Sequence record: DRR378314_1079
Strand: one strand, 5' to 3'
DNA: 64,000 nt
Part shown: positions 1 to 64,000 of the stretch, piece after piece
How the letters are laid out: each line of letters begins with the position of its first letter
Numbering within the stretch: the stretch's first letter is position 1
Made by a program: the position numbers and the translations under genes
The notes under the pieces: generated by a model
Databases searched by the model: none
What the model was told of the DNA's origin: nothing
Seen by the model: only the letters and a program-made list of their open reading frames with translations

Positions 1-399
1 GCGGCCGACGATCCTCGCTTTGCCTCGGCGGGCGCGCGGCGGCGGAACCGGCAGTCACTGAATCGCCTCATAACCGAGTGGTTGGGGAAGCGTGGCGCGG
101 AATCAACCGCTAAACGGCTGCAGAACGTTGGTGTCTGTGCCCATGCTTCCTGGAATATGCAAGAAATAGCAGACGACCCCCATCTGCGTCAGCGAGGTGC
201 GCTGACAGCCGTGGACGATCCAGCTATTGAAAAACGATTTGCCGTTGGCCCGCCCGCGCGGTTCAGCAAGACCCGGGACGTCGGAATCCGCCGAGGAACG
301 CCGGGGCTTGGACAGGATGAGGACTATGTTTATGGAGAGCTTCTTGGTTTGAGTTCGGAGCAGCGCGAAGACCTGGAAAGCCGTGAAATCATTTTCTGA
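1..399 (+). CDS. CaiB/BaiF family III CoA-transferase, C-terminal part (5' end outside the window)
   Basis: Frame is open from base 1 (AADDPRFAS...RRRNR); C-terminus DPHLRQRG...PARFS...PGLGQD...LLGLS is typical of CoA-transferase III. Confidence 0.85.
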   Translation, partial: AADDPRFASAGARRRNRQSLNRLITEWLGKRGAESTAKRLQNVGVCAHASWNMQEIADDPHLRQRGALTAVDDPAIEKRFAVGPPARFSKTRDVGIRRGTPGLGQDEDYVYGELLGLSSEQREDLESREIIF

Positions 400-465
400 T
401 TTCCGGTTGAGTCGTCATTGGAAAGACAAACAACAATTTACCCATTAGCAACGAGGTCTAGAGCC

Positions 466-1677
466 ATGAGTCACAAACCTCTTACTGGTCGCCGAGTCAT
501 TGAGCTAGGAACAATGATTGCCGCACCGTTTGCGACCCACATCCTGTCACAGCTGGGCGCTGAAATCGTTAAAGTCGAACCGCTCACTGGCGATACAACC
601 AGGGCTCTGGTCCGGGGTGGCCCGAGTGGCACCTTCATTGCCTATAACCACGGCAAGAAAAGTCTGGCCATTGATCTGACCTCCGCCGAAGGGCGGGAGG
701 TGTTCCACAAGCTTGCGGCGACTGCGGATGTGGTTATCCATAACCTTTCCCCTGCGGCCACCCAGAAGCTTGGAATAACCGCCGAGGACCTGGCGAAGGA
801 TAATCCGAACCTGATTTATTGCCATATTCGAGGTTACTCCGAAGGTCCCCAGCACGATGATCTGGCAACCAACCCCGTTGCCGAGGCAGCGACGGGTGTC
901 ATGGATGACAATCGTATAGATGGGCGGCCAAGCCGTTTGGGGCCTTCCTATCATGATCAATTTGCCGGAGCCTATGCGGTTATTCGAGTGCTCTCCACGC
1001 TCCTTAATCCAGCCCCCACGGCAGAGGAGCGGTATATAGAAATCGGGTTGTATGAAACCGGCCTGCACATCGCCAGCCGGGATCTGGCTGGGGTCCAATT
1101 GAAGACACAGCTTCTTGGACGTCCGGAAAAGGAGGCAGGCGGCGAGTTCGCAATGCCGGGATATGGGGCCTATCAGACCGAAGATGGTCGTTGGATCTAT
1201 TTGTTGGTGCTGACGGATGCCCATTGGCGGAAGTTGTCTCAGGGTCTTTCTATGCCAGAGGCCGATGATAAGGACCTGGTAGGGCTCAGAGAGCGGAAGA
1301 AACAACGTGAGCGTGTTGAAGCCGCAGTGAGGAGAGCAATCGGTGGCCTGACCTTTGAGGTCGCTGTTGAGAAATTGAAAAAGGCGGGTGTTGGGTACAC
1401 AGAAGTACTCCCGCTCGAAAGGGTACTGGAGGCACCTCAGGCAAGGCATCCCGGAAAATTACGCTCGCTTGAGTTTGGTGGTCTGGCATTTGATGTTCCC
1501 GAATTTCCCGGCGACGGAACTGTCGATGCCGGTGAGGCACCTCCGCACCTCGGCCAACACACCGTTGAAATTCTGAGCCAGCTCGGATTTGACGAGAGGG
1601 CATGTGCACACCTTGTTGAAACACATGCGGTCTCTGTCCCGGAAGAACGTGACCATGTTTGGGCCCCCAAACGCTAA
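466..1677 (+). CDS. CaiB/BaiF family III CoA-transferase
   Basis: [19 protein letters not shown]...[21 protein letters not shown], catalytic-Asp region [21 protein letters not shown] 466 preferred over TTG 418. Confidence 0.9.
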
Positions 1678-1804
1678 TAGCACGATTTCATACGGGCGAG
1701 GCGGAAAGCCTTGGTTGGAGCTTCCTGCCTTAGCCCTTCATCATTCAAACCGCTCGACTTCTGCAGATGGGAGAAGCGGGCAGGCACGACATAGGGCCTC
1801 TACG

Positions 1805-3088
1805 ATGGCAAAGAGAACGGCAAAGCTGATTTTGACTGAACCGGACACGGTCATTGATTTGCCAGTCTATGGAGGATCATTGGGTCATGATGTGATCGAT
1901 GTGAGGGCGTTGGTCAGCAAAGGCGTGTTTACTTATGATCCGGGATTCATGTCCACCGCTGCCTGTGAGTCTGCAATCACATTCATCGATGGAGCACAGG
2001 GTGTGTTGATGCACCGTGGCTATCCTATTGAGCAACTTGCCGCGCAATCCAACTATGTCGAACTCTGTTATCTGTTGCTGTTCGGAGAGCTACCAACGCC
2101 AGAGGCGTATCGCCAGTTCGAGGCACGTATCCGGAACCACACGATGGTGCATGGCCAGATTGCGAATTTCTTTCAGGGCTTTCGGCGTGACGCCCACCCA
2201 ATGGCCATCCTCTGTGGCGTTGTAGGCGGGCTGGCTGCTTTCTACCATGACCATCTGGATACTGCAGATAGTGAAGATCGGCTGATAAGTGCTATCCGGC
2301 TCGTCGCAAAAATGCCGACGATTGCCGCCATGTCCTATAAATATGCCCTTGGGCAGCCCTTCAGGCAGCCCCGTAATGATCTCAGCTATGCCGAGAACTT
2401 TCTTCACATGATGTTCAGCACGCCCTGTGAACCCTATGAGGTGAATCCTGTTTTCGCTAAGGCTCTGGACCGAATCCTTATGCTGCATGCCGATCATGAG
2501 CAGAATGCGTCGACATCCACTGTTCGCTTGGCGGGGTCTACGGGTGCGAATCCATTCGCCTGCATCAGTGCAGGTATTGCAGCGTTGTGGGGGCCAGCAC
2601 ATGGTGGTGCAAACGAGGCGGTACTCGACATGCTGGAGCAAATTGGCGATGACTCCGAAGCGAATATCCAACGCTTTATCGATAAGGCCAAGGACAGGAA
2701 CGATCCGTTCAGGCTGATGGGGTTTGGTCATCGCGTTTATAGCAGCTTCGATCCGCGTGCCCGGGTGATGAAGGAGACCTGCGACCAGGTACTGGCAGAG
2801 CTGGGGAATCCTGATGATCCAACCCTGCGTATTGCAAAGAGAGTAGAGCAGATCGCATTGGAGGATGATTACTTTATACAGCGAAAACTCTATCCAAATG
2901 TTGATTTCTACTCCGGTATCATCCTCAGGGCCATGGGGATACCGACCAACATGTTTACAGTCATTTTTGCGGTTGCACGCACCATCGGTTGGATCTCACA
3001 TTGGAACGAGATGATTGATGGTGATTTGAAAATTGGGCGTCCCAGGCAGCTATATGTGGGCCCACCCAGGCGTAACTACCCTGATTGA
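1805..3088 (+). CDS. gltA: Type II citrate synthase (probably an accessory paralogue)
   Basis: [47 protein letters not shown]; His/His/Asp catalytic residues intact; start trimmed to ATG 1805. Confidence 0.95.
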
Positions 3089-3230
3089 ACGAGATTGCGC
3101 GCCTCCTCGCGCGCGGTTCTTGTCTATGGGAGACGTTACGTATAGAGTTCCAAGGTTTTCCTGAGCAAAATTGGCTCCAGCGCAATAACCGAGCTAATTT
3201 AACGTAACCAATGCAAAGCCGTGATCTCCT

Positions 3231-3896
3231 ATGATGATGGATTACAGAACCAAAGAGGAACGAGTCGCTGATTACTTGCGTGAAGGCATCATTTCCGGCG
3301 TGTATCCGAGGGGATCAAGGCTAAAGCAGGCGGAAATTGCAGAGCGGCTGAATCTCAGCATTACCCCTGTTCGCGAAGCTCTGAAGATTCTGGAAGCAGA
3401 AGGCTACATCAAGCGCGACTCATACCGCGGTGCTTCCATCGTTCCTTTTGATGCGGCAGCTTCAGAAGAGATTCTGCAATTGAGGCTGCTCCTTGAAGCC
3501 AAACTGGTTCAGGGCGCGGTCGAGAAAGCGACATCCAAAGATATTGAGGCTTTAAGGGCGCTAGAGAAAGAGTTTGAGGAAGCCTTTGCAAGTGGTGACC
3601 CGGCATTGGCGCGGGGCGTGAACTATCGACTGCATCGAAAAATGTACGACATAGCGGATATGCCTCACACCCTGCATTTCGTCCAGATTCTTTGGGCGCG
3701 TTACCCGTTCGACCTCATCAACATGTCCAGCGGCAGGAGCGATAGGGCGATTAAAGAACACGAGGCAATATTGGAAGCTATTTGTTCCCGAGATGCCTCT
3801 GCAGCGGTTCTTGCGATGAGAAAGCACATCGAATCCGGATGGGAAGTATTGAAAGCGTCTGTGGCGGCATCCTCTCCGGAAGTTGTCGAGCGATAA
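3231..3896 (+). CDS. GntR/FadR-family transcriptional regulator (FCD domain)
   Basis: N-terminal wHTH (PRGSRLKQAEIAERLNLSITPVREALKILEAEG); FCD-like C-terminus (EHEAILEAI...MRKHI). Confidence 0.92.
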   Translation: MMMDYRTKEERVADYLREGIISGVYPRGSRLKQAEIAERLNLSITPVREALKILEAEGYIKRDSYRGASIVPFDAAASEEILQLRLLLEAKLVQGAVEKATSKDIEALRALEKEFEEAFASGDPALARGVNYRLHRKMYDIADMPHTLHFVQILWARYPFDLINMSSGRSDRAIKEHEAILEAICSRDASAAVLAMRKHIESGWEVLKASVAASSPEVVER

Positions 3897-3901
3897 GGCA
3901 C

Positions 3902-3924
3902 AAAAAAGCCCCTGCATGAGGGGC
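3902..3924 (-). terminator. Intrinsic terminator of the porin gene
   Basis: Minus strand GCCCC-tcatgca-GGGGC followed by T6; a second hairpin (GCAGGGCC...GGCCCTGC, ~3958-3981) lies closer to the stop codon. Confidence 0.7.
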
Positions 3925-3988
3925 AGAAGGTCACAACGATAACGCCGTGTGGAGCCTTGCAGGGCCGGGTCCTGGCCCTGCTGCCAGG

Positions 3989-5242
3989 TCAAAACTTCAC
4001 GCGCAGACCGGTGGTTACGATGGTGATGTCCTCGTATTCCGGGTTGTAGCAGGTTCTTCCGGAGGTGGTGCACCATTCGGCGCGCTCGAAGCTGTGTATC
4101 TTGGCGCCACCATAAACGTCGAACATGTCCGTAGGGCTCCAGACGTAGCCAACCCCGATCACGGAACCTTTCTCATCTTCCTTGTTGCGGTCGCGGGTCT
4201 CACCGTAGTGAATGTCGAACGCGTGCTGGCGATTCGGGCGATAGCCCAGTTTGACGTAGCGGAACTGTCCCAGTTCCGAGTTCGTTGCATCAAACGTGTC
4301 CGTTGCCTCCTCTTCCGTCAGTTCCTGGGCCCGGTTAACCGCTGCTAAAGATAGGTTCAGGCCGGTATTGCTGTGAAAGTACGAGACCGAACCACCGTAG
4401 ATGTTGACGTCTTCTCCGTCTGAGCCACCCGGGTCCTCATTGTTCTGGGTCGCACGGGAATAGCCCACGCCGACCAGCATGCGGCCACCCGGCACCCGGA
4501 GGCCGGATTTGACACCTACCTGCAGAACGGAGTTGTGCCCATCGTCACCATCGTGGCCGGCACTGACCGACACCGTGGCAGGGCCGATGCGGGGGCTGTC
4601 GTAGCGAATCCGGTTGTGCCGCCCTTCAAAGTTGTAGTCACGAATACTGCCGGAAATGGACGACTCGTTCTGCGCGGGATTCGCCAGGTCGAACGGCTCA
4701 TTGCCCGTGAAATTGCCGCTGCCGTCAAAGGTGCGCTTGAAAGAGGACGATTTCAGTTCGTAACGGAGGCTGCCACCGATCAGGTTCGGGTTACGAAAAC
4801 TGATGACGCCTGTACCGGAATAATCCCGGCGCCCGGCATTGTAGGCTGCACCCTCGCCCAGGCCGAGGGTCACCTTGCCGTAGGGCGTATCCACAAACGC
4901 ATCGGTAATGCGCTCATCCACTTCTGGCCCTGTGTTCTTGGCATCCGGATCCACGTCGTTCGAGGCGTTGGAAAACACGCCCACTTCGATGAGCGCACCG
5001 GCTGTCCAGCCGTCAAACAACCGTTGAGTACCGCCGATGCTGAAGCGCGTCGGGCTGTTGCGGTTATCCACATGGTAGAACTCGGTGTCCGAACCCACGC
5101 CCAGGTTGTTCGCGCTGTAGCCATCCTTGGCGTACATGACAGCGCGGTTTACCTGGCCGCCGACCTCGACTTCCAGCGCAGATGCGGGGAGTGCCGTCAG
5201 GCCAACTACGCCAGCCGCCAGCATCGATTTGAAAAACCTCAT
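3989..5242 (-). CDS. Gram-negative outer-membrane porin
   Basis: Signal peptide (...ALPASA), GQVNRAV first strand, YGKVTLG, RIRYDSP, C-terminal GLRVKF; RBS GGAGG. Confidence 0.85.
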   Translation of the reverse strand: MRFFKSMLAAGVVGLTALPASALEVEVGGQVNRAVMYAKDGYSANNLGVGSDTEFYHVDNRNSPTRFSIGGTQRLFDGWTAGALIEVGVFSNASNDVDPDAKNTGPEVDERITDAFVDTPYGKVTLGLGEGAAYNAGRRDYSGTGVISFRNPNLIGGSLRYELKSSSFKRTFDGSGNFTGNEPFDLANPAQNESSISGSIRDYNFEGRHNRIRYDSPRIGPATVSVSAGHDGDDGHNSVLQVGVKSGLRVPGGRMLVGVGYSRATQNNEDPGGSDGEDVNIYGGSVSYFHSNTGLNLSLAAVNRAQELTEEEATDTFDATNSELGQFRYVKLGYRPNRQHAFDIHYGETRDRNKEDEKGSVIGVGYVWSPTDMFDVYGGAKIHSFERAEWCTTSGRTCYNPEYEDITIVTTGLRVKF

Positions 5243-5411
5243 ATTGCCTCCGGTTTCTTGTTTTGTAAGGTTTCGTCCGCAGAGTTCACCTGTTTGTATT
5301 CGGCCAATTCGAGACGTGTCTTTGTTATCAGTCTGGTCTCATGGCGCTTTCCACGCTTACTTTATCGGCTACTATTGATACCTATGTAAATTGAAAACAT
5401 TAGATAGGTAT

Positions 5412-5426
5412 ATGCGTTTTCTGCAT
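5412..5426. promoter_or_regulatory. Putative LysR box ATGC-N7-GCAT (porin/LysR divergent region)
   Basis: ATGCGTTTTCTGCAT fits T-N11-A; same dyad at 6380-6394. Confidence 0.6.
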
Positions 5427-5431
5427 GTAAT

Positions 5432-6364
5432 TTGGAGAAGCCATTGAATATCAAAAAGTTGAAGTGCTTTCGCGCTGTGGTGATTCACGGCTCCCTGGTG
5501 GCGGCCGCCAATGTGATGAACCTGAGCCAGCCTGCGACCAGCCGATTGATCTCCACGCTGGAGGACGAACTGAAGTTGAAACTGTTCAAGCGGGAGAAGC
5601 GGCGCCTGGTGCTGACGCCGGAAGGCAAGGAGTTTTACCGGGAAACCGAGAAGATCCTGTCGAACCTGGATGATCTGCCCCGCATCGTGCAGGAGATCAA
5701 GGCGGGTGGTACCCGGACCCTGCGGATTGTGGCGTTGGCCAGGCTGGCGAACAGTCTGGTGTCACCGGCATTGGCGCGATTCGTGAACGAGCATCCGGAG
5801 CAGCGTTTCAGCGTGGATGTGCGAGGGCATCGGGACATCGAGCAATGGGTGGCCGGCCGCCACTACGACATTGCCGTGGCGTTGACCAAGCCCTGCAATC
5901 ACCCCTCCGTTATTCAACGGCCCTTTTTTGACACCGACGCGATGGTGATGATTCCTCGCGGGCATCCCCTGGAAGCTCTGGAAACCGTTTCCCCGGGCCA
6001 GATGGCGGAGCACGACATCATTGCCCTGGCGTCCGGGTTGCGTCCCCGTTTCCAGATGGAGGAAATCTTCAACGCGGCCGGCGTCGCCCTCGATTGCAAG
6101 ATCGAAACCACGTCCAGTGTGTTGGCGTGCCAGATGGTGGTGGAAGGGCTGGGGGTCACGATCATTGATCGGCTGGCTGCGCTGGCAGTGGACCAGTCAC
6201 GGTTTTGCCTGCGCCCATTAAGCCCTAACTACCGGTTGCAGTTTGTGTTGCTGTTTCCGCCGGGTTTTGAAGAAACGCCGGCCACCACCAGTCTGGTGCG
6301 ATGTCTTCAGGAAGAGGTGGCTTCCGCGTTGGGGGAGCACGCCACGATGACGGGCACCGCATAA
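5432..6364 (+). CDS. LysR-family transcriptional regulator
   Basis: HTH GSLVAAANVMNLSQPATSRLISTLEDELKLKLFKR...LTPEG; 310 aa. Confidence 0.95.
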   Translation: MEKPLNIKKLKCFRAVVIHGSLVAAANVMNLSQPATSRLISTLEDELKLKLFKREKRRLVLTPEGKEFYRETEKILSNLDDLPRIVQEIKAGGTRTLRIVALARLANSLVSPALARFVNEHPEQRFSVDVRGHRDIEQWVAGRHYDIAVALTKPCNHPSVIQRPFFDTDAMVMIPRGHPLEALETVSPGQMAEHDIIALASGLRPRFQMEEIFNAAGVALDCKIETTSSVLACQMVVEGLGVTIIDRLAALAVDQSRFCLRPLSPNYRLQFVLLFPPGFEETPATTSLVRCLQEEVASALGEHATMTGTA

Positions 6365-6379
6365 CCCGGGTGTTTATAG

Positions 6380-6394
6380 ATGCATTAATTGCAT
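6380..6394. promoter_or_regulatory. Putative LysR box ATGC-N7-GCAT upstream of the ABC operon
   Basis: ATGCATTAATTGCAT in an AT-rich intergenic region. Confidence 0.6.
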
Positions 6395-6516
6395 AGAAAT
6401 ATGACTTATATTCAATTTTAAAATCAATTCGGCCTGCCTAGACTGATTTCCAATCCCTGATCTGGATGCGAACCAAACAACCATCAGGTGCTCCAATAAT
6501 TACAACAGGAGGAGAC

Positions 6517-8058
6517 ATGAGGATCCGGCCCCCGGTGCCCATCGGTCACTGCCTTATTGGCTTGCTAGCCCTCTGCGCCCTGCCTTTTTATGCCAGCGCT
6601 GGCCCGGAAGACGACACCCTGGTGGTGGCGTTTTCCAAGCCGCTGACGACGGTTGACCGGCTGTATTCCATCCAGCGCGAAGGGTTGATCCTTTCCCGAC
6701 TGACCGACGACGGCCTGTTCTTCGTGGACCCGGACACCCTCGAGTTCGTCCCTCTCGCGGCGTCATCCTATGAATGGGTGTCAGACACCGAACTGGACGT
6801 CACTGTCCGTGACGACGTGGTCTTTCACGATGGCAGCCCGCTGACGGCGGAAGACGTTGTCTACACCTTCGAATGGGTGATCAACGAAGAGTCGGATACC
6901 AGCCGTGGGCCGGTCATTCGCAGCTGGCTTGAAAGCGTCGAAAAGCGGGCCCCCGGGAAGGTTCGTTTTAACCTGAAGCTGCCTTACCCCATGGCGTTGC
7001 GCGATATGGCGATCAGCATACCGTTGCGCAAGCAGGGTACCTACGATGAGGCAGGGGACGAGACGGGCGAGCAGCCGTTAAACGGGATCGGTCCGTACAA
7101 AGTGACGGCCTTCAGTGCTGGCCGCGAAATTGTCCTTGAGCGTTTCGAGGACTATTACCAGGCCAGCCCAAAGGCAAATCCGGCCATAGAGAACATGGTG
7201 TTTCGGGTCATTCCGGACCAGGGCACGCAACAGGCGGAACTGCTCAGTGGCGGCATCGATATCATGATGGACGTGCCGCCGGATGTGGCCGATAACGTGA
7301 GCCATCTGCCAGGCGTCAAACGCCTGGAAGGCAACGATATTCGCATTGGCTATATCACCCTGGACGCCGCCGGCTATGTCGACCCGGACTCACCGTTTAC
7401 CAAGCTCAAGGTGCGCCAGGCCATCAACCACGCCATCAATCGTGAGGAAATCACCAAATACCTGATGCGTGGCAGTGCCGAAGTGGTTCATTTTGCCTGC
7501 CACCCACGCCAGTTCGGGTGCAATGCGGATGGCCCGCGTTATTCCTACAACCCTGAAAAAGCAAAGCAACTGCTGGCCGAAGCCGGCTACCCGGATGGGT
7601 TTTCCTTCAAGCTGTGGGCCTACCGGGAAAAGATCATTGCGGAGGCCGTGGTCAGCAACCTGAAGGCCATTGGCCTGGATGTAGACCTGCGGTTCGTCAA
7701 GCTGAACGTGTTTTCCAAGGTTCGCAACAGCAAGGATATGCAGGCGTTCTTCGCCTCCTACGGCAGTGGTGGCACGGCGGATGCGTCAGCCTCCACCGGG
7801 GTTCATTTCGCGGCCAATTCCGCCCGCAATTACAGCGGTGACGACGCGCTTGCGGACACCGTGACCGCGGCGGAACAGACCATCGATGCCGATGAGCGCA
7901 AGCGGCTGTATCGCCAGGCCCTTAACCGCATTGCGGAGCAGGCCTACTGGGTGCCGATGTTTTCCTACAGCCAGAACTTCCTGTTAACACCCGAGTTGAA
8001 ATTCTCCGTTCCCAAGGACGGCGTTCCCCGGTTCTGGCAAGCCAGTTGGAGGCAGTAA
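6517..8058 (+). CDS. ABC transporter substrate-binding protein, family 5 (Dpp/Opp-like)
   Basis: Signal peptide, VVFHDGSPLTAEDVVYTF, GIGPYK, VRQAINHAINR, AKQLLAEAGYPDGF; RBS AGGAGG before ATG 6517. Confidence 0.93.
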   Translation: MRIRPPVPIGHCLIGLLALCALPFYASAGPEDDTLVVAFSKPLTTVDRLYSIQREGLILSRLTDDGLFFVDPDTLEFVPLAASSYEWVSDTELDVTVRDDVVFHDGSPLTAEDVVYTFEWVINEESDTSRGPVIRSWLESVEKRAPGKVRFNLKLPYPMALRDMAISIPLRKQGTYDEAGDETGEQPLNGIGPYKVTAFSAGREIVLERFEDYYQASPKANPAIENMVFRVIPDQGTQQAELLSGGIDIMMDVPPDVADNVSHLPGVKRLEGNDIRIGYITLDAAGYVDPDSPFTKLKVRQAINHAINREEITKYLMRGSAEVVHFACHPRQFGCNADGPRYSYNPEKAKQLLAEAGYPDGFSFKLWAYREKIIAEAVVSNLKAIGLDVDLRFVKLNVFSKVRNSKDMQAFFASYGSGGTADASASTGVHFAANSARNYSGDDALADTVTAAEQTIDADERKRLYRQALNRIAEQAYWVPMFSYSQNFLLTPELKFSVPKDGVPRFWQASWRQ

Positions 8059-8060
8059 TC

Positions 8061-8978
8061 ATGTTGAACTATGTGCTGCGCAGAGGGTTCATGGCACTGC
8101 TGGTGGCCCTGACGGTGTCCTTCGGAACCTTTGCGTTGTTCCATTTCGCCACCGATCCGGCCCAGACCATTGCTGGCGAGGACGCGCCCCAGGAAATGGT
8201 GGATGAGATCCGCGAGCAATACGGCTTCGACCGCCCGGTGCTGGTGCAATACGGCGACTGGCTGGGCGGCGTGCTGCAGGGAGATTTCGGCAAAAGCTAT
8301 TTCTGGAAACAGCAGGTGGTTGAGCTGATCCAGGAACACGCCAAGGTCACCATCCTGCTCGCGCTGTCGGCCCTGATGGTGACGGTGGTGATTGCGCTGC
8401 CGCTGGGCATCAGTGCCGCCCTCAAGCCCAACAGCTGGGTGGATCGCCTCGCACTATCAACGGCGGTGTCGGCCCAGGCCATACCCAATTTCTGGCTCGG
8501 TCTGATGTTTATCATCCTGTTTGCCGTCACCTTTCCGATCTTCCCGGTGTCCGGTGACGCCACCTGGAAACACTATGTGCTGCCGTCACTGGTGCTGGGT
8601 GCCAGCTCGGTGCCCGCCGTGATGCGGCTGACACGGACCGGACTGCTGGATGTGCTGTCGTCGGATTACATCCGCACCGCCCGCGCCAAGGGGTTCATGG
8701 GCTATCGCTTGATCCTTCAACAGGCCATGCGCAACGCGTTGCTGCCCATTGTCAGTGTGTTGGCGGTGCAGCTTGGCCACAAGCTGGGCGGCTCGGTGGT
8801 GACCGAATCGGTGTTCAGCATGAACGGCCTGGGCCGGCTGGCAGTGGAGTCCATCTTCAACTCGGATATCCCCACAGTGCAGTCGCTGATCCTGATATTC
8901 GTGTTGACCTTTGTATTGCTCACGCTGGCGGCTGACCTGATCAACGCCTGGCTCGACCCTCGTATCCGGATGGGGTGA
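8061..8978 (+). CDS. ABC transporter permease (DppB-like)
   Basis: GDFGKSY, EAA-loop region DYIRTARAKG, DPRIR terminus. Confidence 0.93.
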   Translation: MLNYVLRRGFMALLVALTVSFGTFALFHFATDPAQTIAGEDAPQEMVDEIREQYGFDRPVLVQYGDWLGGVLQGDFGKSYFWKQQVVELIQEHAKVTILLALSALMVTVVIALPLGISAALKPNSWVDRLALSTAVSAQAIPNFWLGLMFIILFAVTFPIFPVSGDATWKHYVLPSLVLGASSVPAVMRLTRTGLLDVLSSDYIRTARAKGFMGYRLILQQAMRNALLPIVSVLAVQLGHKLGGSVVTESVFSMNGLGRLAVESIFNSDIPTVQSLILIFVLTFVLLTLAADLINAWLDPRIRMG

Positions 8979-9920
8979 ATGATGACCACAAGACACGCAC
9001 TCGGCGATGCCAGCATCGCCACCGTTGAAACACCGTCCGAGCTCGAGGAGGGCGGCCTGGGGCTGAGCCCCACCATGGCCGCCCTGAAGCGGGCCCGCAA
9101 ACATCACGGCCTGAAGATCGGTTTTGGCATTCTGCTGGTGATGGCTGTGTTCGCGTTGTTCGCGCCCTGGCTGGCACCGCACGACCCGTACATGCAGAAC
9201 CTCTCACTGCGCATGTTGCCGCCGGTATGGAACGAGGGTGGAAACTGGGAGTATCTGCTGGGTACCGATCACCTAGGGCGGGATTACCTCAGTCGCCTTA
9301 TTCACGGTGCCCGCATCTCGATGACCATCGGTCTGGGTGCTGCATCCATCGGTGCGGTGATTGGTGTCACCCTGGGGCTGATTGCCGGCTATTTCGGTGG
9401 CTGGATCGATCAGGCCGTCAACTTCCTGGTTACCTGCCAACTGGCCGTGCCCAGCCTGCTGCTGATCATGGCGCTGGTGTTCGTTATCGGCCAGTCGGTC
9501 ACCGTGGTGATCTTTGTCATCGGCGCCACCCACTGGGTGTTCTACCTGGTGGTCACCCGCTCCGCCACGCTGCGGCTGCGGGAACTGGATTTCGTTGCCG
9601 CCGCCAACGCCATGGGCTGCAGCAAGTTTCAGATTGCGGTGCGCGAAGTGCTGCCGAACCTGGTGAACCAGATCATGGTGATTTTCACCCTGGAAGTGGC
9701 CGTGGCCATCCTCAATGAGGCCACCCTGTCGTTCCTTGGCCTGGGCATTCCGTCGCCGCTTCCCTCCTGGGGCCTGATGATCGCCGAAGGTAAGACCGCC
9801 ATGTTCTTCCAGCCCTGGCTGGTGATCCTGCCCGGTATCGCCCTGTTTATCCTCGTGATTGCCATCAACCTACTGGGGGATGGAGTCCGCGATGTCACCG
9901 TTACCAACCGGAGGAACTGA
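8979..9920 (+). CDS. ABC transporter permease (DppC-like)
   Basis: LLGTDHLGRD, FVAAANAMG, LSFLGLG...PSWG, NLLGDGVRD. Confidence 0.93.
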   Translation: MMTTRHALGDASIATVETPSELEEGGLGLSPTMAALKRARKHHGLKIGFGILLVMAVFALFAPWLAPHDPYMQNLSLRMLPPVWNEGGNWEYLLGTDHLGRDYLSRLIHGARISMTIGLGAASIGAVIGVTLGLIAGYFGGWIDQAVNFLVTCQLAVPSLLLIMALVFVIGQSVTVVIFVIGATHWVFYLVVTRSATLRLRELDFVAAANAMGCSKFQIAVREVLPNLVNQIMVIFTLEVAVAILNEATLSFLGLGIPSPLPSWGLMIAEGKTAMFFQPWLVILPGIALFILVIAINLLGDGVRDVTVTNRRN

Positions 9921-9921
9921 T

Positions 9922-11946
9922 ATGACCACGGCTTCCATCCTGGATATCCAGGACCTGTCCGTCGAGATCCCCACGGACTCCGCCACCTTGAAAGCGGTGA
10001 GGGGCATCAGCCTGGACCTCAAGCGCGGCGAGACTCTGGGTATTGTCGGCGAATCCGGTTCCGGCAAGTCCATGACCGCGCTGGCGATCATGAATTTGCT
10101 GCCGCCTTCCGCCAGGCGCGCTGCTGCCTGCATCAACTTTGATGGCAGCGACCTGACCCATTCCGGTGAACGGGAACTGGCCACCAAGGTGCGCGGCCAG
10201 CGCATTGGCATGATCTTCCAGGAACCCATGACCAGCCTGAACCCGGTGTATTCCATCGGGCGCCAGTTGACTGAAACCATGACCCTGCACCGCCCTGTAT
10301 CCAGGGCCGAGGCCGAGCAACGTGCCATTTACCTTTTGGAGAAAGTGGGCCTGCCGGACCCGGCCAGCCGACTCAAGCAATATCCCCATGAGCTCTCGGG
10401 TGGCCAGCGCCAGCGAGTGATGATCGCCATGGCGCTGATGAACGAGCCGGAACTGTTGATTGCCGATGAGCCCACCACCGCACTGGATGTGACCATCCAG
10501 GCCCAGATCCTGTACCTGTTGCAGGATCTGCAAAAAGAACTGGGCATGTCGATGATCCTGATCACCCATGACCTGGGTGTGGTCTCCCGCTCAGCCGACA
10601 AGATTGCGGTGATGTACGCCGGTGACATTGTGGAAACCGGCACCGCGGAAGAGGTGCTCAAGAATCCCCAGCATCCCTACACCCAGGGCCTGCTGGAGTG
10701 TGTGCCGGGTTATCGCGGCAACGATGCCCACCGGTTGGGCTCGATTCCGGGCATTGTTCCCTCCATGACCGGCACGATTCGGGGATGCGCCTTTGCCTCC
10801 CGCTGCCCGAGAGCCGTGGACGCCTGCAAGACTGACTTGCCACCGAGAAAGCAGCTGGGGCCAGGGCGCACCTACGTCTGTCACGATCCTGAGGCAACGC
10901 GGAACCAGGACACGTTCAGTGCGGAAGAAGCCGCCAACGAAGTGCCGGTGGACCTTCCGAAAACGCCGGGTGACACGGTGCTGACGGTCGACAGTGTGAG
11001 CTGCACCTTCTCGGTACGCCGCGGACTGTTCGGCAAGCGCAAATCTCTGAAAGCACTCGATAATATCAGCCTGGATATCCGCAAGGGCGAGGTGCTGGCG
11101 CTGGTCGGTGAATCCGGATGCGGCAAGACCACCCTGTCGCGGACCATCATGGGGCTGCAGCAGCCGGATACCGGTTCCGTCAGCCTGGGCCAGCACGAGA
11201 TCAGTACCCTGCCGGCCGGGCAGCGCGCCCGCATGATCCAACCGATTTTCCAGGACCCGTATTCGTCACTGAATCCCCGCAAGACCATTGGCGACATTAT
11301 CGGGCGCCCCCTGGTGGTCAACCGTATGGGCACCAAAGCCGAACAGCTGGCCAAGGTCCACAAAATGATGGAGCACGTGGGTCTGCCACGGCGCGTGTTC
11401 AACAGCTACCCGGATCAGCTGTCCGGTGGGCAGCGCCAGCGGGCGGCGATTGGCCGCGCCCTGATCATGGACCCGGAGATTGTCATCTGTGACGAGCCCA
11501 CGTCCGCACTGGACGTGTCGGTGCAGGCACAGATCCTGAACCTGCTGCTTGACCTACGGGATGAGCTTGACCTGACCTACCTGTTCGTCACCCACGACCT
11601 GTCCGTTGTCCAGCACATGGCTGACCGGGTGGCGGTGATGTACCTCGGGGAGATCGTGGAGTGCGGGGAGCGTAGCCAGGTGTTGTCCAACCCGAAACAC
11701 CCCTACACCAGCGCGTTGCTGGACTCCGCGCTCAGTATCTCACCGGACCTGAGCGTGCCAGCGCCCGGTTTGTCCGGCGAGTTTCCGAACCCGATGAACC
11801 GGCCATCTGGCTGCCCGTTCCATCCCCGCTGTCCCATGGCGGAACAGCAGTGCCGGGAAGAGGTTCCCAAGCCGGAAATTATCGATACCACCTTTGTGAA
11901 ATGCTGGAAGGCACGGACTTTCAGCCATCAGGCAAAGCATCCATAA
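9922..11946 (+). CDS. ABC transporter ATP-binding protein with two fused domains (DppD-DppF)
   Basis: Two Walker A motifs ([16 protein letters not shown]), two LSGGQ signatures, two HPYT/Cys-rich C-terminal modules. Confidence 0.95.
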
Positions 11947-11971
11947 ACAACAATAGGAAGGAATTTGCGCC

Positions 11972-13048
11972 ATGAAGATGATCGCCATTTTTTTAGCCGC
12001 GCTTTTCTCGCTGCTGGCGGGCTGTCAGGCAGTCACAACCGAACCTGTCGTGTATTCGGAAGACAGTGAATCCGACCTTTTTGACCCAGAAACCTTCGAG
12101 CGCTACAGCTCGATCGTGGTCGAGGCCGGCACCCCGGAAAAGCCGGTGGACATGCGGCTGTGGTACACACGCCCGGACGAACTGACCGCCGATACGCCGG
12201 TGATGATGGTAATGCACGGCGGCCGCCGTGATGCCGATGTGTACCGGGATTACTGGGGCGCCTACGCCAATGAATACGATGTGCTGATTGTGGCCCCGGA
12301 AATATCGGACGACGACTTCCCGACCGGCTGGGGCTACCAGACCGGTAACTGGGTCACGCCGGATTCGTCCTCGGTGGACGAAACCAAGGGGCAGCGTAAC
12401 CCGCCGGAGCAGTCCTCTTTCGCCGCTCTGGAGCGGGCGTTCGACAAGCTGCGGGACGCCTTCGCGCTGGAGGCCACCGAATACGACATCTGGGGCCACG
12501 GCAGCGGTGCCCAGTTCGTCACCCGCATGGTGATGCTCTACCCGCAGGCCCGGATTGGCACCGCCGTGGCCGCCAACTCCGGCACCTACACCTTCCCGGA
12601 CTGGACCCTACCGTTGCGCTACGGGCTCAAGAATACCGGTGTTGAGGAAGAAGACCTCAAACCCTCGTATGCGCACCACCTGGTCATCATGCTGGGTACT
12701 GCCGATAACGACCCCTCCCACCGACTGCTCAGTAAGCTGGATATCGCCATCGCCCAAGGTGCCCACCGCCTGGAAAAGGGCAAGAACTTCTACGCCGCGA
12801 ACAAGGCCAAGGCGGAAGAACTGGGTACGGAATTCAACTGGGAACTGGAAACCGTCTACGGCATCGGCCACAGCGGCCAGAAGATGTCGGTAGCCGGCGC
12901 CCGCTACCTGCTGGCGGGTGAGAAGGAACGGGCACTGTTCCCGTTGGATGACGATTCCGACAGCGACGGTGGCAGTGAGACACAGGAAAAGAACGAGTTA
13001 CTCCAGGGCTCCGGAGCGGAAGACGACCCGTTTGCGGACATGGACTGA
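11972..13048 (+). CDS. Lipoprotein with alpha/beta-hydrolase fold and atypical nucleophile elbow (GHGSG)
   Basis: Lipobox LAGC; VMHGG, IVAPE, WGHGSGAQF, AANSGTYTFP, LGTAD, GIGH; acidic C-terminal tail. Confidence 0.75.
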   Translation: MKMIAIFLAALFSLLAGCQAVTTEPVVYSEDSESDLFDPETFERYSSIVVEAGTPEKPVDMRLWYTRPDELTADTPVMMVMHGGRRDADVYRDYWGAYANEYDVLIVAPEISDDDFPTGWGYQTGNWVTPDSSSVDETKGQRNPPEQSSFAALERAFDKLRDAFALEATEYDIWGHGSGAQFVTRMVMLYPQARIGTAVAANSGTYTFPDWTLPLRYGLKNTGVEEEDLKPSYAHHLVIMLGTADNDPSHRLLSKLDIAIAQGAHRLEKGKNFYAANKAKAEELGTEFNWELETVYGIGHSGQKMSVAGARYLLAGEKERALFPLDDDSDSDGGSETQEKNELLQGSGAEDDPFADMD

Positions 13049-13909
13049 TTGATCCAGGACACGCTACACAGAGTGAGTTCCCACATGAACGATGCAGGCA
13101 GTACACAAGGCGCGGCTCCGCGATTCGGGGTCAATCTGGACCACGGTTGGGTCAGCTTTCTGGAAAGTGGCGACGGTGAACCGGTGCTCTTCCTTCATGG
13201 CCTCAACGGCAATGCGTCCAGTTGGCAGGACCAGCTCAGTGAGCTGGCGCCGGACATGGAAATGATCGCCTGGGATGCCCCCGGTTATGGCAAATCAGAC
13301 GCAGCGGGCAATACCGTCGAAGCCCTTGCCTGGGTCGCGATTGCGTTTGCCAAACGGGTGTGGAAAGAAGGGCCCATCAACGTGGTTGGCCACTCCATGG
13401 GTGGTTTGGTAGCCATGAAGATGGCGGTGCTCGAACCGCAACTGGTAAAACGCCTGGTGCTGTCCTGCACCCACCCCGGGCATGGCCTGGGGCAGACTGG
13501 CGGTGCCAACGAGCGCTATCGGCGCCGCCTGGAGGAACTTCGGGACTTACCCCCGGAGGAATACGGTCAACGGCGGGCAAAAGGCATGCTGCCGGCGGGC
13601 ACCGACGAGCGTATTTTCCAGAAAGTGGCGCGAGTTGCTGCGGAATCCCGCTCAGAAGGCGTTGCCAACGCCGCCTGGGCGATACAGACCGAAGACCTGC
13701 AACCCGAGTTGACCAGAATCCAGGCACCCACGCTGGTCATTACCTGCGATGAGGACAAGGTGGCGCCACTGACCAAGGCTCAGCCGCTACTGGACCGGAT
13801 ACCGGATGTGCGGCATGTGGAACTGGCCGGCTTGGGGCACGCGCCCTATATGGAGGATGCACGTTGGTATAACACGGTGTTAAAGGAGTTCCTGATCGCG
13901 GGGGCATAG
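13049..13909 (+). CDS. Alpha/beta hydrolase (PcaD/enol-lactonase-like)
   Basis: LFLHGL, WDAPGYGKS, GHSMGG, D in CDEDK, GHAPYME; alternative start at ATG 13085. Confidence 0.88.
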   Translation: MIQDTLHRVSSHMNDAGSTQGAAPRFGVNLDHGWVSFLESGDGEPVLFLHGLNGNASSWQDQLSELAPDMEMIAWDAPGYGKSDAAGNTVEALAWVAIAFAKRVWKEGPINVVGHSMGGLVAMKMAVLEPQLVKRLVLSCTHPGHGLGQTGGANERYRRRLEELRDLPPEEYGQRRAKGMLPAGTDERIFQKVARVAAESRSEGVANAAWAIQTEDLQPELTRIQAPTLVITCDEDKVAPLTKAQPLLDRIPDVRHVELAGLGHAPYMEDARWYNTVLKEFLIAGA

Positions 13910-14026
13910 GGGCTTGCCTCCCAGTCGTTGTTCCAGAATCAGCTAACCTGTCGAGACACCGGGCTTGAAATTCCGGTGTCGCGATAGAACATGCGAAGGG
14001 ATACCGCGACTGAACCAGGAGAGCGA

Positions 14027-14665
14027 ATGGACTATATAAGCCCCATCAGCAGCGCCATCATGGCGGTTATCTGGATCGTTTATTTTCAGTTGTTCCTGAT
14101 CCAGTACCAGCGCAATAACCGCCCCTATATGGTTATTCACCATGCCCAGAACGAAAATCCGGACGCCCTGTGTCTGCTCGTTAACATGGGCAAGGAAACC
14201 ATCCATGTGCAGTGTGTGCAGGTAGTACTGCAAACCCGGAGTGGTGAAGAGAAAACCCTGACGGTCACCGAGTATCGCCGGGTGGGAGCGGATGACAACA
14301 ACGTACACCAGGTGCTACGCCAGGGGCCGCTGCAGCCCGGTGGGTACCTGGTGCTGGGTTCATTTCGAAACATCATTCTGGGCCGCCGGAGCGAGGACAA
14401 CGACAGCGACTACCTGTTCGAGGACATCACCAACGTGGAAATACGCGCTGCCGTCGTCCATGGCCCCAGCCGTTATCCGGTGGGTGTGCGTCGGCGTTTC
14501 TGGCTAAGGCACGAGGGGGAGTCGGAGATATTTCCGCAAAACATCCACAGCGAACAGCTCAACCGTAAGCGCAATCGGCATGAAGTGCGCCGCTGGCTCG
14601 AGTCTGAGTTGTGCCCGAAGCAAATGGGGAACTCGGAAACCGAAAGCACGGATCAGTCGCAATAA
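14027..14665 (+). CDS. Hypothetical protein with N-terminal transmembrane helix
   Basis: RBS AGGAGA, hydrophobic N-terminus (AIMAVIWIVYFQLFL), no recognised domain. Confidence 0.7.
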   Translation: MDYISPISSAIMAVIWIVYFQLFLIQYQRNNRPYMVIHHAQNENPDALCLLVNMGKETIHVQCVQVVLQTRSGEEKTLTVTEYRRVGADDNNVHQVLRQGPLQPGGYLVLGSFRNIILGRRSEDNDSDYLFEDITNVEIRAAVVHGPSRYPVGVRRRFWLRHEGESEIFPQNIHSEQLNRKRNRHEVRRWLESELCPKQMGNSETESTDQSQ

Positions 14666-14684
14666 TCCCCCTGTACTGGTCCGG

Positions 14685-16640
14685 TCAGGTTTTGTAATGC
14701 TCCAGCCGAGCCTGAAGCTGATCAGCCAACGCCCTCAACGCTTCGGCGGAGCTGTTTGTTGAAGCCGCGTTCTGTTGGCTGCTCGCTGCCATCTGACGGA
14801 TATGCTCCAACCGCTGGTTGATGTCTTCAGAAACCTGGCTTTGTTCTTCTGCCGCGCTGGCCATTTCAATGTTCGTGTCCCGGATAGCGCGAACACTGGC
14901 GCGCAATGTCTCTATGGCGACACCGGTTTCCTGAATCATGTCGTTGGTCTCAGAGGCGAGTCTGCTTCCAACACTGATGACCTCAGACACGCTGCTCACC
15001 CCCTGCTGAAGGTGTTGAATCTGATCCTGGATTTCCTTTACGGATTCCTGGGTACGGCTGGCGAGTTTTCTGACTTCTTCGGACACCACCGCAAAGCCCC
15101 GACCATGCTCACCGGCCCTGGCAGCTTCAATCGCGGCGTTCAGCGCAAGCAGATTGGTTTGCCCCGAGATGTTTTCGATGACGGATAGAATACTGCCAAT
15201 GTTGTCGGACGCCTCCTTCAGTGTGGCGCTGGTGTGAACAGACGTCTGATTGTTGTCGAGTTGGCGCGCAATCGTCCCCGTGGTTTTCTCGATGAGCAAT
15301 TGCCCATCTTCTGAGAGCTTGTCCGCTTCCTTGGCAATGTTCTCTGCCCGGGAAGCACTTTCGGCGACGGTCTGGGCGGTGGCGGTCATTTCATGCATCG
15401 CCGTTGCCACCTGTTCGGTCTCATCCGTCTGGCTGGAAACGACATCCGCCGAGTCCGACGCGATGGCTTTGAGCTCCCCGGACGCTTTCAGCAGGTTCTG
15501 TGATGAGCGTTTTGTCTCCGATATGGTGGCCTGCAGCCGATCAAGCAACTGGTCGAAACCCTGAGCCATTTGCCCGAGTTCGTTCGTGGACGTTGAGTTG
15601 AATCTGACCGTTAGGTCGCCTTCACCCTCAGCGATCCCCCGAATGGTCGCGATCATCTTGTTGAGTGGGCGAGCAACGACGAACTGGGCCAGCATGCTGA
15701 GAATGACGATCAGAATCAGACTCACCACCACCGCGATAAGAACCGCGCCCAGCGTCTGGTTTCTCACCATCCCCGAGACTTCATCCGTCGAGTACCCGGT
15801 TACGATGTTATAACCCCAGGCCTCGAACTCGGAACGTTCAAGATGCCACCCCTCGGGGTCGGTCTGGAGAATCTGTTCAAGTTGCTCGGTACCGATGACA
15901 TCGGAATGCATCCGCAACCTGTTCTGATCATCAAGGAGTCCGACGAACCCTTCCGTAAGAAGACGTGCTGAGGTGATTGCCTCTTGCAACTCGTTCAGGT
16001 CGGCTGAGTAACCGACGTACCAGATCCCAACGATATCCCTCGCATTGTTGTAGATGGGGCTGTAAGCGGTGAGGAAGGGGTTGCCAAGAATGTCCACCTG
16101 CCCGAAATAGGCCTCGCCACGGCTGATGGCCTTGCCAGCGGCGCCATTCATGTTCAGTTTGGTACCGATTGCCCGGGATCCATCGCCTTTTTTGACATTG
16201 GTGGAGACCCGGATGAAATCCTGCCCGTCACGAACAAACAGGGTTGCGGTCCCTCCCATGATTTTCGTGAGATCGTCGACCAGCTTAAAATTGTTGTTGA
16301 TGAGGGTGTCGCCCAGATATAACGCTGGCGTGTTGCTACCTGCGACGATTTCCGTGCCCTGTACGCTGGCGGGTCCCAATCGTTTGCCTCTCTCGGTCAG
16401 CAAATCAAGGGAGTTCTCCACCCGCTTCGACATCAGGTTATCGGTAATCGACAGCATGCTGTCGATCTCATCCCTCAAGTCGCTCTGGCGTTCGCGTACT
16501 TCCGCCGTGATTTCGTTCTGCGTATTGACGGCGATGAGCAGGCTGACCAGCAGCGTGAGGACGATAAGAAGTCCGGATACGGACACGATGAACAGGTTGC
16601 GAATAGACACGGACACTCCTTGGTTTGTCGGAATATTCAA
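14685..16640 (-). CDS. Methyl-accepting chemotaxis protein with Cache_3-Cache_2-type sensor domain
   Basis: Two TM helices, GGTATLF...FIRVSTN...GSRAIGT, HAMP (GEGDLT), signalling hairpin [26 protein letters not shown]. Confidence 0.93.
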
Positions 16641-16757
16641 ACAGTGATTGATCGCGCAGGGAGGGCGAGCTTGTGTCCATGCGTATAGAGCGTAACGGCC
16701 TCTGAATAAATAACTTAAGCGGGAGCAGATTTAGTTAAGCGAGTCTGATCGCATCTG

Positions 16758-17315
16758 CTACTTTGAACTGACCTGGTTTTTGACCATTTCGGCAAGAGAG
16801 GGCAGGAACGAGCGGTCAACCCGGTAATCCTCTTCCCACAGTTTCCCTCCTACGAGCGCTTTCGGGCAATGGAAGTACACGCTTTCCACGCTGATCTTTA
16901 TCACAACCTTCGGGTCCTTTTTTCCGTCCGGACAGAGCTTGAACAGGGACTCATCCCGATGGATGCTGGCCCGGCCTTTGACACGGATGATCTCGTTCAC
17001 GCCATTGACCATAAACAGCAGGCCAACTCCGGGGTTTCCCAGGATGTTCTGCAAGCTGTCGATGCGGTTGTTGCCGGCACTGTCCGGAATCAGGATGGTT
17101 TCGGTGTCCATCACCTTGATAAAACCGGGGGTCCCGCCTTTGGGAGAAATGTCGACATAACCCTTGTGATCGACTGTCGACAATAGCGCGAAAGGGCTGT
17201 TCTGGATGAAGGTGGTGGTATACGAATCCAGCGCCGGCATGACTTTGTCTTTCACGATTTCCCAAGGCTCGGGATAAAGCTCCCTGAGTTGTTCCAGTGA
17301 AACGATTTCGCTCAT
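16758..17315 (-). CDS. Pyridoxamine 5'-phosphate oxidase-like FMN-binding protein (MSMEG_1061-like)
   Basis: FIQNSPF, DISPKGG.PGF, IPD..GNNRIDSLQNI..NP.VGLLF, YFHCPKA; start ATG 17315 or 17336. Confidence 0.85.
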   Translation of the reverse strand: MSEIVSLEQLRELYPEPWEIVKDKVMPALDSYTTTFIQNSPFALLSTVDHKGYVDISPKGGTPGFIKVMDTETILIPDSAGNNRIDSLQNILGNPGVGLLFMVNGVNEIIRVKGRASIHRDESLFKLCPDGKKDPKVVIKISVESVYFHCPKALVGGKLWEEDYRVDRSFLPSLAEMVKNQVSSK

Positions 17316-17331
17316 GATATTGCTTCTCATT
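17313..17331. promoter_or_regulatory. Putative Fur box
   Basis: Minus strand AATGAGAAGCAATATCATG, 15/19 match to AATGATAATCATTATCATT, between the flavin protein and the siderophore ABC operon. Confidence 0.6.
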
Positions 17332-17393
17332 GGCATAAAGATGTCTGTTTACGGTAAAGTTCGTTTCCAGTCAATCAAACCTGAAACGCCAAG

Positions 17394-18395
17394 ATGCCTC
17401 ACATTACCCGAACGTTTGTTGTTGCACTGCTTTTTCTTGCCTCGCTGGCTCTGCCAATGGCGGGTTGGTCACAGGAACCTGACGGCCAGTTCCCCAAAAC
17501 CATCGAACATGCGTTCGGCACCACGACGATCGAGCAGAAGCCTGAACGTGTGGCAACCGTTGCCTGGGCCAACCACGAGGTTCCTCTGGCGCTTGGCGTT
17601 GTGCCCGTCGGCTTTGCTGCCGCCGGCTTTGGTGATGACGATGGCGATGGGCTGTTGCCCTGGGTCAGTGCACGGCTGAAGGAGCTGGATGCAGACACTC
17701 CGGTTCTGTTCGATGAAGGGGACGGCATTGATTTCGAGGCGGTGGCGGCGACGCGGCCGGATGTCATCCTGGCGGCCTATTCCGGCCTTAGCAAGGCCGA
17801 CTACGAGACGCTTAGCCTGATTGCGCCGGTGGTTGCTTTCCCGGATTCGCCCTGGTCAACAGACTGGCGCGAGATGATCCGCGTTAACAGCACAGGTATG
17901 GGTTTGAATGCCGAAGGCGAGGCCCTGATCAAAAGGCTCGAAGCGCGGATAGCCAACAGCGTGGCAGAGCATCCCGAGCTCAAGGGCAAGTCTGCCATGT
18001 TCATTACACATCTGGACCCGACCAACCTGAGTATCCTGCGGTTCTACACCGCCAACGACACCCGGGTGAAGTTCTTTGAAGATCTGGGCATGCGCTCTCC
18101 TGACAGCGTGGCGCGGGTCACCGGGGAGGGGCAATATTCCGGCGAAGTCAGTGTCGAGCAGATAGATCTTTTCAAGGACGTGGACATCTTCGTTACCTAT
18201 GGTGAGGAACAGCTGCTTGATCCACTGGAGACCAACCCGCTGATGTCCAGAATGCGTGCTATTGAGAATGGGTCCGTCGTGCTGCTGGGCAGGGGGCCGG
18301 TCGCCACGGCCGCCAATCCGACGCCCCTGTCTATCCCGTGGGTGCTTGAAGACTATGTCAATGTGCTGGCAGAAGCCGCACGCAAGTCGGAATGA
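17394..18395 (+). CDS. Iron-siderophore ABC transporter periplasmic binding protein
   Basis: Signal peptide, FPKTIEHAFGTTTI..KPERVATV, LALGVVPVG, FEAVAA..PDVILA. Confidence 0.92.
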   Translation: MPHITRTFVVALLFLASLALPMAGWSQEPDGQFPKTIEHAFGTTTIEQKPERVATVAWANHEVPLALGVVPVGFAAAGFGDDDGDGLLPWVSARLKELDADTPVLFDEGDGIDFEAVAATRPDVILAAYSGLSKADYETLSLIAPVVAFPDSPWSTDWREMIRVNSTGMGLNAEGEALIKRLEARIANSVAEHPELKGKSAMFITHLDPTNLSILRFYTANDTRVKFFEDLGMRSPDSVARVTGEGQYSGEVSVEQIDLFKDVDIFVTYGEEQLLDPLETNPLMSRMRAIENGSVVLLGRGPVATAANPTPLSIPWVLEDYVNVLAEAARKSE

Positions 18396-19432
18396 CCGTG
18401 CAGTCAGCAACCACAGGCGGAGTCCCTTCGTGGAATCGCAGTAGCCTGGCGAAATCTACCAGCCTGGTGGCTTTGCTCGTCCTTCTGGTGTCGCTTTGTC
18501 TGCTTTCGATTGCCGTTGGCACCCGTGACGTTCCCTGGCATGAAATTTTTGGTGCTCTGCAGGGGCAGATCAACAGCGTTGGTGAAGCGGCGATCGCGAT
18601 GCGTATTCCGCGGACCTTCCTGGCGGTGATCGCCGGTGGCGCATTGGGGCTTGCCGGGGCGATCATGCAGGGAGTGACCCGTAATCCACTGGCTGATCCG
18701 GGCATCCTGGGTATCAACATGGGGGCGTCGCTGGCGGTGGTGATCGGTCTTGCCTGGTTCGGCATGACCATGGCCTACGCCTATGTCTGGACGGCCATCC
18801 TGGGGGCCGGCGTGACCGCCGTCTTTGTCTATGCCATCGGCTCGCTGGGCCGGGGGGGTGCAACCCCCCTCAAACTGGCCCTGGCGGGTGCCGCCACCTC
18901 GGTCGCTTTATCCTCTTTTACCATCGCGGTGATCCTGCCCCGGAACGACATCGCAGGCGGGGTGAGGTCCTGGCAGATCGGTGGGGTCGGAGGCGCGACC
19001 TTCGACACCATCGCACTGGTGCTTCCTTTTCTTGTCGTCGGTTTCCTGATCAGCCTGCTTTCAGCCCGAAAACTCAATATGCTGGCGCTGGGGGATGATC
19101 TGGCCGCCGGCCTCGGTGAAAAAGTGGCGCTGGCACGGGGCACGGCGGGACTGGGTGCCATCCTGCTGTGTGGTGCTGCCACGGCGGCGTGTGGCCCGAT
19201 TGGTTTTGTCGGGCTGGTGGTGCCGCACCTGTGTCGCTTGCTGGTGGGTGTGGACCACCGCTGGCTGTTGCCATTTTCAGCGCTCAGTGGTGCGAGCCTG
19301 TTGCTGCTGGCGGATGTGGCCGGTCGACTCATCGCCCGACCCAGTGAGCTCGAAGTGGGCGTCGTCACCGCCTTCATCGGTGCCCCCTTCTTTATCTGGA
19401 TCGTGCGGCGCCAGCGGGTGCGGGACCTATGA
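18392..19432 (+). CDS. Iron-siderophore ABC permease (FecCD family)
   Basis: RIPRT, QGVTRNPLADPGILG, GPIGFVGLVVPH, GAPFF. Confidence 0.93.
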   Translation: MTVQSATTGGVPSWNRSSLAKSTSLVALLVLLVSLCLLSIAVGTRDVPWHEIFGALQGQINSVGEAAIAMRIPRTFLAVIAGGALGLAGAIMQGVTRNPLADPGILGINMGASLAVVIGLAWFGMTMAYAYVWTAILGAGVTAVFVYAIGSLGRGGATPLKLALAGAATSVALSSFTIAVILPRNDIAGGVRSWQIGGVGGATFDTIALVLPFLVVGFLISLLSARKLNMLALGDDLAAGLGEKVALARGTAGLGAILLCGAATAACGPIGFVGLVVPHLCRLLVGVDHRWLLPFSALSGASLLLLADVAGRLIARPSELEVGVVTAFIGAPFFIWIVRRQRVRDL

Positions 19433-20472
19433 CCGCCTTTACGACCAACGCGCTCACCCGTGTCAGGGCCGGGCGTCAGCGCCGTGCTCTCTTGTGGCGG
19501 GGCGTCCTGATTGTCCTCTTGTCGATTGTAGTCATCGGTATTGCTGTAACGCTGATGCTGGGGCAGTCGTTCACCCCGCCCCAGGATGTGCTGCGCGTAT
19601 TGATGGGTGAAAATGTACCTGGCGCCAGCTTCACTGTGGGCCACCTACGCCTGCCTCGGGCGGTATTGTCGGTGCTCGTCGGCATGAGCTTCGGTCTGGG
19701 CGGTGTGGCCTTCCAGATCATGCTACGCAACCCGCTGGCCAGTCCCGACATCATCGGTGTCAGTTCCGGCGCCAGTGCCGCCGCTGTCTTTGCCATCGTG
19801 ATCCTGCAACTGGACGGCCCTGCCGTGTCGGTTTTTTCTGTGATTGCCGGCCTGGGTGTCGCCCTGCTGGTCTATGGCCTGGCGTCGAAGAACGGGGTAG
19901 CAGGCACACGGCTGATCCTCATTGGTATTGGTGTCGCGGCCATGATCGAAAGCTTCATCGCCTACATCCTCTCTCGTGCGCCGGCCTGGGATCTGCAGGA
20001 AGCCATGCGCTGGCTCACCGGCAGTGTCAACGCCGCGCAACTGAACGAAGCGTTACCGGTGTTTGTGGCGTTACTGGTTTTCGGTGGCATTCTGCTGAGC
20101 CGGGGGCGTGACCTTGACGCATTGCGTATGGGGGATGACATGGCAGCGGCGCTCGGTGTCCGGGTGGGCCTGACCCGGATCACGGTGATGGTCTGCGCCG
20201 TCGGCATGATCGCCGTCGCCACAGCCGTGACCGGCCCGATTGCCTTTGTGGCGTTCCTGTCCGGGCCCATCGCGGCCCGGGTTATTGGTCCCAATGGTTC
20301 GATCCTGATCCCCTCTGCGCTGATCGGTGCGTGCCTGGTGCTGGTCGGGGATTACATCGGGCAGTTCCTGTTGCCAAGCCGCTATCCGGTTGGCGTCGTT
20401 ACTGGCGCCCTGGGCGCACCCTACCTTATCTATCTGATCATTCGAGTGAACCGCAGAGGAGCTTCGCTGTGA
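19429..20472 (+). CDS. Iron-siderophore ABC permease (FecCD family)
   Basis: LRLPR, RNPLASPDIIG, GPIAFVA, PVGVVTGALGAPY. Confidence 0.93.
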   Translation: MTAFTTNALTRVRAGRQRRALLWRGVLIVLLSIVVIGIAVTLMLGQSFTPPQDVLRVLMGENVPGASFTVGHLRLPRAVLSVLVGMSFGLGGVAFQIMLRNPLASPDIIGVSSGASAAAVFAIVILQLDGPAVSVFSVIAGLGVALLVYGLASKNGVAGTRLILIGIGVAAMIESFIAYILSRAPAWDLQEAMRWLTGSVNAAQLNEALPVFVALLVFGGILLSRGRDLDALRMGDDMAAALGVRVGLTRITVMVCAVGMIAVATAVTGPIAFVAFLSGPIAARVIGPNGSILIPSALIGACLVLVGDYIGQFLLPSRYPVGVVTGALGAPYLIYLIIRVNRRGASL

Positions 20473-21275
20473 CCGCCGCCCACCATCTTGTTGTCGAAGA
20501 CCTGTCCGCCGGCTATGGCGATCGCACTATCCTTGATGGGCTTGGTCTGGACATCACGCCTGGCCGTATCACCTCGATTGTCGGAGCGAATGCCTGTGGC
20601 AAGTCAACATTGCTGCGCACCATCTCACGCCTGCTGGCACCCAGCAGCGGGCAGGTTATGCTTGATGGCAGGTCGGTGCATCGTATCCCCACCCGCGAGC
20701 TGGCCCGCACGTTGGGCCTGCTGCCGCAATCACCGGTGGCGCCAGAGGGGATCACCGTTGCCGATCTCGTCAGCCGGGGTCGCCACCCGCATCACGGGCT
20801 GATGTCGCGCTGGAGCCCGCAGGATGACGAGGCCGTCGCCAATGCGTTGGACGTTACCGGAATCGCCGAACTGGCCGACAGGGAAGTGGATGAACTGTCG
20901 GGCGGGCAGCGGCAGCGGGTCTGGATCGCCATGGCGCTGGCACAGGAAACCGATGTGCTCCTGCTTGATGAGCCAACCACCTTCCTCGATGTCAGCCACC
21001 AGATCGAGGTGCTGGATCTGCTCACCGACCTGAACCACCGCCGTGGGATCACCATCGTCATGGTGCTGCACGACCTCAACTTGGCTGCGCGTTATTCAGA
21101 CCATCTGATTGCGATGAAAGACGGCCGGCTGTATGCCCATGGCCAGCCAGAGGATGTGCTGAATGAAGAGGTAATCCTGTCGGTCTTTGGCCTGCGCAGC
21201 CAGGTTATCCGTGACCCGATTTCAGGCACGCCGATGATGTTGCCGATCGGTCGTCACCGATTGGTGGGGGCGTAA
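20469..21275 (+). CDS. Iron-siderophore ABC ATP-binding protein (FecE/FepC-like)
   Basis: [36 protein letters not shown] start overlaps the upstream TGA. Confidence 0.93.
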   Translation: MTAAHHLVVEDLSAGYGDRTILDGLGLDITPGRITSIVGANACGKSTLLRTISRLLAPSSGQVMLDGRSVHRIPTRELARTLGLLPQSPVAPEGITVADLVSRGRHPHHGLMSRWSPQDDEAVANALDVTGIAELADREVDELSGGQRQRVWIAMALAQETDVLLLDEPTTFLDVSHQIEVLDLLTDLNHRRGITIVMVLHDLNLAARYSDHLIAMKDGRLYAHGQPEDVLNEEVILSVFGLRSQVIRDPISGTPMMLPIGRHRLVGA

Positions 21276-21347
21276 GTTCTCGACCACCCCGCCTCATTCT
21301 TTAGTGGCCAGTTGCGATCAAGTCGGAGCGACATTTCCATGAAAACA

Positions 21348-21366
21348 AATGATTATAGTTCTCATT
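21348..21366. promoter_or_regulatory. Putative Fur box
   Basis: AATGATTATAGTTCTCATT, 15/19 match to consensus, upstream of the TonB-dependent receptor. Confidence 0.7.
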
Positions 21367-21467
21367 ATTGACTTGATTACGATACCCGCAGACAATATGA
21401 CATCCTTGTAATCAGACGTTATATCAGGCGAGTGCCTGAGGCTTATAAACCATTAAGGATGTCCAGT

Positions 21468-23597
21468 ATGACTGTTCGCAAAAACCGGCTTGGTGCGGCA
21501 TGGCCACGTTCTAAAGGTACCACTACCGTCCTTCTATGCTGCACTACGCTGGCTGCTGTGCCCATGAGCGTGAACGCGCAAGAGGCAAGCGAAGGGAACG
21601 AGGAGAACGCATTCCGTCTTTCGCCCATCATCGTAAACGCGCAGGCACTAGCAGATGATGATGCAAACTCGACGGTTGCCCAGGAATTCTGGGTGGGCGG
21701 CAAGGTTGCAACCAGCATACTGGATACACCCGCCTCTGTTTCAGTTATCACCGAAAAGGAAATCGAGCAACGAAACGCCAGTACCACCGAGGAAGTCCTG
21801 CAGTACACGCCCGGGATCATCACGGATTACTACGGCACTGACGACCGTAACGACTATTTTAAGATCCGCGGATTCCAGGCCACCACCTACCGAGACGGGC
21901 TGACATTGGGATCCATGCGCGGCGTTCGCGAGGAATCCTATGCCTATGAGCGTGTCGAGGTGCTGCGTGGTGCAAACTCCACCCTGTTCGGCCCGGCAGA
22001 TCCAGGCGGGTCAGTGAACTTTGTGAGCAAGCAGCCACGGTTCGAGCGTTTCGGGGAAGGCTATGTGGGTTATGGTTCGTTTGACAACAAAGAGGCTGGC
22101 ATTGATGTTGGCGACGCCGTGAACGATAGTGAGACGCTTGCCTACCGCTTCACCGGCAAAGTCCAGGACAGCGATCGCGAGTACGATGACTCCAAGGACC
22201 AGAGCGGTTTCGTGATGGGCGGCCTGACCTGGGAGCCGACAGCGTATACTTCGGCGACCTTGATCCTCGACTACCTGAACCGTGACGACACCCCCAACAG
22301 CGGTGGCTACCCCCTCGACCGGGAGTATGATCGCAGCCAGTTCTTTGGTGAGCCAGAGTTCAACTATCACGACGTCGCGCGTACCAGTGTTACCGGCCTG
22401 CTTACTCACGATTTCGATAACGGGCTGGTCCTGCGTGGCAACCTGCGTTACAGCGATCTGACTGACAATTTCGGTTACATTTACCTGACGGACTCCGCGG
22501 CACGAACGGGCACAGTGGTAGACCGCGATTATTTCGGCACCAACAGTGAAGCTCAGGAAATGATCGGTAATGTCATCCTGCAATACGATGCCCGCTTTGA
22601 GCGATTCGACAGCAGCACGCTGGTCGGCGTTGAGTATCGCGATGCGTCAACTGAGGACAGTTCCTTTTACGGAAACGCGGCACCCATCGATATTTCTGAC
22701 CCCGTTTACAGCGGTGGACCGGGCAGCCTCAGCTTTTACAGCGATAACGAGCAGGACTACACCACCAAGTCGGTGTTCCTGACACAAAACCTGTCCTTCG
22801 ACGACCGCTATATCGTCACGGCAGGTATCCGCAACGATTCCCTGGACCTGTCCAGCAAGGACATCAGCGGAGTAACGGATTCCGACGACTTCTCGGAGAC
22901 CTCGCTCCGAGGTGCGCTGACCTACAGGGTTAACGACGAAGTATCCAGCTATATCAGCGTGGTGGAGTCGATCGCACCGCCGTCGATTGGTACCGAGCCC
23001 GAGCGCGGTGAGCAGTATGAGATTGGTGTGAAATATTCGCCCATTGGCACCAATGCGCTGTTCTCGGCGGCCATCTATGACCTCACCAAGAAGGATGTCA
23101 CCATTGCGGTCGTGCAGGATAATGGCACCATCGAGCGCGAAACCGTTGGCGAATCCCGCGTGCAAGGGCTCGATCTTGAAGCTAAGGTTGAGTTGACCGA
23201 CAACCTGGACCTGACCGGGGGGTATTCCTACATGGATTCGGACGTGGTTCGCAGCGCCCCCCTCCGCGACGGTACTGACATCGAAGGGAACGAATTCGCC
23301 ATTGCACCGAAACACACGGCTTCGCTCTGGGGTTACTACACCCTCCCGGGCACCGGCATGAACTTCGGTCTTGGTGCCCGCTACCTTGGGTCCTACTACT
23401 TTAATGCCGCCAATACATCCGAGAGTGATGCAGCGACGCTCTTTGATGCGGCCTTCTCCTACCGGGTGTTCAGGGACACCGACCTGACGGTCAACGTCAA
23501 CAACCTGTTTGACGAGCAGCATGTGGTCGGTTCCGGCACCGCGGATTACTACAATCCGGGCCGCGAGGTCACCGCAAAACTAAGCTATAGCTGGTAA
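21468..23597 (+). CDS. TonB-dependent siderophore receptor
   Basis: Plug DTPASVSVIT...IRGF, ERVEVLRGANSTLFG...PGGSVN, NVNNLFD, terminal YSW; start 21468 (RBS TAAGGA) or 21432. Confidence 0.93.
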   Translation: MTVRKNRLGAAWPRSKGTTTVLLCCTTLAAVPMSVNAQEASEGNEENAFRLSPIIVNAQALADDDANSTVAQEFWVGGKVATSILDTPASVSVITEKEIEQRNASTTEEVLQYTPGIITDYYGTDDRNDYFKIRGFQATTYRDGLTLGSMRGVREESYAYERVEVLRGANSTLFGPADPGGSVNFVSKQPRFERFGEGYVGYGSFDNKEAGIDVGDAVNDSETLAYRFTGKVQDSDREYDDSKDQSGFVMGGLTWEPTAYTSATLILDYLNRDDTPNSGGYPLDREYDRSQFFGEPEFNYHDVARTSVTGLLTHDFDNGLVLRGNLRYSDLTDNFGYIYLTDSAARTGTVVDRDYFGTNSEAQEMIGNVILQYDARFERFDSSTLVGVEYRDASTEDSSFYGNAAPIDISDPVYSGGPGSLSFYSDNEQDYTTKSVFLTQNLSFDDRYIVTAGIRNDSLDLSSKDISGVTDSDDFSETSLRGALTYRVNDEVSSYISVVESIAPPSIGTEPERGEQYEIGVKYSPIGTNALFSAAIYDLTKKDVTIAVVQDNGTIERETVGESRVQGLDLEAKVELTDNLDLTGGYSYMDSDVVRSAPLRDGTDIEGNEFAIAPKHTASLWGYYTLPGTGMNFGLGARYLGSYYFNAANTSESDAATLFDAAFSYRVFRDTDLTVNVNNLFDEQHVVGSGTADYYNPGREVTAKLSYSW

Positions 23598-23614
23598 TCC
23601 AGCTCATCGTCACC

Positions 23615-23647
23615 AACGCGTGGGCGGCCATTGGCTGCTCACGCGTT
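23615..23647. terminator. Long hairpin between convergent genes (probable bidirectional terminator)
   Basis: AACGCGTGGGCGGCCA-t-TGGCTGCTCACGCGTT; two positions pair only as G-U. Confidence 0.65.
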
Positions 23648-23685
23648 CAGTCCTGGGCGAGCATCGCCTCAATGGCTACTAGGCA

Positions 23686-25350
23686 TTACGTCAATGCCTC
23701 AATTGCCTTCGCATCGGTCGCAAAAATGTTCTCCTCCTTGATGAGCTGGGCCAGCCCTGTCCTTGACAGCGCCTCCCGCAACGGAAGCTTGGGGCCGGAG
23801 AGGTACAGGGTAATTCCCCTTGTGTCCAGAAAGGACCAGATATCCTGCAGGGTATCCAGGCCGGTAGAGTCGACCTGGTTCAGGGAAGAGGCGGAAATAA
23901 GCACCGTTTGCAGGTTCGGATCGGCGTCCACTTTCTTACGGATGTAGCGCTCCAGCACGGGCGCCGTCAGATAGGTCAGGGAGGCATCCATGCGTACACC
24001 CAGAACCCCCTCGGCAATGGGCGGCAACTGGTAGAGGTTTCTGTCCCGGAACCCTCCCGTTTCATGAACTCCCAGCTCAATGATTCGGGGCATGGCATGG
24101 TGATGAAGAAACGAGAGCAAAGAGGCTGCCATGCCCGCCAGTATTCCCCAGTACAGGTTCGGCACGGTGATCAGCGTCACCACCAGGGTGATGAGGGCTA
24201 CAATGCCATCCTTGGGATTTTCACGACTGAGTCGGGCCAGCGAGCGGACATCGATCAGCCGGGTGACAGGCACGATGATGATGGCGGCGAGAATCGCGGT
24301 CGGCAGGTGGTACAGGAGCTGAGTAAAGCCGAAGAGTGAGATGAGCACAACCAGCGAGGCAATCAGCGAGGCCCGCGCGGTTTTAGCACCACTATAGGCA
24401 TTCAGCGCCGTGCGTGAGAAGGATCCACTCACGGGGAAGGCGCCGCTGAAGCCACTGGCCATTTTGGCCAGGCCCTGACCGATCAGTTCCTGATTTCGGT
24501 CCCACGGCTCTCCGGTTATTCGCGACATGGTGCGGCAACTGGACATCGCCTCGGTAAAGCTGATTAGCGCAATGATCGCAGCGGGCAGGAGAAGCGCCAG
24601 GTGCTGGTCAATAGAGAGCGTCAGAGGCAGTGAAGGCTTAGGGAGCCCGCTCCCAACCGGGCCGATGACCGAGCCACCGAGTTGTCCGAACCCCAACAGG
24701 TAACTGCAGGCAATGCCAATCAGGGTAACCACCATGACGGCAGGCAGGCGCGCGGTCAATTTCCCGAGTAACAGCAAAGCCGCCACGCCGCCAAGGCCAA
24801 ACCCGGCAGTCGCGATCAGCCGCCAGGGGGCGTGTTGCCATTCCTGCCAGAGCGTGGAGAACCCGTTTTCCCCGGCGCCTGTATTGAAGCCCAGTAGGGC
24901 GGGGATCTGCGAAACGATGATGATGACCGCAGCGGCATTCACAAATCCCTGAACGACTGCATTCGAGACCAGGTTGGCAAGAATGCCCATGCGGAACGCG
25001 CCCATCAGAAACTGCATGAGCCCGGAATAGAGGGCGAGCCATATCGCCATGACCACCCATTCCGCTGATCCTGCTTCCGCCATCGGTTGCAACGCCGCGA
25101 AGGTCAGCAGGCTTGTTAATGCGACCGGCCCGACTGCAAGCAGTGACGACGAGCCGAACAAGGCCCCAACGATGCCCGGTAGCAGCGCTGCGTAGAGCCC
25201 TGTAACGGGAGGCATCCCCGCGAGTTGGGCGTATGCCAGGGCCTGAGGGATAAGCACCAACCCGACCGTGATGCCGGCTATGGCATCCGCCCGGTTCTGC
25301 CGCCTCGTGGGCCTGGCCCATTTCAGGAAGGGAAACAGCCTGAAGATCAT
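23686..25350 (-). CDS. SulP-family anion (sulfate) transporter with STAS domain
   Basis: AGITVGLVLIPQALAYAQLAG, NQELIGQGLA, GSFSRTA, STAS motif VDSTG. Confidence 0.93.
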   Translation of the reverse strand: MIFRLFPFLKWARPTRRQNRADAIAGITVGLVLIPQALAYAQLAGMPPVTGLYAALLPGIVGALFGSSSLLAVGPVALTSLLTFAALQPMAEAGSAEWVVMAIWLALYSGLMQFLMGAFRMGILANLVSNAVVQGFVNAAAVIIIVSQIPALLGFNTGAGENGFSTLWQEWQHAPWRLIATAGFGLGGVAALLLLGKLTARLPAVMVVTLIGIACSYLLGFGQLGGSVIGPVGSGLPKPSLPLTLSIDQHLALLLPAAIIALISFTEAMSSCRTMSRITGEPWDRNQELIGQGLAKMASGFSGAFPVSGSFSRTALNAYSGAKTARASLIASLVVLISLFGFTQLLYHLPTAILAAIIIVPVTRLIDVRSLARLSRENPKDGIVALITLVVTLITVPNLYWGILAGMAASLLSFLHHHAMPRIIELGVHETGGFRDRNLYQLPPIAEGVLGVRMDASLTYLTAPVLERYIRKKVDADPNLQTVLISASSLNQVDSTGLDTLQDIWSFLDTRGITLYLSGPKLPLREALSRTGLAQLIKEENIFATDAKAIEALT

Positions 25351-26991
25351 TTAGACGCGTAGCCGCTGGAGCTCTCCATTAAGGGCTTTGATAATCGTAT
25401 AGCACATTACCAGCATCACAATCGAGAAGGGAATCGCTGTGGCGGTCACCCCAGCCTGAAGCGCCGACAGCCCGCCACCGATGAGCAGTACGATCGCAAT
25501 CAGCCCTTCCACCGTGGCCCAGAACATACGCTGCGGGCGGGGAGCGTCTACCTTGCCGCCTGCGGTAATGGTATCGATCACCAGTGAGCCCGAATCGGAG
25601 GAAGTAACAAAGAAGATCAGCGCCAGAACAATGGCGAAAATCGAGGTGATCCCGGATAACGGCAGTTCGTTCAGCATGCCGAATACCGACAGCTCGGGCC
25701 GGTAACTGTCGATCACGTACTCTTTGACCAGACTGCTGCCTGGGTCGGCGTAAAGTTGATCCAGGGCGATGCCACCGAAAATGCCCATCCAGATAAATAT
25801 GAACAAACTGGGGATCAGCAGGACGCAGATGACGAATTCCCGAACCGTACGCCCGCGTGACACCCGCGCAATGAACATCCCTACAAACGGCGCCCAACTG
25901 ATCCACCAGGCCCAGTAGAAAACCGTCCAGCCCTGGCGATAGGCGTCATCATCACGACCGAAAGGCGCGGACATGGGGATCAATTCCTTTATGTAGGTCA
26001 CCAGCCCGGTCCAGAAGCCTTCCAGGCCTATGAGAGTGGGGCCGGTAAACAACACGAAAAAGAAGAACACCACGGCGAGAATCATGTTGAACTCAGAGAG
26101 CTTCTTCAGGCCGCCGTCCAGCCCACGCCACACGGAGACCAATGCCACCGCGGTTACCAGCGCGATGACGATGACTTGCGTAGAGGTGGTCACGTCCATA
26201 TCGAAAACAAAGTTCAGCCCCGCATTGGCCTGTTGTGCGCCCAGCCCGAGTGCTGTGGCGAGTCCGAACAGCGTTGAAAACACCGCGAGGATGTCGATCA
26301 CATCGCCCCACCAGCCCCAGACGCGGTCCCCAAGAACCGGGAAAAACACCGACCGAATGGAAAAGGGCAGCCCCTTGTTATAGGTAAAGAGCGCCAGTGC
26401 CAGGGCCATGATCACGTAGACCGCCCAACCGTGGATGCCCCAGTGAAGAAAGGTCCCGGCGAGCCCCAGCGCTTTGGCTTCGGGGATGGCGTCCGGATTC
26501 AGCACGCCGTCCGCGCCAAACGGTGAAAGGACACTCAAGGGCAAAGACACGTTGGCATGGTAGACCGGCTCCAGAACACTGAAGAAAAGCAGTCCGATAC
26601 CGATACCGGCGGTGAACAGCATGGCAAACCAGGACAGGTAGGTGTACTCCGGCCGTGCGTCGGGCCCGCCCAATCTTACCGACCCATAGGGCAGGACGAC
26701 CAGCGCCACAGAAAACAGGATGAAAATATTCACGACGATCATGAAATACCAATCCAGGGTGCCGGTTGAGAAGCTGACGATGGATTGGAAGACGCTGCCC
26801 GCTTTTCCGGGAAACAGCAGGGTGAGGACAATGAATACAACGGAAGTGAGGGCAGATATCACAAAGACACGGTTGTGAATGTCGAAGCCGATGGGCCCCA
26901 GTTTTCCTGCAATATTGTCCTGACCGACCTGGTAGTCCGTCTGCATGTCACTGGAATATTCGGGAGGCGAGGGTTCCGTTTGGGAGCTCAT
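25351..26991 (-). CDS. BCCT-family betaine/choline/carnitine transporter
   Basis: SWFAMLFTAGIGIGLLF, HWGIHGW, WTVFYWAWWISWAPFVGMFIARVSRGRT, FFVTSSDS. Confidence 0.95.
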   Translation of the reverse strand: MSSQTEPSPPEYSSDMQTDYQVGQDNIAGKLGPIGFDIHNRVFVISALTSVVFIVLTLLFPGKAGSVFQSIVSFSTGTLDWYFMIVVNIFILFSVALVVLPYGSVRLGGPDARPEYTYLSWFAMLFTAGIGIGLLFFSVLEPVYHANVSLPLSVLSPFGADGVLNPDAIPEAKALGLAGTFLHWGIHGWAVYVIMALALALFTYNKGLPFSIRSVFFPVLGDRVWGWWGDVIDILAVFSTLFGLATALGLGAQQANAGLNFVFDMDVTTSTQVIVIALVTAVALVSVWRGLDGGLKKLSEFNMILAVVFFFFVLFTGPTLIGLEGFWTGLVTYIKELIPMSAPFGRDDDAYRQGWTVFYWAWWISWAPFVGMFIARVSRGRTVREFVICVLLIPSLFIFIWMGIFGGIALDQLYADPGSSLVKEYVIDSYRPELSVFGMLNELPLSGITSIFAIVLALIFFVTSSDSGSLVIDTITAGGKVDAPRPQRMFWATVEGLIAIVLLIGGGLSALQAGVTATAIPFSIVMLVMCYTIIKALNGELQRLRV

Positions 26992-27040
26992 GAACTATTT
27001 ATCCTTCTTATCCAGATTAATACAAAGCGTAGCATGCAAA

Positions 27041-28561
27041 TCACCACACTTTTGGGTAACGGGACCGAGCCTCGAGATCATCGAGGTCAACGGTGTTCCG
27101 CATGTACTGGGCGCTGGCGTCGAACACAGGCTGATGGTCCCAGGGTGTGACCTGGCCTTTCATGTTTGCGCGAGCGATCAACTTGCGGCGGCGCTGGCTG
27201 TCGAGCACCGACTGGTGAAACTGTTCGGTATCCCAACGTTCGGCGACCTCGTCGCGGAAGCGCTGGAGTAAGTCCCGGTAATCAGGTGCCTCGGCCAGGT
27301 TGGTCAGCTCAAGTGGATCGGCCTCCAGATCGAACAGCTGGTCGGGATCCGGTTCGGAGTGGACGAACTTGTAGCGCCCCCGGCGGATCATCAGCAGGGG
27401 GGCGATGGCGCCCTCGCCACAGTATTCGCCGATGACCTCGTCATGCCCCTCCTGGCCTGTGAGATGGGGAATCAGGCTGCGGCCATCAATGGGTACCGCG
27501 TATTCCGGGGCCTCGCCGCCGCTGGCCAACTCGGCGAAGGTGGGGAGCAGGTCCATGGTCGACACGGACTCGCGGATCCGTCCGGCGGCAAAGCGATCTG
27601 GCGCATGGACGATCATGGGCACGCGGGCAGAGCCTTCGAACCAGCTCATCTTGTACCAGAGACCCCGCTCGCCGAGCATGTCGCCGTGGTCGCCGGAGAA
27701 AACGATGACGGTGTTCTCGTCCAGCCCGGTTTCTTCCAGCGCTTTCAGTACCTTGCCAAGCTGATCGTCGACGTAGCTGATGGCGCCGTAATAGGCACGA
27801 CGCGCGTTGCGGATCTGCTCTTCGGTGAGGGTACCCTCGTCACACTGGTAGACGTAACGCAGGCGCTTCGAGTGGGGGTCCATCAGCTCCCGCGAATAGG
27901 GCACTCTGGGCATGTCGATATCGTCGTGGTTATAGCGGTCCCAGTACTCCCGGGGGATGGTGTAGGGATCGTGCGGATGGGTCAGGGAGACCGTCAGGGA
28001 AAATGGGCGTTCCCGGTCGCTGCGGGCATAGTCGTAGAGGAAGCGCTGGGCGCGGAAGGTCACCTCATCGTCGAAATCAAGCTGGTTGGAACGCACACAG
28101 GGCCCGGCCTGGGTAACCGAGGACATATTATGATAGTAGCTCGGGCGTTCTTCGACGTTGTCCCAGTCAACGTACCAGCCAAAGTCGGCAGGGTAGATGT
28201 CGCTGGTCAGGCGCTGCTCGAAACCGTGGAGCTGGTCGGGGCCACAGAAGTGCATCTTGCCAGAGAGGGCCGTGAGGTAGCCGGCGTCCCGCAGGTAGTG
28301 AGCAAAGGTGGGCGTATCCGCGGAAAGCTCGGAGGCATTGTCGAACGCGCCGATCCGCGACGGTAGCTGGCCGGCCATCAGGACGAAGCGGGAGGGGGCG
28401 CAAAGGGGCGCGTTGCAATAGGCCGAGTCAAAGACGACGCCCTCCTCCGCCAGGCGTGACAGGTTGGGCGTTTTGACAACCTTGTGGCCATATAGCGGAA
28501 GTGACGTGGCGGTTATCTGATCCGCCATGAGAAACAGGATGTTCGGCTGCTTGTCCGCCAT
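27041..28561 (-). CDS. betC: Choline-sulfatase
   Basis: NILFLMADQ, sulfatase motif CAPSR, GKMHFCGPDQLHGFE, SDIYPADFGW, QYMRN; context of BCCT, SulP and LysR. Confidence 0.93.
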   Translation of the reverse strand: MADKQPNILFLMADQITATSLPLYGHKVVKTPNLSRLAEEGVVFDSAYCNAPLCAPSRFVLMAGQLPSRIGAFDNASELSADTPTFAHYLRDAGYLTALSGKMHFCGPDQLHGFEQRLTSDIYPADFGWYVDWDNVEERPSYYHNMSSVTQAGPCVRSNQLDFDDEVTFRAQRFLYDYARSDRERPFSLTVSLTHPHDPYTIPREYWDRYNHDDIDMPRVPYSRELMDPHSKRLRYVYQCDEGTLTEEQIRNARRAYYGAISYVDDQLGKVLKALEETGLDENTVIVFSGDHGDMLGERGLWYKMSWFEGSARVPMIVHAPDRFAAGRIRESVSTMDLLPTFAELASGGEAPEYAVPIDGRSLIPHLTGQEGHDEVIGEYCGEGAIAPLLMIRRGRYKFVHSEPDPDQLFDLEADPLELTNLAEAPDYRDLLQRFRDEVAERWDTEQFHQSVLDSQRRRKLIARANMKGQVTPWDHQPVFDASAQYMRNTVDLDDLEARSRYPKVW

Positions 28562-28650
28562 TAAAAAAGCTCCTGGCGTTAAACGGGGTTGCTGATTCGT
28601 TGGTTGTCATATTTTCCGCTAATCTTAAAGCCTGTAAACTCTCTGTTTTT

Positions 28651-28665
28651 TAATGGATGGTATTA
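28651..28665. promoter_or_regulatory. Putative LysR box TAAT-N7-ATTA in the betC/regulator divergent region
   Basis: TAATGGATGGTATTA fits T-N11-A with dyad symmetry. Confidence 0.45.
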
Positions 28666-28674
28666 GGTAAGCTA

Positions 28675-29598
28675 ATGTCACTGACGAGTAGACACCTATC
28701 GCCCAATGGTTTGCGGATTTTTGAGTCGGCGGCCCGCCACCTGAACTTCACCGCCTCCGCCAGAGAGCTGCGCTCCACGCAGTCGGCCGTCAGTCAGCAG
28801 ATAAGGCTGCTGGAGGAGCAGCTAGGGTTGACGTTGTTTGACCGCGTTTATCGCGGCGTACAGTTGACGGAGCCGGGTAGAGCCCTGTTTGAGAGCGTCC
28901 AGGAGGGGTTTGCCACCATCGAGAAGACAATTACCCGTCTGCAACAACACCATCGCAACCCACAACTCAATATTCTCACCGACTTTTCCCTGGCCACATA
29001 CTGGTTGCTGCCCCGTCTGCCGGACTTTCGTAAACAACACCCGCACATCGACGTTCGGATTATGACCAACCAGGGTGTTTTCGACTGGCGTAAGCAGGAG
29101 GCTGACGTGGTTATTGTTTTTGGTGACGGTCGGGAGCTGGAAGGTATCCCTCGATTGCTCAACGAAGAGGTTTTACCAGTGTGCGGCCCGGGATTCCTGA
29201 ACGCGCACGGCCCGATTGACGATTTGGAGCAGTTGGGCGACGTGCCGTTGCTGACGCTGACGGCCGATCAGGGGCAGCGGTGGCTGGATTGGCCGGCTTA
29301 TTTTGAGAACCTGGGGACGCCACCGCCCCTGGCGCCGCCGGAACTGACGTTCAATAATTACCCGTTGCTGGTCCAGGCGGCCATTGCCGGGCAGGGCGTT
29401 GCGTTGGGGTGGCGGGGCCTGATTGATGACCTTCTGGAACGACGCATGCTGGTAGGGCTGGAGCATCTCCGTCTGGGTACGGACAGCGGGTATGGCGTTG
29501 TCGACGTTAACCCGGACGACCCGAGTCCCGCAAAGCGGGTTTTCCTGGAATGGGTGCTTCTACACAGCAACCCACCCAAAGAAACGCCAACACAATAG
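28675..29598 (+). CDS. LysR-family (GcvA-like) regulator of choline-sulfate use
   Basis: FESAARHLNFTASARELRSTQSAVSQQIR, WLLPRL, QAAIAGQGVALGW; divergent from betC; start 28675 or 28657. Confidence 0.9.
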   Translation: MSLTSRHLSPNGLRIFESAARHLNFTASARELRSTQSAVSQQIRLLEEQLGLTLFDRVYRGVQLTEPGRALFESVQEGFATIEKTITRLQQHHRNPQLNILTDFSLATYWLLPRLPDFRKQHPHIDVRIMTNQGVFDWRKQEADVVIVFGDGRELEGIPRLLNEEVLPVCGPGFLNAHGPIDDLEQLGDVPLLTLTADQGQRWLDWPAYFENLGTPPPLAPPELTFNNYPLLVQAAIAGQGVALGWRGLIDDLLERRMLVGLEHLRLGTDSGYGVVDVNPDDPSPAKRVFLEWVLLHSNPPKETPTQ

Positions 29599-29692
29599 CG
29601 GCTGAAAATTCCACTGCACCCGCGCCATCCGTTGCTACACTATCTTGAATGGAACGATAAGGGCCACGCACCAGGTGCAGGAGGGATCCCGA

Positions 29693-30793
29693 GTGAAGAG
29701 CAGGCCAAACCTCTTGGCGGTGTTGGCGTACTGTGTTTCCAGCGTGCCATTAACGGCGTTTCTGTTTGTACACACAAGCCATGCTTACGGGCAAGAGGCT
29801 TCCGGGGCTGGCGATGAAAAGCCGGCCTCACCTTGGGTTATCGCTCCAAAATTCAGTAGCGATCCTAAAGTCGGCACCTCCTTGGGCCTGCTGGCCGGGT
29901 ACCTGTTCAAACTTGATCCCGAATCAACCTCGTCAATGGCCGGCGCAGTCGCGTCCTACAGCAATACGGATTCGGTTATCGGAGCAGCCTTCCTGCGGTC
30001 TTACTGGGACGACGACAGCAAACGATTCAGTGCGATGCTTGGCGGTGGCCGGATCAATAATGACTACTCCGATTTCCTCGGTTCGGGCCTTCCTGCATCG
30101 ACAACCGATGAGATGAAAGTGGCGTTTTCCCGTTACCTGCAGGAGGTTCACCAGCATTGGTTTGTTGGCGCGCAAGGGGTCTACACGAATTACCTGGTGG
30201 TTGGGGACGACTTCCGCACGGATGAAGTACTGAAAGCGCTGGGGCTCAATGGTGTCGACTCCGGAGCGCTGGGCCTGGTGCTTACCTATGATGACCGTAA
30301 CAATCAGAACGCCCCGACGGGGGGCAAACTGCTCAGTCTCGATAACTTTGCCTATCGTGAGGCTTTGGGCGGCGAAGAGAGCTTCGACACTCTGAACCTG
30401 GAGTTCAAACACTACATCACTCACAGGGAAGGCGCCGTCTTCGCCTATCACGTCTCAGGACGCTGGACGGACGACGCGCCGAACAGCGGGTACTCCAGCG
30501 TCAACCTGCGTGGCTACACTCGGGGCCAGTATCTCGCTCCCCATTCCCTGGCCGTGGAAGTGGAGGAGCGCCTGCACCTTTACGGGCGCTTCGGCCTGAA
30601 CCTCTTTGCGGGTGTGGCTTGCCTGTATGGGGGCGGGTTGGATTGTGATGAAAGCGACAATCTTTACCCCAGCGCCGGGCTGGGGGGCGAGTATGTCATC
30701 AAGCCCTCCGAGCGCATGGTGATCACGGTGGACTATGCCAAGGGTGAGGGTGAGAACAGTGGCTTCTACGTGCGATTCGGGCAGGCGTTCTGA
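29693..30793 (+). CDS. Outer-membrane beta-barrel protein (Omp85/surface-antigen-like, no POTRA domains evident)
   Basis: Signal peptide, YDDRNN...PTGG, LRGY motif, terminal RFGQAF; RBS AGGAGG before GTG 29693. Confidence 0.7.
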   Translation: MKSRPNLLAVLAYCVSSVPLTAFLFVHTSHAYGQEASGAGDEKPASPWVIAPKFSSDPKVGTSLGLLAGYLFKLDPESTSSMAGAVASYSNTDSVIGAAFLRSYWDDDSKRFSAMLGGGRINNDYSDFLGSGLPASTTDEMKVAFSRYLQEVHQHWFVGAQGVYTNYLVVGDDFRTDEVLKALGLNGVDSGALGLVLTYDDRNNQNAPTGGKLLSLDNFAYREALGGEESFDTLNLEFKHYITHREGAVFAYHVSGRWTDDAPNSGYSSVNLRGYTRGQYLAPHSLAVEVEERLHLYGRFGLNLFAGVACLYGGGLDCDESDNLYPSAGLGGEYVIKPSERMVITVDYAKGEGENSGFYVRFGQAF

Positions 30794-30885
30794 TTGTACG
30801 ATAGGGGCTGGAAGCGAGAGGACGTGACCGTGTAGGCACATCGTCTGCCCCGAGGTCACAGCGAATCACAGTGGAGGAGAGACAT

Positions 30886-31425
30886 ATGCCTCAGATCCAG
30901 AAATACCCCACAGGCTGGCGGATACTGCATTGGGTAATGGCGGTGATGGTCCTGACGCTTATACCCGTCGGGCTCTGGATGGCTTCTCGTGCGGAAGCGG
31001 ATATCTGGGGGGCGCTGACGAACACGCTATACAGTGGCCACAAAGCCTTTGGCTTTACCGTGCTATTGCTGATGATCCTGCGCATCGTGATGAAGATCCG
31101 GTTAAAAAGCCCGCCATATCCAGAGGAGATGCCCCGCACATTGCAGATTGCGGCCAAGAGCATGCATCACCTGCTTTATATAATGTTGGTGGTTACGCCG
31201 TTGTTCGGCTGGGCCGGTGTCACGGCGTACCCGGCTCTGTCCATTGTGGGTAATGTCCAACTGCCCGCCATGCCGTTCGTGCCGCAGGACGAAGCACTGG
31301 CTGGGAGCCTGTTTGCGATACATGGGTGGCTTGCCATAACGTTGGGTGTGCTGGTCGCCGGCCATATCGCGGCCGCGTTCCGCCACATGCTCCGTGGAGA
31401 CGGTATCTTTCGCAGGATGGTTTGA
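30886..31425 (+). CDS. Cytochrome b561
   Basis: Four TM helices with His ligands: LHW, HKAFG, MHHLLY, IHGW, GHIAAA..H. Confidence 0.9.
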   Translation: MPQIQKYPTGWRILHWVMAVMVLTLIPVGLWMASRAEADIWGALTNTLYSGHKAFGFTVLLLMILRIVMKIRLKSPPYPEEMPRTLQIAAKSMHHLLYIMLVVTPLFGWAGVTAYPALSIVGNVQLPAMPFVPQDEALAGSLFAIHGWLAITLGVLVAGHIAAAFRHMLRGDGIFRRMV

Positions 31426-31426
31426 A

Positions 31427-32152
31427 TTATCCGCTCCGGCCGAATATGCGCTCCAGAAACCCCAGTTCCCGAACATCCGGCACCGGCAGCTCGTCGAGCT
31501 GCTCCATGGCGTCGTGCCAAAACACATCGGGGATGTCAAAGTGCTCGACCGATTTGCGTTTTTCCAGGGTGTAATGGTTATGCTCCCCCGACAGACCTGC
31601 CTTTAGTAGAGCGTTGGACCAGAGGTATATGACCGAACGTATGGTGCGAAGAAGTTTGGTATAGACCTCACGTCTCCGATAGATTGCCAGCTCAGCACTA
31701 ACGAATTCGGGGCGCCATCCATCGGAGAAATGCCCCAGATTAATTGCCTGCTCGACACTGAGGCCTATCTGTTTCTGGGCGGCTGCTGTGTCATCTTTGG
31801 TCAGTGGTTCTCGATAGCCCCCACCCTTCCTGCAGGCCAGGTAAATCTGTTCCAGTGACCTGACTCCCTCTGTTAGTTCACGGTGGCCAAGGTCAGCAAT
31901 TTGCCTTTCCTCAAGCGGAACCGGCGCCCACCCATCCTCAGGCGAATTTGCCTCCATATGCCCCGCCTGGCCAAGGCGGTAGGGTGGCGTTCTGTCTTTA
32001 TCGAGATAGCCACAGAACTCTTCACGTAGCCAGGTCGCCATTTTCCGATGGCGCAACATGGTCGCCAATGTAATGGCCGAGGGAATGATGTCGCAGAGCA
32101 GGTCGTTGGCGTCCTGGGTGCGTTCCAGAAGGCGGTTGACGGATGTGGACAT
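31427..32152 (-). CDS. Hypothetical protein with AbiTii-like N-terminal domain
   Basis: N-terminal pattern ...AITLATML...WLREEFCGY...PPYR resembles AbiTii. Confidence 0.55.
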   Translation of the reverse strand: MSTSVNRLLERTQDANDLLCDIIPSAITLATMLRHRKMATWLREEFCGYLDKDRTPPYRLGQAGHMEANSPEDGWAPVPLEERQIADLGHRELTEGVRSLEQIYLACRKGGGYREPLTKDDTAAAQKQIGLSVEQAINLGHFSDGWRPEFVSAELAIYRRREVYTKLLRTIRSVIYLWSNALLKAGLSGEHNHYTLEKRKSVEHFDIPDVFWHDAMEQLDELPVPDVRELGFLERIFGRSG

Positions 32153-32282
32153 AGTCTTTACTCCATTGAGGCCCTATGGGGTAGCCTCTTTCTTGTTGTT
32201 GGAAGGTTCGCGAAGCGGAGCTCAGGAGTGGTTTTTGGTTGAAAGGAAGGCAGTCATTGCGGACCACACAGATACAGGCTCC

Positions 32283-32324
32283 AAAAAGGGGCGGCGCAGC
32301 GGGGCCCGCATACGCCGCCCAAAA
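32283..32324 (-). terminator. Intrinsic terminator after the 2-HCT transporter
   Basis: GGGCGGCG...CGCCGCCC stem followed by a T-run on the minus strand. Confidence 0.6.
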
Positions 32325-32335
32325 GGACGCTGGAG

Positions 32336-33679
32336 TTAGAGAAGAACACCGAACAGGTAACCGGCAAGAAGCAGCACGATACCGCCACCTATACGGGAGG
32401 AGATCTGCGCGTAGGGGAACAGGTCCATCCGGCGGGAGGCGCCTAAAACTTCCAAGTCCCCGGAACCGCCACGGTTGGCCATGCAGAGCCCGGCGCTGAT
32501 CGCAGCTTCGATCGGGTAACAGCCAAAGAACCTTGCGACGAGCATCGTGCCAAGTACGGCGCCAAACACAACAAACAGACAAATCAGGACATTTGTGAAC
32601 TTCAGAGCGGCAAGCAGTTCATTAAGGTCGGTAATTAAGCCAACGGCGACCAGAACAAGAACCAGGAAGACCTTCATCCCCCATTCAGAAAGAACAATGA
32701 GAGAGCGCTTCTGGTCTGCTGAGAGAATATTCAGGAGGTTGACGGCCACAATCAGTATCACGACCCAGGCAAATAAATGAACCATCGGCACCAGTGAGTA
32801 CAGTAGAAAACACAGGAGAAGAACCGCCAGCACGAAGAACAGGGCGCCATGGGTATTCAGCATACCTTTCGTATCAGTGTCTTCTTCAAACCTTGGGCTG
32901 TCATTGTTAACCCGAAGAAGTTTGCCATTGCCGGTTAGCGCCGGGAATCGATTGCCTAGCCTGTTGAGTCCGGAAGCGACGAGTATGGCCAGGATATTGG
33001 CCAGTGTGAGAACCGAGATGGCATAGCTGTAATAGTCTCCGTCATCCATGCCAGTAATATCATTGTAGATTTCGGCCATTGGTATGGCGCCGGCGCCGTT
33101 TCCGCCCCCCATGATCGGCAACACGTAATGCGTGATAATTCGTGCCGGCTCCACCCCAACCATCAAACCCATGGCAATACCAAGGGTGGCAGCTCCGACC
33201 AGTCCAGCCAGAATGATGGGGATATAGGCAAGCAGCGACCTTACAAGTACCTTTGGTGGTACCGAAAGAATGCTAGAGGCAATGATTGCGACAAGGAGAA
33301 AGTAGAGGAAACGGTTGTCCAGTACCGAACCTTGAAGGAAGTCCGCATCCTCTCGCGAAATGACTCCCCAGTGGACCAGCACAGCAGCGCCAAAAAAAGC
33401 CATGATCATTCCGCCGCCAATGTATTCCCTCCAGACGGGCAGTTTTTCACCGATCGCATACAGAATGAAGCCGATGGCCCACATAAATGCGAAAGCCCCG
33501 ATAATGCCCGTTTCCTGAAGCTGCCCCATCTTCCAGAACAAAATAATCAACACGGCCATTATGGAGAAGAACAGCACTGGTATCCCGGCAACCTCCAGTT
33601 GGAAGGCTCGTTTGATTTTGCTCTCCTGCTCATTGTTGTTCTGAGGCACGCTTTCTGCGGTAGTGCTATTTCTTGTCAT
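32336..33679 (-). CDS. 2-hydroxycarboxylate transporter family protein (CitS/MaeN-like)
   Basis: PIMGGGNGAGAIP, GLCMANRGGSGD..VL.A..RM.L, YAQISSRIGGG. Confidence 0.93.
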   Translation of the reverse strand: MTRNSTTAESVPQNNNEQESKIKRAFQLEVAGIPVLFFSIMAVLIILFWKMGQLQETGIIGAFAFMWAIGFILYAIGEKLPVWREYIGGGMIMAFFGAAVLVHWGVISREDADFLQGSVLDNRFLYFLLVAIIASSILSVPPKVLVRSLLAYIPIILAGLVGAATLGIAMGLMVGVEPARIITHYVLPIMGGGNGAGAIPMAEIYNDITGMDDGDYYSYAISVLTLANILAILVASGLNRLGNRFPALTGNGKLLRVNNDSPRFEEDTDTKGMLNTHGALFFVLAVLLLCFLLYSLVPMVHLFAWVVILIVAVNLLNILSADQKRSLIVLSEWGMKVFLVLVLVAVGLITDLNELLAALKFTNVLICLFVVFGAVLGTMLVARFFGCYPIEAAISAGLCMANRGGSGDLEVLGASRRMDLFPYAQISSRIGGGIVLLLAGYLFGVLL

Positions 33680-33780
33680 AATGTCTTCTCTGGTTTCAAT
33701 TCACATGCTTTTCCCTGCTCGTCTTCGCTCGCAGGTTCTGTCGCCAATGCGTGGTTAGGGGGACATTAAACTCTGTCTCG

Positions 33781-33823
33781 ATATAAGTAAATCTTGATTT
33801 AAATTGTCAATATTTACTTATAT
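33781..33823. promoter_or_regulatory. Inverted repeat with 17-bp arms, putative operator (core TTGA-N9-TCAA)
   Basis: ATATAAGTAAATCTTGA-tttaaattg-TCAATATTTACTTATAT; one mismatch between arms. Confidence 0.75.
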
Positions 33824-33887
33824 TCTGGCTGTTGTTGCATAAAAAAGGTTTCTTAATAAGGGGGCGCGAGTGGAGCAATGCTTTTGT

Positions 33888-34826
33888 TCAATGATGTAGA
33901 GCGTGCCTGATCAGTTCGGATTCGGTGGTCAGGATGTCACGAACGACCGGCGCAACTTCATTGAACCTGACTACGCCGTGAATGATGTTGGGAATGATCG
34001 AGGTGCTGACATCAACATTCGATGCGGACAACTTGGCACCCAGAAGGACATTCTCATCAAGCAGCGGGTCGAGGTCGCCAATGACCAATCGAGTTCTTGG
34101 TAACCCCCTTAAATCCGCATATATCGGTTGAGCTCGCCAGTCCCATTCATTGTTGGGAAGATAGTCGCTCCAATGCTGTTTCATAGACTCTGCTGACAAG
34201 CCAAATCCATTATAACCCCCCAGTCTTTCCCAGGATTCGGAAGAAGTGTCTTTGGAATAGACCCCGTAGAACAGCATAAGGTAACGGCAATGGGGGAGGC
34301 CGGTATCCCGTAGTGAAAGCGCCGCGCCCAGCGCCAGATTTGCACCCGCTGAATCCCCACCGATTGCGTATTCATCAATGTGCCATTTATCGGCGATGCC
34401 TCTCAAAAGGACATGCCTTATGACCGACACTACTTCGACAAATGCTGTGGGAAACTGGTTTTCCGGCGACAGTGCATAGTCTATTGATAGAATGCCAATG
34501 TTGCTCTCTCTGGCGAGCTGCCTGAGAGGAGCGTCCCATTCTTCCAGGGATCCATGACGGAAGCCCCCGCCGTGGCAGTAAAACATCAGTTTTACTTTCC
34601 TGTGACTATCGTCAGGCAGGTAAAGTTTCAGCCTTACTGATCGACCGTTAACCTGGAGGTCCAGGTAACGCTCAACCGGCAGGGGCACGCTGCCTTTTGA
34701 TGCCAGCTCCGTTATTCGTTTTAGATAGTCCCGGGTGGTTGGCGCATCGCTATTCTTTGGGGGGATAAGGTTGTTTTCCTTCAATTTGGATACGACACGT
34801 GCCAGGTCCTTGTGAATCGTATTCAT
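33888..34826 (-). CDS. Alpha/beta hydrolase of the HSL/Aes esterase family
   Basis: HGGGF, IDYALSPE, GDSAGANLA, DPLLDE, IHG; start moved to ATG 34826 because a terminator lies at 34860-34887. Confidence 0.9.
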   Translation of the reverse strand: MNTIHKDLARVVSKLKENNLIPPKNSDAPTTRDYLKRITELASKGSVPLPVERYLDLQVNGRSVRLKLYLPDDSHRKVKLMFYCHGGGFRHGSLEEWDAPLRQLARESNIGILSIDYALSPENQFPTAFVEVVSVIRHVLLRGIADKWHIDEYAIGGDSAGANLALGAALSLRDTGLPHCRYLMLFYGVYSKDTSSESWERLGGYNGFGLSAESMKQHWSDYLPNNEWDWRAQPIYADLRGLPRTRLVIGDLDPLLDENVLLGAKLSASNVDVSTSIIPNIIHGVVRFNEVAPVVRDILTTESELIRHALHH

Positions 34827-34859
34827 GGTTCCGGTCCAATTATGGTCATGATGGCGTTT

Positions 34860-34887
34860 AAAAAAATGGCGACCCTTAGGGTCGCCA
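34860..34887 (-). terminator. Intrinsic terminator after the OprD-family porin
   Basis: Minus strand TGGCGACCCT-a-AGGGTCGCCA followed by T7. Confidence 0.75.
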
Positions 34888-34935
34888 AGCAACTGCTGGG
34901 TCAACAAAGAAATAAAACAACAGACGGGATAGGGC

Positions 34936-36348
34936 TTAGAATGCGTAGTCCAGATACACCCGTGTTTCTTTACCTGTTACAACGTTTTCGGGTTGCGCTG
35001 AAACGAGCGCAACAAAATCTTCATTGATATCGTAATCGGTAAAAATAAGGCCTACTGAAAGCCCGGTGTAGTTGTGTTCATCAAAGCGGTAATAGATCCG
35101 GTATTCAGACTGGCGCTCGGTGATATCGCCGGTGTCACCCGTTAGTGGGTTCGTGGCATCGAACGAACCGCGTTTATAGGTGGCCAGCATCTGGAGGCCA
35201 TCCAGGGGGATGTCAAAGAGTTGATGATTCGAGAAACTGTATTCCACTGCCAACTGCCAGGCTTCCTCGCCGTCGTTGTTAAAGTCATTGCCGGCCCTGG
35301 TCCAGACATCGAGCCTGCCATCGGCGTTATCGGCATGGTCAAAATAGGCATAGCCTATCTGGCCATTGTCCAGTTCCGCCTCGGCTTTCGTCCATGAGGC
35401 CCCGAACCTCCAGTTATCCAGAAGGAGTCCCAAGTTTATGTTTGTCCAGTTCGCTGAGGATGTGTACCCGGCAAGTCCTTGGGCAACGTCCTGCGACCAG
35501 AGGTCACCGTTTTCCCGAAAATCATAGTATTGGGCATCAAGAAGAACGCCGCTGTTTTCCCCCAAGGGCGCCTTCAGCTCCAGGCCGTACTTGGTGTTGC
35601 GGTTAAAATCCTTGGAGACCCCTGTAGCGTAACTCAGTACAATGGCCTGAAGGTCATAGGTGAGGCCAATTGTGCTGACGTTATCGATAACGTCGCCGCT
35701 CAGGTTACGAAAGTGCTCGGTACGTCTGCGGTCGCGCGGAGATGCCCTGTCAATAAAGGCGGCATCCAGGCTGAGCTCGCCGGCCAATGGACCAACATCG
35801 AGCCCGGATTTCCCCATGTAGAGTTTGCTGCCACGGTAGCTTCCGGGAACCGCCCGAGTGTCCTTGGTCACTATTGTGCCAGCGTCAAATCTGCCCAGGC
35901 CGGCATCAAGGCCAACGTGCCAGTCGGCAGTGCGGTGCCGCAGTTTGACGTGGGCCTGCCCGATTTTCGCGAAGCCTTCGTTCCTGCCGTCTGAGTCGTC
36001 GAACAGGTCTCTGCTGTTTGTTTCGGAATGCACCTTGCCGACGCCGTAAAGCGATACCCTAACGCCAATAGCATCGCTCCAGTAGGGCGAGTCATAGTCA
36101 AGGACTGCGCCAATGGCGGTTCCTCCCAGGTCATTGCCGAACGAAAATCCTCCAAAGTTCTCTTCGATCAATTCGTTTTCAATTTCTGTGTCGATATCTA
36201 CCGCACGCAGGTAAAGATTGAGTTGGCCTTCATTGGTCGTACGATTGGCGGTATTCATATTTTCGCCAATTCTTGCTCCGTAGGAGGCGCCACTCGTGAT
36301 CATGAGTACAGAAGCGAGAGTCACTATTTTTGTATTAAAGGTTGTCAT
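34936..36348 (-). CDS. OprD/Occ-like outer-membrane porin
   Basis: Signal peptide, LDYDSPYW, DTRAVPGSYRG, DFNNDGEEAWQL..EYSF, terminal RVYLDYAF. Confidence 0.75.
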   Translation of the reverse strand: MTTFNTKIVTLASVLMITSGASYGARIGENMNTANRTTNEGQLNLYLRAVDIDTEIENELIEENFGGFSFGNDLGGTAIGAVLDYDSPYWSDAIGVRVSLYGVGKVHSETNSRDLFDDSDGRNEGFAKIGQAHVKLRHRTADWHVGLDAGLGRFDAGTIVTKDTRAVPGSYRGSKLYMGKSGLDVGPLAGELSLDAAFIDRASPRDRRRTEHFRNLSGDVIDNVSTIGLTYDLQAIVLSYATGVSKDFNRNTKYGLELKAPLGENSGVLLDAQYYDFRENGDLWSQDVAQGLAGYTSSANWTNINLGLLLDNWRFGASWTKAEAELDNGQIGYAYFDHADNADGRLDVWTRAGNDFNNDGEEAWQLAVEYSFSNHQLFDIPLDGLQMLATYKRGSFDATNPLTGDTGDITERQSEYRIYYRFDEHNYTGLSVGLIFTDYDINEDFVALVSAQPENVVTGKETRVYLDYAF

Positions 36349-36391
36349 GATTACTGTGCCTTATTGTTTTATGTTGAAGGTTTCTTTGTGG

Positions 36392-37684
36392 TCAAATTAT
36401 TGCGCCCGTAATTACGCCTCCAATGATGAATATGAACGACGACGATATGGCCCAGGGCAGTGCGAACCGTTGAAGGTCACCAACCTCAACTTTCAGCATT
36501 GAGCTGATAAGATAAATGGGCGCGATCAGGGGGCTAAGGGCATGAACGGGCATCCCCATTAGTGAAGCTCTGGCAATATTCATCGCGTCGATATTAAACT
36601 CGCTTCCAACGCCGCCCATTATTGGTACAACGCCAAAGAAGAAAGCATCGTTGGAAAGGATGAATGTCAGTGGCAGGCTGATGAAGGCAACAATCACACT
36701 GAAGTATTCGCCGGCCCCATCGGGAATGATGGCTACAAACTCTTCAGACAGTGCGGAAACCATTCCCGTACCATTGATGATTCCCGCGAAAACGCCGGCC
36801 CCGAGAATCAGGGTTGCTACCGTAAGAACGTTACCCGAGTGGGACATCAGTCTTTCTTTTTGGTCTGAAAGATTTGGATAATTAACGACCAGGGCGAGAG
36901 CTAGAGCACCAACCATAAGCGCGGGTAAGGGGGCAAAGCCCAACGCCATTGAGCCAAAGAGACCTATCGTTAAAGCGAGGTTAACCCAGAAAAGTTTTGG
37001 CCTTCTGGCAGGATTGGCATCCTGTTGGTATTCCAGTTCACCAATGTCTTTTGAAAGAGAGTTTGGATGGGTCCAGTTCAGCCTCTTTCTTTCCCGGAGG
37101 CCCAGCCAATACGCCACAAAGAATGCATAGACCACAGCAATCAGGATGGCCGGAATCAGCCCCAAAAACACTTCAGTGGCGTCCAGATTCAGTGCACTTG
37201 CGGCGCGCGCTGTGGGGCCACCCCAGGGCACAACATTTATGACCGTATTGGTCAGTAGTAGAAGAACTGCGATGATGCAGGGATTCATTCCGACTTTCAG
37301 ATAAAGCGGAAGCATAGCCGTTACGACAATCAGAACGGTACTTGTTCCGTCGCCGTCAAGAGAGGTTATAACGCCCAGAACGGCCGTATACATTGCAATT
37401 CGTAACGGGTCATCCCCAGACAAGCGGATGATTCTTTTTACTAGTGGATCGAATAGCCCCGCATCGTACATCAGAGCAAAGAAAAGGATGGCGAAGATTA
37501 GCATTATCGCAATGGGCGCCACCTCGACCATTCCTTCCATGATCATGCCGCCCAGTTCCCCACGACTCTCCGTCATGAGCCCAAAAAGTATGGGGATAAC
37601 AATCAGTGCTGTGAACGCTGATAATTTTCTCATCATGATGAGAACCATGAAGGTCACCACCATTCCGAACCCTATTAATGCCAT
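36392..37684 (-). CDS. CitMHS-family citrate:cation/H+ symporter
   Basis: FAILFF.LM.DAGLFDP, SLDGDG, N..PWGGPTARA, SNDAFFFGVVP, HALSPL; start ATG 37684. Confidence 0.92.
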   Translation of the reverse strand: MALIGFGMVVTFMVLIMMRKLSAFTALIVIPILFGLMTESRGELGGMIMEGMVEVAPIAIMLIFAILFFALMYDAGLFDPLVKRIIRLSGDDPLRIAMYTAVLGVITSLDGDGTSTVLIVVTAMLPLYLKVGMNPCIIAVLLLLTNTVINVVPWGGPTARAASALNLDATEVFLGLIPAILIAVVYAFFVAYWLGLRERKRLNWTHPNSLSKDIGELEYQQDANPARRPKLFWVNLALTIGLFGSMALGFAPLPALMVGALALALVVNYPNLSDQKERLMSHSGNVLTVATLILGAGVFAGIINGTGMVSALSEEFVAIIPDGAGEYFSVIVAFISLPLTFILSNDAFFFGVVPIMGGVGSEFNIDAMNIARASLMGMPVHALSPLIAPIYLISSMLKVEVGDLQRFALPWAISSSFIFIIGGVITGAII

Positions 37685-37772
37685 GCTTTGACCTTTTTTG
37701 TTGTGTATGTCAGTGACTGTCGAAAGGGGAGTGCCTTTCGAATGGAAGACAGTAATTCTCAATTTTTTAAAA

Positions 37773-37797
37773 GTAAAGATTGAATAAAAACGTCAAT
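37773..37797. promoter_or_regulatory. Putative operator GTAAAGATTGA-N9-TCAAT
   Basis: GTAAAGATTGA-ataaaaacg-TCAAT between CitMHS and the regulator; weaker copies at 37871-37889 and 37903-37927. Confidence 0.7.
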
Positions 37798-37948
37798 GTG
37801 TATTAAATAAGTTTGAGGAAGAGAGGCGGGAATATTGAAATGGAAGCCGAAATGGCTATCTATTCAATGATTTGAGCGTATTTTTCATTGACGGGCTATG
37901 ACGTTAAGATTGACGCTTTAACTTTACCTGGGCGCGAGTGGATAGAAG

Positions 37949-39139
37949 ATGACCAGCAACGAAGGCCTTTATTTGACGGCGGAGGAAGCTGCAGAGCGGC
38001 TCGGAGTGAGTCAGGCTACTCTGTATGCCTATGTGAGCCGAAAGAACATCCGGTCCCTGCAGATAGAGGGCTCCAAGAAACGGCGATACTGGGCCGAGGA
38101 TATTGAGCGGATCCGCAAGAAGCCAAACACACCGAAGCGGCGCTCCGGCCGCTCTCAAACGCCGTCTGCGCAAAGCGCGATCACGCTTCTGACCGACACT
38201 GGCCTATATTACAGGGGCGTGGATGTGCTTGATCTGGTGGAGACGAAGTCCGTCGAGGAGGTTGCGGAGCTGCTTTGGCAGGTACCTGGCGCCTTTGACC
38301 ATGAGCTCCTACGCACGCCGGAATCCACTGACGAACTGCTGGACCTCTATCGCGGGTATCAGGCGTCTGAGAAAGCGATTGCCCTGTTCCCAACCCTCGA
38401 ACGGGCCAACCCAAGGGCGTTTGATCTTTCGCCAGAGGGCTACGCAAGAACCGGTTCCGGGGTCGTCAGGTGGTTTGCCGCATTGGTGGGAGGAAAGAAC
38501 CGACCCACCAACGAACCCTTGCATCAGTACCTTGTTGAAGCCTGTGGGGTCGACCCGGGCTACGGAGATCTTCTGCGACGCCTGATGATCCTGTCGCTGG
38601 ACCATGAGCTTGATCACTCCACCAATACCGTGAGGGCAGCGGCCATGACCGGCGTGACGCCCTTTTACGCCGCGATTACCGGCCTGGCTTCCTATCACGG
38701 TCGTCGTGTTGCCTACGGCCGGGCGCAGACGATCAACCAGTTGCTCAACGAAATCTGCACCAGTGCCGATCCGGTCCGGCCGTTGCTGAAGCATTTTGGG
38801 GAAAAGAACGCCATTCCCGGATTCGGTGACGCTGTGCCTGTCCGGGTCGATACCAGGGTGGATTCACTGCTGTCCTCCCTGGACAGTTGTTTTGGGGAGG
38901 ACCCGGAATTTCAGCGTCTCATGAAGGCTGCCCAGGTTGCGCAAGAGCTGGTCGGCCATCCCCCGGAGTTCCTCCTGTTAGCGACCTTTGTCGGCCGGAA
39001 ATTTGGCCTGGATGGGCAGGAGCTGGCGTTGATCGGCGTGGCTCGCATGGTCGGGTGGATAGCCCACGCCTGTGAGCAGTACAACACCCAGCCTTTCTCA
39101 CGGGAACGGGCTTTCTATACCGGGGAGCTGCCAGGCTGA
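37949..39139 (+). CDS. HTH (excisionase/MerR-like) fused to a degenerate citrate synthase domain; probable transcription factor
   Basis: YLTAEEAAERLGVSQATLYAYVSR; citrate synthase remnants SAITL...LYYRG, DHEL, IPGFG, ARMVGWIAH..EQ; catalytic His/His/Asp motifs altered. Confidence 0.85.
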   Translation: MTSNEGLYLTAEEAAERLGVSQATLYAYVSRKNIRSLQIEGSKKRRYWAEDIERIRKKPNTPKRRSGRSQTPSAQSAITLLTDTGLYYRGVDVLDLVETKSVEEVAELLWQVPGAFDHELLRTPESTDELLDLYRGYQASEKAIALFPTLERANPRAFDLSPEGYARTGSGVVRWFAALVGGKNRPTNEPLHQYLVEACGVDPGYGDLLRRLMILSLDHELDHSTNTVRAAAMTGVTPFYAAITGLASYHGRRVAYGRAQTINQLLNEICTSADPVRPLLKHFGEKNAIPGFGDAVPVRVDTRVDSLLSSLDSCFGEDPEFQRLMKAAQVAQELVGHPPEFLLLATFVGRKFGLDGQELALIGVARMVGWIAHACEQYNTQPFSRERAFYTGELPG

Positions 39140-39266
39140 AATTGCTGAAGCCCAACCCGCCCGGGATTGGGCTTCGACCTCTTACCGTGCCCGCCTCGGG
39201 CGCTTGATTTCCCCTTCCTCAACTTCCTTCAGGTCTTACCGCTCCGTTCGGGGCAAGTCGTAATTA

Positions 39267-39291
39267 GTACACATTGATAAAATATATCCAC
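39267..39291. promoter_or_regulatory. Putative operator GTACACATTGA-N9-TCCAC
   Basis: Variant of the island palindrome ~60 bp upstream of the AtuA-like gene. Confidence 0.6.
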
Positions 39292-39351
39292 TTTTATTAA
39301 AAATACAAACAATTATCATGGTTGCACGTTCATAGTGGAGGAAATACAAGA

Positions 39352-40770
39352 ATGACTGAAAGAGCGGATGACCGTGTAAAGGTGATCGTTCCCTGCGGTT
39401 CGTTGGGGGCGGGTGTGCGCGAAGAGGAGCTTGAGTTCGGTCTGGCGCGGGGCGCACAGGCAATCGCGACTGATGCGGGCTCTACGGATAGTGGCGCTGC
39501 CTATCTTGCCCTTGGCAAATCGAAGAACAATCGGGGAGCGGTCAAGCGGGATATGACGCTGCTGATGAAGGCACAGGTTCGCCATGGAATCCCGATTATT
39601 GTGGGCACCAGTGGCCAGGCCGGTGGCGATCTCAACCTCAACTGGACGCGAGACATCGTCCTGGAAATCGCGGAAGAGCTGGGAGTGTCTCCCAGGATCA
39701 CGCTTATCTACAGTGAACAGGACAAAGCCAGGGTGAAAGGCCTGAATGCAGAAGGCCGCATCCGACCGCTGCCGCCGCTTGGCGCGTTGGAAGACAGTAC
39801 GATCGATTCTTGTGATCACATCGTGGCGGCCATGGGGGTGGAACCGTTCCTGGCAGCTCTCGAAGCCGGGGCGGAAATAATCCTGGCAGGAAGGGCAACG
39901 GATACCGCCGTGCTTGCCTCTTACCCCATCTGGAAGGGAATGCCGTGGGGGCCCTCCTGGCATGCCGGGAAAATCGGTGAATGCGGTGTGCAGTGTTCCG
40001 CGAACCCGACACTCGGCTCCGGGATTCTGCTGACCGTGGATGCGGAGGGCTTTCAGGTGGAGCCGTTAAGCGAGAACAATCGCTGTACACGCCATAGTGT
40101 CTCCGCCCACATGCTCTACGAGAATACGGATCCCTTCTATTTGATTGAGCCCGGCGGAATCCTGAATGTGTCCGACGCACGCTACCTGCAGATCAATGAG
40201 CGGACGGTGCGCGTCGTCAATTCACGCTGGGACCCGATGCCCTACACGTTGAAGCTGGAAGGGGCCGGCGGTGGCCTGTATCAGACGCTGATGATGGTCG
40301 GCATCCAGGACCCGGATGTTCTCAATGACATTGACGGTTTTCATGATCGCTTATTGGCAGCCCTTTACGAGCGCACGCGTAAGTGTATTCCGCCCGAGGA
40401 GCTTGGGGAGTTCCATATTTCCCTGCGTATGTACGGGTGGAATGCTGTGAGCGGTGTTGCCCCTTCGAAGGGAACATCGCCGCCTCCTGAAATCGGCGTT
40501 CTGTTTGTCGCAACTGCCGAGACGCAGGACCTCGCGAACACCATCGCCCATGCGTGCAATCCCTATTTCTTCCACTACCCGAATGTCATGGATAAGGAGT
40601 TGCCATCCTACGGTTTCCCGTTCTCGCCCGCGGACATACCCCGGGGGCAGGTCTATGAATTCAAGCTCAACCATGTCGTCGAGCTTGAGGACCCCATGGA
40701 GCTCGTGCGAACGCATTGGATTAATTTTCAGGACGCAGTCTTTTCAGATAAGGAGGTTAACAATGCCTAA
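39352..40770 (+). CDS. Acyclic terpene utilization AtuA-like (DUF1446) protein
   Basis: P.GSLGAG, DAGSTDSG..YL..G, ILAGRATDTA, WHAGKIGECG, HMLYENTDPF...PGG; RBS GGAGG. Confidence 0.8.
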   Translation: MTERADDRVKVIVPCGSLGAGVREEELEFGLARGAQAIATDAGSTDSGAAYLALGKSKNNRGAVKRDMTLLMKAQVRHGIPIIVGTSGQAGGDLNLNWTRDIVLEIAEELGVSPRITLIYSEQDKARVKGLNAEGRIRPLPPLGALEDSTIDSCDHIVAAMGVEPFLAALEAGAEIILAGRATDTAVLASYPIWKGMPWGPSWHAGKIGECGVQCSANPTLGSGILLTVDAEGFQVEPLSENNRCTRHSVSAHMLYENTDPFYLIEPGGILNVSDARYLQINERTVRVVNSRWDPMPYTLKLEGAGGGLYQTLMMVGIQDPDVLNDIDGFHDRLLAALYERTRKCIPPEELGEFHISLRMYGWNAVSGVAPSKGTSPPPEIGVLFVATAETQDLANTIAHACNPYFFHYPNVMDKELPSYGFPFSPADIPRGQVYEFKLNHVVELEDPMELVRTHWINFQDAVFSDKEVNNA

Positions 40771-41071
40771 GCTACGGGATGTCTGTCGGCACGTCCGCTC
40801 CAAGCAAGCGGGGCCTTTCTGGATCACCTACGACATATTTTTTGACGGGCGTGAAAACTTTGACCGTTACCACGACAGCCCCTCATTGGCGCCGGAACAG
40901 TTTGCAAGGATCTATGGCGCTGATGCCTCCCTGGTAAAGCGTGTTTCGGTTCCCGACCTTGAGATGGTGAAGGTTTCCCACCCGCGACCGATGCCGCAGG
41001 GCGGAATGGTCGAACGCGATATGCATGCCGGCCAGCAGTACGTTCGGCTGCTTGATGTTGCAATGGAGTAA
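40763..41071 (+). CDS. DUF4387-family small protein
   Basis: 102 aa, VRSKQAGPFWITYDIFF and ERDMHAGQQY; RBS AAGGAGG; overlaps the AtuA-like stop codon. Confidence 0.82.
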   Translation: MPKLRDVCRHVRSKQAGPFWITYDIFFDGRENFDRYHDSPSLAPEQFARIYGADASLVKRVSVPDLEMVKVSHPRPMPQGGMVERDMHAGQQYVRLLDVAME

Positions 41072-41134
41072 TCACGCATCAGGTCGTGATGCTCACGATC
41101 TGTCGTTCATATTTTCGTCACAACGGAGGCTGCC

Positions 41135-42511
41135 TTGACTGATATCAATCTGGCTCACCGGCTCGCGGAATACGCCGGTAACTTCGCTACCTCAGGTTTA
41201 CCCGAGGAGGTTGTTCGCTGTGCCAAAAGGCGTTTCCTGGACAGTTTGGCATGCACCCTCGGGGCGTATGGAACCAGGCCGGTGGAAGCGGCAATCGCGC
41301 TGGCCGCTACAGTGCCGGTGCCGGCGTCGGGTGTGTTTGGCACCACCTTGAGGACAAGCCCCGAACTGGCGGCCTTTGCCAACGGTACGATGGTGCGCGT
41401 TCTGGATTACAACGACGGTTACATGGGGCTCGAACCTGGGCACCCGAGCGACAACATTCCTGCATGTCTCGCTCTTGCTGAAGCGGAGGGTGCATCGGGT
41501 AGGGAGCTCATAGAGGCTGTGGTATTGGCCTATGAGGTGCAAATCAGGCTCCAGGATGCCGCCAGCCTGAACAGGCGTGGTTGGGACCATGTGAATTACA
41601 TCAACGTATCCGTCGCTGTAGCCGCTGCGCGACTGTTGAAACTGAATGTGTCGCAGACGGAGCAGGCGATCAATATAGCGCTTGGCGGGCACCTGGCCTT
41701 GCGGCAGGTCCGCTCCGGGGCGCTGTCGGACTGGAAAGGCTGCTCCGCCGCGAACGCGGCGCGCAATGCCGTATTTTCTGCCTTACTGGCACGTCAAGGA
41801 ATGACCGGGCCGGCTCCCATCTTCGAGGGGAGTATGGGGTTCTTCGCGCAGGTTTCCGGTGAGTTTGATCTCGACACGGCCACCTTCGCGAATTTCCATA
41901 ATGGTGACTATGCAATCCTGCGCTCGCTCACCAAAACATTCCCTACCAATGGCGAACTGCACACCGCGGTTTGGGCAGCTATCGAGTTGGGCCTTCAGAT
42001 CACCGACCTAGACACGGTTGCAGCCATTCATATTGAGACATCGGAATTCAACAAGCGGGTGTTAGCGGACACCCCTGAGAAATGGCGGCCTCAAACCCGG
42101 GAGACGGCAGACCATAGCCTGCCTTACAACGTGGCCAGAGCACTGCTGGATCACGATATCGGTCTTGACTCCTACACCCCGGGAAAAATCGCCGATCCGA
42201 CCGTCATTGCTTTGATGGACAAGACGACTGTCGATGAGGACGACGACCTGACTGGTCTCTTCCCCGGGCATCTGGCAAACAGGGTAACCATTCGACTCAC
42301 CACCGGGGAAACGCTCGTCAGTGAAAAAATCACCGGCCCCGGCTCCGTCGAAACGCCCATGACAGATAGTGACTTCGAACGGAAGTTTCGCCGCATGGCC
42401 GCTCCCCACATTGATCACTTGGCTCAGGAGGATGTGCTGGCGTTCGTGGCCAATCTGGAGCTACAAACCGACTTCGCGTCTTTGTTCGCAGGCATGGCTG
42501 CGAAAAACTGA
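41135..42511 (+). CDS. MmgE/PrpD family protein (2-methylcitrate dehydratase-like)
   Basis: AFANG.MVR.LDYND, GHPSDNI, GWDH, R.G.LSDWKG, RETADHSLPY. Confidence 0.9.
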   Translation: MTDINLAHRLAEYAGNFATSGLPEEVVRCAKRRFLDSLACTLGAYGTRPVEAAIALAATVPVPASGVFGTTLRTSPELAAFANGTMVRVLDYNDGYMGLEPGHPSDNIPACLALAEAEGASGRELIEAVVLAYEVQIRLQDAASLNRRGWDHVNYINVSVAVAAARLLKLNVSQTEQAINIALGGHLALRQVRSGALSDWKGCSAANAARNAVFSALLARQGMTGPAPIFEGSMGFFAQVSGEFDLDTATFANFHNGDYAILRSLTKTFPTNGELHTAVWAAIELGLQITDLDTVAAIHIETSEFNKRVLADTPEKWRPQTRETADHSLPYNVARALLDHDIGLDSYTPGKIADPTVIALMDKTTVDEDDDLTGLFPGHLANRVTIRLTTGETLVSEKITGPGSVETPMTDSDFERKFRRMAAPHIDHLAQEDVLAFVANLELQTDFASLFAGMAAKN

Positions 42512-42524
42512 TAGGGAATAGAAA

Positions 42525-43820
42525 ATGCCGACTTTTGCACGCCTCTATCACCAATTCGGGGTTCCCCTGGCGGTTCTGATGGTGGGAATCATGACTGCCT
42601 ATATGGCGCTTCCGCAAAAGGCTGTCGCCGGTAGCCAGCTTCCTGTCGGGCCCGAGGCCGGAGATAGGAAGTTGTCGCCTTTCTATCGCTGGTCTACGTC
42701 CTTGCCAGGGGTGCCCGGTACGCTGTTGAAAAAAGAGCCGTTGTCCCTTCAGGACACCATGGACGCCGCAGGCAAGGCATTCCGGCTCTTGCATACCTCA
42801 ACGGATGCCCGTTGGCGCTCCGGGCAAGTGCCGGTCAGCGGTACATTGTTCATTCCGAAAGGACGCCCTCCTGAGGGCGGCTGGCCGCTCGTGGCCTGGG
42901 GGCACGGCACACTTGGCATTGCAGATGTCTGTGCGCCCTCCTGGACCGGGTTTCGCGCGCGGGACGCAATGTACATGAATCGCTGGCTCAACGCCGGATT
43001 CGCAGTCGTCGCAACGGATTACCAGGGGCTGGGCGGGCACGGCCCCCATCCTTACCTTTACTGGCAGGCGGAAGGTCGCTCTGTTCTGGATTCGGCCCGG
43101 GCGGCTCTGGCCGCCAGCGAAGGGCTGGTTTCAAACCAAGTAATGCTGGCAGGGCAATCCCAGGGGGCTGGAGCGGCTTTGGGCGCAGCAATCCTGTCGG
43201 AATCCTATGCACCTGACCTCCATGTTCTCGGTGTGGTCTCCACCGGCATTAACAGCACCTTTCCGGAGGGCCCGGTTTCACTCCCTGTCCGGAACTCCCC
43301 CAATATGTTCCTGAGTTTCGCGTCGGGCGGGTTAAAAGACGACGGTGCGCGTATTGAAGAAATTGTCAACGCCAAGGGCAGGCAGGTGCTCGACATGGCA
43401 CGCAGCGCCTGTACCGCGGAGATTGGAAAGCTGGCCCATGAACTGGGCATCCGGGAACTGGCCCAGGCGTTCACCGTCTCGCTGGAAGAGCTGCAGGAGA
43501 TGCGTATTCCGGTCACGGATATGCCTATGGCCTCGGTGGACACGCCAATCCTGATTGGCACTGGCCTGGCCGACGCCACGATTGTACCAATGCGACAGTT
43601 TGCGGCGGTATCCGCGCTGTGTGCCGCCGGCAACAAGGTCACCTGGCACCGTTACGAAGGTTTGGGCCACGACGGTGCAATGCATGGCTCGTTCGATGCA
43701 TCCCTTGCCTTTGCCCGTGCCATGCTGGCAGGCGCGGACGTAGGCTCCAACTGCCCTGAGATCGCCCCGCCAGGGCCTCCGGGTGAGTTGAAGGACGGCA
43801 TTCCCTTTAACGATGACTAG
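42525..43820 (+). CDS. Exported lipase/esterase (secretory lipase-like)
   Basis: Signal peptide, GGWPLVAWGHGT.G...CAPS, ATDYQGLG, GQSQG, D in GLADA, GHDG. Confidence 0.85.
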   Translation: MPTFARLYHQFGVPLAVLMVGIMTAYMALPQKAVAGSQLPVGPEAGDRKLSPFYRWSTSLPGVPGTLLKKEPLSLQDTMDAAGKAFRLLHTSTDARWRSGQVPVSGTLFIPKGRPPEGGWPLVAWGHGTLGIADVCAPSWTGFRARDAMYMNRWLNAGFAVVATDYQGLGGHGPHPYLYWQAEGRSVLDSARAALAASEGLVSNQVMLAGQSQGAGAALGAAILSESYAPDLHVLGVVSTGINSTFPEGPVSLPVRNSPNMFLSFASGGLKDDGARIEEIVNAKGRQVLDMARSACTAEIGKLAHELGIRELAQAFTVSLEELQEMRIPVTDMPMASVDTPILIGTGLADATIVPMRQFAAVSALCAAGNKVTWHRYEGLGHDGAMHGSFDASLAFARAMLAGADVGSNCPEIAPPGPPGELKDGIPFNDD

Positions 43821-43835
43821 TTGGATTGATGAAAG

Positions 43836-45275
43836 ATGGGAAACGGTAAGACACTTTACGACAAGCACATTGATTCGCACACCGTATGCAAGCTGGATGA
43901 CGATGGGCATGTGCTCCTGTACATCGACCGCCAGGTATTGAACGAGTACACAAGCCCGCAGGCATTCACTGGCTTGCGGGAGAAGAAACGGACGGTGAGA
44001 ATGCCGGAGGCTGCGTTGGGGGTTGTCGATCATGTAAACCCGACATCACCGAACCGTATCCCGGCCATGTCCGACCCAGGCGGGGCGCGTCAGGTGTCCT
44101 ACTTTGGTGAGAACTGCCGGGATTTCGGCATAGAACTGTTCGGAGTAATGGACCGCCGTCAGGGGATCGAGCATGTCGTCGCCCCGGAGCAGGGTTTCAT
44201 CCTGCCGGGAATGGTGGTGGCCGCCGGCGACAGCCACACCACAACCTATGGCGCGCTTGGCGCCTTTGGTTTCGGTATTGGCACATCGGAAATCGAACAC
44301 CTTCTTGCAACCCAGACACTGGTGTACAAGCGCCTCAAGACCATGAGGGTACACGTTAAGGGCGAGTTGCCAGCGGGGGTGTCGTCGAAGGATATCATTA
44401 TGGGGCTCATCCGGCGTATTGGCGCCTCTGGTGCAACCGGGTACGCCATCGAATTCGCCGGCCCCGGTATAGAAGGGTTAAGCGTCGAGGCCCGAATGAC
44501 CATCTGCAATATGGCGGTTGAAGCGGGTGCGCGGGGGGCGTTTATGGCCCCCGACCAGAAAGTCTACGAGTATCTGGCCGGGCGACCGCGAGCTCCCAGG
44601 GGGGCGATGTTCGAGAAAGCGATGTCCTGCTGGGAAACCCTATACAGTGATCCGGAAGCGGAATTTGATGTTGATATCACCCTCGACAGCAGGGACCTGG
44701 CTCCAATGGTGACCTGGGGGACCAGCCCAGATCAGGCCGTCTTTATTGATGAGTCCGTTCCTGACCCCGAGGCACAATCCGACCCTGAACGCCGACGCGA
44801 CATGGAAAGGGCCCTGGCCTATATGGACCTGAAAGCGGGGCTGCCCATGACTGAGGTCAGGATTAGCCACGCTTTTATAGGCTCCTGCACAAACGCCCGA
44901 ATTGAGGACCTGCGCGCAGCCGCGTCGGTGGTAAGGAACCGACGCGTGGCAGAGGGGGTACGGGCAATGATTGTCCCCGGTTCCACAGCGGTTCGTGACG
45001 TGGCGGAAGAAGAGGGATTGGCGGAGATATTCAGGGCGGCGGGATTCGAGTGGCGCCAGTCCGGTTGTTCCATGTGCTTGGCGATGAATGATGACGTGCT
45101 GGCTCCTGGTGACCGCTGTGCATCCAGTACGAACCGCAATTTCGAGGGCCGACAGGGCGCCGGTGCACGCACCCATTTGATGAGCCCGGCCATGGTCGCC
45201 GCCGCGGCAATCACCGGCCACCTCACGGATGTCCGTTACCTTTCCGATAACAATACCATTGATGGAGGTCATTGA
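43836..45275 (+). CDS. leuC: 3-isopropylmalate dehydratase-like large subunit (aconitase family)
   Basis: TSPQAF, GIEHV, GDSHTTT, CNMAVE, [4Fe-4S] Cys in GSCTN and GCSMCLAMN, STNRNFEGRQG; no adjacent leuB, so probably not for leucine synthesis. Confidence 0.9.
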   Translation: MGNGKTLYDKHIDSHTVCKLDDDGHVLLYIDRQVLNEYTSPQAFTGLREKKRTVRMPEAALGVVDHVNPTSPNRIPAMSDPGGARQVSYFGENCRDFGIELFGVMDRRQGIEHVVAPEQGFILPGMVVAAGDSHTTTYGALGAFGFGIGTSEIEHLLATQTLVYKRLKTMRVHVKGELPAGVSSKDIIMGLIRRIGASGATGYAIEFAGPGIEGLSVEARMTICNMAVEAGARGAFMAPDQKVYEYLAGRPRAPRGAMFEKAMSCWETLYSDPEAEFDVDITLDSRDLAPMVTWGTSPDQAVFIDESVPDPEAQSDPERRRDMERALAYMDLKAGLPMTEVRISHAFIGSCTNARIEDLRAAASVVRNRRVAEGVRAMIVPGSTAVRDVAEEEGLAEIFRAAGFEWRQSGCSMCLAMNDDVLAPGDRCASSTNRNFEGRQGAGARTHLMSPAMVAAAAITGHLTDVRYLSDNNTIDGGH

Positions 45276-45886
45276 GTATGGAGCCTTTTATCTCCGTGAC
45301 CGGTGTTGCCGCACCCATGCTGGCGGCAAACATTGATACCGATGTCATCATGCCCAAGCAGTTCCTGAAAGGAATTGACCGAGCAGGCCTTGATCGAGGT
45401 GTGTTCCATGACTTGCGTTTTAACCGGGACGGGAGTGAAAACCCGGAATTCGTGTTGAATCGTCCCGATTGGCAGGGCGCGCGCTTCCTTGTCACCGGTC
45501 CGAATTTCGGGTGTGGGTCCAGTAGGGAGCATGCTGTCTGGGGGCTTCAACAATTGGGAATTCGTGGCTTGATCGGCACCACCTTTGCTGGAATCTTCGA
45601 CGACAACTGCCAGAGAAACGGAATCCTTACCATCTGTCTTGACCCGGTGTCTCACAGGATCCTGGCGGATATCATCTCGAGCCCCGGTAACAATTTGATA
45701 ACGATTGATCTAGAGGGACAGGTCGTAAACACAGAAGTGGCCGGACCTATAAAATTTTGTATCGAGCCCCTCCGGCGTGAATCTCTTATGCGGGGGTTGG
45801 ACGCCATTGCGCGAACCTTGGGGAAAGAGTCCCTGATAGAGCAATTCGAGGATAGTCATTTTGCCGATAAGCCTTGGCTTAGGTAA
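45272..45886 (+). CDS. leuD: 3-isopropylmalate dehydratase-like small subunit
   Basis: NIDTDVI.PKQFLK, NFGCGSSREHAVW, FAGIF..NC..NG. Confidence 0.9.
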   Translation: MSMEPFISVTGVAAPMLAANIDTDVIMPKQFLKGIDRAGLDRGVFHDLRFNRDGSENPEFVLNRPDWQGARFLVTGPNFGCGSSREHAVWGLQQLGIRGLIGTTFAGIFDDNCQRNGILTICLDPVSHRILADIISSPGNNLITIDLEGQVVNTEVAGPIKFCIEPLRRESLMRGLDAIARTLGKESLIEQFEDSHFADKPWLR

Positions 45887-45953
45887 CTCTCTTTGGCCTG
45901 TAAGGCTGTGACCAAATAATCCCAGCCTTACAAATGGCATATTCGTGGCGTTG

Positions 45954-46943
45954 CTAGAACTTGTACGACACACCAACCCCGACGAATGCCCCGTTTTCAT
46001 CAAAGAAAGTAATGGTCGAATCTGTCTCGCTATAGCCGGCCAGGGAAATGAAAGACCAGTTTTCCTGGCCAAACATGCCGCGATATTCATAGGAGAGGTT
46101 GGCTTTGTACGCCAAGCTATCCTGTTTTTCTCCGAATATAGGGTTCGGATCCTTGAATCCGGTATCCGACAGCCGGAAGGAGAGCCCTATACTGGACCTG
46201 TCAAACTGTCGGCCGTAAGTGAGGCCGGCAGAGTATCTGGTAAATGACATTGCATCGCCGTCGGCACGGAATCTCTGCATATAAATTGCTGGTTCAAGGA
46301 ACGAGCGGCGGTCGATTGCAAACCTTTGCTTTGCGCTGAGGAAGTACCCCTCGCCGTTGCGGTCAAGGAGTTGTTGCGAACGGCTGTCCAGAAGGCCTTG
46401 CCCGGACAGCTCCTCGTCAACGTCCTCATAATAATAGCCGAGCGAAAAGTCGATTCGAGAATTCAGCAGGTTGTCATAATCAAGCAGGAACGCATTGCCT
46501 GTCACCTCGGTCTCTTCTCGATGTTGATCAACCAGGTAGGGGTTTTCCCAGGTTTCGTCATCTACAACGGTTGGCATTACAGAGAGTTCGATCGAAGAGT
46601 CTTCACCAAATCGCAGGCCGGCCCCCAGCTTAAGGGCCAAAGCACCTACCACAATGTCGTCCCGGGACGTTCCTGCAAATACGGAATATTTACTGTCGAT
46701 GCCAAAGTTATACCGTATCTGTCCGAGGGGCAGGATGAAGGACTTTGAGTCGGACTCCGCCTCGGAATCGAGAGGCGACGATTTTCGATCGTTCTCTGTG
46801 TTGAAGTTGCTCCGTTTCTGGTTAAGGCCTGAAATTATGGCCATTTCTCCCTCAAACGTTCCTTCGGCAAGGCCGGGCGCAGAGTGCCCGATGGATATGA
46901 TAATCCCCAAACACTTGGCGTTAATAAAGCGTTTCATGGTCAA
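45954..46943 (-). CDS. Outer-membrane beta-barrel protein (DUF2860-like)
   Basis: Signal peptide, alternating beta strands, WENPYL...R.ET, NPIFG, terminal VSYKF. Confidence 0.65.
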   Translation of the reverse strand: MTMKRFINAKCLGIIISIGHSAPGLAEGTFEGEMAIISGLNQKRSNFNTENDRKSSPLDSEAESDSKSFILPLGQIRYNFGIDSKYSVFAGTSRDDIVVGALALKLGAGLRFGEDSSIELSVMPTVVDDETWENPYLVDQHREETEVTGNAFLLDYDNLLNSRIDFSLGYYYEDVDEELSGQGLLDSRSQQLLDRNGEGYFLSAKQRFAIDRRSFLEPAIYMQRFRADGDAMSFTRYSAGLTYGRQFDRSSIGLSFRLSDTGFKDPNPIFGEKQDSLAYKANLSYEYRGMFGQENWSFISLAGYSETDSTITFFDENGAFVGVGVSYKF

Positions 46944-47090
46944 GTACGACTCCCTTGCTGGTCAAATCAGTAGCGAAAGTATGTGTTTTGAGACGGGAAT
47001 TATTCTGGCGGAATGTTCTTGCATTTGGGTCTCGCGGCGAGTGCCCTTAATCTCGCGCTGTTGGCTATACTAATCGGTCCAAGGATATCG

Positions 47091-47115
47091 GTAAACATTG
47101 ATATAAAGCGTCAAT
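47091..47115. promoter_or_regulatory. Putative operator GTAAACATTGA-N9-TCAAT
   Basis: GTAAACATTGA-tataaagcg-TCAAT between the divergent OMP and dehydrogenase genes. Confidence 0.7.
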
Positions 47116-47173
47116 ATATATGTTTTTTAAGTAAGCTGTTAGGATGGAACGGAAATGCTTAGGAGAGCCGTTC

Positions 47174-48148
47174 ATGAAGAAAAAGGTGTTGGTTTACAGT
47201 CGTGTAACACCGGATATGACCAGGGTATTCGAGGACAGTTACGATTTTATTTTTATCGATGGGAAATCCGCTGATTTTGAGACAGAGCTGAAAAGCAGGC
47301 TAGGGGAGGTGCATGGAATTGTTGGCGCAAATGTATCGCTGGACAGCAGTTTACTGGATGAGGCGCCGAACCTGGAGGCGGTATCCACTGTATCGGTTGG
47401 CTATGACAAGTACGACCTGGATTATCTGAACAGGCGGGGGATTCCCCTAACAAATACTCCGGATATTCTAACGGAGACCACCGCCGACCTGGCATTCACA
47501 TTGCTCATGTGCTGTGCGCGGCGGGTTGTCGAGCTTGATAATTGGACAAAAGGTGGCGCGTGGAACCGAATTATCGATGAATCGAAGTTTGGGGTCGATA
47601 TTCATCGCAAAAGAATTGGAATCATCGGAATGGGGCGAATAGGAGCGGCGATTGCCCGTCGAGCGCACTTCGGTTTTGGCATGGAGGTTCTGTATTGCGG
47701 TCGGGAGAAAAAAGCCACCATAGAAGAGGAGGTTGGGGCGAAATACCGGAGCTTCAAACAGCTCATCTCCGAATCGGACTTTATTTTACCAGTGGTTCCA
47801 CTCAACCGGGATACACGTGGCTTGATAGGTGAAGCCGAGTTCGAATTGATGAAGGCGAGCGCGATACTTGTGAATGTATCCCGTGGGGCGATCATCGATG
47901 AGGCGGCGCTTGTAGACGCCCTGGGGAAAAAGCGGATTTTCGCGGCCGGGCTGGATGTATATCATAATGAGCCTCTTCAAGATTCACCGCTTTTCGGGTT
48001 AGATAATGTGACCACCCTTCCGCATATCGGCTCAGCTACCGGGGAGACCAGGGAGGCAATGGCGGTGTATGCCTTGGAGAGCCTGATTGCTGTCCTTGAA
48101 GGTAAGGTTCCGGAGAATATAGTTAATTCTCCCGAGTCAAATAGCTAA
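47174..48148 (+). CDS. D-2-hydroxyacid dehydrogenase (GhrB/2-ketogluconate reductase-like)
   Basis: SVGYD, NTPDILTETTAD, GMGRIG, NVSRG, GLDVY..EP, PHIGSAT; RBS AGGAG. Confidence 0.92.
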   Translation: MKKKVLVYSRVTPDMTRVFEDSYDFIFIDGKSADFETELKSRLGEVHGIVGANVSLDSSLLDEAPNLEAVSTVSVGYDKYDLDYLNRRGIPLTNTPDILTETTADLAFTLLMCCARRVVELDNWTKGGAWNRIIDESKFGVDIHRKRIGIIGMGRIGAAIARRAHFGFGMEVLYCGREKKATIEEEVGAKYRSFKQLISESDFILPVVPLNRDTRGLIGEAEFELMKASAILVNVSRGAIIDEAALVDALGKKRIFAAGLDVYHNEPLQDSPLFGLDNVTTLPHIGSATGETREAMAVYALESLIAVLEGKVPENIVNSPESNS

Positions 48149-48169
48149 TCCTTGGGTGACTATCCATTA

Positions 48170-48424
48170 CTAAGCCAGACAGATGCGATACCGGATAACC
48201 CCGGCATCCTCTTCCCGGACCCACTCGATTCGATGCCCGGTCAGTTCACACAGTGTCTGTAAATCCCGGCGGCCACTGGGATCGTCGGCCAGGAAATCAA
48301 CCTGCGTGCCGCTGGGCAGGCCCTGAGTGCGTTTCTTGAAACGCAGGATCGGCAGGGGGCACACCAAACCGACGGCATCGATCTGGTATACGTCTGCCTC
48401 CCGCAGTCGTGATTGTTCAGTCAA
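48170..48424 (-). CDS. TusA/SirA-family sulfur carrier
   Basis: IDAVGLVCPLP (CPxP motif), ADDP; TTG 48424 overlaps the upstream stop codon. Confidence 0.8.
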   Translation of the reverse strand: MTEQSRLREADVYQIDAVGLVCPLPILRFKKRTQGLPSGTQVDFLADDPSGRRDLQTLCELTGHRIEWVREEDAGVIRYRICLA

Positions 48425-48542
48425 GCCGCACGCTCTCACTGCTGGTTTGCGAGGCTGAGGACCACCCGAACTGGTCGAGAACGACCGGGGCGGCAAAGGC
48501 GATCACCAGGGCCGCGACAAACGCTGAAATCATAACCTTCAC
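48417..48542 (-). CDS. 41-aa single-TM small protein of the fdh operon
   Basis: MKVMISAFVAALVIAFAAPVVLDQFGWSSASQTSSESVRLD; GTG overlaps the TGA of the gamma subunit; RBS GGGAGG. Confidence 0.65.
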   Translation of the reverse strand: MKVMISAFVAALVIAFAAPVVLDQFGWSSASQTSSESVRLD

Positions 48543-49711
48543 GATGATCCTCCCTTGCCCTGTTTGGCTTCGACCTCGGCCACCCACAGATCGTGGTGCT
48601 GGCGGGCCCACTCCACATCCACCTGGCCACTGCCCATGGCATCGAACGCACCTTCCATACCGACCGAACCGATATAGATGTGGGCAATGATGGCCAGCAT
48701 CATCACGAACGCGACAATCGAGTGCCATAGGTTGGCGTACTGCATCTCTTCGTGGGGCGCCAGGTCAGTTGGGAAGCTGGTTCCCAGAACGCTGTTCATG
48801 ATGCCGAAGGTATCGGCAAACATGGGCACCTGAAACGGGAACAGCAGCGACAGCCCCGAAAGAGACACAGAAACGCCCAGAATCATCACGGTCCAGAAAA
48901 TAACCTTCTGGCCAGCGTTGAACTTCTTCGCCGACGGATGGCTTTTGGTAAAGATGCCTCCGCCGGCCTTGAGCCATTGCCAGTCCAGCTTATCGGGAAT
49001 GTTGTGGGCCACCCACATGACAAACGTCATCACCAGACCCAGCATGAAGGCCCAGGCCACGTTATTGTGGATCCACTTCGAGCCGGCAGCGAGGGGTGCA
49101 AAGGCGTCTGGCCCTATGATCGGTATCAGGAAACTTCGCCCCATCAGGGTGATCAGCCCTGTCAGGCCCAATGCGATAAACGAGCCTGCCAGCAGCCAAT
49201 GGCCAAACCGTTCAACGGCTTTGAACCGTTCAATCGTGGTGCCAGCAGCACCGCCATCAATTTTTATTTTGCCGCGGACAAAGTAGAAAATGATCAACAG
49301 CAGGATAATGCCCAACAGGGCGCCACCGCCGTAATTGATAACGGGCCCCTCCCTCAGTTGATACCAGCGAACGCCGCCGTCCTGGATGAGAACATCGGCG
49401 GCCGGGTTGCGAACCTGGGTTTTGATGTCGATGTCGTCGTAGCGAATGCCTCGCCAGGCGTCAGCGTCGGAGCGCCCACCACGGGTGCCCAGAGGCTCAC
49501 TGACCGGCGCCGCATTGGCGGGATCCCCTGTTTCTTTCGAGCGGGATTCCCCGTCAGCTTTCAGCTTCGCCTGGCGGGCCATGATGTCTTCGAGGGTTTG
49601 GCCGCCTCCGGTCGACATCTGGTCAGACTCGGGAACGTCCTGAGCCCACACAGGATTGAAGAGTAGTGTCGCCAGTACAACGATGGCGGCACCGAATGTT
49701 TTACCGTTCAT
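48539..49711 (-). CDS. fdhC: Formate dehydrogenase gamma subunit (cytochrome b) with N-terminal periplasmic extension
   Basis: Signal peptide, ERFGHW, WIHN, KFNAGQK, AHIYIG...M.SG.V...WA..HH. Confidence 0.92.
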   Translation of the reverse strand: MNGKTFGAAIVVLATLLFNPVWAQDVPESDQMSTGGGQTLEDIMARQAKLKADGESRSKETGDPANAAPVSEPLGTRGGRSDADAWRGIRYDDIDIKTQVRNPAADVLIQDGGVRWYQLREGPVINYGGGALLGIILLLIIFYFVRGKIKIDGGAAGTTIERFKAVERFGHWLLAGSFIALGLTGLITLMGRSFLIPIIGPDAFAPLAAGSKWIHNNVAWAFMLGLVMTFVMWVAHNIPDKLDWQWLKAGGGIFTKSHPSAKKFNAGQKVIFWTVMILGVSVSLSGLSLLFPFQVPMFADTFGIMNSVLGTSFPTDLAPHEEMQYANLWHSIVAFVMMLAIIAHIYIGSVGMEGAFDAMGSGQVDVEWARQHHDLWVAEVEAKQGKGGSS

Positions 49712-49759
49712 GAGAGCACTCCAGCGGAATGAACAAAAAGAATCCGTTGCCTCAATGAA

Positions 49760-49783
49760 TTCCGGGGCACCAAGGCCCCGGAA
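49760..49783. other. Intercistronic stem-loop between fdh beta and gamma genes
   Basis: TTCCGGGGC-accaag-GCCCCGGAA. Confidence 0.55.
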
Positions 49784-49796
49784 ATATCAAGTGGGC

Positions 49797-50405
49797 TTAA
49801 GCGCCCTTCTTCTCGTAAGCAGTGCCCCATCCCCAGGCGCCCGAACCGAAACCACGGTTCACCACGCGCTGGCGATAGATGTCCGCCACCTCGTTGCCAT
49901 CACCGGCCAACAGGGCTTTGGTCGAGCACATTTCCGCACAGATCGGCAGCTTGCCCTCTGCAATACGGTTACGCCCGTACTTGGAGAACTCGACCGTAGA
50001 GTTGTCCTCTTCAGGGCCCCCGGCACAGAAGGTGCATTTGTCCATCTTGCCCCGGCTGCCAAAGTTGCCCGCTTGCGGGAACTGGGGTGCACCGAAGGGG
50101 CAGGCGTAGAAACAATAGCCACAACCGATGCACAGATCCTTGGAGTGCAGCACCACGCCGTCTTCGGTCTGGTAGAAGCAATCCACGGGGCAGACGGCCA
50201 TACAGGGCGCGTCTGAGCAGTGCATGCAGGCTACCGAGATCGAACGTTCTCCGGGCTTGCCATCCTCGATGGTGACCACCCGGCGACGGTTGATGCCCCA
50301 GGGAACTTCATGCTCATTCTTGCAGGCCGTTACGCAGGCATTACATTCGATGCAGCGTTCGGCATCGCAAAGGAATTTTGCTCGTGCTTGTCCTTCAATA
50401 GCCAT
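49797..50405 (-). CDS. fdhB: Formate dehydrogenase beta (4x[4Fe-4S]) subunit
   Basis: CIECNACVTAC, CMHCSDAPC...CP, CIGCGYC..ACP, KCTFC...CAEMC. Confidence 0.95.
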   Translation of the reverse strand: MAIEGQARAKFLCDAERCIECNACVTACKNEHEVPWGINRRRVVTIEDGKPGERSISVACMHCSDAPCMAVCPVDCFYQTEDGVVLHSKDLCIGCGYCFYACPFGAPQFPQAGNFGSRGKMDKCTFCAGGPEEDNSTVEFSKYGRNRIAEGKLPICAEMCSTKALLAGDGNEVADIYRQRVVNRGFGSGAWGWGTAYEKKGA

Positions 50406-50420
50406 GATCTACACCTCTTG

Positions 50421-53306
50421 TTATGCCGGCATAATCGAACACAGGGTGCACTTGGTCTCTTGCATCTGCGTGACCGAGTCGTACCCGTATGTTTGAACAA
50501 CGTTAGTGGATTCACCCAATACGTAGGGGTCGGAGCCTTTCGGATACTTGTCCCTCAGATCCTTGCCCTCCAGGTGTCCGCCGAAGTGGAACGGCATGAA
50601 GGCGACGCCTTCGCCGACCCGTTCGGTCACCATGGCCTTGACTTTAATGCGTGCCCCCTCCGGGCCAGATACCCAGACGTCGTTACCGTCCCTTATGTTC
50701 ATGTTGTTCGCGTCACGCGGATTCACCTCGATGAACATGTCCTGCTGCAGTTCCGCGAGCCAGGGGTTGGACCGGGTCTCGTCACCACCACCCTCATACT
50801 CGACCAGACGGCCAGAGGTCAGAATGATGGGGAAGTCCTTGCTGAAGTCCTTCTTCTGAATGGACTCATACAGGGTTGGTACCCGCCAGAAGGTCTTGTC
50901 CTCGTAGGTCGGGTAGTCTTCCACCAGATCGCGGCGGTTGGTGTAGAGCGGTTCGCGGTGCAGCGGCACGGGGTCCGGGAAGTTCCAGACGATGGCGCGG
51001 GCCTTGGCATTACCAAAGGGTGCGCACTCGTGTTTGATCGCCACACGCTGGATACCGCCAGACAGATCGGTCTTCCAGTTGGTCTCGGCGCCTGCAACCG
51101 CATCAATGCTGGCACGCTCTTCCGCCGTCAGGTCGCCATCCCAACCCAGGTCCATCAGCATCTGCATAGTGAACTCCGGATACCCGTCCTTGATCTCGGA
51201 GTTTTTCGAGTAGACGCCATCAGCCAGCAGGTTCACACCATCACGTTCGACACCAAACCGGGCGCGGAAGGTGAGGCCGCCCTTGGACACTGGCAACGAC
51301 ATGTCGTACAGGTTCGGCGTTCCCGGATGGTTCATTTCGGGGGTGCCCCAGGAAGGCCACGGCAGACCGTAGATGTCACCATCACAGGGACCGCCCACCG
51401 CACGGAGGGTGGTCTTGTCGAAGTGGTGTTGGTTCGCCATGTGTTTTTTGAGACGCTCGGGTGACTGCCCGGTATAGCCGATGGTCCACATACCGCGGTT
51501 GAATTCGCGGGTGATGTCTTCAATCGACGGTTCGTCTCCCTCGATCGCAATATTGCGGAACATGCGGTCGGTGAAACCGAACTTGTCCGCAAACAGCTTC
51601 ATGATTTCGTGATCGACCTTCGAGTCAAACAGGGGGCTGAACACCTTTTCACGCCATTGCAGCGACCGGTTGGACGCGGTGACCGAGCCCGAGGTTTCGA
51701 ACTGCGTGGTCGCAGGCAACAGGTAAGCGCCGTCCTTGCGGTCGTGCAGCACCGCTGACACGGTAGGGAAGGGGTCCACGACGACCAGCAGGTCGAGTTT
51801 TTCCATGGCCTCCTTCATTTCCAGCATCCGGGTCTGCGAGTTGGGCGCGTGGCCCCAGAGCACCATGGCCCGGGTGTTGTCGGGCTGTTCCAGGTTTTCC
51901 TTGGCTTCCAGAACGCCGTCGATCCAGCGCGACACTGGAATGCCCTTCTCATTCATCATTGCGCGGGACTTGCCATCCTTGTCCCAGGTCGCAAAGCGCC
52001 CCTTCAGCCAGTCCAGGTCTTCTTCCCAGACGCGGGCCCAGTGAGCCCAGGAGCCAGCAGCCAGGCCGTAGTAACCGGGCAGGGTGTCAGCCAGCACACC
52101 CAGGTCCGTGGCGCCCTGAACGTTGTCGTGTCCGCGGAAGATGTTGGTGCCGCCACCGGCAACGCCCATGTTGCCCAGTGCCAATTGAAGCACGCAGTAG
52201 GCACGCGTGTTATTGTTCCCGTTGGTGTGCTGGGTACCCCCCATGCACCAGATGACCGTGCCAGGGCGGTTGTTCGCGAGGGTGCGAGCGACCCGCTCAA
52301 GTTGTGCTCCAGGAGCACCGGTGACACGCTCGACTTCTTCCGGATTCCAGCGCTTCACTTCCTCACGGATATCGTCCATACCGTAGACACGGGTACGGAT
52401 AAACTCCTTGTCTTCCCAGCCGTTCTCGAAGATGTGCCAGAGAATGCCCCAGACCAGCGCCACATCGGAACCCGGACGGAATCGAACGTATTCGTCCGCG
52501 TGGGCGGCGGTGCGGGTGAAACGCGGGTCGCAAACGATCAGCGGCGCGTTGTTCTCTTCCTTGGCCTTCAGGATGTGCAACAACGATACCGGGTGCGCTT
52601 CCGCGGGGTTGCCGCCGATCAGAAAGATTGCCTGTGACTTGTGGATGTCGTTGTACGAATTGGTCATCGCACCGTAGCCCCAGGTATTGGCTACGCCAGC
52701 GACCGTTGTGGAGTGACAGATACGGGCCTGGTGGTCGACGTTGTTGGTACCCCAGTAGGCCGCGAATTTACGAAAGAGGTAGGACTGTTCGTTGTTGAAC
52801 TTCGCGCTGCCCAGCCAGTAGACCGAGTCCGGCCCGCTCTCGTCGCGGATTTGCAACATCTTGTCGCCGATCTCGTTGATGGCCTGGTCCCAGGGAATTT
52901 TCTGCCACTGGCCGTTGACCATTTTCATCGGGTACTTGAGACGGCGTTCGCCGTGAGCGTGTTCACGCACCGAGGCGCCTTTGGCACAGTGCGCGCCAAG
53001 GTTGAAGGGGCTGTCCCAGCCGGGCTCCTGCCCGATCCAGGTGCCATTCTGCACTTCAGCCTCGACCGTGCAGCCAACCGAACAGTGGGTACACACGGAC
53101 TTCTTGCGAACCACGTTGCCACCCTCCGTCGATGGGGTAGCGGCCTCAACGCGGCCGGAAGTCAGCGACAGAGCTGCCAGGCCACCGACTGTGACACCGG
53201 AAGCGGCCAGAAAACCACGACGGTCCATGGTCTTCGCAGCGAGGGATGAAAGTAAAGAACCAGCACGGGGGCCTTTCGCTACCCCGTTGGTTTTCTTTCT
53301 TAACAT
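50421..53306 (-). CDS. fdhA: Formate dehydrogenase alpha subunit (Mo/W-bisPGD, Cys ligand, Tat-exported)
   Basis: Tat motif DRRGFL, CTHCSVGC...CAKG, DHQARICH, RGHDNVQG, NPAEAHP. Confidence 0.95.
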   Translation of the reverse strand: MLRKKTNGVAKGPRAGSLLSSLAAKTMDRRGFLAASGVTVGGLAALSLTSGRVEAATPSTEGGNVVRKKSVCTHCSVGCTVEAEVQNGTWIGQEPGWDSPFNLGAHCAKGASVREHAHGERRLKYPMKMVNGQWQKIPWDQAINEIGDKMLQIRDESGPDSVYWLGSAKFNNEQSYLFRKFAAYWGTNNVDHQARICHSTTVAGVANTWGYGAMTNSYNDIHKSQAIFLIGGNPAEAHPVSLLHILKAKEENNAPLIVCDPRFTRTAAHADEYVRFRPGSDVALVWGILWHIFENGWEDKEFIRTRVYGMDDIREEVKRWNPEEVERVTGAPGAQLERVARTLANNRPGTVIWCMGGTQHTNGNNNTRAYCVLQLALGNMGVAGGGTNIFRGHDNVQGATDLGVLADTLPGYYGLAAGSWAHWARVWEEDLDWLKGRFATWDKDGKSRAMMNEKGIPVSRWIDGVLEAKENLEQPDNTRAMVLWGHAPNSQTRMLEMKEAMEKLDLLVVVDPFPTVSAVLHDRKDGAYLLPATTQFETSGSVTASNRSLQWREKVFSPLFDSKVDHEIMKLFADKFGFTDRMFRNIAIEGDEPSIEDITREFNRGMWTIGYTGQSPERLKKHMANQHHFDKTTLRAVGGPCDGDIYGLPWPSWGTPEMNHPGTPNLYDMSLPVSKGGLTFRARFGVERDGVNLLADGVYSKNSEIKDGYPEFTMQMLMDLGWDGDLTAEERASIDAVAGAETNWKTDLSGGIQRVAIKHECAPFGNAKARAIVWNFPDPVPLHREPLYTNRRDLVEDYPTYEDKTFWRVPTLYESIQKKDFSKDFPIILTSGRLVEYEGGGDETRSNPWLAELQQDMFIEVNPRDANNMNIRDGNDVWVSGPEGARIKVKAMVTERVGEGVAFMPFHFGGHLEGKDLRDKYPKGSDPYVLGESTNVVQTYGYDSVTQMQETKCTLCSIMPA

Positions 53307-53395
53307 GTCAATTACCTCTCTCTCTTTTTATTCTCGTTTTACGGGAGGTGTGGTCATTCAAGAGCCTTTCGCAACCTTGAATGACGCACGCTTCC

Positions 53396-53584
53396 TTAAA
53401 AGCGAGCCGATTCGAAGTACTTACGTGTGTGTTCAGTGTCACGCAGGCCGCGGCTTTTGGGGGCGTCTTTCACCACCTCGGCTGCGGCGTTGGGTGAGAC
53501 TGCCAGCGCAACGGCCGCCGGAGCTGCAGCTGCTGCCACCTTCAGGAAACGGCGGCGGCTGTTTTCACGTTTCGGGTTGTCCAT
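53396..53584 (-). CDS. Small twin-arginine-signal protein of the fdh cluster
   Basis: SRRRFLK, hydrophobic stretch, C-terminal TEHTRKYFESARF; RBS GGAGG. Confidence 0.8.
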   Translation of the reverse strand: MDNPKRENSRRRFLKVAAAAAPAAVALAVSPNAAAEVVKDAPKSRGLRDTEHTRKYFESARF

Positions 53585-53625
53585 CGGACACCTCCACCTG
53601 AGTTAAGGGACCTGGCCGGTCCCAG

Positions 53626-54237
53626 TTATTGAATCGCAAACGCATCCGATTCCACGGCCATGAAAGCCCGCCCAAGCGAGCCCACGGGCGCGTAGAAGAC
53701 CGAGTTTTGCGCTTCTTCCAAATCGGTAAAAAACAACGCCGCCCACTTCACCAGGTGCGCGTCGAAAAAGGCTTTCTGGGAAGGCAGGTCGCTATCGCAC
53801 GGAAACTCGCCCGCGATGACGCCGGCCATGATTTCACACAGCGTGCCCATATGATCTTCAGGCTCTTTAACGCTGTCTCTGGTCTTGATGCCCCTGGCCA
53901 TCAGGTCGCTGCGCAGATTCGCAAGGGGTTTCTCGTTCAGGAAGCCAGTGAGGTAATAACTGGCGTAGGGCAGAAGCTCACCACGACCAATGCCAACAAA
54001 GAGGTTGTTGAACTCGCGCTCGGCAGCCTCTGGCGCGGTGCGTTGTGCAAGGGCGGCAAGATTTCTGGTGGCGGTGCCGATGGGGGTATCATCACCCTGC
54101 AAGGTGGCCAACCCTCGGAGCAAATCGTTCGAGGGCTGGCTGCCCAGCAGGCCAGCCAGCAACTGATACATCTGGGCGCGCGCGCGATCTTCGTCGCTGA
54201 TCGAGCGAGGGCACTGAACTTCTGCAGTGTTGACCAA
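53626..54237 (-). CDS. TorD/DmsD-family maturation chaperone
   Basis: LF.G.GRGELLPYASYY, EPEDH, FF..HL..W. Confidence 0.9.
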   Translation of the reverse strand: MVNTAEVQCPRSISDEDRARAQMYQLLAGLLGSQPSNDLLRGLATLQGDDTPIGTATRNLAALAQRTAPEAAEREFNNLFVGIGRGELLPYASYYLTGFLNEKPLANLRSDLMARGIKTRDSVKEPEDHMGTLCEIMAGVIAGEFPCDSDLPSQKAFFDAHLVKWAALFFTDLEEAQNSVFYAPVGSLGRAFMAVESDAFAIQ

Positions 54238-54314
54238 GTCGTCTCTCTCTCAGTTTATTGTTGTGTAATTTTTAATCACCGATCCACTGTTTATAGCTCC
54301 GATTCGTGTCGGGC

Positions 54315-54329
54315 GCAACTACAGTTCCA
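54315..54329 (-). promoter_or_regulatory. Putative sigma-54 promoter for the torD-fdh operon
   Basis: Minus strand TGGAAC-TGTAG-TTGC versus consensus TGGCAC-N5-TTGC. Confidence 0.6.
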
Positions 54330-54334
54330 CACAC

Positions 54335-54967
54335 TCACGAACCGTCAAAACGCATCCGCGGGCGGTAGCGCGGTGCCGGTTCCTCCTCGGTTTCGGTAAC
54401 CACAGGTTGCGTATGGCGGGAGGTATCGGGTGAGGCGGCAGCGATGTCGGGTTCGGGGTCTCCGACAGCTTCACGGGGCTCCGGAAGTGCGGTCGTTGTC
54501 GGGGTGTCAGTCGGCAGCGTGGTGGGCTCCCCGGCCGTGTTGTCCTCCATCGCCTCATCCACCTTTTTGGTGCGATCGATCATGCCCTGGCCCACCTTGT
54601 ACAAGGTCTTCACAGCGCCGGTTGCGGTGGCCGCGTCCGTGAAATCTTCATCGTAGTCATTCAGGCCGTCCAGCACGGCCAGCACAGGATTGGATTTCCA
54701 AAGCGATCTCAGGGCCCTGCGTCGCAGCAGTTCGGGAATTTCTTTTCGCAGAAACCCGGTGATATCGGTGCCCAGCTCGATGTTATCGGGGTCGGGCAGG
54801 CCGTACTTCTCCAATACCTCGTGCTCGGGCAGGGTCTCGTTGGTGGCAAGTTCCTGCTCCTCGGGTGAAGGACCGGACTCTGTTGGAGGGGGCGAGGCTG
54901 GTTCAGTTTTTCTGCCGGTTTCCGCTTTCTTGCGTGACCAGCGCTGCAGGCGTGATTCGGCCATCAC
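54335..54967 (-). CDS. DUF3306-family protein
   Basis: RWSRKK, LPDP, D.TGFL....PE.LRRRALR.LW, DGLNDYDEDFT. Confidence 0.82.
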   Translation of the reverse strand: MMAESRLQRWSRKKAETGRKTEPASPPPTESGPSPEEQELATNETLPEHEVLEKYGLPDPDNIELGTDITGFLRKEIPELLRRRALRSLWKSNPVLAVLDGLNDYDEDFTDAATATGAVKTLYKVGQGMIDRTKKVDEAMEDNTAGEPTTLPTDTPTTTALPEPREAVGDPEPDIAAASPDTSRHTQPVVTETEEEPAPRYRPRMRFDGS

Positions 54968-55542
54968 TGGATCCTCGGCTTCTTGATGTTGGCGGGTGCG
55001 CGAAAGACGTCACTCTCCTGCCGGATCCGCGGATCGCCCTTGGCGTCTTCGACTCCGTCCACACGGATCTCGTCACGACGCCGTTTCTTGAAAGGTTCTT
55101 CGATATAGTGCATATCGATAAACTCTTTGATCCAGGCCGCCAGGGACTCGGGGATAGGCACCGGCTCGACAATACTTTCGCCACTGTCCAGGGCATCCAG
55201 CGCATCGTGGGCACTGGCGGTAATGGTGCTGACAACCCACCCGGACGGGGACTGACGCTTCACGTCCCGATCCATGACGACCCAAATGGAAGGAACGTTC
55301 ATGTTCAGGGACACGAGGTAGCCCTCAACATCGGCGCGAAATAAAGACATTGTGACGGTGCCCGCGTGGTAATCGACCACCTCGCCCTCGCGCACAAGCT
55401 CTTTCCAGAAGGCGTCCGGCGCCCCTGGAATCACCGCGACTGGCTTCCAGATATCCTTCGCCCAGCGGGTCACACCCGGTGAACGGCGAACGACGGCACC
55501 CACCTGTAATTCTCGTTTCCAGTTATCGGTACGGCTGCTCAT
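54964..55542 (-). CDS. DUF3305-family protein
   Basis: RWA...WKPVAV, L.R.DVEGY..L, VEPVP.P, F...HY.EEPFKKRRR; start ATG 55542. Confidence 0.82.
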   Translation of the reverse strand: MSSRTDNWKRELQVGAVVRRSPGVTRWAKDIWKPVAVIPGAPDAFWKELVREGEVVDYHAGTVTMSLFRADVEGYLVSLNMNVPSIWVVMDRDVKRQSPSGWVVSTITASAHDALDALDSGESIVEPVPIPESLAAWIKEFIDMHYIEEPFKKRRRDEIRVDGVEDAKGDPRIRQESDVFRAPANIKKPRIQ

Positions 55543-55581
55543 GGCATTTCTCTTTTTGTTATAGATTAAAGCTAGCAGGGC

Positions 55582-55596
55582 GCAAACAATTATCCA
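55582..55596 (-). promoter_or_regulatory. Possible sigma-54 promoter for DUF3305-DUF3306
   Basis: Minus strand TGGATA-ATTGT-TTGC; GG-N10-GC spacing is preserved. Confidence 0.45.
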
Positions 55597-55684
55597 ATTG
55601 TTCAAAGGTCGATCGCTGTGGCATGCTCGAATGACAGACTTGTAACGTATACGTATAACAACAACGAAAAGAGTCAAAATCCTG

Positions 55685-57664
55685 ATGACGGCACACAAGA
55701 CCCTACTGTTATGTACCTGCGATAAAACGCAGTCTTTCGATCCAGGGGCGCTGCAGAAGGCCGCGGCCGCTGAGCAAGTGGTTGCGGTGGATCAACTGTG
55801 TGGCAAGGACCTGAAAACCGCTGCGGAGCACCTGGGCGCCGGTAACGATGTGCTGATCGCCTGTGGCCAGCAAGCCGCCTTGTTCGAGCGCCTGGGTGAG
55901 GATCTGTACGCTGAGACTCAGCACGCCGCGGCATTCAGCACCCTCGACATCCGGGATCGCGCCGGCTGGAGTGCGCCCGGTGCCAGGCCAGAGCGTTTAC
56001 GCGCCAAGCAGGCGGCCCTGGTTGCTGCCGCCCAGCTGCCCGCGCCCATGGCGCCCGCCAAAACCATTCAGTCCAACGGTGTCTGTTGCATTGTCGGCCC
56101 CACCGAGCAGGCCATCAGGATGGCGGAGCTGGTGCAGGACGAACTGGGCGTCACCTGCATCGTTAATGATGCCGGCCCGATTCAGCTTCCTTCCGCCGCC
56201 TACGACGTGGCCAGAGGCCAATTGACCGCAGCCTCCGGTGCGTTGGGCAATTTCCGGATGGAGTTTACTCAGTTGCAGGCTCTGAATCCCGCTGGTCGTG
56301 GAGCGCTGGGTTACGGAGAGGTGCAGGCCACCGCCCGCAGCGAGTGCGATGTATTTATCGACCTGCGCGGTGGCGCGCCAGCCTTTCCAAGTCATCAGAA
56401 ACGTAACGGTTATTTCTGGGCCGATCCGGCCAAAACCGGGGAGCTGGAACGTATTGCCCTGACGGCGCGGGAACGGGTGGGTGAATTCGAAAAAACCGTG
56501 TACTTCAAGCTGGAAGAATCTCTGTGTGCACATTCACGGGCCAACAAGCCCGGTTGTACCCGCTGCCTGGATGTCTGTCCTACCGAGGCGATTTTCTCGT
56601 TCGGGGACCACATCCAGATCGACTCCGATATCTGCGCCGGCTGCGGTTCCTGTGCGGCGGTTTGTCCGACGTCAGCGGTGACCATGAACGAGACCCCGTT
56701 CGAGCCGCTGGTTAAAGCCATGGATGTGATGGCCAGAGTTTATCGCGAGCATACCAGCGAGGCTCCGCGTCTTGCGTTCCATACCCTGAAAACGGGCGGT
56801 GAGGCCATTGTCTATCTCGCCCGATATGACGATGGGCTGGCGGACGATCTGATCCCGCTTGGGTTGGAGCATGTAGACAGGATTGGCCATGCCGAAATCA
56901 TGGCGGCCTTCGGGGCAGGCTACGCCGAAGTCCTGATCCTCGCGGACAATGACATTGACCGCCGGGCGGTTGCTGCGGAAGTTGAACTGGCCCAGGCCAT
57001 GCTGAAAGGCACCCACAATGCGCCTGGCCGGGTCCGTGTCATATCAGCGGCCGAGCTCTGTGCCGCTGGCGACAATGCCGGGCGGGTGAGTGAACCGGTG
57101 TTGCTGGTCGGCGGCCGTCGTGACATTACGCAGGTCGCCGCCAGTGCGATGGCGGACAAGATCGAGGAACCGATCCCGTTGCCCGCAGGCGCGCCCTATG
57201 GAGCGATCGAGATCGATTCCGATAAATGCACACTCTGCCTGGCCTGTGTGTCATTGTGCCCCACCGGCGCTCTTGGCGACCACCCGGACCGGCCGGAGGT
57301 TCAGTTTACGGAAAACGCCTGTGTCCAGTGCGGCATTTGTGAAAGTACCTGCCCCGAGACGGCGATTGTCCTGAAACCGCAACTGGATCTGTCCAAGGGT
57401 GCGCTGAGTGCCCGGGCATTGCACGGCGAGGATCCTTTCGAATGCATCAAGTGTGGAAAACCCTTCGGTGTTGCCAGCACCATCAACCGGATTGTTGAAA
57501 AACTGGAGAACCAGCACTGGATGTACAAGAACGCGGATAACGTCCAGCTCATCAAGATGTGTGACGACTGTCGAGTCAAATCCCAGTTCCACGGTGAAAG
57601 CGCGCCCATGGCGGGGGGAGAGCGCCCCAGGGTCCGCACCAGAGACGACTACCTCGATAGTTAA
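55685..57664 (+). CDS. Large multi-[4Fe-4S] ferredoxin-like protein associated with fdh clusters
   Basis: CAHSR...CTRCLDVCP, CAGCGSCAAVCP, CTLCLACVSLCP, CVQCGICESTCP, CIKCGKPF, MCDDC. Confidence 0.9.
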   Translation: MTAHKTLLLCTCDKTQSFDPGALQKAAAAEQVVAVDQLCGKDLKTAAEHLGAGNDVLIACGQQAALFERLGEDLYAETQHAAAFSTLDIRDRAGWSAPGARPERLRAKQAALVAAAQLPAPMAPAKTIQSNGVCCIVGPTEQAIRMAELVQDELGVTCIVNDAGPIQLPSAAYDVARGQLTAASGALGNFRMEFTQLQALNPAGRGALGYGEVQATARSECDVFIDLRGGAPAFPSHQKRNGYFWADPAKTGELERIALTARERVGEFEKTVYFKLEESLCAHSRANKPGCTRCLDVCPTEAIFSFGDHIQIDSDICAGCGSCAAVCPTSAVTMNETPFEPLVKAMDVMARVYREHTSEAPRLAFHTLKTGGEAIVYLARYDDGLADDLIPLGLEHVDRIGHAEIMAAFGAGYAEVLILADNDIDRRAVAAEVELAQAMLKGTHNAPGRVRVISAAELCAAGDNAGRVSEPVLLVGGRRDITQVAASAMADKIEEPIPLPAGAPYGAIEIDSDKCTLCLACVSLCPTGALGDHPDRPEVQFTENACVQCGICESTCPETAIVLKPQLDLSKGALSARALHGEDPFECIKCGKPFGVASTINRIVEKLENQHWMYKNADNVQLIKMCDDCRVKSQFHGESAPMAGGERPRVRTRDDYLDS

Positions 57665-57684
57665 AACAAAAAACAGGACGCACC

Positions 57685-58530
57685 ATGGTTGAATACACCG
57701 AAGTAGGAAAACCGAACCTGATTGGTACTGATGCCCCCCGGCCGCAGGACAAAAATCCGAAAGGCGTTGACCGCATTATTGCCATCGCCTCCGGTAAAGG
57801 GGGTGTTGGCAAGTCGACCGTGGCTTCCAACCTGGCGGTGGCTCTGGCCTCGAAAGGCCTGAAAGTGGGCCTGTTGGACGCCGACGTCTATGGTCCCAGC
57901 CAGCCCCGCATGATGGGGGTTTCAGGCCGTCCGTCCAGCCCCGACGGGCATACCATCCTGCCTCTGCGGAATCATGGGGTCACCCTGATGTCGCTTGGGC
58001 TAATGTCGCCGGATGATGAAGCCATTGTGTGGCGTGGGCCCATGTTGATGGGGGCGCTGCAACAGATGATGAACCAGGTGGACTGGGGAAGGCTGGACGT
58101 ACTGCTGGTGGACCTGCCGCCCGGTACCGGTGACGTGCAAATGACCCTGAGCCAGAAATTCTTCGTTGCGGGCGCGGTTGTGGTCTCCACACCCCAGGAC
58201 ATTGCCCTGATGGATGCCCGCAAAGGCATTGATATGTTCAATCGCATGGAGGTGCCGCTGTTCGGCCTGATTGAAAACATGGCGTCTTTTATCTGCGATG
58301 GTTGCGGTAAGGAGCACCATCCCTTCGGGCACGGCGGCGCCCGGGCGGAAGCGGAAAAGCTGGGCGCGCCCTTCCTGGGCGAGATTCCGCTGGACCTGGA
58401 TATCCGCGTTGGTTCGGATGGCGGCGTTCCGATCGTGGTGTCGAAGCCGGACAGCCCACAGTCGCGGGCCTTCCAGCGCATCGCCGATGAACTGATCGCC
58501 TCGGACGTCTACGCAAAGGCCATGAGATGA
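57685..58530 (+). CDS. apbC: Mrp/NBP35 Fe-S cluster carrier ATPase
   Basis: SGKGGVGKST, DADVYGPS, WRGPM, DLPPGTGD, STPQ, ENM..F.CDGC. Confidence 0.92.
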   Translation: MVEYTEVGKPNLIGTDAPRPQDKNPKGVDRIIAIASGKGGVGKSTVASNLAVALASKGLKVGLLDADVYGPSQPRMMGVSGRPSSPDGHTILPLRNHGVTLMSLGLMSPDDEAIVWRGPMLMGALQQMMNQVDWGRLDVLLVDLPPGTGDVQMTLSQKFFVAGAVVVSTPQDIALMDARKGIDMFNRMEVPLFGLIENMASFICDGCGKEHHPFGHGGARAEAEKLGAPFLGEIPLDLDIRVGSDGGVPIVVSKPDSPQSRAFQRIADELIASDVYAKAMR

Positions 58531-59231
58531 GTGAGTCACCGCAATTTCCGCCGCTGTTTACGGGCGAACGGGTGCCAAGCCAGACAGACCCGTTTGACAA
58601 GGCTGTCAGCCGTGCCATTGCCGGCGTTGATTCAGGCACGATTTTCTACTCAGACACCGTCGACACGTTGCGAGCGGCCCTGGTGCTGGCGCCGGAAAGC
58701 TCACTGGAAGAGGCTATCCAGTCGGTCTACGTGGCCCAGATAGGTCTGGCTGAGAGCTTGGGCGCCCTGGCTCCGCCCGAAGTACCGGTGTACTTTCAAT
58801 GGCCCGATCGTATCAAGGTCAACGGGGCGATCTGCGGCAGCGTTCGCTTTGCAGCGGATGTGTCTGAGGCCAATGCCCATCCGAACTGGCTGGTGATTGG
58901 CATTGAGGTACCGTTTTTGCCACTGGGCGGCGAGCCCGGCGAAAATCCGAATCAGACCTGCCTGTACGAGGAAGGCTGCATGGACATCACCCCCATGGCG
59001 CTTCTGGAAAGCTGGTCAAAGCATACCCTCCTGTGGCTGACCTACTTTATGGACAGCGGATTTGAGCGCGTACACAACGAGTGGCGGCCACGCTGTGACA
59101 CCCTGGGTAAAATGATTGATCATCCGAAGCCCGGGCTCTTTGTCGGATTGGATGAAAAAGGCCGCATGCTGTTGCGTGAGGGCGTCATGACCGAGACATT
59201 GAGTTTGATTGAATTCGCGGAGCATGTATGA
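58527..59231 (+). CDS. Biotin/lipoate ligase-like fold protein of fdh clusters
   Basis: PPL..G, LAPPE....F.WPD.I.VNG..CG, T.L.EEG, F.GLDE.G. Confidence 0.7.
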   Translation: MSESPQFPPLFTGERVPSQTDPFDKAVSRAIAGVDSGTIFYSDTVDTLRAALVLAPESSLEEAIQSVYVAQIGLAESLGALAPPEVPVYFQWPDRIKVNGAICGSVRFAADVSEANAHPNWLVIGIEVPFLPLGGEPGENPNQTCLYEEGCMDITPMALLESWSKHTLLWLTYFMDSGFERVHNEWRPRCDTLGKMIDHPKPGLFVGLDEKGRMLLREGVMTETLSLIEFAEHV

Positions 59232-59704
59232 AACTGGCCCGAACCCTGCGACTGGATATTTCCGATGAGAATGTTTATGAAACGCCGGCCCCCAGCGGCG
59301 AATGGGCCATCTCGGGTGGGTTCGAGTTTTCCAACTGGACCGAGGCGGATCTGACGGGAAAAGCCCGCCAGGCCTTCAGTAACGGTTGGTACAGCATCGA
59401 GTCGGGCGGTCGCGCCAGTTTTGTGGGCGTGTGCGACATCACCGAGGCGGAACTGGAACAGCTGCGCAAGACCCTGGCGCAGACCTTTGTGGACCATTAC
59501 GGGGCGCCGGATATCGATACCGCCTATCCCGTTGCCTGTGAAGAAATCGACCAGATGCGCAGCATGTGTGAGGATTTCGAGGACAATACGTTGTTGATGG
59601 TCAGCCGCACCCTGACTGAGCTGGGTGTCGAGGAAACCTACCGCTCCCGGGCGCCGCAGGATGCTTCGCTGGAAGCGTTTGCCGTCCACGGAAGCGTCGA
59701 ATGA
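59228..59704 (+). CDS. Conserved fdh-cluster protein (DUF6505-like)
   Basis: KLARTLRLD.SD..V...A..GEWAISG.F.F, GK.RQAF.NG, YGAP; translationally coupled. Confidence 0.7.
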   Translation: MKLARTLRLDISDENVYETPAPSGEWAISGGFEFSNWTEADLTGKARQAFSNGWYSIESGGRASFVGVCDITEAELEQLRKTLAQTFVDHYGAPDIDTAYPVACEEIDQMRSMCEDFEDNTLLMVSRTLTELGVEETYRSRAPQDASLEAFAVHGSVE

Positions 59705-59719
59705 TGATGGTCGAACGTA

Positions 59720-60982
59720 TTACAGCCCGAAGCTGCCGTAGGGGATAAACCGCACCGGGGTGCCCGGTTCTATCTGCTGGGGACTTTCATCCAGCTCCAC
59801 CAGGCCTTCGGACCACGCCAGCCCGGTCACCCGGCCTGATCCCTCGGAACCAAACACCTCGACCTGTCCGTCCCGGACGCGTGCACGCAACATCTCGCTG
59901 CGCCCCGGCTTCTTGTTCTTGGAAAAATTGGCGGGCATGAGGTAGGCCTGCGGCTCGAACCATTCACCTCCCGCTAACAGGGCCATGGCCGGTGCACCAA
60001 AGCGCAATGCACAGACCCAGGCAGCCACCGGATTCCCGGGTAGCCCAACCACCGGGGTTCCCTGGAACATGGCCAGCGCCAGCGGGCGGCCCGGTTTGAT
60101 GGCGATGCGCCAGTTGCTGATGTCACCGTGCGCTTTCAGCGTTTTCGATACGTGGTCTTCGTCGCCGGCCGACACACCGCCGCTGGTCAGGATCAGATCG
60201 CATTGCTCTGCACCTCGCTCCAGCGCTGCCTTGACCTCTTCGGCCCGATCGAGCACATGACCAAGGTCCACCAGGTCATAGCCGAGTTGCGTCACCAGGG
60301 CACTCAGCATCGGGCGATTTGCGTCATAGATCTGCCAGTCGGTGACCGCTGAGCCGACAGGCTTTACTTCATCACCCGTGGACAAAACGCCAACCCGCAG
60401 CCGCTGATAGACATCGACCGATTCGATACCCACGCTGGCAAGGACCGATATCTGGGTTGGCGTCAGGCGAGTGCCTGCCGTGAGGATGCGATCCCGGGCC
60501 TGGATGTCTTCACCGGCTTTGCGCGCGTTGGCGCCGGCTTTTAGTGTGCCGTTCAGTTGGAGTTGTCCACCGACAACCTCGCAGTCCTCTTCCAGCACCA
60601 CCGTATCCGTGCCCGCCGGGATGACTGCGCCCGTCAGGATCCGGATAGCGTGGCCTTCGGGCACACGCCCCAGGAATGGCTCCCCGGCGGCACTGCGGCC
60701 GTCGACCAGGGGCAGGGTGCAGGGCACGTTCGTCAACGGCCCTGCGAAGGCATAGCCATCAACCGCGGAATTGTTGCTGGGCGGGTGCGCGCGGGGTGCA
60801 TGGACATCGCTTGCCAGGATCCGGCCATTAACCTGCGAGAGCGGAACCGAGCGCTCTACGCCCACGACCGGATGCAGCCGTGAGCGCAGCCGCTCCAGCG
60901 CCTCTTCCACCGGTGTCCAGTTCACCCCGGGGGGCAGGGCGAAACAATCGTTGCGAAGCGGAGTTGTTGTTTTGCCGTTCAT
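59720..60982 (-). CDS. moeA: Molybdopterin molybdo/tungstotransferase
   Basis: NSAVDGYA, RILTGA.IP, STGDE, TSGGVSAGDED, KPGRP, GLPGNP. Confidence 0.95.
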   Translation of the reverse strand: MNGKTTTPLRNDCFALPPGVNWTPVEEALERLRSRLHPVVGVERSVPLSQVNGRILASDVHAPRAHPPSNNSAVDGYAFAGPLTNVPCTLPLVDGRSAAGEPFLGRVPEGHAIRILTGAVIPAGTDTVVLEEDCEVVGGQLQLNGTLKAGANARKAGEDIQARDRILTAGTRLTPTQISVLASVGIESVDVYQRLRVGVLSTGDEVKPVGSAVTDWQIYDANRPMLSALVTQLGYDLVDLGHVLDRAEEVKAALERGAEQCDLILTSGGVSAGDEDHVSKTLKAHGDISNWRIAIKPGRPLALAMFQGTPVVGLPGNPVAAWVCALRFGAPAMALLAGGEWFEPQAYLMPANFSKNKKPGRSEMLRARVRDGQVEVFGSEGSGRVTGLAWSEGLVELDESPQQIEPGTPVRFIPYGSFGL

Positions 60983-61470
60983 GATGTTCCTGGGCTCAGA
61001 ATAAAATCAGCGATGGCAGAGACGTTGTCCACGTCGAAAACCGGGCCCTGGAAATCCGCAGCATGGTCCGCCACTACGGCAATGATACTGTCGTCTTCGA
61101 GGTATAGGGGCGCACTCGCGCAATCCTGACGATGCACTTCGATCTTGGGGTGTGCATGGGTTTTGAAGCCCTCGACCACCACCCAGTCACAGGGCGCCAA
61201 CCGGCCCAGCAATTCATCCAGCGTCGGCTCATTGGTGCCATGCAACTCGTGCATGATGGCGAAGCGCTGCCCACCCGCCAGGATCACCTCACGCGCCCCG
61301 GCATCCCGGTGTTTGTAGCTGTCGGTACCGGGCTGGTCAACGTCCACCCCATGATGAGCGTGCTTGATCGAGTTCACCGTTAACCCCCTGCGGGACAGCT
61401 CGCGAATCAGGGCCGCAGCCAGCGTGGTCTTTCCGGTATTTTTCCAGCCCACAATGCCAATGACGTTCAC
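60979..61470 (-). CDS. mobB: Molybdopterin-guanine dinucleotide biosynthesis protein B
   Basis: GWKNTGKTT, KHAHH..DVD..GTDS, VEGFK. Confidence 0.95.
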   Translation of the reverse strand: MNVIGIVGWKNTGKTTLAAALIRELSRRGLTVNSIKHAHHGVDVDQPGTDSYKHRDAGAREVILAGGQRFAIMHELHGTNEPTLDELLGRLAPCDWVVVEGFKTHAHPKIEVHRQDCASAPLYLEDDSIIAVVADHAADFQGPVFDVDNVSAIADFILSPGTS

Positions 61471-62054
61471 TTCAGATGCTTCTCCGCCCAGGCCAGGTCT
61501 TCCGGTGTATTGATGTTGAAAAAGTCGTCCTCGTCAAACATGACCAGTGTCTCTCCCTGAACTTGTGTCCACTGGCGAATCTTGCGTACGCCATCGTTCA
61601 GGGCGGCCCGAAGATCATGCCTCAACGCCACCTGCCAGCGGCCGAAGGTCGGTTGGGGCAGTCGGCCACGTTCCGGGTCCGGTGTGGCCGCCAAAACGAC
61701 CGGCGTCTCATGTCCGGCCAATCGTGCAGCCAGGTCCCGGGGAAAAGATGGGGTGTCCGCGGCAACGCTGATCAACCACTCATACCCCTGTTCGGCGGCC
61801 CAATCCATGCCTGCCAGAATACCGGCCAGCGGGCCTGGGAAATCCGCGATAGAGTCGGCCACCACCGGCAGACCCAGGTCATCAAACCGGCTCAGGTCGC
61901 CATTGGCGTTCAACACCACGGCGTCAACCTGCGGCGTGATGCGCTCGATGACCCGCTGGATCAATGACTGATCACCCAGCATCAATCGTCCCTTGTCACC
62001 GCCGCCCATCCGGTTTGCCTGGCCGCCCGCCAGGATGACCGCGCACTCAGTCAT
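61467..62054 (-). CDS. mobA: Molybdenum cofactor guanylyltransferase
   Basis: ILAGG...RMGG.DKG, GPLAG, DTP, FFNINTPEDL. Confidence 0.95.
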   Translation of the reverse strand: MTECAVILAGGQANRMGGGDKGRLMLGDQSLIQRVIERITPQVDAVVLNANGDLSRFDDLGLPVVADSIADFPGPLAGILAGMDWAAEQGYEWLISVAADTPSFPRDLAARLAGHETPVVLAATPDPERGRLPQPTFGRWQVALRHDLRAALNDGVRKIRQWTQVQGETLVMFDEDDFFNINTPEDLAWAEKHLK

Positions 62055-62916
62055 GCTCGGCTCCTTTTCGACGGTGTTTCTTGTCTTCATCGGGAACCTG
62101 CGATAGGTCCTGATCGAACACCAGTCGGTGCTGGCCGCTGAGGCAGGTAAACTTCTTGCCCCGCATTCGTCCGATCAGGGTCAAACCGACCTGCCGGGCA
62201 ATATCAACGCCCCAGGCGGTAAAGCCGGACCGACTGATCAGGGTAGGGATACCCATGAGGGAGGTCTTGATGACCATTTCGGAGGTCAGGCGGCCCGTGG
62301 TGTAGAGGACCTTGTCGGCCGCAGTTATTCCGTTCAGGTGCATCCAGCCGGCGATCTTGTCGACCGCATTGTGGCGCCCGACATCCTCCATGTACGCCAG
62401 GATTTGGCGGCCCTGGCACAGCGCAGTGCCGTGAATGGCACCGGTTTCCATATACAGACTGGGCGTGTGGTTGATCTGGTAGGAGAGGTCGTAAAACGTG
62501 CTGGTGTGCACCGGCGTGTCCGGCAGCGACAGGCCTTCAAGCCCCGCCATCATGTCACCGAATACCGTGCCCACGGCGCAGCCCGACGTGCGGGTTTTCT
62601 TTTCCAGCTTGTCTTCGACGTCGGTGACACCGGCGGTTCGGACCACAGCGACTTCCAGTTCTTCGTCGTAGTCGATGCCGGTGACCTGATCGGTGTCTTT
62701 CAGCATGCCCTGATTGAGCAGAAAGCCGAGGGCCAGGTACTCCGGGTGATCGCCAATGGTCATCGCCGTGACGATTTCCTGGCTGTTCAGGTAGATGGTG
62801 AGTGGGCGCTCCTCAATAACGCTGATCGACTTCCCCTGGCCGGTTTCATCGACGCCCTCGACGGTGCGGGACAGTCGAGGGTCTTTGGGATCGGGCAGCA
62901 GGGGGTTTATCGTCAT
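62047..62916 (-). CDS. fdhD: Formate dehydrogenase accessory sulfurtransferase
   Basis: EERPLTIYLN, LALGFL, TSGC, TGAIH, EDVGRHNAVDK, TGRLTSEMV. Confidence 0.93.
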   Translation of the reverse strand: MTINPLLPDPKDPRLSRTVEGVDETGQGKSISVIEERPLTIYLNSQEIVTAMTIGDHPEYLALGFLLNQGMLKDTDQVTGIDYDEELEVAVVRTAGVTDVEDKLEKKTRTSGCAVGTVFGDMMAGLEGLSLPDTPVHTSTFYDLSYQINHTPSLYMETGAIHGTALCQGRQILAYMEDVGRHNAVDKIAGWMHLNGITAADKVLYTTGRLTSEMVIKTSLMGIPTLISRSGFTAWGVDIARQVGLTLIGRMRGKKFTCLSGQHRLVFDQDLSQVPDEDKKHRRKGAEHD

Positions 62917-62981
62917 TTTTGTTATCGACCTCTCTGGAACGCCACCGCCTTGAATGTCGATGCACGTCACCAGAGATTAGC

Positions 62982-63788
62982 CTATTTGGCATTCGGGAAA
63001 AACAGCTGTTGTCCCTCCACCCTGAAGTCGGCAATCGCTTGTTGGCCTTCTTCAGAAATCAGCCAGTCGTGCCATTGCCTGGCCAGATCGTGTTTGAGGT
63101 GTGGATGCTTCTCTTCAGAGAGGATCAGGCTGCCGTACTGGTTGAACAGCACTTCGTCGCCTTCAAAGAGCAGCTTCAGGTTCTGAGGGTTGCCAAAGGC
63201 CACCCAGGTGGCGCGATCCGACATCACGTACGCATCCATGGCGGCGGCGGTGTTGAGCGTTGGGCCCATGCCGCTGCCGAGTTCGCGGTACCAGTCGTCG
63301 TCGGGTTCAACGCCGGCGTCTTCCCAGAAGCGCAACTCGGCGCGATTGGTGCCGCTGTCATCGCCGCGTGACGTGAAGGGCGCCTCGGCATTGGCGATCG
63401 CTGCGAATGCTTCGGCGGCACTGTTCGCCTCACTGATATTGGCAGGGTCGTCTGCCGGGCCAATCAGCACGAAATCGTTGTACATGACATTGGCTCGCTC
63501 GCTGGCGAAGCCGTTTTCGACAAAACGCTTTTCTCCGGCGGTGTCATGCACCAGAAGGCTGTCGGCGTCACCCCGGCGGGCGATTTCAAACGCTTGCCCG
63601 GTACCCACGGCCACCACCCGCACGTCGATGCCGGTGGCGTTTTCGAATTGCGGTAAAATGGCGTCGAACAGCCCTGAGTTCTCGGTCGAGGTTGTCGAAG
63701 CCAGGGTGATGTAGTCATCGGCGAAAGCGCTGAGCGCCATGCCCATGCTGGTTACACCTGCGAGTATGAGGGTTAAGCCTTTTTTCAT
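62982..63788 (-). CDS. tupA: Tungstate ABC transporter substrate-binding protein
   Basis: TTTS-type motif (ASTTSTENSGL), GTGQA, MYNDF, SRGDDSGT, GMG, SDRAT, NQY. Confidence 0.9.
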   Translation of the reverse strand: MKKGLTLILAGVTSMGMALSAFADDYITLASTTSTENSGLFDAILPQFENATGIDVRVVAVGTGQAFEIARRGDADSLLVHDTAGEKRFVENGFASERANVMYNDFVLIGPADDPANISEANSAAEAFAAIANAEAPFTSRGDDSGTNRAELRFWEDAGVEPDDDWYRELGSGMGPTLNTAAAMDAYVMSDRATWVAFGNPQNLKLLFEGDEVLFNQYGSLILSEEKHPHLKHDLARQWHDWLISEEGQQAIADFRVEGQQLFFPNAK

Positions 63789-63803
63789 CTTGTTTTCTCC
63801 TTT

Positions 63804-64000
63804 CTAATCCGCCAGTTCCCCGGCAATAAACGCTTGCGCCTCTCGTGAGGCGGGTGCATCGAAAAAGGATTCCGCGGGCGCGTGTTCACGTACCTTTCCG
63901 CCTGAAAGAAACAGCACATCCCCGGCAAGGCGCCTGGCCTGGTGCAGATCGTGGGTGGTCATGACGATGCGCGTTCCCCGCTGATGAAACTCGCGAACCG
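63804..64000 (-). CDS. tupC: Tungstate ABC transporter ATP-binding protein, C-terminal part (truncated by the window)
   Basis: Hand translation VREFHQRGTRIVMTTHDLHQARRLAGDVLFL..GK...AFIAGELAD* contains the H-loop; lies immediately upstream of tupA. Confidence 0.8.
   Translation of the reverse strand, partial: VREFHQRGTRIVMTTHDLHQARRLAGDVLFLSGGKVREHAPAESFFDAPASREAQAFIAGELAD

Follow-up and report, generated by a model that had tools for sequence, protein, structure and literature searches.

The window, a 64,000-nucleotide stretch of DNA, contains a cluster of 13 contiguous, intact genes between positions 32336 and 48148. Using Pfam and NCBIfam profile searches, we found all 13 of the gene families that an earlier note on this DNA had named. 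The borders are right as given in that note because the genes on both flanks are unrelated: on one side are choline sulfatase, BCCT and LysR genes together with cytochrome b561 and AbiTii, and TusA, cytochrome b, Fe-S and Mo-oxidoreductase genes on the other. The AbiTii-like gene is at the cluster border. The same searches found none of the defining genes of the prp, tcu, citrate-lyase, itaconate or leu systems among the 13, bearing out the note's statement that the cluster is none of these, and we found no paper in the open-access literature describing it, in keeping with the view that it is undescribed. The features are:

32336..33679, minus strand: 2-hydroxycarboxylate transporter (2HCT, CitS-like), its own transcription unit (PF03390, 410 bits)
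33780..33816, no strand: operator copy 1, upstream of the 2HCT unit (repeat family D1 and pattern matches)
33888..34907, minus strand: cytoplasmic hormone-sensitive-lipase-type esterase (Abhydrolase_3/HSL; PF07859, 151 bits)
34936..36348, minus strand: OprD-like outer-membrane porin (PF03573, 59 bits)
36392..37762, minus strand: CitMHS metal-citrate-type symporter (TIGR00784, 460 bits, exceeding the cut-off of 259.7)
37766..37802, no strand: operator copy 2, in the promoter region between the divergent CitMHS and regulator genes (D1 repeat and pattern matches)
37949..39139, plus strand: regulator, HTH_17 and Citrate_synt (PF12728 and PF00285)
39187..39203, plus strand: terminator-like hairpin 3' of the regulator gene (consensus scan only)
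39260..39296, no strand: operator copy 3, degenerate, before the lyase operon (D1 repeat only)
39322..40770, plus strand: CmlAB-type lyase large subunit, AtuA/DUF1446 family (PF07287, 82 bits)
40763..41071, plus strand: lyase small subunit, DUF4387, CmlB-like (PF14330, 108 bits)
41135..42511, plus strand: MmgE/PrpD-family protein, N and C domains (PF03972 and PF19305)
42525..43820, plus strand: exported LIP-family lipase/esterase, inside the lyase operon (PF03583, 63 bits)
43836..45275, plus strand: LeuC-like Fe-S hydro-lyase, large subunit (NF009116, 785 bits, cut-off 531)
45272..45886, plus strand: LeuD-like small subunit (NF002458, 223 bits), 4-nt overlap with LeuC
45954..46943, minus strand: DUF2860 putative outer-membrane barrel (PF11059, 248 bits)
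47084..47120, no strand: operator copy 4, between the DUF2860 and dehydrogenase genes (D1 repeat and pattern matches)
47144..48148, plus strand: D-isomer-specific 2-hydroxyacid dehydrogenase (GhrB-like; PF02826 and PF00389)

The operator-like palindrome that the genes had been said to share is real. The palindrome GTAAA-N2-TTGA-N9-TCAA-N2-TTTAC was present in all four promoter-bearing intergenic regions of the cluster, and the 37-nt repeat family D1 had four copies (33780, 37766, 39260 and 47084), each intergenic. Copy 1 contains two perfect half-sites, GTAAATCTTGA-N9-TCAATATTTAC, at 33787-33817. Copy 3 was 62% identical to the D1 reference copy and fell below the stricter 31-nt and half-site patterns. 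The half-site TCAA-N2-TTTAC had five matches in the 64-kb window versus 0.20 expected, and none of 100 shuffles reached five. All five were within the cluster, four in operator regions and one in the OprD gene (36211-36221). The 31-nt consensus, with up to three mismatches, had three matches versus none in 100 shuffles, a comparison that is partly circular because the consensus was built from the same sites. The bare 5+5 palindrome ATTGA-N9-TCAAT gave a weak signal (four matches versus 1.65 expected; 7 of 100 shuffles reached four). The 2HCT and DUF2860 genes are tied to the system by the operator only.

The cluster encodes a homologue of a solved two-subunit lyase. The AtuA/DUF4387 pair, previously treated as unexplained, is homologous to both subunits of CmlAB (PDB entries 9ERQ and 9EVF, deposited as 'citramalate lyase CmlA/CmlB'). 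Residues 19-459 of the large subunit matched 9ERQ chain A ('citramalate lyase subunit A') with an E-value of 8.9e-80, and the small subunit matched chain B with an E-value of 2.2e-11; the match of the pair is strong and near full length. As for CmlAB, the AtuA/DUF1446 and DUF4387 subunits are encoded by adjacent genes, here overlapping by 8 nt. The large subunit probably starts at the ATG at 39352; a database protein 98% identical to it is 472 aa long. Passages of a 2026 preprint (bioRxiv 10.64898/2026.01.16.699985) describe direct conversion of citramalate to pyruvate and acetate by Cml of Raoultella planticola, and the cluster pair presumably has the same chemistry, a CoA-independent release of acetate from a tertiary alcohol. 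The route proposed earlier (ester hydrolysis, uptake, dehydration/isomerisation and redox) was incomplete in that it had no carbon-carbon cleavage, and the homology to CmlAB now supplies a candidate for this step.

The lyase pair was the sole component present in all related loci. We surveyed 69 genome loci, 15 belonging to the clade of the window lyase (clade A) and 54 others. The two subunit genes were adjacent in 65 of the 69, and three of the four exceptions were cut by contig ends. Among the clade-A loci, the conserved 2-hydroxyacid dehydrogenase was found in 12 of 15, a TonB-dependent receptor in 11, CitMHS in 9, PrpD and LeuCD in 5 each, and OprD in 2; the HSL and LIP esterases were scarce (2 each). 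The clade-A lyase was always accompanied by an outer-membrane channel and usually by CitMHS. 2HCT and DUF2860 had no counterpart in any of the 15. None of the 54 loci outside clade A had CitMHS, a TonB-dependent receptor, OprD, LeuCD or the regulator, and 44 of them had TctA instead.

Most of the gene set is also clustered in Alloalcanivorax marinus (locus L002). Ten of the 13 genes had clustered orthologues there, 51-77% identical and in rearranged order; together with the shared operator, this supports the claim of one conserved, co-regulated unit. It also goes against the case that the note named as refuting its proposal, a gene set that does not recur in other genomes. The operator half-site was also found in the regulator-CitMHS intergenic region of L002. 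The plain palindrome was not found in L002, and the operator architecture differs there. L002 also carries a 2-hydroxyacid dehydrogenase of a different subfamily from that of the window. The window enzyme shares only about 30% identity with the dehydrogenase that recurs in related clusters and is not its orthologue.

The PrpD-like protein, predicted to dehydrate or epimerise a substituted succinate, was about equally distant from structures of IDS epimerase, 2-methylcitrate dehydratase and cis-aconitate decarboxylase and scored far under the NCBIfam PrpD equivalog cut-offs (208 versus 950 and 137 versus 575). The dehydrogenase scored 340 bits against the NCBIfam GhrB model, under the cut-off of 492. 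Passages of PMC12290011 give substituted succinates and malates as substrates of the PrpD and LeuCD families. Both the PrpD-like and LeuCD-like genes look accessory because each was in just 5 of the 15 related loci; in Alloalcanivorax, the cluster LeuC is one of four LeuC paralogues. The HSL-type esterase has HGGG (oxyanion) and GDSAG (nucleophile) motifs, no signal-like N-terminus seen by eye, and carboxylesterases as its closest solved relatives. The LIP lipase has a GQSQG motif, a hydrophobic N-terminus, and solved relatives that include 'esterase' 3H2G and 'Lipase A' 2VEO/3GUU.

The 2HCT carrier scored 425 bits against the NCBIfam CitS model, under the cut-off of 600. CitM/CitH-type CitMHS carriers transport metal-citrate complexes; in the CitMHS protein of the cluster, the family match begins at residue 27, so that the true start is probably the ATG near 37684. 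The OprD-like porin has orthologues in L001 and L002 (55-58% identity), and the operons of these two loci contain a Ca2+/Na+ antiporter gene, consistent with uptake of a metal chelate. Alphaproteobacterial versions have siderophore-receptor-type TonB-dependent receptors (below cut-off) in place of OprD. The DUF2860 protein has a signal-like N-terminus and a C-terminal Phe.

The regulator appears to combine an HTH_17/MerR-like N-terminal DNA-binding domain with a catalytically dead sensor domain of the citrate synthase fold. In alignments with solved citrate synthases and the L002 and L010 homologues, it retains the three arginines with which citrate synthase binds carboxylates and lacks His320, Asp375 and His238 (pig enzyme numbering). 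Homologues adjoin the lyase in five loci of different lineages (L002, L010, L096, L099 and L100), and others adjoin prpB-prpC(-acnD-prpF) operons, LeuCD-TctBA or TctC.

We compared the cluster with known systems. The window lyase differs from CmlAB in belonging to a separate clade (clade A, SH-like support 100) in a FastTree tree that left out the enterobacterial enzyme. Its context also differs: an outer-membrane channel, CitMHS and the citrate-synthase-like regulator, versus the methylaspartate-pathway genes that passages of PMC4682846 place around CmlAB. Like the methylcitrate cycle (prpBCDE or acnD-prpF), the cluster pairs a PrpD-family protein with an aconitase-family hydro-lyase for what is probably a citrate analogue, and regulator homologues are divergent from prpB-prpC operons in two gammaproteobacteria; however, it has no prpB, prpC or prpE, and its lyase is from a different family. 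With citrate fermentation loci (CitS/CitM and CitDEF) it shares citrate-family carriers adjoining an acetate-releasing lyase and the logic of import followed by cleavage to acetate and an oxo acid. Unlike those loci, it lacks citD, citE, citF, citC, citX and citG, its lyase is of an unrelated fold family without an acyl-carrier subunit, and its likely hosts are aerobes. Six sphingomonad lyase modules resemble tartrate utilisation loci (ttuA-E type), abutting LysR, 2-hydroxyacid dehydrogenase, glycerate 2-kinase and tartrate dehydrogenase genes (the last TIGR02089, 579 bits, above cut-off). The window cluster lacks these neighbours. No tartrate dehydrogenase above cut-off was found in Alloalcanivorax or Hyphomonas-like genomes, and the sphingomonad link to tartrate dehydrogenase and glycerate kinase is not general. 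The Pseudomonas itaconate/C5-dicarboxylate cluster PA0878-0886 likewise has an MmgE/PrpD-family isomerase and deals with citramalate-type acids, according to passages of PMC12290011 and PMC9875883, but its pathway is CoA-dependent and its Ict, Ich and Ccl genes are missing from the window cluster. The acyclic terpene utilisation genes (atuA-H) share the Pfam family of the large subunit; the other atu genes are absent here.

We weighed other explanations of the cluster. The pair might be a true (S)-citramalate lyase in a variant of C5-branched dicarboxylate catabolism (mesaconate, citraconate, itaconate and citramalate), with LeuCD interconverting citraconate, (R)-citramalate and 3-methylmalate, and we consider this unlikely. 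Its sole characterised homologue is named citramalate lyase, LeuCD-type enzymes act on citraconate and (R)-citramalate in the isoleucine citramalate pathway, and 2HCT carriers can transport citramalate. According to passages of PMC9875883, the P. aeruginosa itaconate cluster does not use (R)-citramalate or citraconate, and therefore a separate route for them is open. However, the cluster has no methylaspartate-pathway, fumarase/mesaconase or CoA-transferase/Ccl genes, and CitMHS, the Ca2+ exchanger and the TonB receptors suggest a compound that chelates more strongly than a C5 dicarboxylate does. Judged by eye, solved CmlA and the window protein also differ at positions that are invariant in a 23-sequence alignment (e.g., D93 and N258), and the alphaproteobacterial neighbours tartrate dehydrogenase, glycerate kinase and class II aldolase would have nothing to do once pyruvate and acetate were formed. 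Salvage of a metal chelate or siderophore is less probable: channels, CitMHS, exchanger and esterases would dismantle a citrate-based chelator such as an O-citryl-ester siderophore, and the enzymes would dispose of the scaffold. The esterases, the antiporter of L001 and L002, the receptors that replace OprD and the metal-citrate transport of CitMHS carriers favor it. Nonetheless, the cluster has neither Fur-type control nor genes for siderophore biosynthesis, an ABC importer or a reductase; a FecCD/TonB-receptor iron-uptake set is separate, elsewhere in the window; the regulators are metabolite-sensing types (citrate-synthase-like, GntR/FCD and LysR); and what is conserved is a carbon-carbon lyase with a dehydrogenase.

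It is very improbable that the cluster is a mosaic of unrelated transport, esterase and leucine-type genes without a single pathway, its repeat being a generic promoter element or a mobile-element leftover. The fall in G+C to 0.48-0.52 across the transporter portions, the AbiTii-like border gene, the wide variation in gene content among related loci, and the restriction of 2HCT and DUF2860 to the window would fit such an origin. But ten orthologues are still together in Alloalcanivorax despite rearrangement, the operator half-sites are confined to the cluster, and the regulator-lyase association recurs across lineages. There is also translational coupling, of the lyase subunits and of LeuC and LeuD in the window and of the PrpD-like gene and the esterase gene that overlaps it in L002. 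We give hardly any credence to an Atu-like, CoA-dependent pathway for terpenoids or branched acids, or to biosynthesis of an alkylcitrate- or itaconate-type product. Pfam places the large subunit under AtuA, and fungal alkylcitrate clusters contain PrpD-like and citrate-synthase-like genes. The AtuA match is weak, though (82 bits versus 272 bits for CmlA), the citrate-synthase-like protein has an HTH domain and no catalytic residues, the 13 genes include no carboxylase, acyl-CoA dehydrogenase, hydratase or CoA ligase, and importers and porins dominate the cluster.

The observed set of genes, the CmlAB homology, the shared operator and the conserved module lead us to believe, with some confidence, that the 13 genes are one regulon for scavenging and degrading a citrate analogue, R-C(OH)(COO-)-CH2-COO- (a 2-substituted malate). 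Four independent hints point to a citrate analogue: the above-cut-off CitMHS together with 2HCT, the Ca2+/Na+ antiporter, PrpD/LeuCD, and the regulator arginines. The gene content thus supports the earlier proposal of a citrate-like hydroxy-polycarboxylate, possibly taken up as an ester. As to the substrate itself, (R)-citramalate/citraconate is a doubtful candidate, hydroxycitrate or its lactones equally or slightly more so, and citrate or its esters at the lower end of that range; the remaining probability goes to another 2-substituted malate (2-methylcitrate, homocitrate, itatartarate or alkylmalates).

We infer the enzymatic steps, their directions and the effector as follows. To pass the outer membrane, the acid, its ester or its lactone would use the OprD-like porin and the DUF2860 barrel, and two hydrolases, the exported LIP enzyme and the HSL-type esterase of the cytoplasm, would release the free acid. 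Import would be by CitMHS, probably as a divalent-metal complex, and by the 2HCT carrier. The AtuA/DUF4387 enzyme would then cleave the acid to acetate and a 2-oxo acid without CoA, the PrpD-family and LeuCD-like enzymes would convert isomers (epimers and 3-substituted or unsaturated forms) to the cleavable form, and the 2-hydroxyacid dehydrogenase would process the oxo-acid product. The dead enzyme domain of the regulator may sense the acid, with the protein acting at the palindrome before each transcription unit. The minimal loci L096 and L100 contain only the regulator, receptor, CitMHS and lyase; therefore the core function does not require the extra enzymes, and the products may enter central metabolism directly.

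The cluster is real, conserved, and co-regulated. Pfam and NCBIfam scans of the window found 13 intact contiguous genes (32336-48148), and the earlier note was right in claiming 13 contiguous genes of the families it named. They are, in order:

2HCT carrier
HSL-type esterase
OprD-like porin
CitMHS carrier
37949-39139 (+), HTH_17 + citrate-synthase-fold protein (the regulator)
39322-40770, AtuA-family protein (lyase large subunit)
40763-41071, DUF4387 protein (lyase small subunit)
MmgE/PrpD-family protein
LIP-family lipase
LeuC-like protein
LeuD-like protein
DUF2860 protein
D-2-hydroxyacid dehydrogenase

The AtuA-like and DUF4387 proteins are homologous to the two subunits of the lyase CmlAB. 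The AtuA-like protein matched chain A of PDB 9ERQ/9EVF ('Citramalate lyase, subunit A (cmlA)'; E 8.9e-80, 272 bits) over residues 19-459 of 482, aligned with residues 5-440 of 456, indicating full-length homology, and the DUF4387 protein matched chain B ('subunit B (cmlB)'; E 2.2e-11). The two genes share an 8-nt overlap. A scan covering one genome per species yielded 69 loci, in 65 of which the lyase subunit genes are adjacent; metagenomes gave 44 further loci, some duplicating genome loci. The reference CmlAB converts citramalate to pyruvate and acetate, according to its PDB name and a passage in a preprint that used the Raoultella planticola enzyme (bioRxiv 10.64898/2026.01.16.699985). We found no primary description of CmlAB in the open-access literature and no open-access papers on AtuA with DUF4387 or AtuA with citramalate. 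Based on this homology, the lyase pair is predicted to release acetate from a tertiary alcohol bearing a CH2-COO- arm. Such a reaction was at one time suggested for AtuA in the degradation of terpenes. Acetate release of this kind would give the cluster a carbon-carbon cleavage step, which was missing from the scheme in the earlier note (hydrolysis, uptake, dehydration/isomerisation, and redox).

Matches to the large subunit at E<=1e-30 comprised 3282 database clusters among the 8000 candidates scored, and their public names are only 'AtuA family', 'DUF4387' or, wrongly, '3-methylaspartate ammonia-lyase'. Two members of the window's lyase clade (proteins P0014 and P0017) carry this last name in public records. 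Clade members from Pseudomonas and Variovorax were among the database matches as well. The misnaming was previously pointed out in a passage of a 2015 paper, which also records an unexplained DUF1446 gene downstream of a methylaspartate ammonia-lyase gene (PMC4682846).

The regulator has a citrate-synthase fold and altered catalytic motifs. In alignments of its C-terminal domain with solved citrate synthases, GFGH is replaced by GFGD and NVDFYSG by EFLLLAT, and the protein scored 66 bits versus NCBIfam citrate-synthase cut-offs of 332 to 594. The histidine of GPLHGGAN is also lost, the His274 position is kept, and the arginines of the DPR, xxR-xxGW-AH, and C-terminal motifs are retained. (We take the catalytic residues of citrate synthase to be His274, His320, and Asp375, in the names and numbering of the pig enzyme.) Homologues that share its N-terminal HTH adjoin the lyase in L002 (the Alloalcanivorax marinus locus), L010, L096, L099, and L100. 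Of 400 evenly sampled gammaproteobacterial genomes, five have the family, and the neighbours in the four that were additional are prpB-prpC-acnD-prpF (L083), prpB-prpC (L082), LeuCD with TctBA (L081), and TctC (L084). The regulator family therefore keeps company with citrate-analogue enzymes and carriers, as would suit a sensor of a 'condensation-product-like' acid. At the regulator level, 1636 protein clusters matched at E<=1e-20, and all source names among the matches listed are 'citrate synthase', 'Xis', or 'excisionase'.

Two of these loci encode HTH/citrate-synthase-fold proteins divergent from prpB-prpC (L082:9376-12787, and L083:9684-18000 with acnD-prpF as well). This arrangement points to the family as the source of the methylcitrate-operon regulator in certain gammaproteobacteria.

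The cluster genes share an operator. A repeat search of the window found a single 37-nt repeat family, whose copies occupy exactly the four intergenic regions bound to hold promoters:

33780-33816, operator copy
37766-37802, operator copy
39260-39296, operator copy
47084-47120, operator copy

The operator is a long palindrome (GTAAA-N2-TTGA-N9-TCAA-N2-TTTAC), with both arms perfect at 33787-33817. The 9-base half-site has five matches in the window, compared with 0.20 expected, and all five are within the cluster. Together with the four intergenic copies, this bears out the earlier claim of one shared operator-like palindrome. The 31-nt consensus had three sites at <=3 mismatches versus none in 100 shuffles, a test that is partly circular because the consensus was built from those sites. 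The bare 5+5 core (ATTGA-N9-TCAAT) was on its own non-significant in the window, absent from L002, and only marginal in the related locus L001. Overall operator architecture in the relatives' loci differs from that in the window, and over all 134 loci the half-site occurred in seven, with one match each, about chance level. Among these seven, only those in L002 (in the regulator-CitMHS intergenic region) and L010 (upstream of the lyase gene) fall in relevant promoter regions. There is a terminator-like hairpin 3' of the regulator gene, and we read the cluster as six transcription units: 2HCT; CitMHS-OprD-esterase; regulator; lyase-DUF4387-PrpD-LIP-LeuC-LeuD; DUF2860; and dehydrogenase. The fifth exact half-site (36211-36221) lies inside the gene for the OprD-like porin, some 130 nt from where the gene begins, and could be an internal site or chance.

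The gene set is conserved in part. A FastTree phylogeny placed the window's large subunit in a well-supported clade (SH-like support 100, 27 rows), apart from a larger sister clade. The gene-neighbourhood check supported conservation of the gene set: in Alloalcanivorax marinus (L002), orthologues of the esterase, porin, CitMHS, regulator, both lyase subunits, PrpD-like, LIP, LeuC, and LeuD genes are grouped in a different order, at 51-77% identity, along with a 2-hydroxyacid dehydrogenase of another subfamily and a Ca2+/Na+ antiporter gene. The esterase and PrpD-like genes overlap there. The smallest versions (L096 and L100) have only regulator, receptor, CitMHS, and lyase. L003 and L004 are near-identical sphingomonad loci, one with the PrpD-like gene and the other without it, and the PrpD-like gene is therefore accessory.

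Features in the 15 genome loci of the window's clade
TonB-dependent receptor, 11/15
OprD-like porin, 2/15
CitMHS, 9/15
GPH-type MFS carrier, 4/15
Conserved 2-hydroxyacid dehydrogenase, 12/15
Class II aldolase-family protein, 8/15
Tartrate dehydrogenase, 6/15
Glycerate 2-kinase, 6/15
PrpD-like, 5/15
LeuCD, 5/15
HSL esterase, 2/15
LIP, 2/15
2HCT, 0/15
DUF2860, 0/15

The subtype of the TonB receptor gave no hint of substrate. In the sister clade, 44 of 54 loci have tctC-tctB-tctA ahead of the lyase pair, and a two-component system is often present too. A third group, from Paenibacillus (L055 and L117), has the pair with a PrpD-like gene, a Rieske protein, an amidohydrolase, and GlcD/F-like oxidases, and L055 additionally has a GDSL esterase. 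An AtuA-like gene (E<=1e-40) was present in 6 of the 400 evenly sampled gammaproteobacterial genomes, and among these genomes the window's lyase clade was represented only by Alloalcanivorax.

Other arrangements were seen in the related loci. The compact tctC-tctB-tctA-AtuA-like-DUF4387 operon (L015, L029, L031, and 41 more genome loci) is common in Rhodobacteraceae and Granulosicoccus and looks like an import-and-cleave module for a tricarboxylate or dicarboxylate. Two unrelated lineages have a gene for an AbrB-duplication membrane protein next to the lyase cluster (L002:129-1205 and L031:11643-12668). One sphingomonad-like metagenome contig (L099:10001-17149) has two AtuA-like paralogues, one in a receptor/CitMHS cluster and the other adjoining an HTH/citrate-synthase-fold regulator.

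The flanking genes have other functions: upstream, choline sulfatase/BCCT/LysR, cytochrome b561, and an AbiTii-like gene; downstream, TusA and a molybdo-oxidoreductase set. The AbiTii-like (abortive-infection) gene (31427-32152) directly adjoins the cluster, and G+C content is 0.48-0.52 in parts of the cluster versus about 0.58-0.60 in the surroundings. Based on this border gene and the drop in G+C, the cluster may have been acquired horizontally. The window's lyase nests amid sphingomonad sequences in the tree, and no tRNA genes were found in the 64-kb window. A search of sequencing runs listed no RNA run containing the region, and the best DNA run had only 0.12 of the sampled words. Farther upstream, and unrelated to the cluster, are a FecCD-type iron-chelate ABC importer with a TonB-dependent receptor (17394-23597) and the choline-sulfatase/BCCT/LysR set (27041-29598). 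The stretch at 82-5242 may be another organic-acid locus; it has a GntR/FCD regulator, a porin, two genes for family III CoA-transferases, one of them truncated by the start of the window, and, 30 kb from the cluster, a true type I citrate synthase (TIGR01798, 733 bits, exceeding the cut-off).

The cluster was compared with known systems. No methylaspartate-pathway genes (mal, glutamate mutase, mesaconase), which are the context expected for a CmlAB-type lyase from a passage in PMC4682846, occur in the cluster or in the rest of the window. Compared with the methylcitrate cycle, the cluster is without prpB or prpC, has neither a PEP_mutase/ICL protein nor a catalytic citrate synthase, and its PrpD-like protein is below the equivalog cut-offs (208 vs 950, 137 vs 575, and 117 vs 458 bits). 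Compared with the citrate lyase locus (citCDEFXG), the acyl-carrier, alpha, and beta subunits are missing among the 13 genes (Pfam, NCBIfam). The cluster is thus neither prp nor cit-lyase, as the earlier note had it. LeuC and LeuD reach their family cut-offs (NF009116, 785 vs 531; NF002458, 223 vs 167), with no leuA or leuB in the window, and atuB-H, including the geranyl-CoA carboxylase subunits, are absent from the cluster. We found no description of the cluster in the open-access literature. Because a CmlAB-type lyase is at its centre, it belongs within known kinds of organic-acid catabolism and is not a categorically new system.

The HSL-type esterase has HGGG and GDSAG motifs. The N-terminus of the LIP protein looks signal-like by eye, and among its distant relatives of solved structure are 'Lipase A' entries (2VEO/3GUU). 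GGGX-type esterases and Candida antarctica lipase A accept tertiary-alcohol esters. CitMHS scored 460 bits against the TIGR00784 subfamily cut-off of 259.7. Paralogue and pathway-completeness checks were made in the relatives' genomes, and of the four LeuC paralogues in Alloalcanivorax the cluster copy scored lowest. The PrpD-like protein lies at roughly the same distance from IDS epimerase, 2-methylcitrate dehydratase, and cis-aconitate decarboxylase, and may be a dehydratase or an epimerase. According to one paper, the MmgE/PrpD family now includes (S)-(R)-methylsuccinate isomerase, and all its known substrates have a common 1,4-dicarboxylate backbone (PMC12290011).

The evidence supports a 2-substituted malate as the substrate class, not named further. 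The sphingomonad neighbours (tartrate dehydrogenase above the equivalog cut-off, glycerate 2-kinase, 2-hydroxyacid dehydrogenase, and class II aldolase-family protein) would fit conversion of hydroxycitrate to acetate and oxaloglycolate, and then to glycerate. Tartrate dehydrogenase above cut-off was not found in the Alloalcanivorax and Hyphomonas-like genomes, and we dropped it as a general downstream step. We found no bacterial hydroxycitrate pathway or catabolic genes described in the open-access literature. A C5 route would fit LeuCD and the fate of (R)-citramalate and citraconate in Pseudomonas, which is given as unassigned in a passage of PMC9875883. Citrate itself would fit CitMHS, 2HCT, the Ca2+ exchanger, and the minimal modules. 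The boldest reading, which is tentative and rather unlikely to hold, is that enzymes of the window's AtuA/DUF4387 clade would be CoA- and acyl-carrier-independent lyases for a tricarboxylic citrate analogue, in a route switched on by transcription factors with a dead citrate synthase as sensor. One candidate substrate would be hydroxycitrate, whose cleavage to acetate and oxaloglycolate would account for the neighbouring genes for tartrate dehydrogenase, glycerate kinase, class II aldolase, and a hydroxypyruvate-reductase-like protein; another would be citrate. In the same reading, the large mis-annotated regulator family would also govern methylcitrate operons.

The most interesting points are the enzyme-derived regulator family and the substrate of the cluster. 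Either hydroxycitrate or citrate as lyase substrate would, if true, represent an undescribed aerobic route. If esters are what the system really feeds on, the two esterases may be worth attention, as a lead only, for hindered tertiary-alcohol esters such as citrate-ester plasticisers. If our interpretation is correct, the widespread AtuA/DUF4387 gene pair would gain a function and a testable substrate class, the newly solved CmlAB lyase type would reach beyond glutamate fermentation, into the aerobic scavenging by marine and soil bacteria of hydroxy acids that act as chelators, and HTH/citrate-synthase-fold proteins would be metabolite-sensing regulators.

Follow-up and report, generated by a model that had tools for sequence, protein, structure and literature searches.

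A palindrome joined to an outward -35 box as the probable operator of an HTH-citrate-synthase regulator in a putative carboxylate transport and catabolism island

Introduction

How are the differently oriented transcription units of a 16-kb transport and catabolism island brought under common control, and by which protein? The question arises from a window of 64,000 nt (record DRR378314_1079; the whole stretch of DNA analysed here), for which an initial annotation had noticed a recurring palindrome in the four promoter regions of the island, and had proposed that this one motif ties the units into a regulon as the operator of a protein combining an HTH domain with a citrate synthase domain. 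Phylogenetic footprinting lends strong support to this proposal. As far as sequence comparison can tell, TTGA-N9-TCAA is very probably the operator of the HTH-citrate-synthase regulator, acting on a single regulon; how the regulator acts from it is less clear-cut, and both activation and repression have to be weighed.

The palindromic sites and the island

Each of the four promoter regions holds one copy of a 17-bp palindrome, TTGA-N9-TCAA (in a longer form TTGAY-N7-RTCAA), joined to a promoter -35 box (Table 1). On re-reading the sequence, the four main copies lie exactly where they had been placed, with the 9-bp spacer in all of them. Site 1 exceeds its earlier extent, its 17-nt arms (33781-33797 and 33807-33823) being 94% complementary, and site 3 is the weakest of the four copies, with TCCA replacing TCAA. 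When 11 intergenic regions between CitMHS and the regulator are aligned, no stretch is better conserved than GTAAATCT(T/G)GATTT of site 2. Exactly one site is present in each of the four island intergenic regions that exceed about 180 bp. Through this arrangement, six units would be joined into one regulon by which a citrate-like carboxylate is taken up and broken down, namely 2HCT, CitMHS-OprD-esterase, the regulator, AtuA-DUF4387-PrpD-lipase-LeuCD, DUF2860 and the dehydrogenase. The regulator gene and the AtuA operon are separated by two hairpins. With respect to gene starts, the ATG of CitMHS at 37684 agrees with the TIGR00784 alignment, and the true start of the dehydrogenase is the ATG at 47174, which is preceded by the ribosome-binding sequence TAGGAGAG, the NCBIfam GhrB alignment beginning at residue 11 of the ORF. 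We found no paper mentioning DUF4387 in the literature searched.

Table 1. Sites, genes and predicted promoters of the island (positions in the 64,000-nt window)
Feature	Position	Strand	Details
2-hydroxycarboxylate (CitS-like) transporter	32336..33679	-	predicted target of site 1; Pfam 2HCT 410 bits; NCBIfam CitS 425 bits, below cutoff 600
Predicted 2HCT promoter	33763..33791	-	-35 TTTACT 33791-33786, 17 bp, -10 TAATGT 33768-33763; palindrome centre near -46
Site 1	33781..33823		near-perfect 43-bp palindrome; core TTGA-N9-TCAA 33794-33810; GTAAAT arms on both sides; first described as 33787-33811
CitMHS operon	33888..37684	-	predicted target of site 2; CitMHS 36392-37684, OprD-family porin 34936-36348, Abhydrolase_3 esterase 33888-34907
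Predicted CitMHS operon promoter	37749..37777	-	-35 TTTACT 37777-37772, 17 bp, -10 TACTGT 37754-37749
Site 2	37773..37803		between CitMHS (-) and regulator (+); core 37780-37796; first described as 37773-37797
Two proposed weak copies	37872..37927	+	indistinguishable from chance
Regulator gene	37949..39139	+	396 aa; Pfam HTH_17, MerR_1, Citrate_synt
Two hairpins 3' of regulator stop	39147..39203	+	39147-39175 and 39187-39203; T-rich run after the second
Site 3	39267..39297		5' of AtuA operon; core 39274-39290; first described as 39267-39291
Candidate AtuA operon -10	39314..39319	+	TATCAT, read by eye; palindrome centre near -44
AtuA operon	39352..45886	+	predicted target of site 3; AtuA-like 39352-40770, DUF4387 40763-41071, MmgE/PrpD-like 41135-42511, LIP-family lipase 42525-43820, LeuC-like 43836-45275, LeuD-like 45272-45886
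DUF2860 outer-membrane protein	45954..46943	-	predicted leftward target of site 4; start TTG 46943 or ATG 46937
Predicted DUF2860 promoter	47067..47095	-	-35 TTTACC 47095-47090, 17 bp, -10 TAGTAT 47072-47067
Site 4	47091..47121		between DUF2860 (-) and 2-hydroxyacid dehydrogenase (+); core 47098-47114; first described as 47091-47115
Predicted dehydrogenase promoter	47117..47145	+	hexamer TATATG, 17 bp, -10 TAGGAT 47140-47145
GhrB-like D-2-hydroxyacid dehydrogenase	47174..48148	+	predicted rightward target of site 4

It might be argued that there is no regulatory site here at all, only a chance likeness in AT-rich intergenic DNA or a pair of back-to-back -35 boxes. Taken by itself, the exact core is only mildly unusual in the window, where it occurs three times in 64 kb, each time between genes of the island (0.91 expected); three or more occurrences are also seen in 6 of 100 shuffles. 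The full pattern GTAMANNTTGA-N9-TCMAY argues against chance, since with up to two mismatches it gives eight matches, which are the four sites read on both strands (1.56 expected), a count reached in none of 100 shuffles. The same conclusion comes from a palindromic weight matrix built from 34 training sites, all taken from other genomes and none from the window. Across the whole 64 kb, it ranks site 1 first (38.2 bits), followed by site 4 (33.7 bits), site 2 (31.2 bits) and site 3 (23.5 bits), and the fifth match, at 6411 outside the island, has 10.9 bits. The best score in 30 local shuffles (200-bp blocks, composition kept) averaged 9.4 bits and never passed 16.3 bits, so that all four sites, including the weakest, score above every shuffle, and the motif is not explained by AT-rich intergenic composition. 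As the training sites were chosen by the exact core, the core part of this test is circular, a circularity of which the dyad scan presented below is free. In the initial annotation the motif had not been noticed in intergenic regions outside the island, and the matrix scan bears this out, having found no convincing copy elsewhere in the window. The idea of back-to-back -35 boxes is half right, in that the outer arm does resemble a -35 hexamer, but the inner TTGA/TCAA hexamers have no partner -10 at 16–18 bp. Given also the conservation across proteobacterial classes, the absence of any regulatory site can practically be dismissed.

Two weak copies just before the regulator gene, from which autoregulation had been suggested, did not survive the same tests. 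The copy at 37871-37889 (core 37872-37888) has a core with one mismatch, and such cores occur at chance frequency in the window (17 found, 21.5 expected); it also falls outside the 25 best matrix matches. The copy at 37903-37927 scores 8.3 bits, inside the shuffle range, and has only a good left arm, GTTAAGATTGA. Autoregulation may still occur, through the shared site 2.

The motif beside regulator genes in other genomes

For comparison, 77 loci were collected by similarity to the regulator protein alone, the motif playing no part in the selection; as labelled in their records, they span the Alpha-, Beta- and Gammaproteobacteria. When all 4-mer dyads with spacers of 0–20 were counted in the 300 bp 5' of the regulator gene at 61 non-redundant loci, TTGA-N9-TCAA came out as the most enriched dyad, being present in 30 of the 61, against 0.71 expected from other 300-bp windows, and against a mean of 0.26 and a maximum of 3 in 200 dinucleotide shuffles. 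The exact core lies within 300 bp 5' of the regulator in 44 of 76 loci, a density of 2.1 per kb compared with 0.031 per kb elsewhere, and if extended and variant patterns are counted too, a site precedes the regulator in 54 of the 76. A strict match 5' of the regulator is absent in 22 of 76 loci; several of these have near matches, or sites before AtuA where the regulator ends the unit. The motif was found again by tblastn in another collection, in two plasmid loci (Agrobacterium fabrum C58 pAt and a Cupriavidus oxalaticus plasmid).

The other sites of these loci precede cluster genes, with AtuA (15 site-gene pairs), CitMHS (9) and LIP (4) among them, and the 37 site-flanking ORFs that were scanned include TonB-dependent receptors (12), DUF1302 (5), TauD (4), MFS (2) and MetA-like outer-membrane proteins (2). 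By our own count, 54 of the 77 loci have an AtuA homologue no more than 10 kb from the regulator.

The motif thus adjoins the same unusual regulator gene in many proteobacteria, and for this reason the palindrome is very probably the binding site of that regulator. Alternatively, the sites could serve another regulator, global or encoded elsewhere, to which the HTH-citrate-synthase gene is a mere neighbor. The half-site letters do resemble those of FNR/ANR-type boxes, which read TTGAT-N4-ATCAA. However, N9 gives the top dyad, and the N4 form is outside the 20 best; the rest of the 64-kb window has no significant copy; and the motif follows the regulator gene through loci whose remaining genes differ widely. 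Further, the sites flanking a paralogous regulator on one plasmid share this architecture but have the half-site changed to TCGA, as expected of a cognate pair. We therefore consider it very unlikely that another regulator is the one served.

The regulator protein

The HTH-citrate-synthase protein is the sole DNA-binding (HTH) protein among the 13 island genes scanned. Its HTH matches Pfam PF12728 HTH_17 (32.3 bits, cutoff 27), the NCBIfam excisionase domain TIGR01764 (32.9 bits, cutoff 28.8) and, marginally, PF13411 MerR_1 (23.6 bits, cutoff 21.6), and its C-terminal domain matches PF00285 Citrate_synt (108.7 bits, cutoff 27). An AF2 model (pLDDT 84) consists of a winged HTH (residues 1–57), a linker with pLDDT below 50 (58–75) and a citrate-synthase-like domain (76–396), and the PDB matches listed by Foldseek are all citrate or 2-methylcitrate synthases, with TM scores of 0.59–0.72.

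As an enzyme, the protein falls short in several respects. The best NCBIfam citrate synthase model reaches 65.9 bits against a cutoff of 594, and all 12 models stay far below their cutoffs. Taking pig citrate synthase H274, H320 and D375 as the catalytic His/His/Asp reference, the His of GP(L/A)HGGA is replaced by A255 or Y256, the His of GFGHR by D294 and the Asp of NVDFY by L342. None of 21 aligned family members has His at 255/256 or Asp at 342, and the His of column 294 is kept in 2 of the 21. By contrast, H219, R303 and R385, presumably substrate-binding by correspondence with pig H238, R329 and R401, are invariant in all 21. A genuine citrate synthase is encoded elsewhere in the window (1589-3088, 464 bits), with its three catalytic motifs intact. 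Judged by its residues, the citrate-synthase domain of the regulator is without catalytic residues and catalytically dead. A dimer is expected of the citrate-synthase fold, and on the strength of this fold and the palindromic site the putative regulator is expected to be a homodimer.

The family appears to be large, as a homology search with the regulator returned 1835 proteins at E ≤0.001 among 8000 scored candidates; we found no published description of an HTH-citrate-synthase family in the literature searched.

Promoter geometry

Read on the opposite strand, the GTAAA arm corresponds mainly to the -35 hexamer of an outward-reading promoter (TTTACn here, TTGACn in alpha- and betaproteobacteria), and the motif as first described is therefore an operator plus a promoter element. 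Among 78 extended sites, a hexamer nAnnnT follows the outer arm by 16–18 bp in 54, and by exactly 17 bp in 41. The opposite side, tested in the same way, has such a hexamer in 10 of the 78, and of 5000 positions picked at random 10.1% have one. For 77 of the 78 sites, the start of an ORF of ≥150 aa lies no more than 300 bp downstream. In the consensus of the gamma group, TTTAC and TA...T are kept at ≥80%, and the gap between palindrome and -35 is 2 bp, invariant across the three proteobacterial classes. Since the -10 sits about 17 bp beyond the outer -35 arm, the operator is centered near -46.

In the window itself, the promoters predicted on this geometry are weak, and none passes a consensus promoter scan, which gave no promoter-like site in three of the four regions and only other candidates in the fourth. 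Site 3 has no TTTAC arm on its AtuA side, and the candidate -10 there, which the scan missed, places the palindrome at -44 rather than -46. No promoter could be placed for the regulator gene itself.

Taken together, these results make it probable that what recurs in the island is a composite promoter module served by the island's own regulator, in which an inner operator is joined to an outer sigma-70 -35 element firing away from the palindrome. The regulator would be a one-component factor, made up of an excisionase/MerR-type winged HTH, a flexible linker and a dead citrate-synthase fold. Dimerization through this fold would set the two HTHs on the two half-sites, and the binding of a carboxylate or a CoA ester in the substrate pocket, which is retained, might bring about the domain closure typical of the fold, which in turn may alter the regulator's hold on DNA or RNA polymerase.

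Activation or repression

Whether such a module activates or represses is where the evidence divides. The balance tips slightly towards ligand-dependent activation from the fixed position at -46, the regulator repressing its own gene wherever the site overlaps the start of that gene. With the same operator and regulator, a classical repressor is a tenable, if tentative, alternative; it would cover the palindrome and the -35 box and block RNA polymerase, until released by a ligand, a substrate or intermediate of the pathway, bound by the citrate-synthase-like domain. In many loci, the site ends 1–20 bp before the regulator's start codon, which fits autorepression, and in some a second site about 67–78 bp away would fall downstream of the predicted start, which also favors a repressor. 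So does site 1, which is symmetric out to its GTAAAT arms with a gene on one side only, suggesting that the regulator itself contacts the arm. However, a spacing of 2 bp from palindrome to -35 that does not vary across the three classes is more usual where RNA polymerase is contacted stereospecifically, and the promoters of the window and of Pseudomonas, which agree with 7–8 of 12 consensus positions by eye, are weak and fail the consensus scan. The alpha- and betaproteobacterial -35 arm is near consensus, for example in TTGACA-17-GATAGT before AtuA in three loci (L049, L054 and L058); this has the look of a repressed rather than an activated promoter, in favor of a repressor and counting against activation.

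A third mechanism would be that of MerR, in which the palindrome lies inside an over-long spacer of 19–20 bp and activation is by DNA untwisting. The regulator's HTH does match MerR_1 as well as HTH_17, and at site 1 an inner TTGACA is followed 19 bp on by TATATC on the gene-ward strand (read by eye). The latter, however, lacks the final T, and by eye neither strand of sites 2 and 4 has a -10-like hexamer at a distance of 19–20 bp from the inner TTGAnn. Moreover, with the conserved -10 placed 17 bp past the outer arm, the palindrome comes to lie upstream of the -35 and not within the spacer, and the AF2 model has no MerR coiled-coil, a citrate-synthase fold following the disordered linker instead. 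A MerR-type mechanism is therefore extremely unlikely.

Comparison with known regulators

Regulators of the MocR/GabR type join a winged HTH through a long linker to a fold-type-I aminotransferase domain, in which the enzyme fold serves as sensor and dimer interface, and they control an adjacent, often divergent, catabolic operon as well as their own gene. The HTH-citrate-synthase regulator resembles them as a one-component HTH-linker-enzyme fold protein beside a catabolic operon, which it would control together with its own gene, and its enzyme fold would likewise act in sensing and dimerization. It differs in that the fold is the all-helical one of citrate synthase, the HTH is an excisionase/MerR-like HTH_17 and not GntR, and the predicted operator, fused to a -35 box, is made of inverted half-sites 9 bp apart.

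With the MerR family it shares an N-terminal HTH that reaches the MerR_1 cutoff and a palindromic predicted operator near the -35; here, however, the operator lies 5' of a -35 with a normal 17-bp spacer, and a citrate-synthase fold takes the place of the effector domain, with no coiled-coil dimerization helix. Relative to citrate synthase itself, residues 76–396 have the same fold and keep several substrate-pocket residues, but other residues stand in place of the catalytic His, His and Asp, a DNA-binding domain is added at the N-terminus and every NCBIfam enzyme cutoff is missed.

The layout recalls that of LysR-type systems, as the regulator gene is divergent from a target operon with a common site, which touches the target -35 and in many loci overlaps the regulator's 5' region. 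The family is unrelated, and the window has a single palindrome and not a two-part recognition-plus-activation site. FNR/CRP-type class II promoters carry a TTGA...TCAA inverted repeat just upstream of or over the -35; by comparison, the gap here is 9 bp and not 4, the center is near -46 and not -41.5, and the protein family is again unrelated.

Implications for the family

A broader reading, in which our confidence is evenly balanced, is that the window may offer a view of a large, apparently undescribed family of factors, showing its operator, promoter geometry and core regulon; the family would have a dead citrate synthase as small-molecule sensor, a conserved pathway for a citrate-like tricarboxylate or its esters under its control, and paralogues insulated by their half-sites. 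The pathway genes of the family would be AtuA-like, DUF4387, PrpD-like and LeuCD-like ones, with dedicated outer- and inner-membrane uptake. Paralogues that keep the promoter architecture and change the half-site (TTGA, TGTA or TCGA) would be insulated from one another.

If the operator assignment holds, it would provide a first way into the function of a regulator architecture that is widespread, link the family to the conserved AtuA-like/DUF4387 cluster, and add to the cases in which an enzyme fold has been turned into a sensor. It would also offer a promoter-operator module that is compact and portable; a simple screen could identify its ligand, and that ligand would name the substrate of the pathway. 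Genome annotation now counts HTH-citrate-synthase proteins as enzymes: most of the best 120 of the 1835 homologues carry both HTH_17 and Citrate_synt, and their sources call them 'citrate synthase'.

Copies of the palindrome in the window

The four main copies of the palindrome (sites 1–4; core TTGA-N9-TCAA, outer arm GTAAA) reported in the initial annotation are all found on inspection of the sequence, with a 9-bp gap in each. The 64 kb contain the exact core three times, each time in intergenic DNA of the island, the ~16-kb transport and catabolism cluster; since 0.91 copies are expected and at least three were reached in 6 of 100 shuffles, its frequency taken alone is only mildly unusual. 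The extended form GTAMANNTTGA-N9-TCMAY, with up to two mismatches, is more frequent than in shuffled DNA, having eight matches against 1.56 expected (eight were reached in 0 of 100 shuffles), and these are precisely sites 1–4 read on both strands. The four long intergenic regions of the island hold one site apiece. At site 1 the palindrome extends beyond its reported length: each arm spans 17 nt, and the two are 94% complementary. No Rfam family was matched at gathering scores between 32000 and 48500, and therefore the palindromes are not explained by a known RNA element.

Two weaker copies ahead of the gene for the HTH-citrate-synthase protein (hereafter the regulator, 396 aa), previously taken as a hint of autoregulation, do not rise above chance: one-mismatch cores number 17 in the window against 21.5 expected, and in a weight-matrix scan of the window the 37910 copy reaches 8.3 bits, within the shuffle range, while that at 37872 falls outside the 25 best matches. 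An exact half-site, GTAAAGATTGA, lies within the OprD coding region at the end of the signal peptide, lacks a partner arm and is probably a chance occurrence. The DNA that separates site 2 from the start of the regulator gene also holds an inverted repeat, imperfect in that its 15-nt arms are 73% complementary, around a 5-nt loop; its ends carry ATTGA and TCAAT separated by 25 nt.

Features of the window and of related loci (L001–L077, genomic loci retrieved by similarity to the regulator; L078 and L079, plasmid loci of Agrobacterium and Cupriavidus oxalaticus)
Feature	Position	Strand	Remarks
Genuine citrate synthase beside family III CoA-transferase and GntR/FCD regulator	418-3896		Citrate synthase 1589-3088; far from island
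AbiTii-family (abortive infection) gene	31427-32152		Left border of island
CitS-like 2HCT transporter		-	Pfam/NCBIfam
Site 1	33787-33811		Predicted promoter toward 2HCT, TTTACT-17-TAATGT
Half-site in OprD	36211-36221
CitMHS transporter, OprD-type porin, Abhydrolase_3 esterase operon	CitMHS start 37684	-
Site 2	37773-37797		Predicted promoter toward CitMHS, TTTACT-17-TACTGT
Imperfect inverted repeat	37834-37868
Weaker copies	37872-37888; 37903-37927
Regulator gene	37949-39139	+	Two hairpins directly after
Site 3	39267-39291
AtuA-like, DUF4387, MmgE/PrpD-like, LIP-type lipase, LeuC/LeuD-like dehydratase operon	Starts: AtuA 39352, DUF4387 40763	+
Overlap of AtuA end and DUF4387 start	40763-40770
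DUF2860 outer-membrane protein		-
Site 4	47091-47115		Predicted promoters toward DUF2860, TTTACC-17-TAGTAT, and, on the other side, toward dehydrogenase, TATATG-17-TAGGAT
GhrB-like 2-hydroxyacid dehydrogenase	Start 47174	+
Molybdopterin oxidoreductase cluster	48539-63000		Right of island
GTMAATC-TGTA-N9-TC(C/A)A	~9964-9990		L001, L002, L004, L019, L020
GTMAATC-TGTA-N9-TC(C/A)A	~9973-9996		L012, L031, L033
GTMAATC-TGTA-N9-TC(C/A)A	8958-8985		L079
Sites flanking L079 paralogue	2561-2584; 3823-3853		TCGA half-sites
Bradyrhizobium/Agrobacterium subfamily sites	~9970-10000; 8947-8985		L063-L077; L078
Tandem arms, CitMHS-regulator intergenic	~9860-9930		L003, L005, L007, L008, L011, L028

Conservation upstream of regulator homologues

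Homologues of the regulator are numerous, 1835 of 8000 scored candidates having E ≤0.001. The 120 best listed are 274–447 aa long, most with HTH_17 and Citrate_synt domains, and the nearest named proteins among them, from Pseudomonas and Stutzerimonas, are ~58% identical and annotated 'citrate synthase'. The protein search also returned a homologue at 97% identity (P0001); the closest regulator among the genomic loci fetched is 59% identical. These 77 loci, from the best 80 hits of ~550 regulator loci, were fetched by protein similarity only, with an alignment of 21 homologues as query, and the motif played no part; by record titles they belong to Alpha-, Beta- and Gammaproteobacteria.

Of the 76 loci having enough upstream DNA, 44 carry the exact core in the 300 bp that precede the regulator gene, a density of 2.1 per kb versus 0.031 per kb in the other 1.48 Mb of the loci. 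All 4-mer inverted dyads with gaps of 0–20 were then scanned in 61 loci (the near-duplicates, namely 14 Bradyrhizobium-type loci, L023 and L057, were left out, as was L072, which has no upstream DNA) against 3690 other windows. TTGA-N9-TCAA came first, in 30 of 61 loci versus 0.71 expected, followed by TCAA-N2-TTGA (22/61); over 200 rounds of dinucleotide shuffling of the upstream regions, it appeared in 0.26 loci on average and in three at most. When the extended form is also accepted, together with a variant reading TGTA/TCCA, a site precedes the regulator in 54 of 76 loci; of the other 22, some have near matches, and others have the regulator last in an operon with the site ahead of the first gene. 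A tblastn search of a plasmid collection found the motif just before the regulator start in A. fabrum C58 pAt and in a C. oxalaticus plasmid. In the window, ranks 1–4 of a symmetrised matrix built from 34 foreign sites are sites 1–4; its core columns are circular, because the training sites were picked by the core, whereas its flanks and the dyad scan are free of that circularity.

We consider it unlikely that the motif is a product of chance. It is likewise unlikely that the sites are used by a foreign regulator. By Pfam and NCBIfam, the regulator is the sole DNA-binding protein among the 13 island genes.

The outer arm as a predicted promoter element

The orientation of the motif relative to the regulated gene seemed inconsistent, a discrepancy that disappears if the outer arm is interpreted as a −35 element. 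We aligned 78 distinct extended sites (74 foreign, four from the window) with GTMAA to the left and read the opposite strand, on which this arm reads TTKAC followed by one further base and so resembles a −35 hexamer. At 54 of the 78 sites an nAnnnT hexamer lies 16–18 bp past the arm (at exactly 17 bp in 41); on the opposite side the count is 10 of 78, and among 5000 random positions the frequency is 10.1%. ORFs of 150 aa or more start within 300 bp downstream at 77 sites (median distance 44 nt) versus 63 on the other side, a measure with little discriminating power where DNA is GC-rich. In the gammaproteobacterial group, TTTAC and TA...T are each conserved to at least 80%. If transcription starts 7 nt past the −10, as is usual, the centre of the palindrome would lie at −46; site 3 is an exception, with TATCAT as its best candidate −10 and a centre at about −44. 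A consensus promoter scan of the four site regions gave nothing in three and only unrelated candidates in the fourth, and therefore the proposed promoters are sub-threshold and should be read as predictions. The comparative loci uphold the operator part of the original interpretation, but its GTAAA arm would belong to a promoter, and the motif is therefore probably composite, an operator fused to a −35 element.

The motif is not merely a pair of back-to-back −35 boxes, since the inner TTGA hexamers lack a partner at 16–18 bp. A MerR-type mechanism, in which a 19–20-bp spacer would run from the inner TTGA, is unlikely, as no consistent −10 was seen by eye at that distance on either strand of sites 1, 2 and 4. 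The best-supported reading is that a ligand-sensing one-component regulator, presumably dimeric, would sit on the palindrome at a fixed position abutting the −35 element. Its sign is less clear. The gap between palindrome and −35 is an invariant 2 bp across the three classes and the gamma-type promoters are weak, which favours activation; however, the near-consensus TTGACA promoters in betaproteobacteria and the symmetric arms of site 1 point to repression, as do sites ending 1–20 bp before the ATG of the regulator, at least for the regulator gene itself. We therefore lean towards a regulator that activates the catabolic units and represses its own gene, but at roughly even odds against pure repression.

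The regulator as a putative sensor

The AF2 model of the regulator (pLDDT 84, pTM 0.76) comprises a winged HTH (residues 1–57), a linker (58–75, pLDDT <50) and a helical domain (76–396), for which all structural neighbours among the matches listed are citrate or 2-methylcitrate synthases; no solved chain covering the HTH fusion was found. In alignments with a citrate synthase of solved structure and with the genuine enzyme encoded in the window (Citrate_synt 464 bits, all catalytic motifs kept), the regulator has RRVAYGRA for GP(L/A)HGGA, GFGDA for GFGHR and PEFLLL for PNVDFY. Among 21 family members, the columns of the first His and the Asp never hold these residues, and the second His is present in 2 of 21, while H219, R303 and R385 are invariant; we take the roles of these catalytic and pocket residues to be those in pig citrate synthase. 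With NCBIfam citrate synthase models the regulator reaches 65.9 bits, the cutoffs being 332–594. Catalytic residues lost and scores below enzyme cutoffs mark it as a pseudo-enzyme, in which the carboxylate pocket appears to be kept at least partly.

A full-text search, with most subscription journals outside its coverage, found no description of the regulator architecture, DUF4387 or the motif; one article calls DUF1446 a protein of unknown function (PMC4682846). Within that coverage, the citrate-synthase fold as a sensor, the regulator family, the operator and the regulon appear undescribed, while an enzyme fold as sensor, a palindromic operator and a divergent layout are a familiar concept.

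Gene content of the proposed regulon

Gene order in the island was derived from Pfam and NCBIfam, and starts were refined with profile alignments and ribosome-binding sites. AAGGAGG stands before the DUF4387 gene, whose start lies 8 nt ahead of the stop codon of AtuA; the two genes are probably translationally coupled, and they adjoin one another in most related loci. In 54 of 77 loci (manual count) the regulator has an AtuA homologue no more than 10 kb away, usually accompanied by DUF4387 and often by CitMHS, PrpD-like, LeuCD-like, esterase/lipase, OprD and 2-hydroxyacid dehydrogenase genes. Beyond the regulator's own upstream region, sites precede AtuA, CitMHS and LIP. The 37 flanking ORFs scanned include 12 TonB-dependent receptors, five DUF1302 proteins, four TauD-type dioxygenases, two MFS transporters, two MetA-like outer-membrane proteins, seven single families and five ORFs without a family. 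The common theme of the loci is outer-membrane uptake, inner-membrane transport and AtuA-DUF4387. No homologues of the 2HCT and DUF2860 genes of the window were seen in any of the 77 loci; these two genes look like local recruits to the regulon.

GC content is 0.47–0.51 at 33000–38000 (transporter/porin part) and 46000–48000 (right end), versus 0.57–0.61 in the flanks; these dips and the AbiTii border are consistent with the outer units having been acquired piecemeal. The molybdopterin cluster to the right also encodes cytochrome b561, a NarJ-like chaperone, DUF3305/DUF3306, FdhD, MobA and MoeA, and left of the island are choline sulfatase, accompanied by a BCCT transporter, and an iron uptake set of the Fec type; these neighbours are unrelated to the operator finding. 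There is no operator-like site near the citrate synthase of the window.

Variants of the probable operator, and paralogues

The TGTA-type variant occurs in gamma- and alphaproteobacteria, often sharing a locus with a site of the TTGA type, and hence one protein seems to accept both half-sites. Site 3 (TTGA...TCCA) reads as a hybrid of the two types. On the C. oxalaticus plasmid (L079), a second, paralogous HTH-citrate-synthase-like gene adjoins AtuA, DUF4387 and a TctC-type binding protein, and is flanked on both sides by sites with a GTCAAT arm and a 9-bp gap. Their TCGA half-sites may reflect a specificity change that insulates the paralogues. By itself, TCGA-N9-TCGA often arises by chance where DNA is GC-rich.

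In the Bradyrhizobium/Agrobacterium subfamily (36–38% and 32% identical to the regulator, respectively), the regulator is divergent from a true citrate/methylcitrate synthase paralogue, not from AtuA. The Bradyrhizobium site ends one base before the regulator ATG. Together with an in-frame stop shortly ahead of this ATG, this suggests a start that is leaderless or covered by the operator. The same arrangement might exist in Caulobacter, where, according to a preprint, the paralogues citB and citC are adjacent and citC failed to complement an E. coli gltA mutant (bioRxiv 10.1101/799742).

In six CitMHS-regulator regions, a GTACAYRTTGA arm stands 21 bp, or two helical turns, upstream of a GTAAATCT(T/G)GA arm (GTAAATCTGGA in L003), and the right half-site is TGCA, TTCA or TCTA, not TCAA; this arrangement suggests tandem occupancy by two dimers.

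What the first reader, a model, noticed from the sequence alone, without database searches (positions are those of the whole stretch)
37949..39139. Citrate synthase pseudoenzyme fused to a DNA-binding HTH: probable metabolite-sensing transcription factor
Compared by eye with the intact GltA in this window, GPAHGGA reads roughly YHGRRVAYG, GFGHRVY reads GFGDAVP, and PNVDF reads PPEFL. The His/His/Asp catalytic set therefore appears lost, while DHE and the fold remnants persist. An excisionase/MerR-like HTH sits at the N-terminus. It is the only regulator in the island and is transcribed divergently from the CitMHS transporter. Inference: the enzyme fold has been repurposed as a sensor for citrate, oxaloacetate or an acyl-CoA.
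Basis: partly seen in the sequence, partly recalled or inferred. Interest (0 to 1): 0.8.

Follow-up and report, generated by a model that had tools for sequence, protein, structure and literature searches.

The report
Citrate-synthase-derived transcription factor, non-catalytic
This gene encodes a DNA-binding protein whose sensor half is a citrate synthase that has lost its catalytic residues but kept its substrate-binding ones; it belongs to a large family, labelled "citrate synthase" in databases, that seems to act as gene switches for organic-acid metabolism.

Summary
ORF 37949-39139 (+) encodes 396 aa: an HTH_17/MerR-like winged helix (8-54), a disordered linker, and a citrate-synthase (CS) fold (70-385). 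The three catalytic residues are replaced (His->V254/A255, His->D294, Asp->L342). The oxaloacetate/citrate-binding His and Arg residues are invariant.

New evidence supports the transcription-factor reading. The fusion is a large family: at least 587 genome stretches and 507 clusters at 50% identity. A palindrome, TCAA-N2-TTGA, lies just upstream of the gene in 47 of 55 loci across several phyla. That is about 300-fold more frequent than in the rest of the same loci. A matrix built only from distant relatives places 5 of its top 8 window hits in the island's promoter regions.

On a quick tree, all HTH-CS proteins form one clade, sister to a non-HTH CS paralog that is often encoded divergently beside them. 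The members that lost the catalytic residues form a single clade within it. This clade travels with CitMHS transporters and homologs of the CmlAB citramalate lyase (PDB 9erq).

The most likely function is a dimeric, ligand-responsive regulator of a hydroxy-polycarboxylate catabolic island. The ligand and the sign of regulation are untested. I found no description of it in print.

The parts
37949..39139 (+). HTH-citrate-synthase-like regulator gene (P0001, 396 aa)
37970..38110 (+). N-terminal winged HTH (residues 8-54; HTH_17/MerR_1/excisionase type). Recognition helix T24-L-Y-A-Y-V29, R31 is invariant in 27 diverse relatives.
   Evidence: Model secondary structure: E8-10, H11-18, H22-31, E36-38, E45-48, H49-57.
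38120..38155 (+). Flexible linker (about residues 58-69), basic and Ser/Pro-rich. Model confidence is low here (pLDDT below 50 for residues 59-69).
38156..39103 (+). Citrate-synthase-fold domain (residues 70-385). Catalytic His/His/Asp are replaced (V254/A255, D294, L342). H219, R229, R303, R366 and R385 are retained. The loop G251-(R/Q)-R-x-x-x-G-R258 is Arg-rich.
37904..37913 (.). Operator-like site TTAAGATTGA, one mismatch from the family palindrome TCAA-N2-TTGA, 36 nt before the ATG. The wider form CGTTAAGATTGACG is at 37902-37915.
37774..37783 (.). Operator-like site (G)TAAAGATTGA, 12 nt upstream of the annotated CitMHS start (37762, minus strand)
   Evidence: matrix hit, 10.0 bits
33784..33820 (.). 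Pair of operator-like sites, GTAAATCTTGA (33787-33797, +) and GTAAATATTGA (33807-33817, -), forming a larger palindrome upstream of the 2HCT transporter gene
   Evidence: matrix hits, 10.8 and 12.5 bits
39267..39277 (.). Operator-like site GTACACATTGA upstream of the cmlA-like operon. Its TTGATA overlaps a possible -35 element.
   Evidence: matrix hit, 10.4 bits
47091..47101 (.). Operator-like site GTAAACATTGA in the divergent DUF2860 / 2-hydroxyacid dehydrogenase promoter region
   Evidence: matrix hit, 8.4 bits
39187..39203 (+). Terminator-like hairpin after the regulator's stop codon. It suggests the regulator is transcribed on its own.
36392..37762 (-). CitMHS-family citrate:proton symporter gene, divergent from the regulator
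32336..33679 (-). 2-hydroxycarboxylate transporter gene (2HCT, CitS-like; below the CitS cut-off)
33888..36348 (-). Abhydrolase_3 esterase gene (33888-34907) and OprD-family porin gene (34936-36348)
39322..40770 (+). AtuA-family gene, homolog of citramalate lyase subunit CmlA (PDB 9erq_A, E 8.9e-80). The likely true start is the ATG at 39352.
40763..41071 (+). DUF4387 gene, homolog of citramalate lyase subunit CmlB (PDB 9erq_B, E 2.4e-11)
41135..45886 (+). MmgE/PrpD-family gene (41135-42511), LIP-type hydrolase gene (42525-43820), and LeuC-like (43836-45275) and LeuD-like (45272-45886) dehydratase subunit genes
45954..48148 (.). DUF2860 gene (45954-46943, -) and GhrB-like 2-hydroxyacid dehydrogenase gene (47144-48148, +)

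Best explanation
P0001 is a one-component transcription factor. Its effector domain is a citrate synthase (CS) that no longer catalyses but still binds a carboxylate ligand.

Shown here:
- A winged HTH is joined by a flexible linker to a CS fold.
- The catalytic His/His/Asp are gone.
- The oxaloacetate/citrate-binding His and Arg set is invariant.
- An Arg-rich loop replaces the first catalytic-His loop.
- A palindromic motif is conserved upstream of the family's genes.
- Related sites sit in this island's promoter regions.

Inferred:
- The protein dimerises through the CS fold. One of the retained Arg residues, R385, corresponds by my recollection to the Arg that CS donates across its dimer interface.
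- The two tethered HTHs bind the palindrome (T[C/A]AA-N2-TTGA in this window).
- Occupancy of the former active site by a citrate- or citramalate-like 2-hydroxy-polycarboxylate changes DNA binding.
- This switches the regulator's own gene, the two carboxylate transporter genes, the cmlAB-like/prpD-like/leuCD-like operon and the DUF2860/dehydrogenase pair.
- The half-site TTGAT/TTGAC overlaps -35-like hexamers and lies close to the start codons. I therefore favour a repressor released by ligand, at roughly 60:40 over an activator.
For: Architecture and fold.

Loss of the catalytic set. Of the 129 rows of this clade (120 database proteins including P0001, plus 9 loci; one 274-aa fragment dropped), none keeps more than one of the three residues. 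The Asp position is I/V/L/A/S in 129 of 129.

Retention of the ligand set. H219, R229, R303, R366, H373, E376 and R385 are present in 129 of 129 rows, R258 in 127 of 129, and R253 is R or K in 124 of 129.

DNA-binding surface under strong constraint. T24, L25, Y26, A27, Y28, V29, R31, R35, R45, Y47 and W48 are invariant in 27 sequences that are 43-60% identical to P0001.

Operator.
- A perfect TCAANNTTGA lies within 220 nt upstream of the gene in 47 of 55 loci examined (3.9 per kb). The remaining 996,599 nt of the same loci hold 13 sites (0.013 per kb).
- At one mismatch or fewer, 50 of 56 regions have a site.
- The hexamer AATCAA occurs in 46 of 56 upstream regions, against 2.8 expected.

Regulon in the window. 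A matrix built from 43 sites of distant, triad-retaining loci only puts 5 of its top 8 window hits in the island's intergenic DNA: upstream of the 2HCT gene (two sites), the CitMHS gene and the cmlA-like gene, and between DUF2860 and the dehydrogenase gene. There are 8 hits at 8.39 bits or more, against a mean of 1.35 (maximum 4) in 20 shuffles.

In relatives. Operator-like sites occur in 7 of 9 loci of this clade, all outside the matched genes. Examples are directly upstream of the cmlA-like operon in L025 and between the cmlA-like gene and the regulator in L001.

Co-localisation. The 9 loci whose regulator is 37-58% identical to P0001 carry AtuA+DUF4387 (8 of 9) and CitMHS (7 of 9). None of the other 71 loci carries either.

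Lyase identity: PDB 9erq/9evf, "Citramalate lyase, subunit A (cmlA)" and "subunit B (cmlB)". Cml of Raoultella planticola cleaves citramalate directly to pyruvate and acetate (bioRxiv 10.64898/2026.01.16.699985, passages read).
Against: - There is no experimental datum of any kind for this family in what I could search.
- The window's own sites are imperfect. Each has one mismatch to the family palindrome. The site in front of the regulator itself (37904) did not reach the top 25 of the matrix scan.
- Over the whole window, sites with one mismatch or fewer are not clearly above chance: 29 against 20.85 expected, and 3 of 100 shuffles reach 29.
- The patterns TAAANNTTGA and GTWMANNTTGA were derived after seeing the sites, so their statistics are inflated.
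- The matrix control used mononucleotide shuffles. AT-rich intergenic DNA favours an AT-rich motif.
- L002 and L005 show no site.
- 25 of the 80 loci were not examined for the operator, because my ORF filter found no full-length plus-strand ORF.
- An acidic residue two positions before the lost Asp (E/D in 108 of 129 rows) and a His at the second catalytic position in 12 of 129 rows leave a little room for residual chemistry in some members.
- The IPGFG loop is retained, so a nucleotide or CoA ligand is not excluded.
- Dimerisation could not be tested.
Confidence: 0.72

Rival explanations
1. It is what the databases call it: an active citrate or 2-methylcitrate synthase that happens to carry an N-terminal HTH.
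For: Sources name relatives "citrate synthase" or "citrate/2-methylcitrate synthase". The fold is that of citrate synthase. The substrate-binding Arg/His residues are kept. Distant HTH-fused relatives do keep His/His/Asp.
Against: All three catalytic residues are replaced in P0001 and across its clade. Every NCBIfam citrate-synthase model is far below its cut-off (65.9 bits against 594). The Pfam score is 108.7 bits against 464.5 for the window's real GltA. A genuine GltA is present at 1589-3088.
Confidence: 0.03
2. It is a DNA-binding regulator, but the CS fold serves only as a dimerisation scaffold. No small molecule is sensed.
For: Loss of the catalytic residues shows that selection on the active site has relaxed. 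Citrate synthases are obligate dimers (established knowledge).
Against: The residues that bind oxaloacetate/citrate in real citrate synthases (H219, R303, R366, R385) are invariant in 129 of 129 clade members at 43-97% identity. A new, nearly invariant Arg (R258, 127 of 129) has appeared in the same loop region. A scaffold role would not demand that.
Confidence: 0.1
3. The sensed ligand is an acyl-CoA (or CoA plus an oxo-acid) rather than a free hydroxy-polycarboxylate.
For: The loop IPGFG is retained, with G291 and F292 invariant. By my recollection this loop contacts the adenine of CoA in citrate synthases. 19 distant loci have a family III CoA-transferase gene right next to the regulator.
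Against: The Arg that follows the second catalytic His (GFGHR) is absent: A295 in P0001 and never Arg in the 129 clade rows. The window's clade is linked to CoA-independent CmlAB-type lyase genes and carboxylate transporter genes, not to CoA-transferase genes. The CoA-contact assignments are recalled, not tested here.
Confidence: 0.15
4. It is an excisionase-like recombination directionality factor of a mobile island. Some sources label relatives "xis".
For: The HTH passes the excisionase-family model TIGR01764. Two relatives are named Xis/xis. Parts of the island have lower G+C (0.48-0.53 against about 0.58). An AbiTii gene lies at 31427-32152.
Against: The protein is 396 aa with a metabolic-enzyme domain. 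No integrase domain was found among the 54 ORFs scanned and no tRNA gene in the window. The family's palindrome lies at the gene's own promoter in chromosomal, non-mobile contexts across phyla.
Confidence: 0.01

Closest known systems
Citrate synthase / 2-methylcitrate synthase (Pfam PF00285; e.g. PDB 1a59, 6zu0, 3o8j)
   Same: Same fold (Foldseek TM 0.6-0.7). Same substrate-carboxylate-binding His/Arg residues.
   Different: An N-terminal HTH and a linker are added. The catalytic His, His and Asp are replaced. Scores lie far below the family cut-offs.
Triad-retaining HTH-citrate-synthase fusions (e.g. L031 Paraburkholderia, L006 Bradyrhizobium-type, L072 Nonomuraea). Uncharacterised, as far as my searches show.
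   Same: Same architecture, same invariant recognition helix, same operator palindrome. One clade on the tree (SH-aLRT 99).
   Different: They keep His/His/Asp. They sit beside a non-HTH citrate synthase paralog (30 loci) or a family III CoA-transferase gene (19 loci), not beside cmlAB-like genes. They are 30-37% identical to P0001.
One-component regulators with enzyme-derived effector domains (recalled examples: MocR/GabR with an aminotransferase fold, PutA, BirA, NadR)
   Same: A DNA-binding domain tethered to a dimeric enzyme fold whose active site acts as the sensor. Autoregulation through a palindrome next to a divergent target gene.
   Different: The effector fold is citrate synthase and the HTH is of the HTH_17/MerR type. 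I know of no described case with this pairing. The comparison is from memory and was not tested here.
MerR-family regulators
   Same: The N-terminal winged HTH matches MerR_1 above its cut-off. The operator is palindromic.
   Different: There is no long dimerisation helix after the HTH. The model shows helix 49-57 and then a disordered linker. The effector domain is unrelated.
Caulobacter crescentus CitA/CitB/CitC (bioRxiv 10.1101/799742, passages read)
   Same: A citrate synthase paralog with a regulatory role independent of catalysis (CitA). An adjacent pair citB/citC, of which CitC did not complement an E. coli gltA mutant. This resembles the arrangement of a citrate synthase paralog next to an HTH-CS gene.
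   Different: CitA's role is in cell-cycle control, and no DNA-binding domain is reported in the passages I read. Whether CitC carries the HTH was not checked here, because I held no sequence.

Membership tests
Citrate synthase (enzyme) | Citrate synthase fold | tested here: met
   Pfam Citrate_synt, E 4.3e-31. Foldseek top hits are all citrate or methylcitrate synthases.
Citrate synthase (enzyme) | Catalytic His (GPxHGG), His (GFGH) and Asp (NVDF) | tested here: not met
   V254/A255, D294 and L342 in P0001. No row of the 129 in its clade keeps the set.
Citrate synthase (enzyme) | Score above the curated NCBIfam cut-offs | tested here: not met
   Best score 65.9 bits against a cut-off of 594.
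Citrate synthase (enzyme) | Oxaloacetate/citrate-binding His and Arg residues | tested here: met
   H219, R303, R366 and R385 are invariant. Their assignment to substrate contacts is recalled from the pig and E. coli enzymes.
MerR-family regulator | N-terminal winged HTH of MerR type | tested here: met
   MerR_1, 23.6 bits against a cut-off of 21.6. The PF00376 MerR model is below its cut-off (18.6 against 28.2).
MerR-family regulator | Long antiparallel coiled-coil dimerisation helix directly after the HTH | tested here: not met
   The model has a 9-residue helix (49-57) followed by a low-confidence linker (59-69).
MerR-family regulator | Operator inside an over-long (19-20 bp) -35/-10 spacer | tested here: inconclusive
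   No sigma-70-like promoter was called in 37600-39400. The half-sites overlap -35-like hexamers by eye.
Excisionase (Xis/AlpA, TIGR01764) | HTH_17-type DNA-binding domain | tested here: met
   TIGR01764, 32.9 bits against 28.8. HTH_17, 32.3 bits against 27.
Excisionase (Xis/AlpA, TIGR01764) | Small stand-alone protein next to an integrase or attachment site | tested here: not met
   396 aa. No integrase domain among 54 scanned ORFs. No tRNA gene.
One-component transcription factor with enzyme-derived sensor | DNA-binding domain plus a ligand-binding domain in one polypeptide | tested here: met
One-component transcription factor with enzyme-derived sensor | Conserved cognate operator at its own or target promoters | tested here: met
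   47 of 55 loci have a perfect palindrome upstream, about 300-fold above the rest of the loci. Window sites. This is comparative evidence only; binding was not measured.
One-component transcription factor with enzyme-derived sensor | Ligand changes DNA binding | not testable with these tools
   Needs EMSA or ITC.
CmlAB citramalate lyase (neighbouring genes 39322-41071) | Homology to both subunits of PDB 9erq | tested here: met
   CmlA E 8.9e-80. CmlB E 2.4e-11.
CmlAB citramalate lyase (neighbouring genes 39322-41071) | Cleavage of citramalate to pyruvate and acetate | not testable with these tools
   Some loci (L001, L016) carry two pairs, so substrate specificity within the family may differ.

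The most novel reading that the evidence does not exclude
The HTH-citrate-synthase fusion is an old, phylum-spanning family of regulators. It arose by duplication of the very enzyme gene it controls: the operator lies in the short divergent region between the regulator and a non-HTH citrate synthase paralog.

Members that keep the catalytic triad could be true bifunctional enzyme-regulators that read oxaloacetate and acetyl-CoA through turnover. One lineage, the one in this window, then lost catalysis. It grew an Arg-rich pocket and was re-wired to sense a citramalate- or citrate-like acid and control the recently recognised CoA-independent CmlAB lyase pathway.

If so, this would be a traceable route from enzyme to enzyme-regulator to pure sensor.
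Probability: 0.3. Interest if true: 0.85.

Novelty: new variant of a known kind. Interest (0 to 1): 0.7.

Why it matters
Hundreds of genomes carry this gene under the label "citrate synthase". That label inflates counts of TCA-cycle genes and hides a regulator. This includes genomes of Pseudomonas (P. aeruginosa among them), Bradyrhizobium, Paraburkholderia, Achromobacter and Bordetella.

If the reading holds, it adds three things:
- a new family of one-component transcription factors with a predicted operator that can be tested directly;
- a natural series showing how an enzyme becomes a sensor (catalytic triad kept, then lost);
- a handle on the regulation, and hence the physiological substrate, of CmlAB-type lyase clusters.

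A citrate- or citramalate-responsive switch would also be useful as a biosensor part.

Tried and rejected
Literature. Terms included citrate synthase-like / helix-turn-helix / regulator, excisionase, HTH_17, pseudoenzyme, citrate synthase domain / DNA-binding, AtuA / DUF4387 / DUF1446, and citramalate lyase. None returned a description of an HTH-citrate-synthase regulator. One search was wasted on a word-start match to Portuguese words. The primary paper on CmlAB was not in the library. Subscription journals and bioRxiv supplements were not searchable.

First operator guess. CGTCAA-N2-TTGACG gave 8 window sites at two mismatches or fewer, against 2.77 expected. At one mismatch or fewer it appeared upstream of the regulator in only two of the relatives' loci, L001 and L013. 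I replaced it with the shorter core TCAA-N2-TTGA after k-mer enrichment.

Promoter scan. No sigma-70-like promoter was found in 37600-39400, so operator-to-promoter geometry stays open.

Homodimer prediction.

PDB sequence search. No solved structure of an HTH-fused member was found, only genuine citrate synthases.

Mobile-element reading. Rejected: no integrase and no tRNA.

Not checked:
- Only the best 80 of at least 587 genomic loci were fetched.
- 25 of those 80 were left out of the operator count.
- The organism of the window was not identified.
Full report
**What is there.** ORF 37949-39139 (+) runs from ATG to TGA and encodes 396 residues.
- Pfam finds an HTH_17 domain at residues 8-54 (E 1.2e-7, above cut-off) and MerR_1 at 10-56 (above cut-off).
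- Pfam also finds Citrate_synt over residues 70-385 (E 4.3e-31, 108.7 bits).
- The genuine GltA of the same window (1589-3088) scores 464.5 bits and passes the NCBIfam citrate-synthase equivalogs.
- P0001 is far below every such cut-off (best 65.9 bits against 594). It does pass the excisionase-type HTH model.
- An AlphaFold2 model built on 27 relatives has mean pLDDT 85.6 and pTM 0.76. It shows a strand-helix-helix-wing-helix unit (residues 8-57), a disordered basic linker (59-69, pLDDT below 50) and an all-helical body.
- The best PDB fold matches are all citrate or methylcitrate synthases (1a59: E 1.2e-10, TM 0.68/0.71).
- No solved structure of an HTH-fused form turned up by sequence.

**Catalytic and binding residues.** I used three alignments: one with the window GltA, a profile alignment to PDB citrate synthases, and a 203-row family alignment. 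They agree.
- The His of GPxHGG falls on V254/A255 within G251-RRVAYG-R258.
- The His of GFGH falls on D294.
- The Asp of NVDF falls on L342. The register of this last motif is anchored by RPSVDFA in relative L055 against RPSFILP in L013.
- The His of DHE (H219), R229, the Arg of DPR (R303), the Arg of VAR (R366) and the first Arg of RPR (R385) are present in 202-203 of 203 rows.
- By my recollection of the pig and E. coli enzymes, H219, R303, R366 and R385 are the oxaloacetate/citrate contacts, and R385 is contributed across the dimer interface.
- In the 129 rows of P0001's own clade, the Asp position is I/V/L/A/S in all 129. R258 is present in 127, and R253 is R or K in 124. These rows are 120 database proteins plus 9 loci; one 274-aa fragment was dropped.
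- The loop that carried the first catalytic His has therefore become Arg-rich.
- Caveats: an acidic residue two positions before the lost Asp is common (108 of 129), and 12 rows have His at the second catalytic position.

**The family.**
- A word-indexed search returned 1835 proteins at E<=1e-3 among 8000 scored. The 120 listed are 43-97% identical, mostly about 395-410 aa (range 274-447), and nearly all carry HTH_17 plus Citrate_synt. Sources call them "citrate synthase", "citrate/2-methylcitrate synthase" or "xis".
They come from Alpha-, Beta- and Gammaproteobacteria, Acidobacteriota, Chloroflexota, an actinomycete and a Kapaibacterium MAG.
- The N-terminal 120 residues alone match 507 clusters (50% identity) at E<=1e-10 among 1.84 billion representatives.

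**Two kinds of member.**
- In the family alignment, the relatives 30-37% identical to P0001 keep Asn, His, His and Asp (patterns NHHxD). Everything 38% identical or more has lost them.
- Four triad-retaining examples have HTH_17 plus Citrate_synt at 176-211 bits. Three checked members of P0001's clade (L001, L004, L025) score 106-121 bits, and P0001 itself 108.7.
- I built a quick maximum-likelihood tree (IQ-TREE, LG+G4, SH-aLRT only). It has 104 rows: 20 of the 121 database proteins, all locus rows, and the window GltA as root.
- On this tree all 73 HTH rows form one clade (support 99). Its sister is a clade of 29 non-HTH citrate synthase paralogs with His/His/Glu.
- The triad-less rows form one clade of 29 (support 100) among the triad-retaining lineages.
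- The tool warns of long branches (L072, L025/L004, P0110/L013). The deep order should therefore be held loosely.

**Neighbourhoods.**
- tblastn of the island's proteins against the 80 loci shows that only the 9 loci of P0001's clade share its neighbours. AtuA+DUF4387 occurs in 8 of these 9, CitMHS in 7, PrpD-like in 5, and LeuCD-like in 3.
- Among the other loci, 30 have the non-HTH citrate synthase paralog directly upstream and divergent (ORF gaps of 2-139 bp in 18 of the 20 loci where they were measured; in the other two the called ORFs overlap).
- A further 19 have a family III CoA-transferase gene nearby, mostly directly adjacent and divergent (median gap 85 bp).
- The AtuA-like protein of the window matches PDB 9erq_A, "Citramalate lyase, subunit A (cmlA)", at E 8.9e-80.
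- The small overlapping ORF 40763-41071 is DUF4387 and matches 9erq_B, "subunit B (cmlB)", at E 2.4e-11.
- Passages of a 2026 preprint describe Cml from Raoultella planticola as cleaving citramalate directly to pyruvate and acetate.
- An earlier paper had noted the unexplained DUF1446 gene next to the methylaspartate-pathway genes (PMC4682846, passages).
- The rest of the island codes for two carboxylate transporters (CitMHS, 2HCT), an OprD-type porin, two alpha/beta hydrolases, a PrpD-family protein, a LeuCD-like dehydratase, DUF2860 and a GhrB-like dehydrogenase.
- This looks like an uptake-and-cleavage route for a branched or hydroxylated di- or tricarboxylate.

**Evidence for DNA binding.**
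- The recognition helix (T24-L-Y-A-Y-V29, R31) and the wing residues (R45, Y47, W48) are invariant in 27 diverse relatives. I therefore looked for a shared operator.
- Hexamer counts were made on 220 nt upstream of the gene in 55 loci plus the window. The other 25 loci were omitted because my filter found no full-length plus-strand ORF. AATCAA occurred in 46 of 56 regions, against 2.8 expected from random windows.
- The underlying motif is a palindrome, typically tgaTCAATCTTGAtta. It is found at one mismatch or fewer in 50 of 56 regions, 11-175 nt (mostly 20-75) before the estimated start.
- Perfect copies occur in 47 of 55 loci upstream (3.9 per kb). The other 996,599 nt of the same loci hold 13 (0.013 per kb).
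- Several of those 13 lie in front of cmlA-like operons of P0001's clade: L025 at 5312, and L023 at 5556 and 5646.
- In 7 of the 9 clade loci, sites of the relaxed form T[C/A]AA-N2-TT[G/T]A occur, always outside the matched genes.

**The window's own sites.**
- Two one-mismatch copies flank the divergent promoter region: TTAAGATTGA at 37904-37913, 36 nt before the ATG, and TAAAGATTGA at 37774-37783, next to the CitMHS start.
- A position matrix was built only from 43 sites of triad-retaining loci, excluding the window and its clade. Five of its eight best window hits fall in the island's roughly 1 kb of intergenic DNA. They are 33803 and 33784 (upstream of the 2HCT gene), 39264 (upstream of the cmlA-like gene), 37770 (upstream of the CitMHS gene) and 47088 (between DUF2860 and the dehydrogenase gene).
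- The other three top hits are in coding sequence.
- Eight hits reach 8.39 bits, against a mean of 1.35 (maximum 4) in 20 mononucleotide shuffles.
- The exact pattern TAAANNTTGA occurs 6 times against 0.79 expected, 5 of them in the island. I chose this pattern after seeing the sites.
- Against this: the total of sites at one mismatch or fewer in the window is not clearly above chance (29 against 20.85). The site in front of the regulator itself scores poorly with the matrix. AT-rich intergenic DNA favours the motif.
- A terminator-like hairpin (39187-39203) follows the regulator's stop codon, so the gene is probably its own transcription unit.

**Mechanism.**
- Shown: the architecture, the loss of the catalytic residues, the retention of the carboxylate-binding residues, the conserved palindrome, and its presence at the island's promoters.
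- Inferred: a dimer through the CS fold presents two tethered HTHs to the palindrome.
- Inferred: a citrate- or citramalate-like 2-hydroxy-polycarboxylate in the former active site alters binding.
- Inferred: the regulon comprises the regulator's own gene, both transporter genes, the cmlAB-like operon and the DUF2860/dehydrogenase pair.
- The half-sites resemble and overlap -35 hexamers, and many operators lie within about 25-50 nt of the start codon. I therefore lean towards repression relieved by ligand, but an activator role is not excluded.
- A CoA-ester ligand remains possible because the IPGFG loop is kept. Against it, the Arg after GFGH is gone, and this clade's partners are CoA-independent lyase genes and carboxylate transporter genes.

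**Comparison and novelty.**
- It works like the known class of one-component regulators whose sensor is a retired or moonlighting enzyme (MocR/GabR, PutA and BirA, recalled). It is not a member of any of those families.
- It is not a citrate synthase in the enzymatic sense: the catalytic residues and the curated cut-offs were both tested and not met.
- It is not a MerR-family protein in the structural sense, because it lacks the dimerisation helix.
- It is not an excisionase in the functional sense: its size is wrong, and there is no integrase or tRNA gene.
- Ten full-text searches found no description of this fusion as a regulator. The closest items were Caulobacter CitA moonlighting and the adjacent citB/citC pair, where CitC failed to complement a gltA mutant (bioRxiv 10.1101/799742, passages). 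That pair may be an instance of the paralog-plus-regulator arrangement, but I could not check it.
- I rate this a new variant of a known kind, with the reservation that subscription literature was not searchable.

**Verdict.** The finding is stronger and broader than stated. It is a large family, labelled "citrate synthase" in databases, with a predicted operator, and it shows a visible transition from triad-bearing to triad-less sensors. Ligand identity, DNA binding, oligomeric state and the sign of regulation all await experiment.

Noticed in passing
window 39322-41071: The pair annotated by Pfam only as AtuA plus DUF4387 is homologous to both subunits of the citramalate lyase CmlAB (PDB 9erq/9evf). 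The subunit genes overlap by 8 nt. The likely cmlA-like start is the ATG at 39352 rather than the TTG at 39322.
   Followed up: partly
L006-L012, L015, L017, L019-L021, L024, L028, L034, L041, L043, L047, L060, L061, L063, L068-L071, L073, L074, L076, L077, L079 (about 8.8-10.0 kb in most): 30 loci have a non-HTH citrate synthase paralog encoded divergently next to a triad-retaining HTH-CS gene, with the palindrome in the short gap between them. In 28 of the 30 paralogs Glu stands in place of the catalytic Asp (one has Gly; L076's keeps Asp). The regulator may have arisen by duplication of its target gene.
   Followed up: partly
L030-L033, L037-L040, L042, L044, L049, L052, L055, L057, L059, L062, L066, L075, L080: A family III CoA-transferase gene lies close to the HTH-CS gene in these 19 loci, mostly directly adjacent and divergent (median gap 85 bp). 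This is a third, distinct neighbourhood of the family.
   Followed up: no
protein P0122 (792 aa): A representative protein of twice the normal length contains two HTH-plus-citrate-synthase units in tandem. It is either a natural tandem fusion or a gene-calling join.
   Followed up: partly
window 36211-36221: An exact copy of the operator-like GTAAAGATTGA lies inside the OprD-family porin gene, about 43 codons after its start. It could be chance or an internal site.
   Followed up: no
window 31427-32152 and 32001-38000, 46001-48000: An AbiTii-domain gene (an abortive-infection family) borders the island. The transporter, porin and hydrolase part and the DUF2860/dehydrogenase part have lower G+C (0.48-0.53) than the window average of about 0.58, which hints at foreign origin. 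No integrase or tRNA gene was found.
   Followed up: partly
window 1589-3088: The longest ORF for the genuine GltA is 499 aa with a 72-residue N-terminal extension that matches nothing. The family models start matching at residue 74-88, so the true start is probably the internal Met (MAKRT...).
   Followed up: no
window 48539-57664: A molybdopterin oxidoreductase, a 4Fe-4S protein and a cytochrome b cluster lie downstream, with TusA, DUF3305, a large ferredoxin-like protein, and the MobA, MobB and MoeA genes. This is unrelated to the finding.
   Followed up: no
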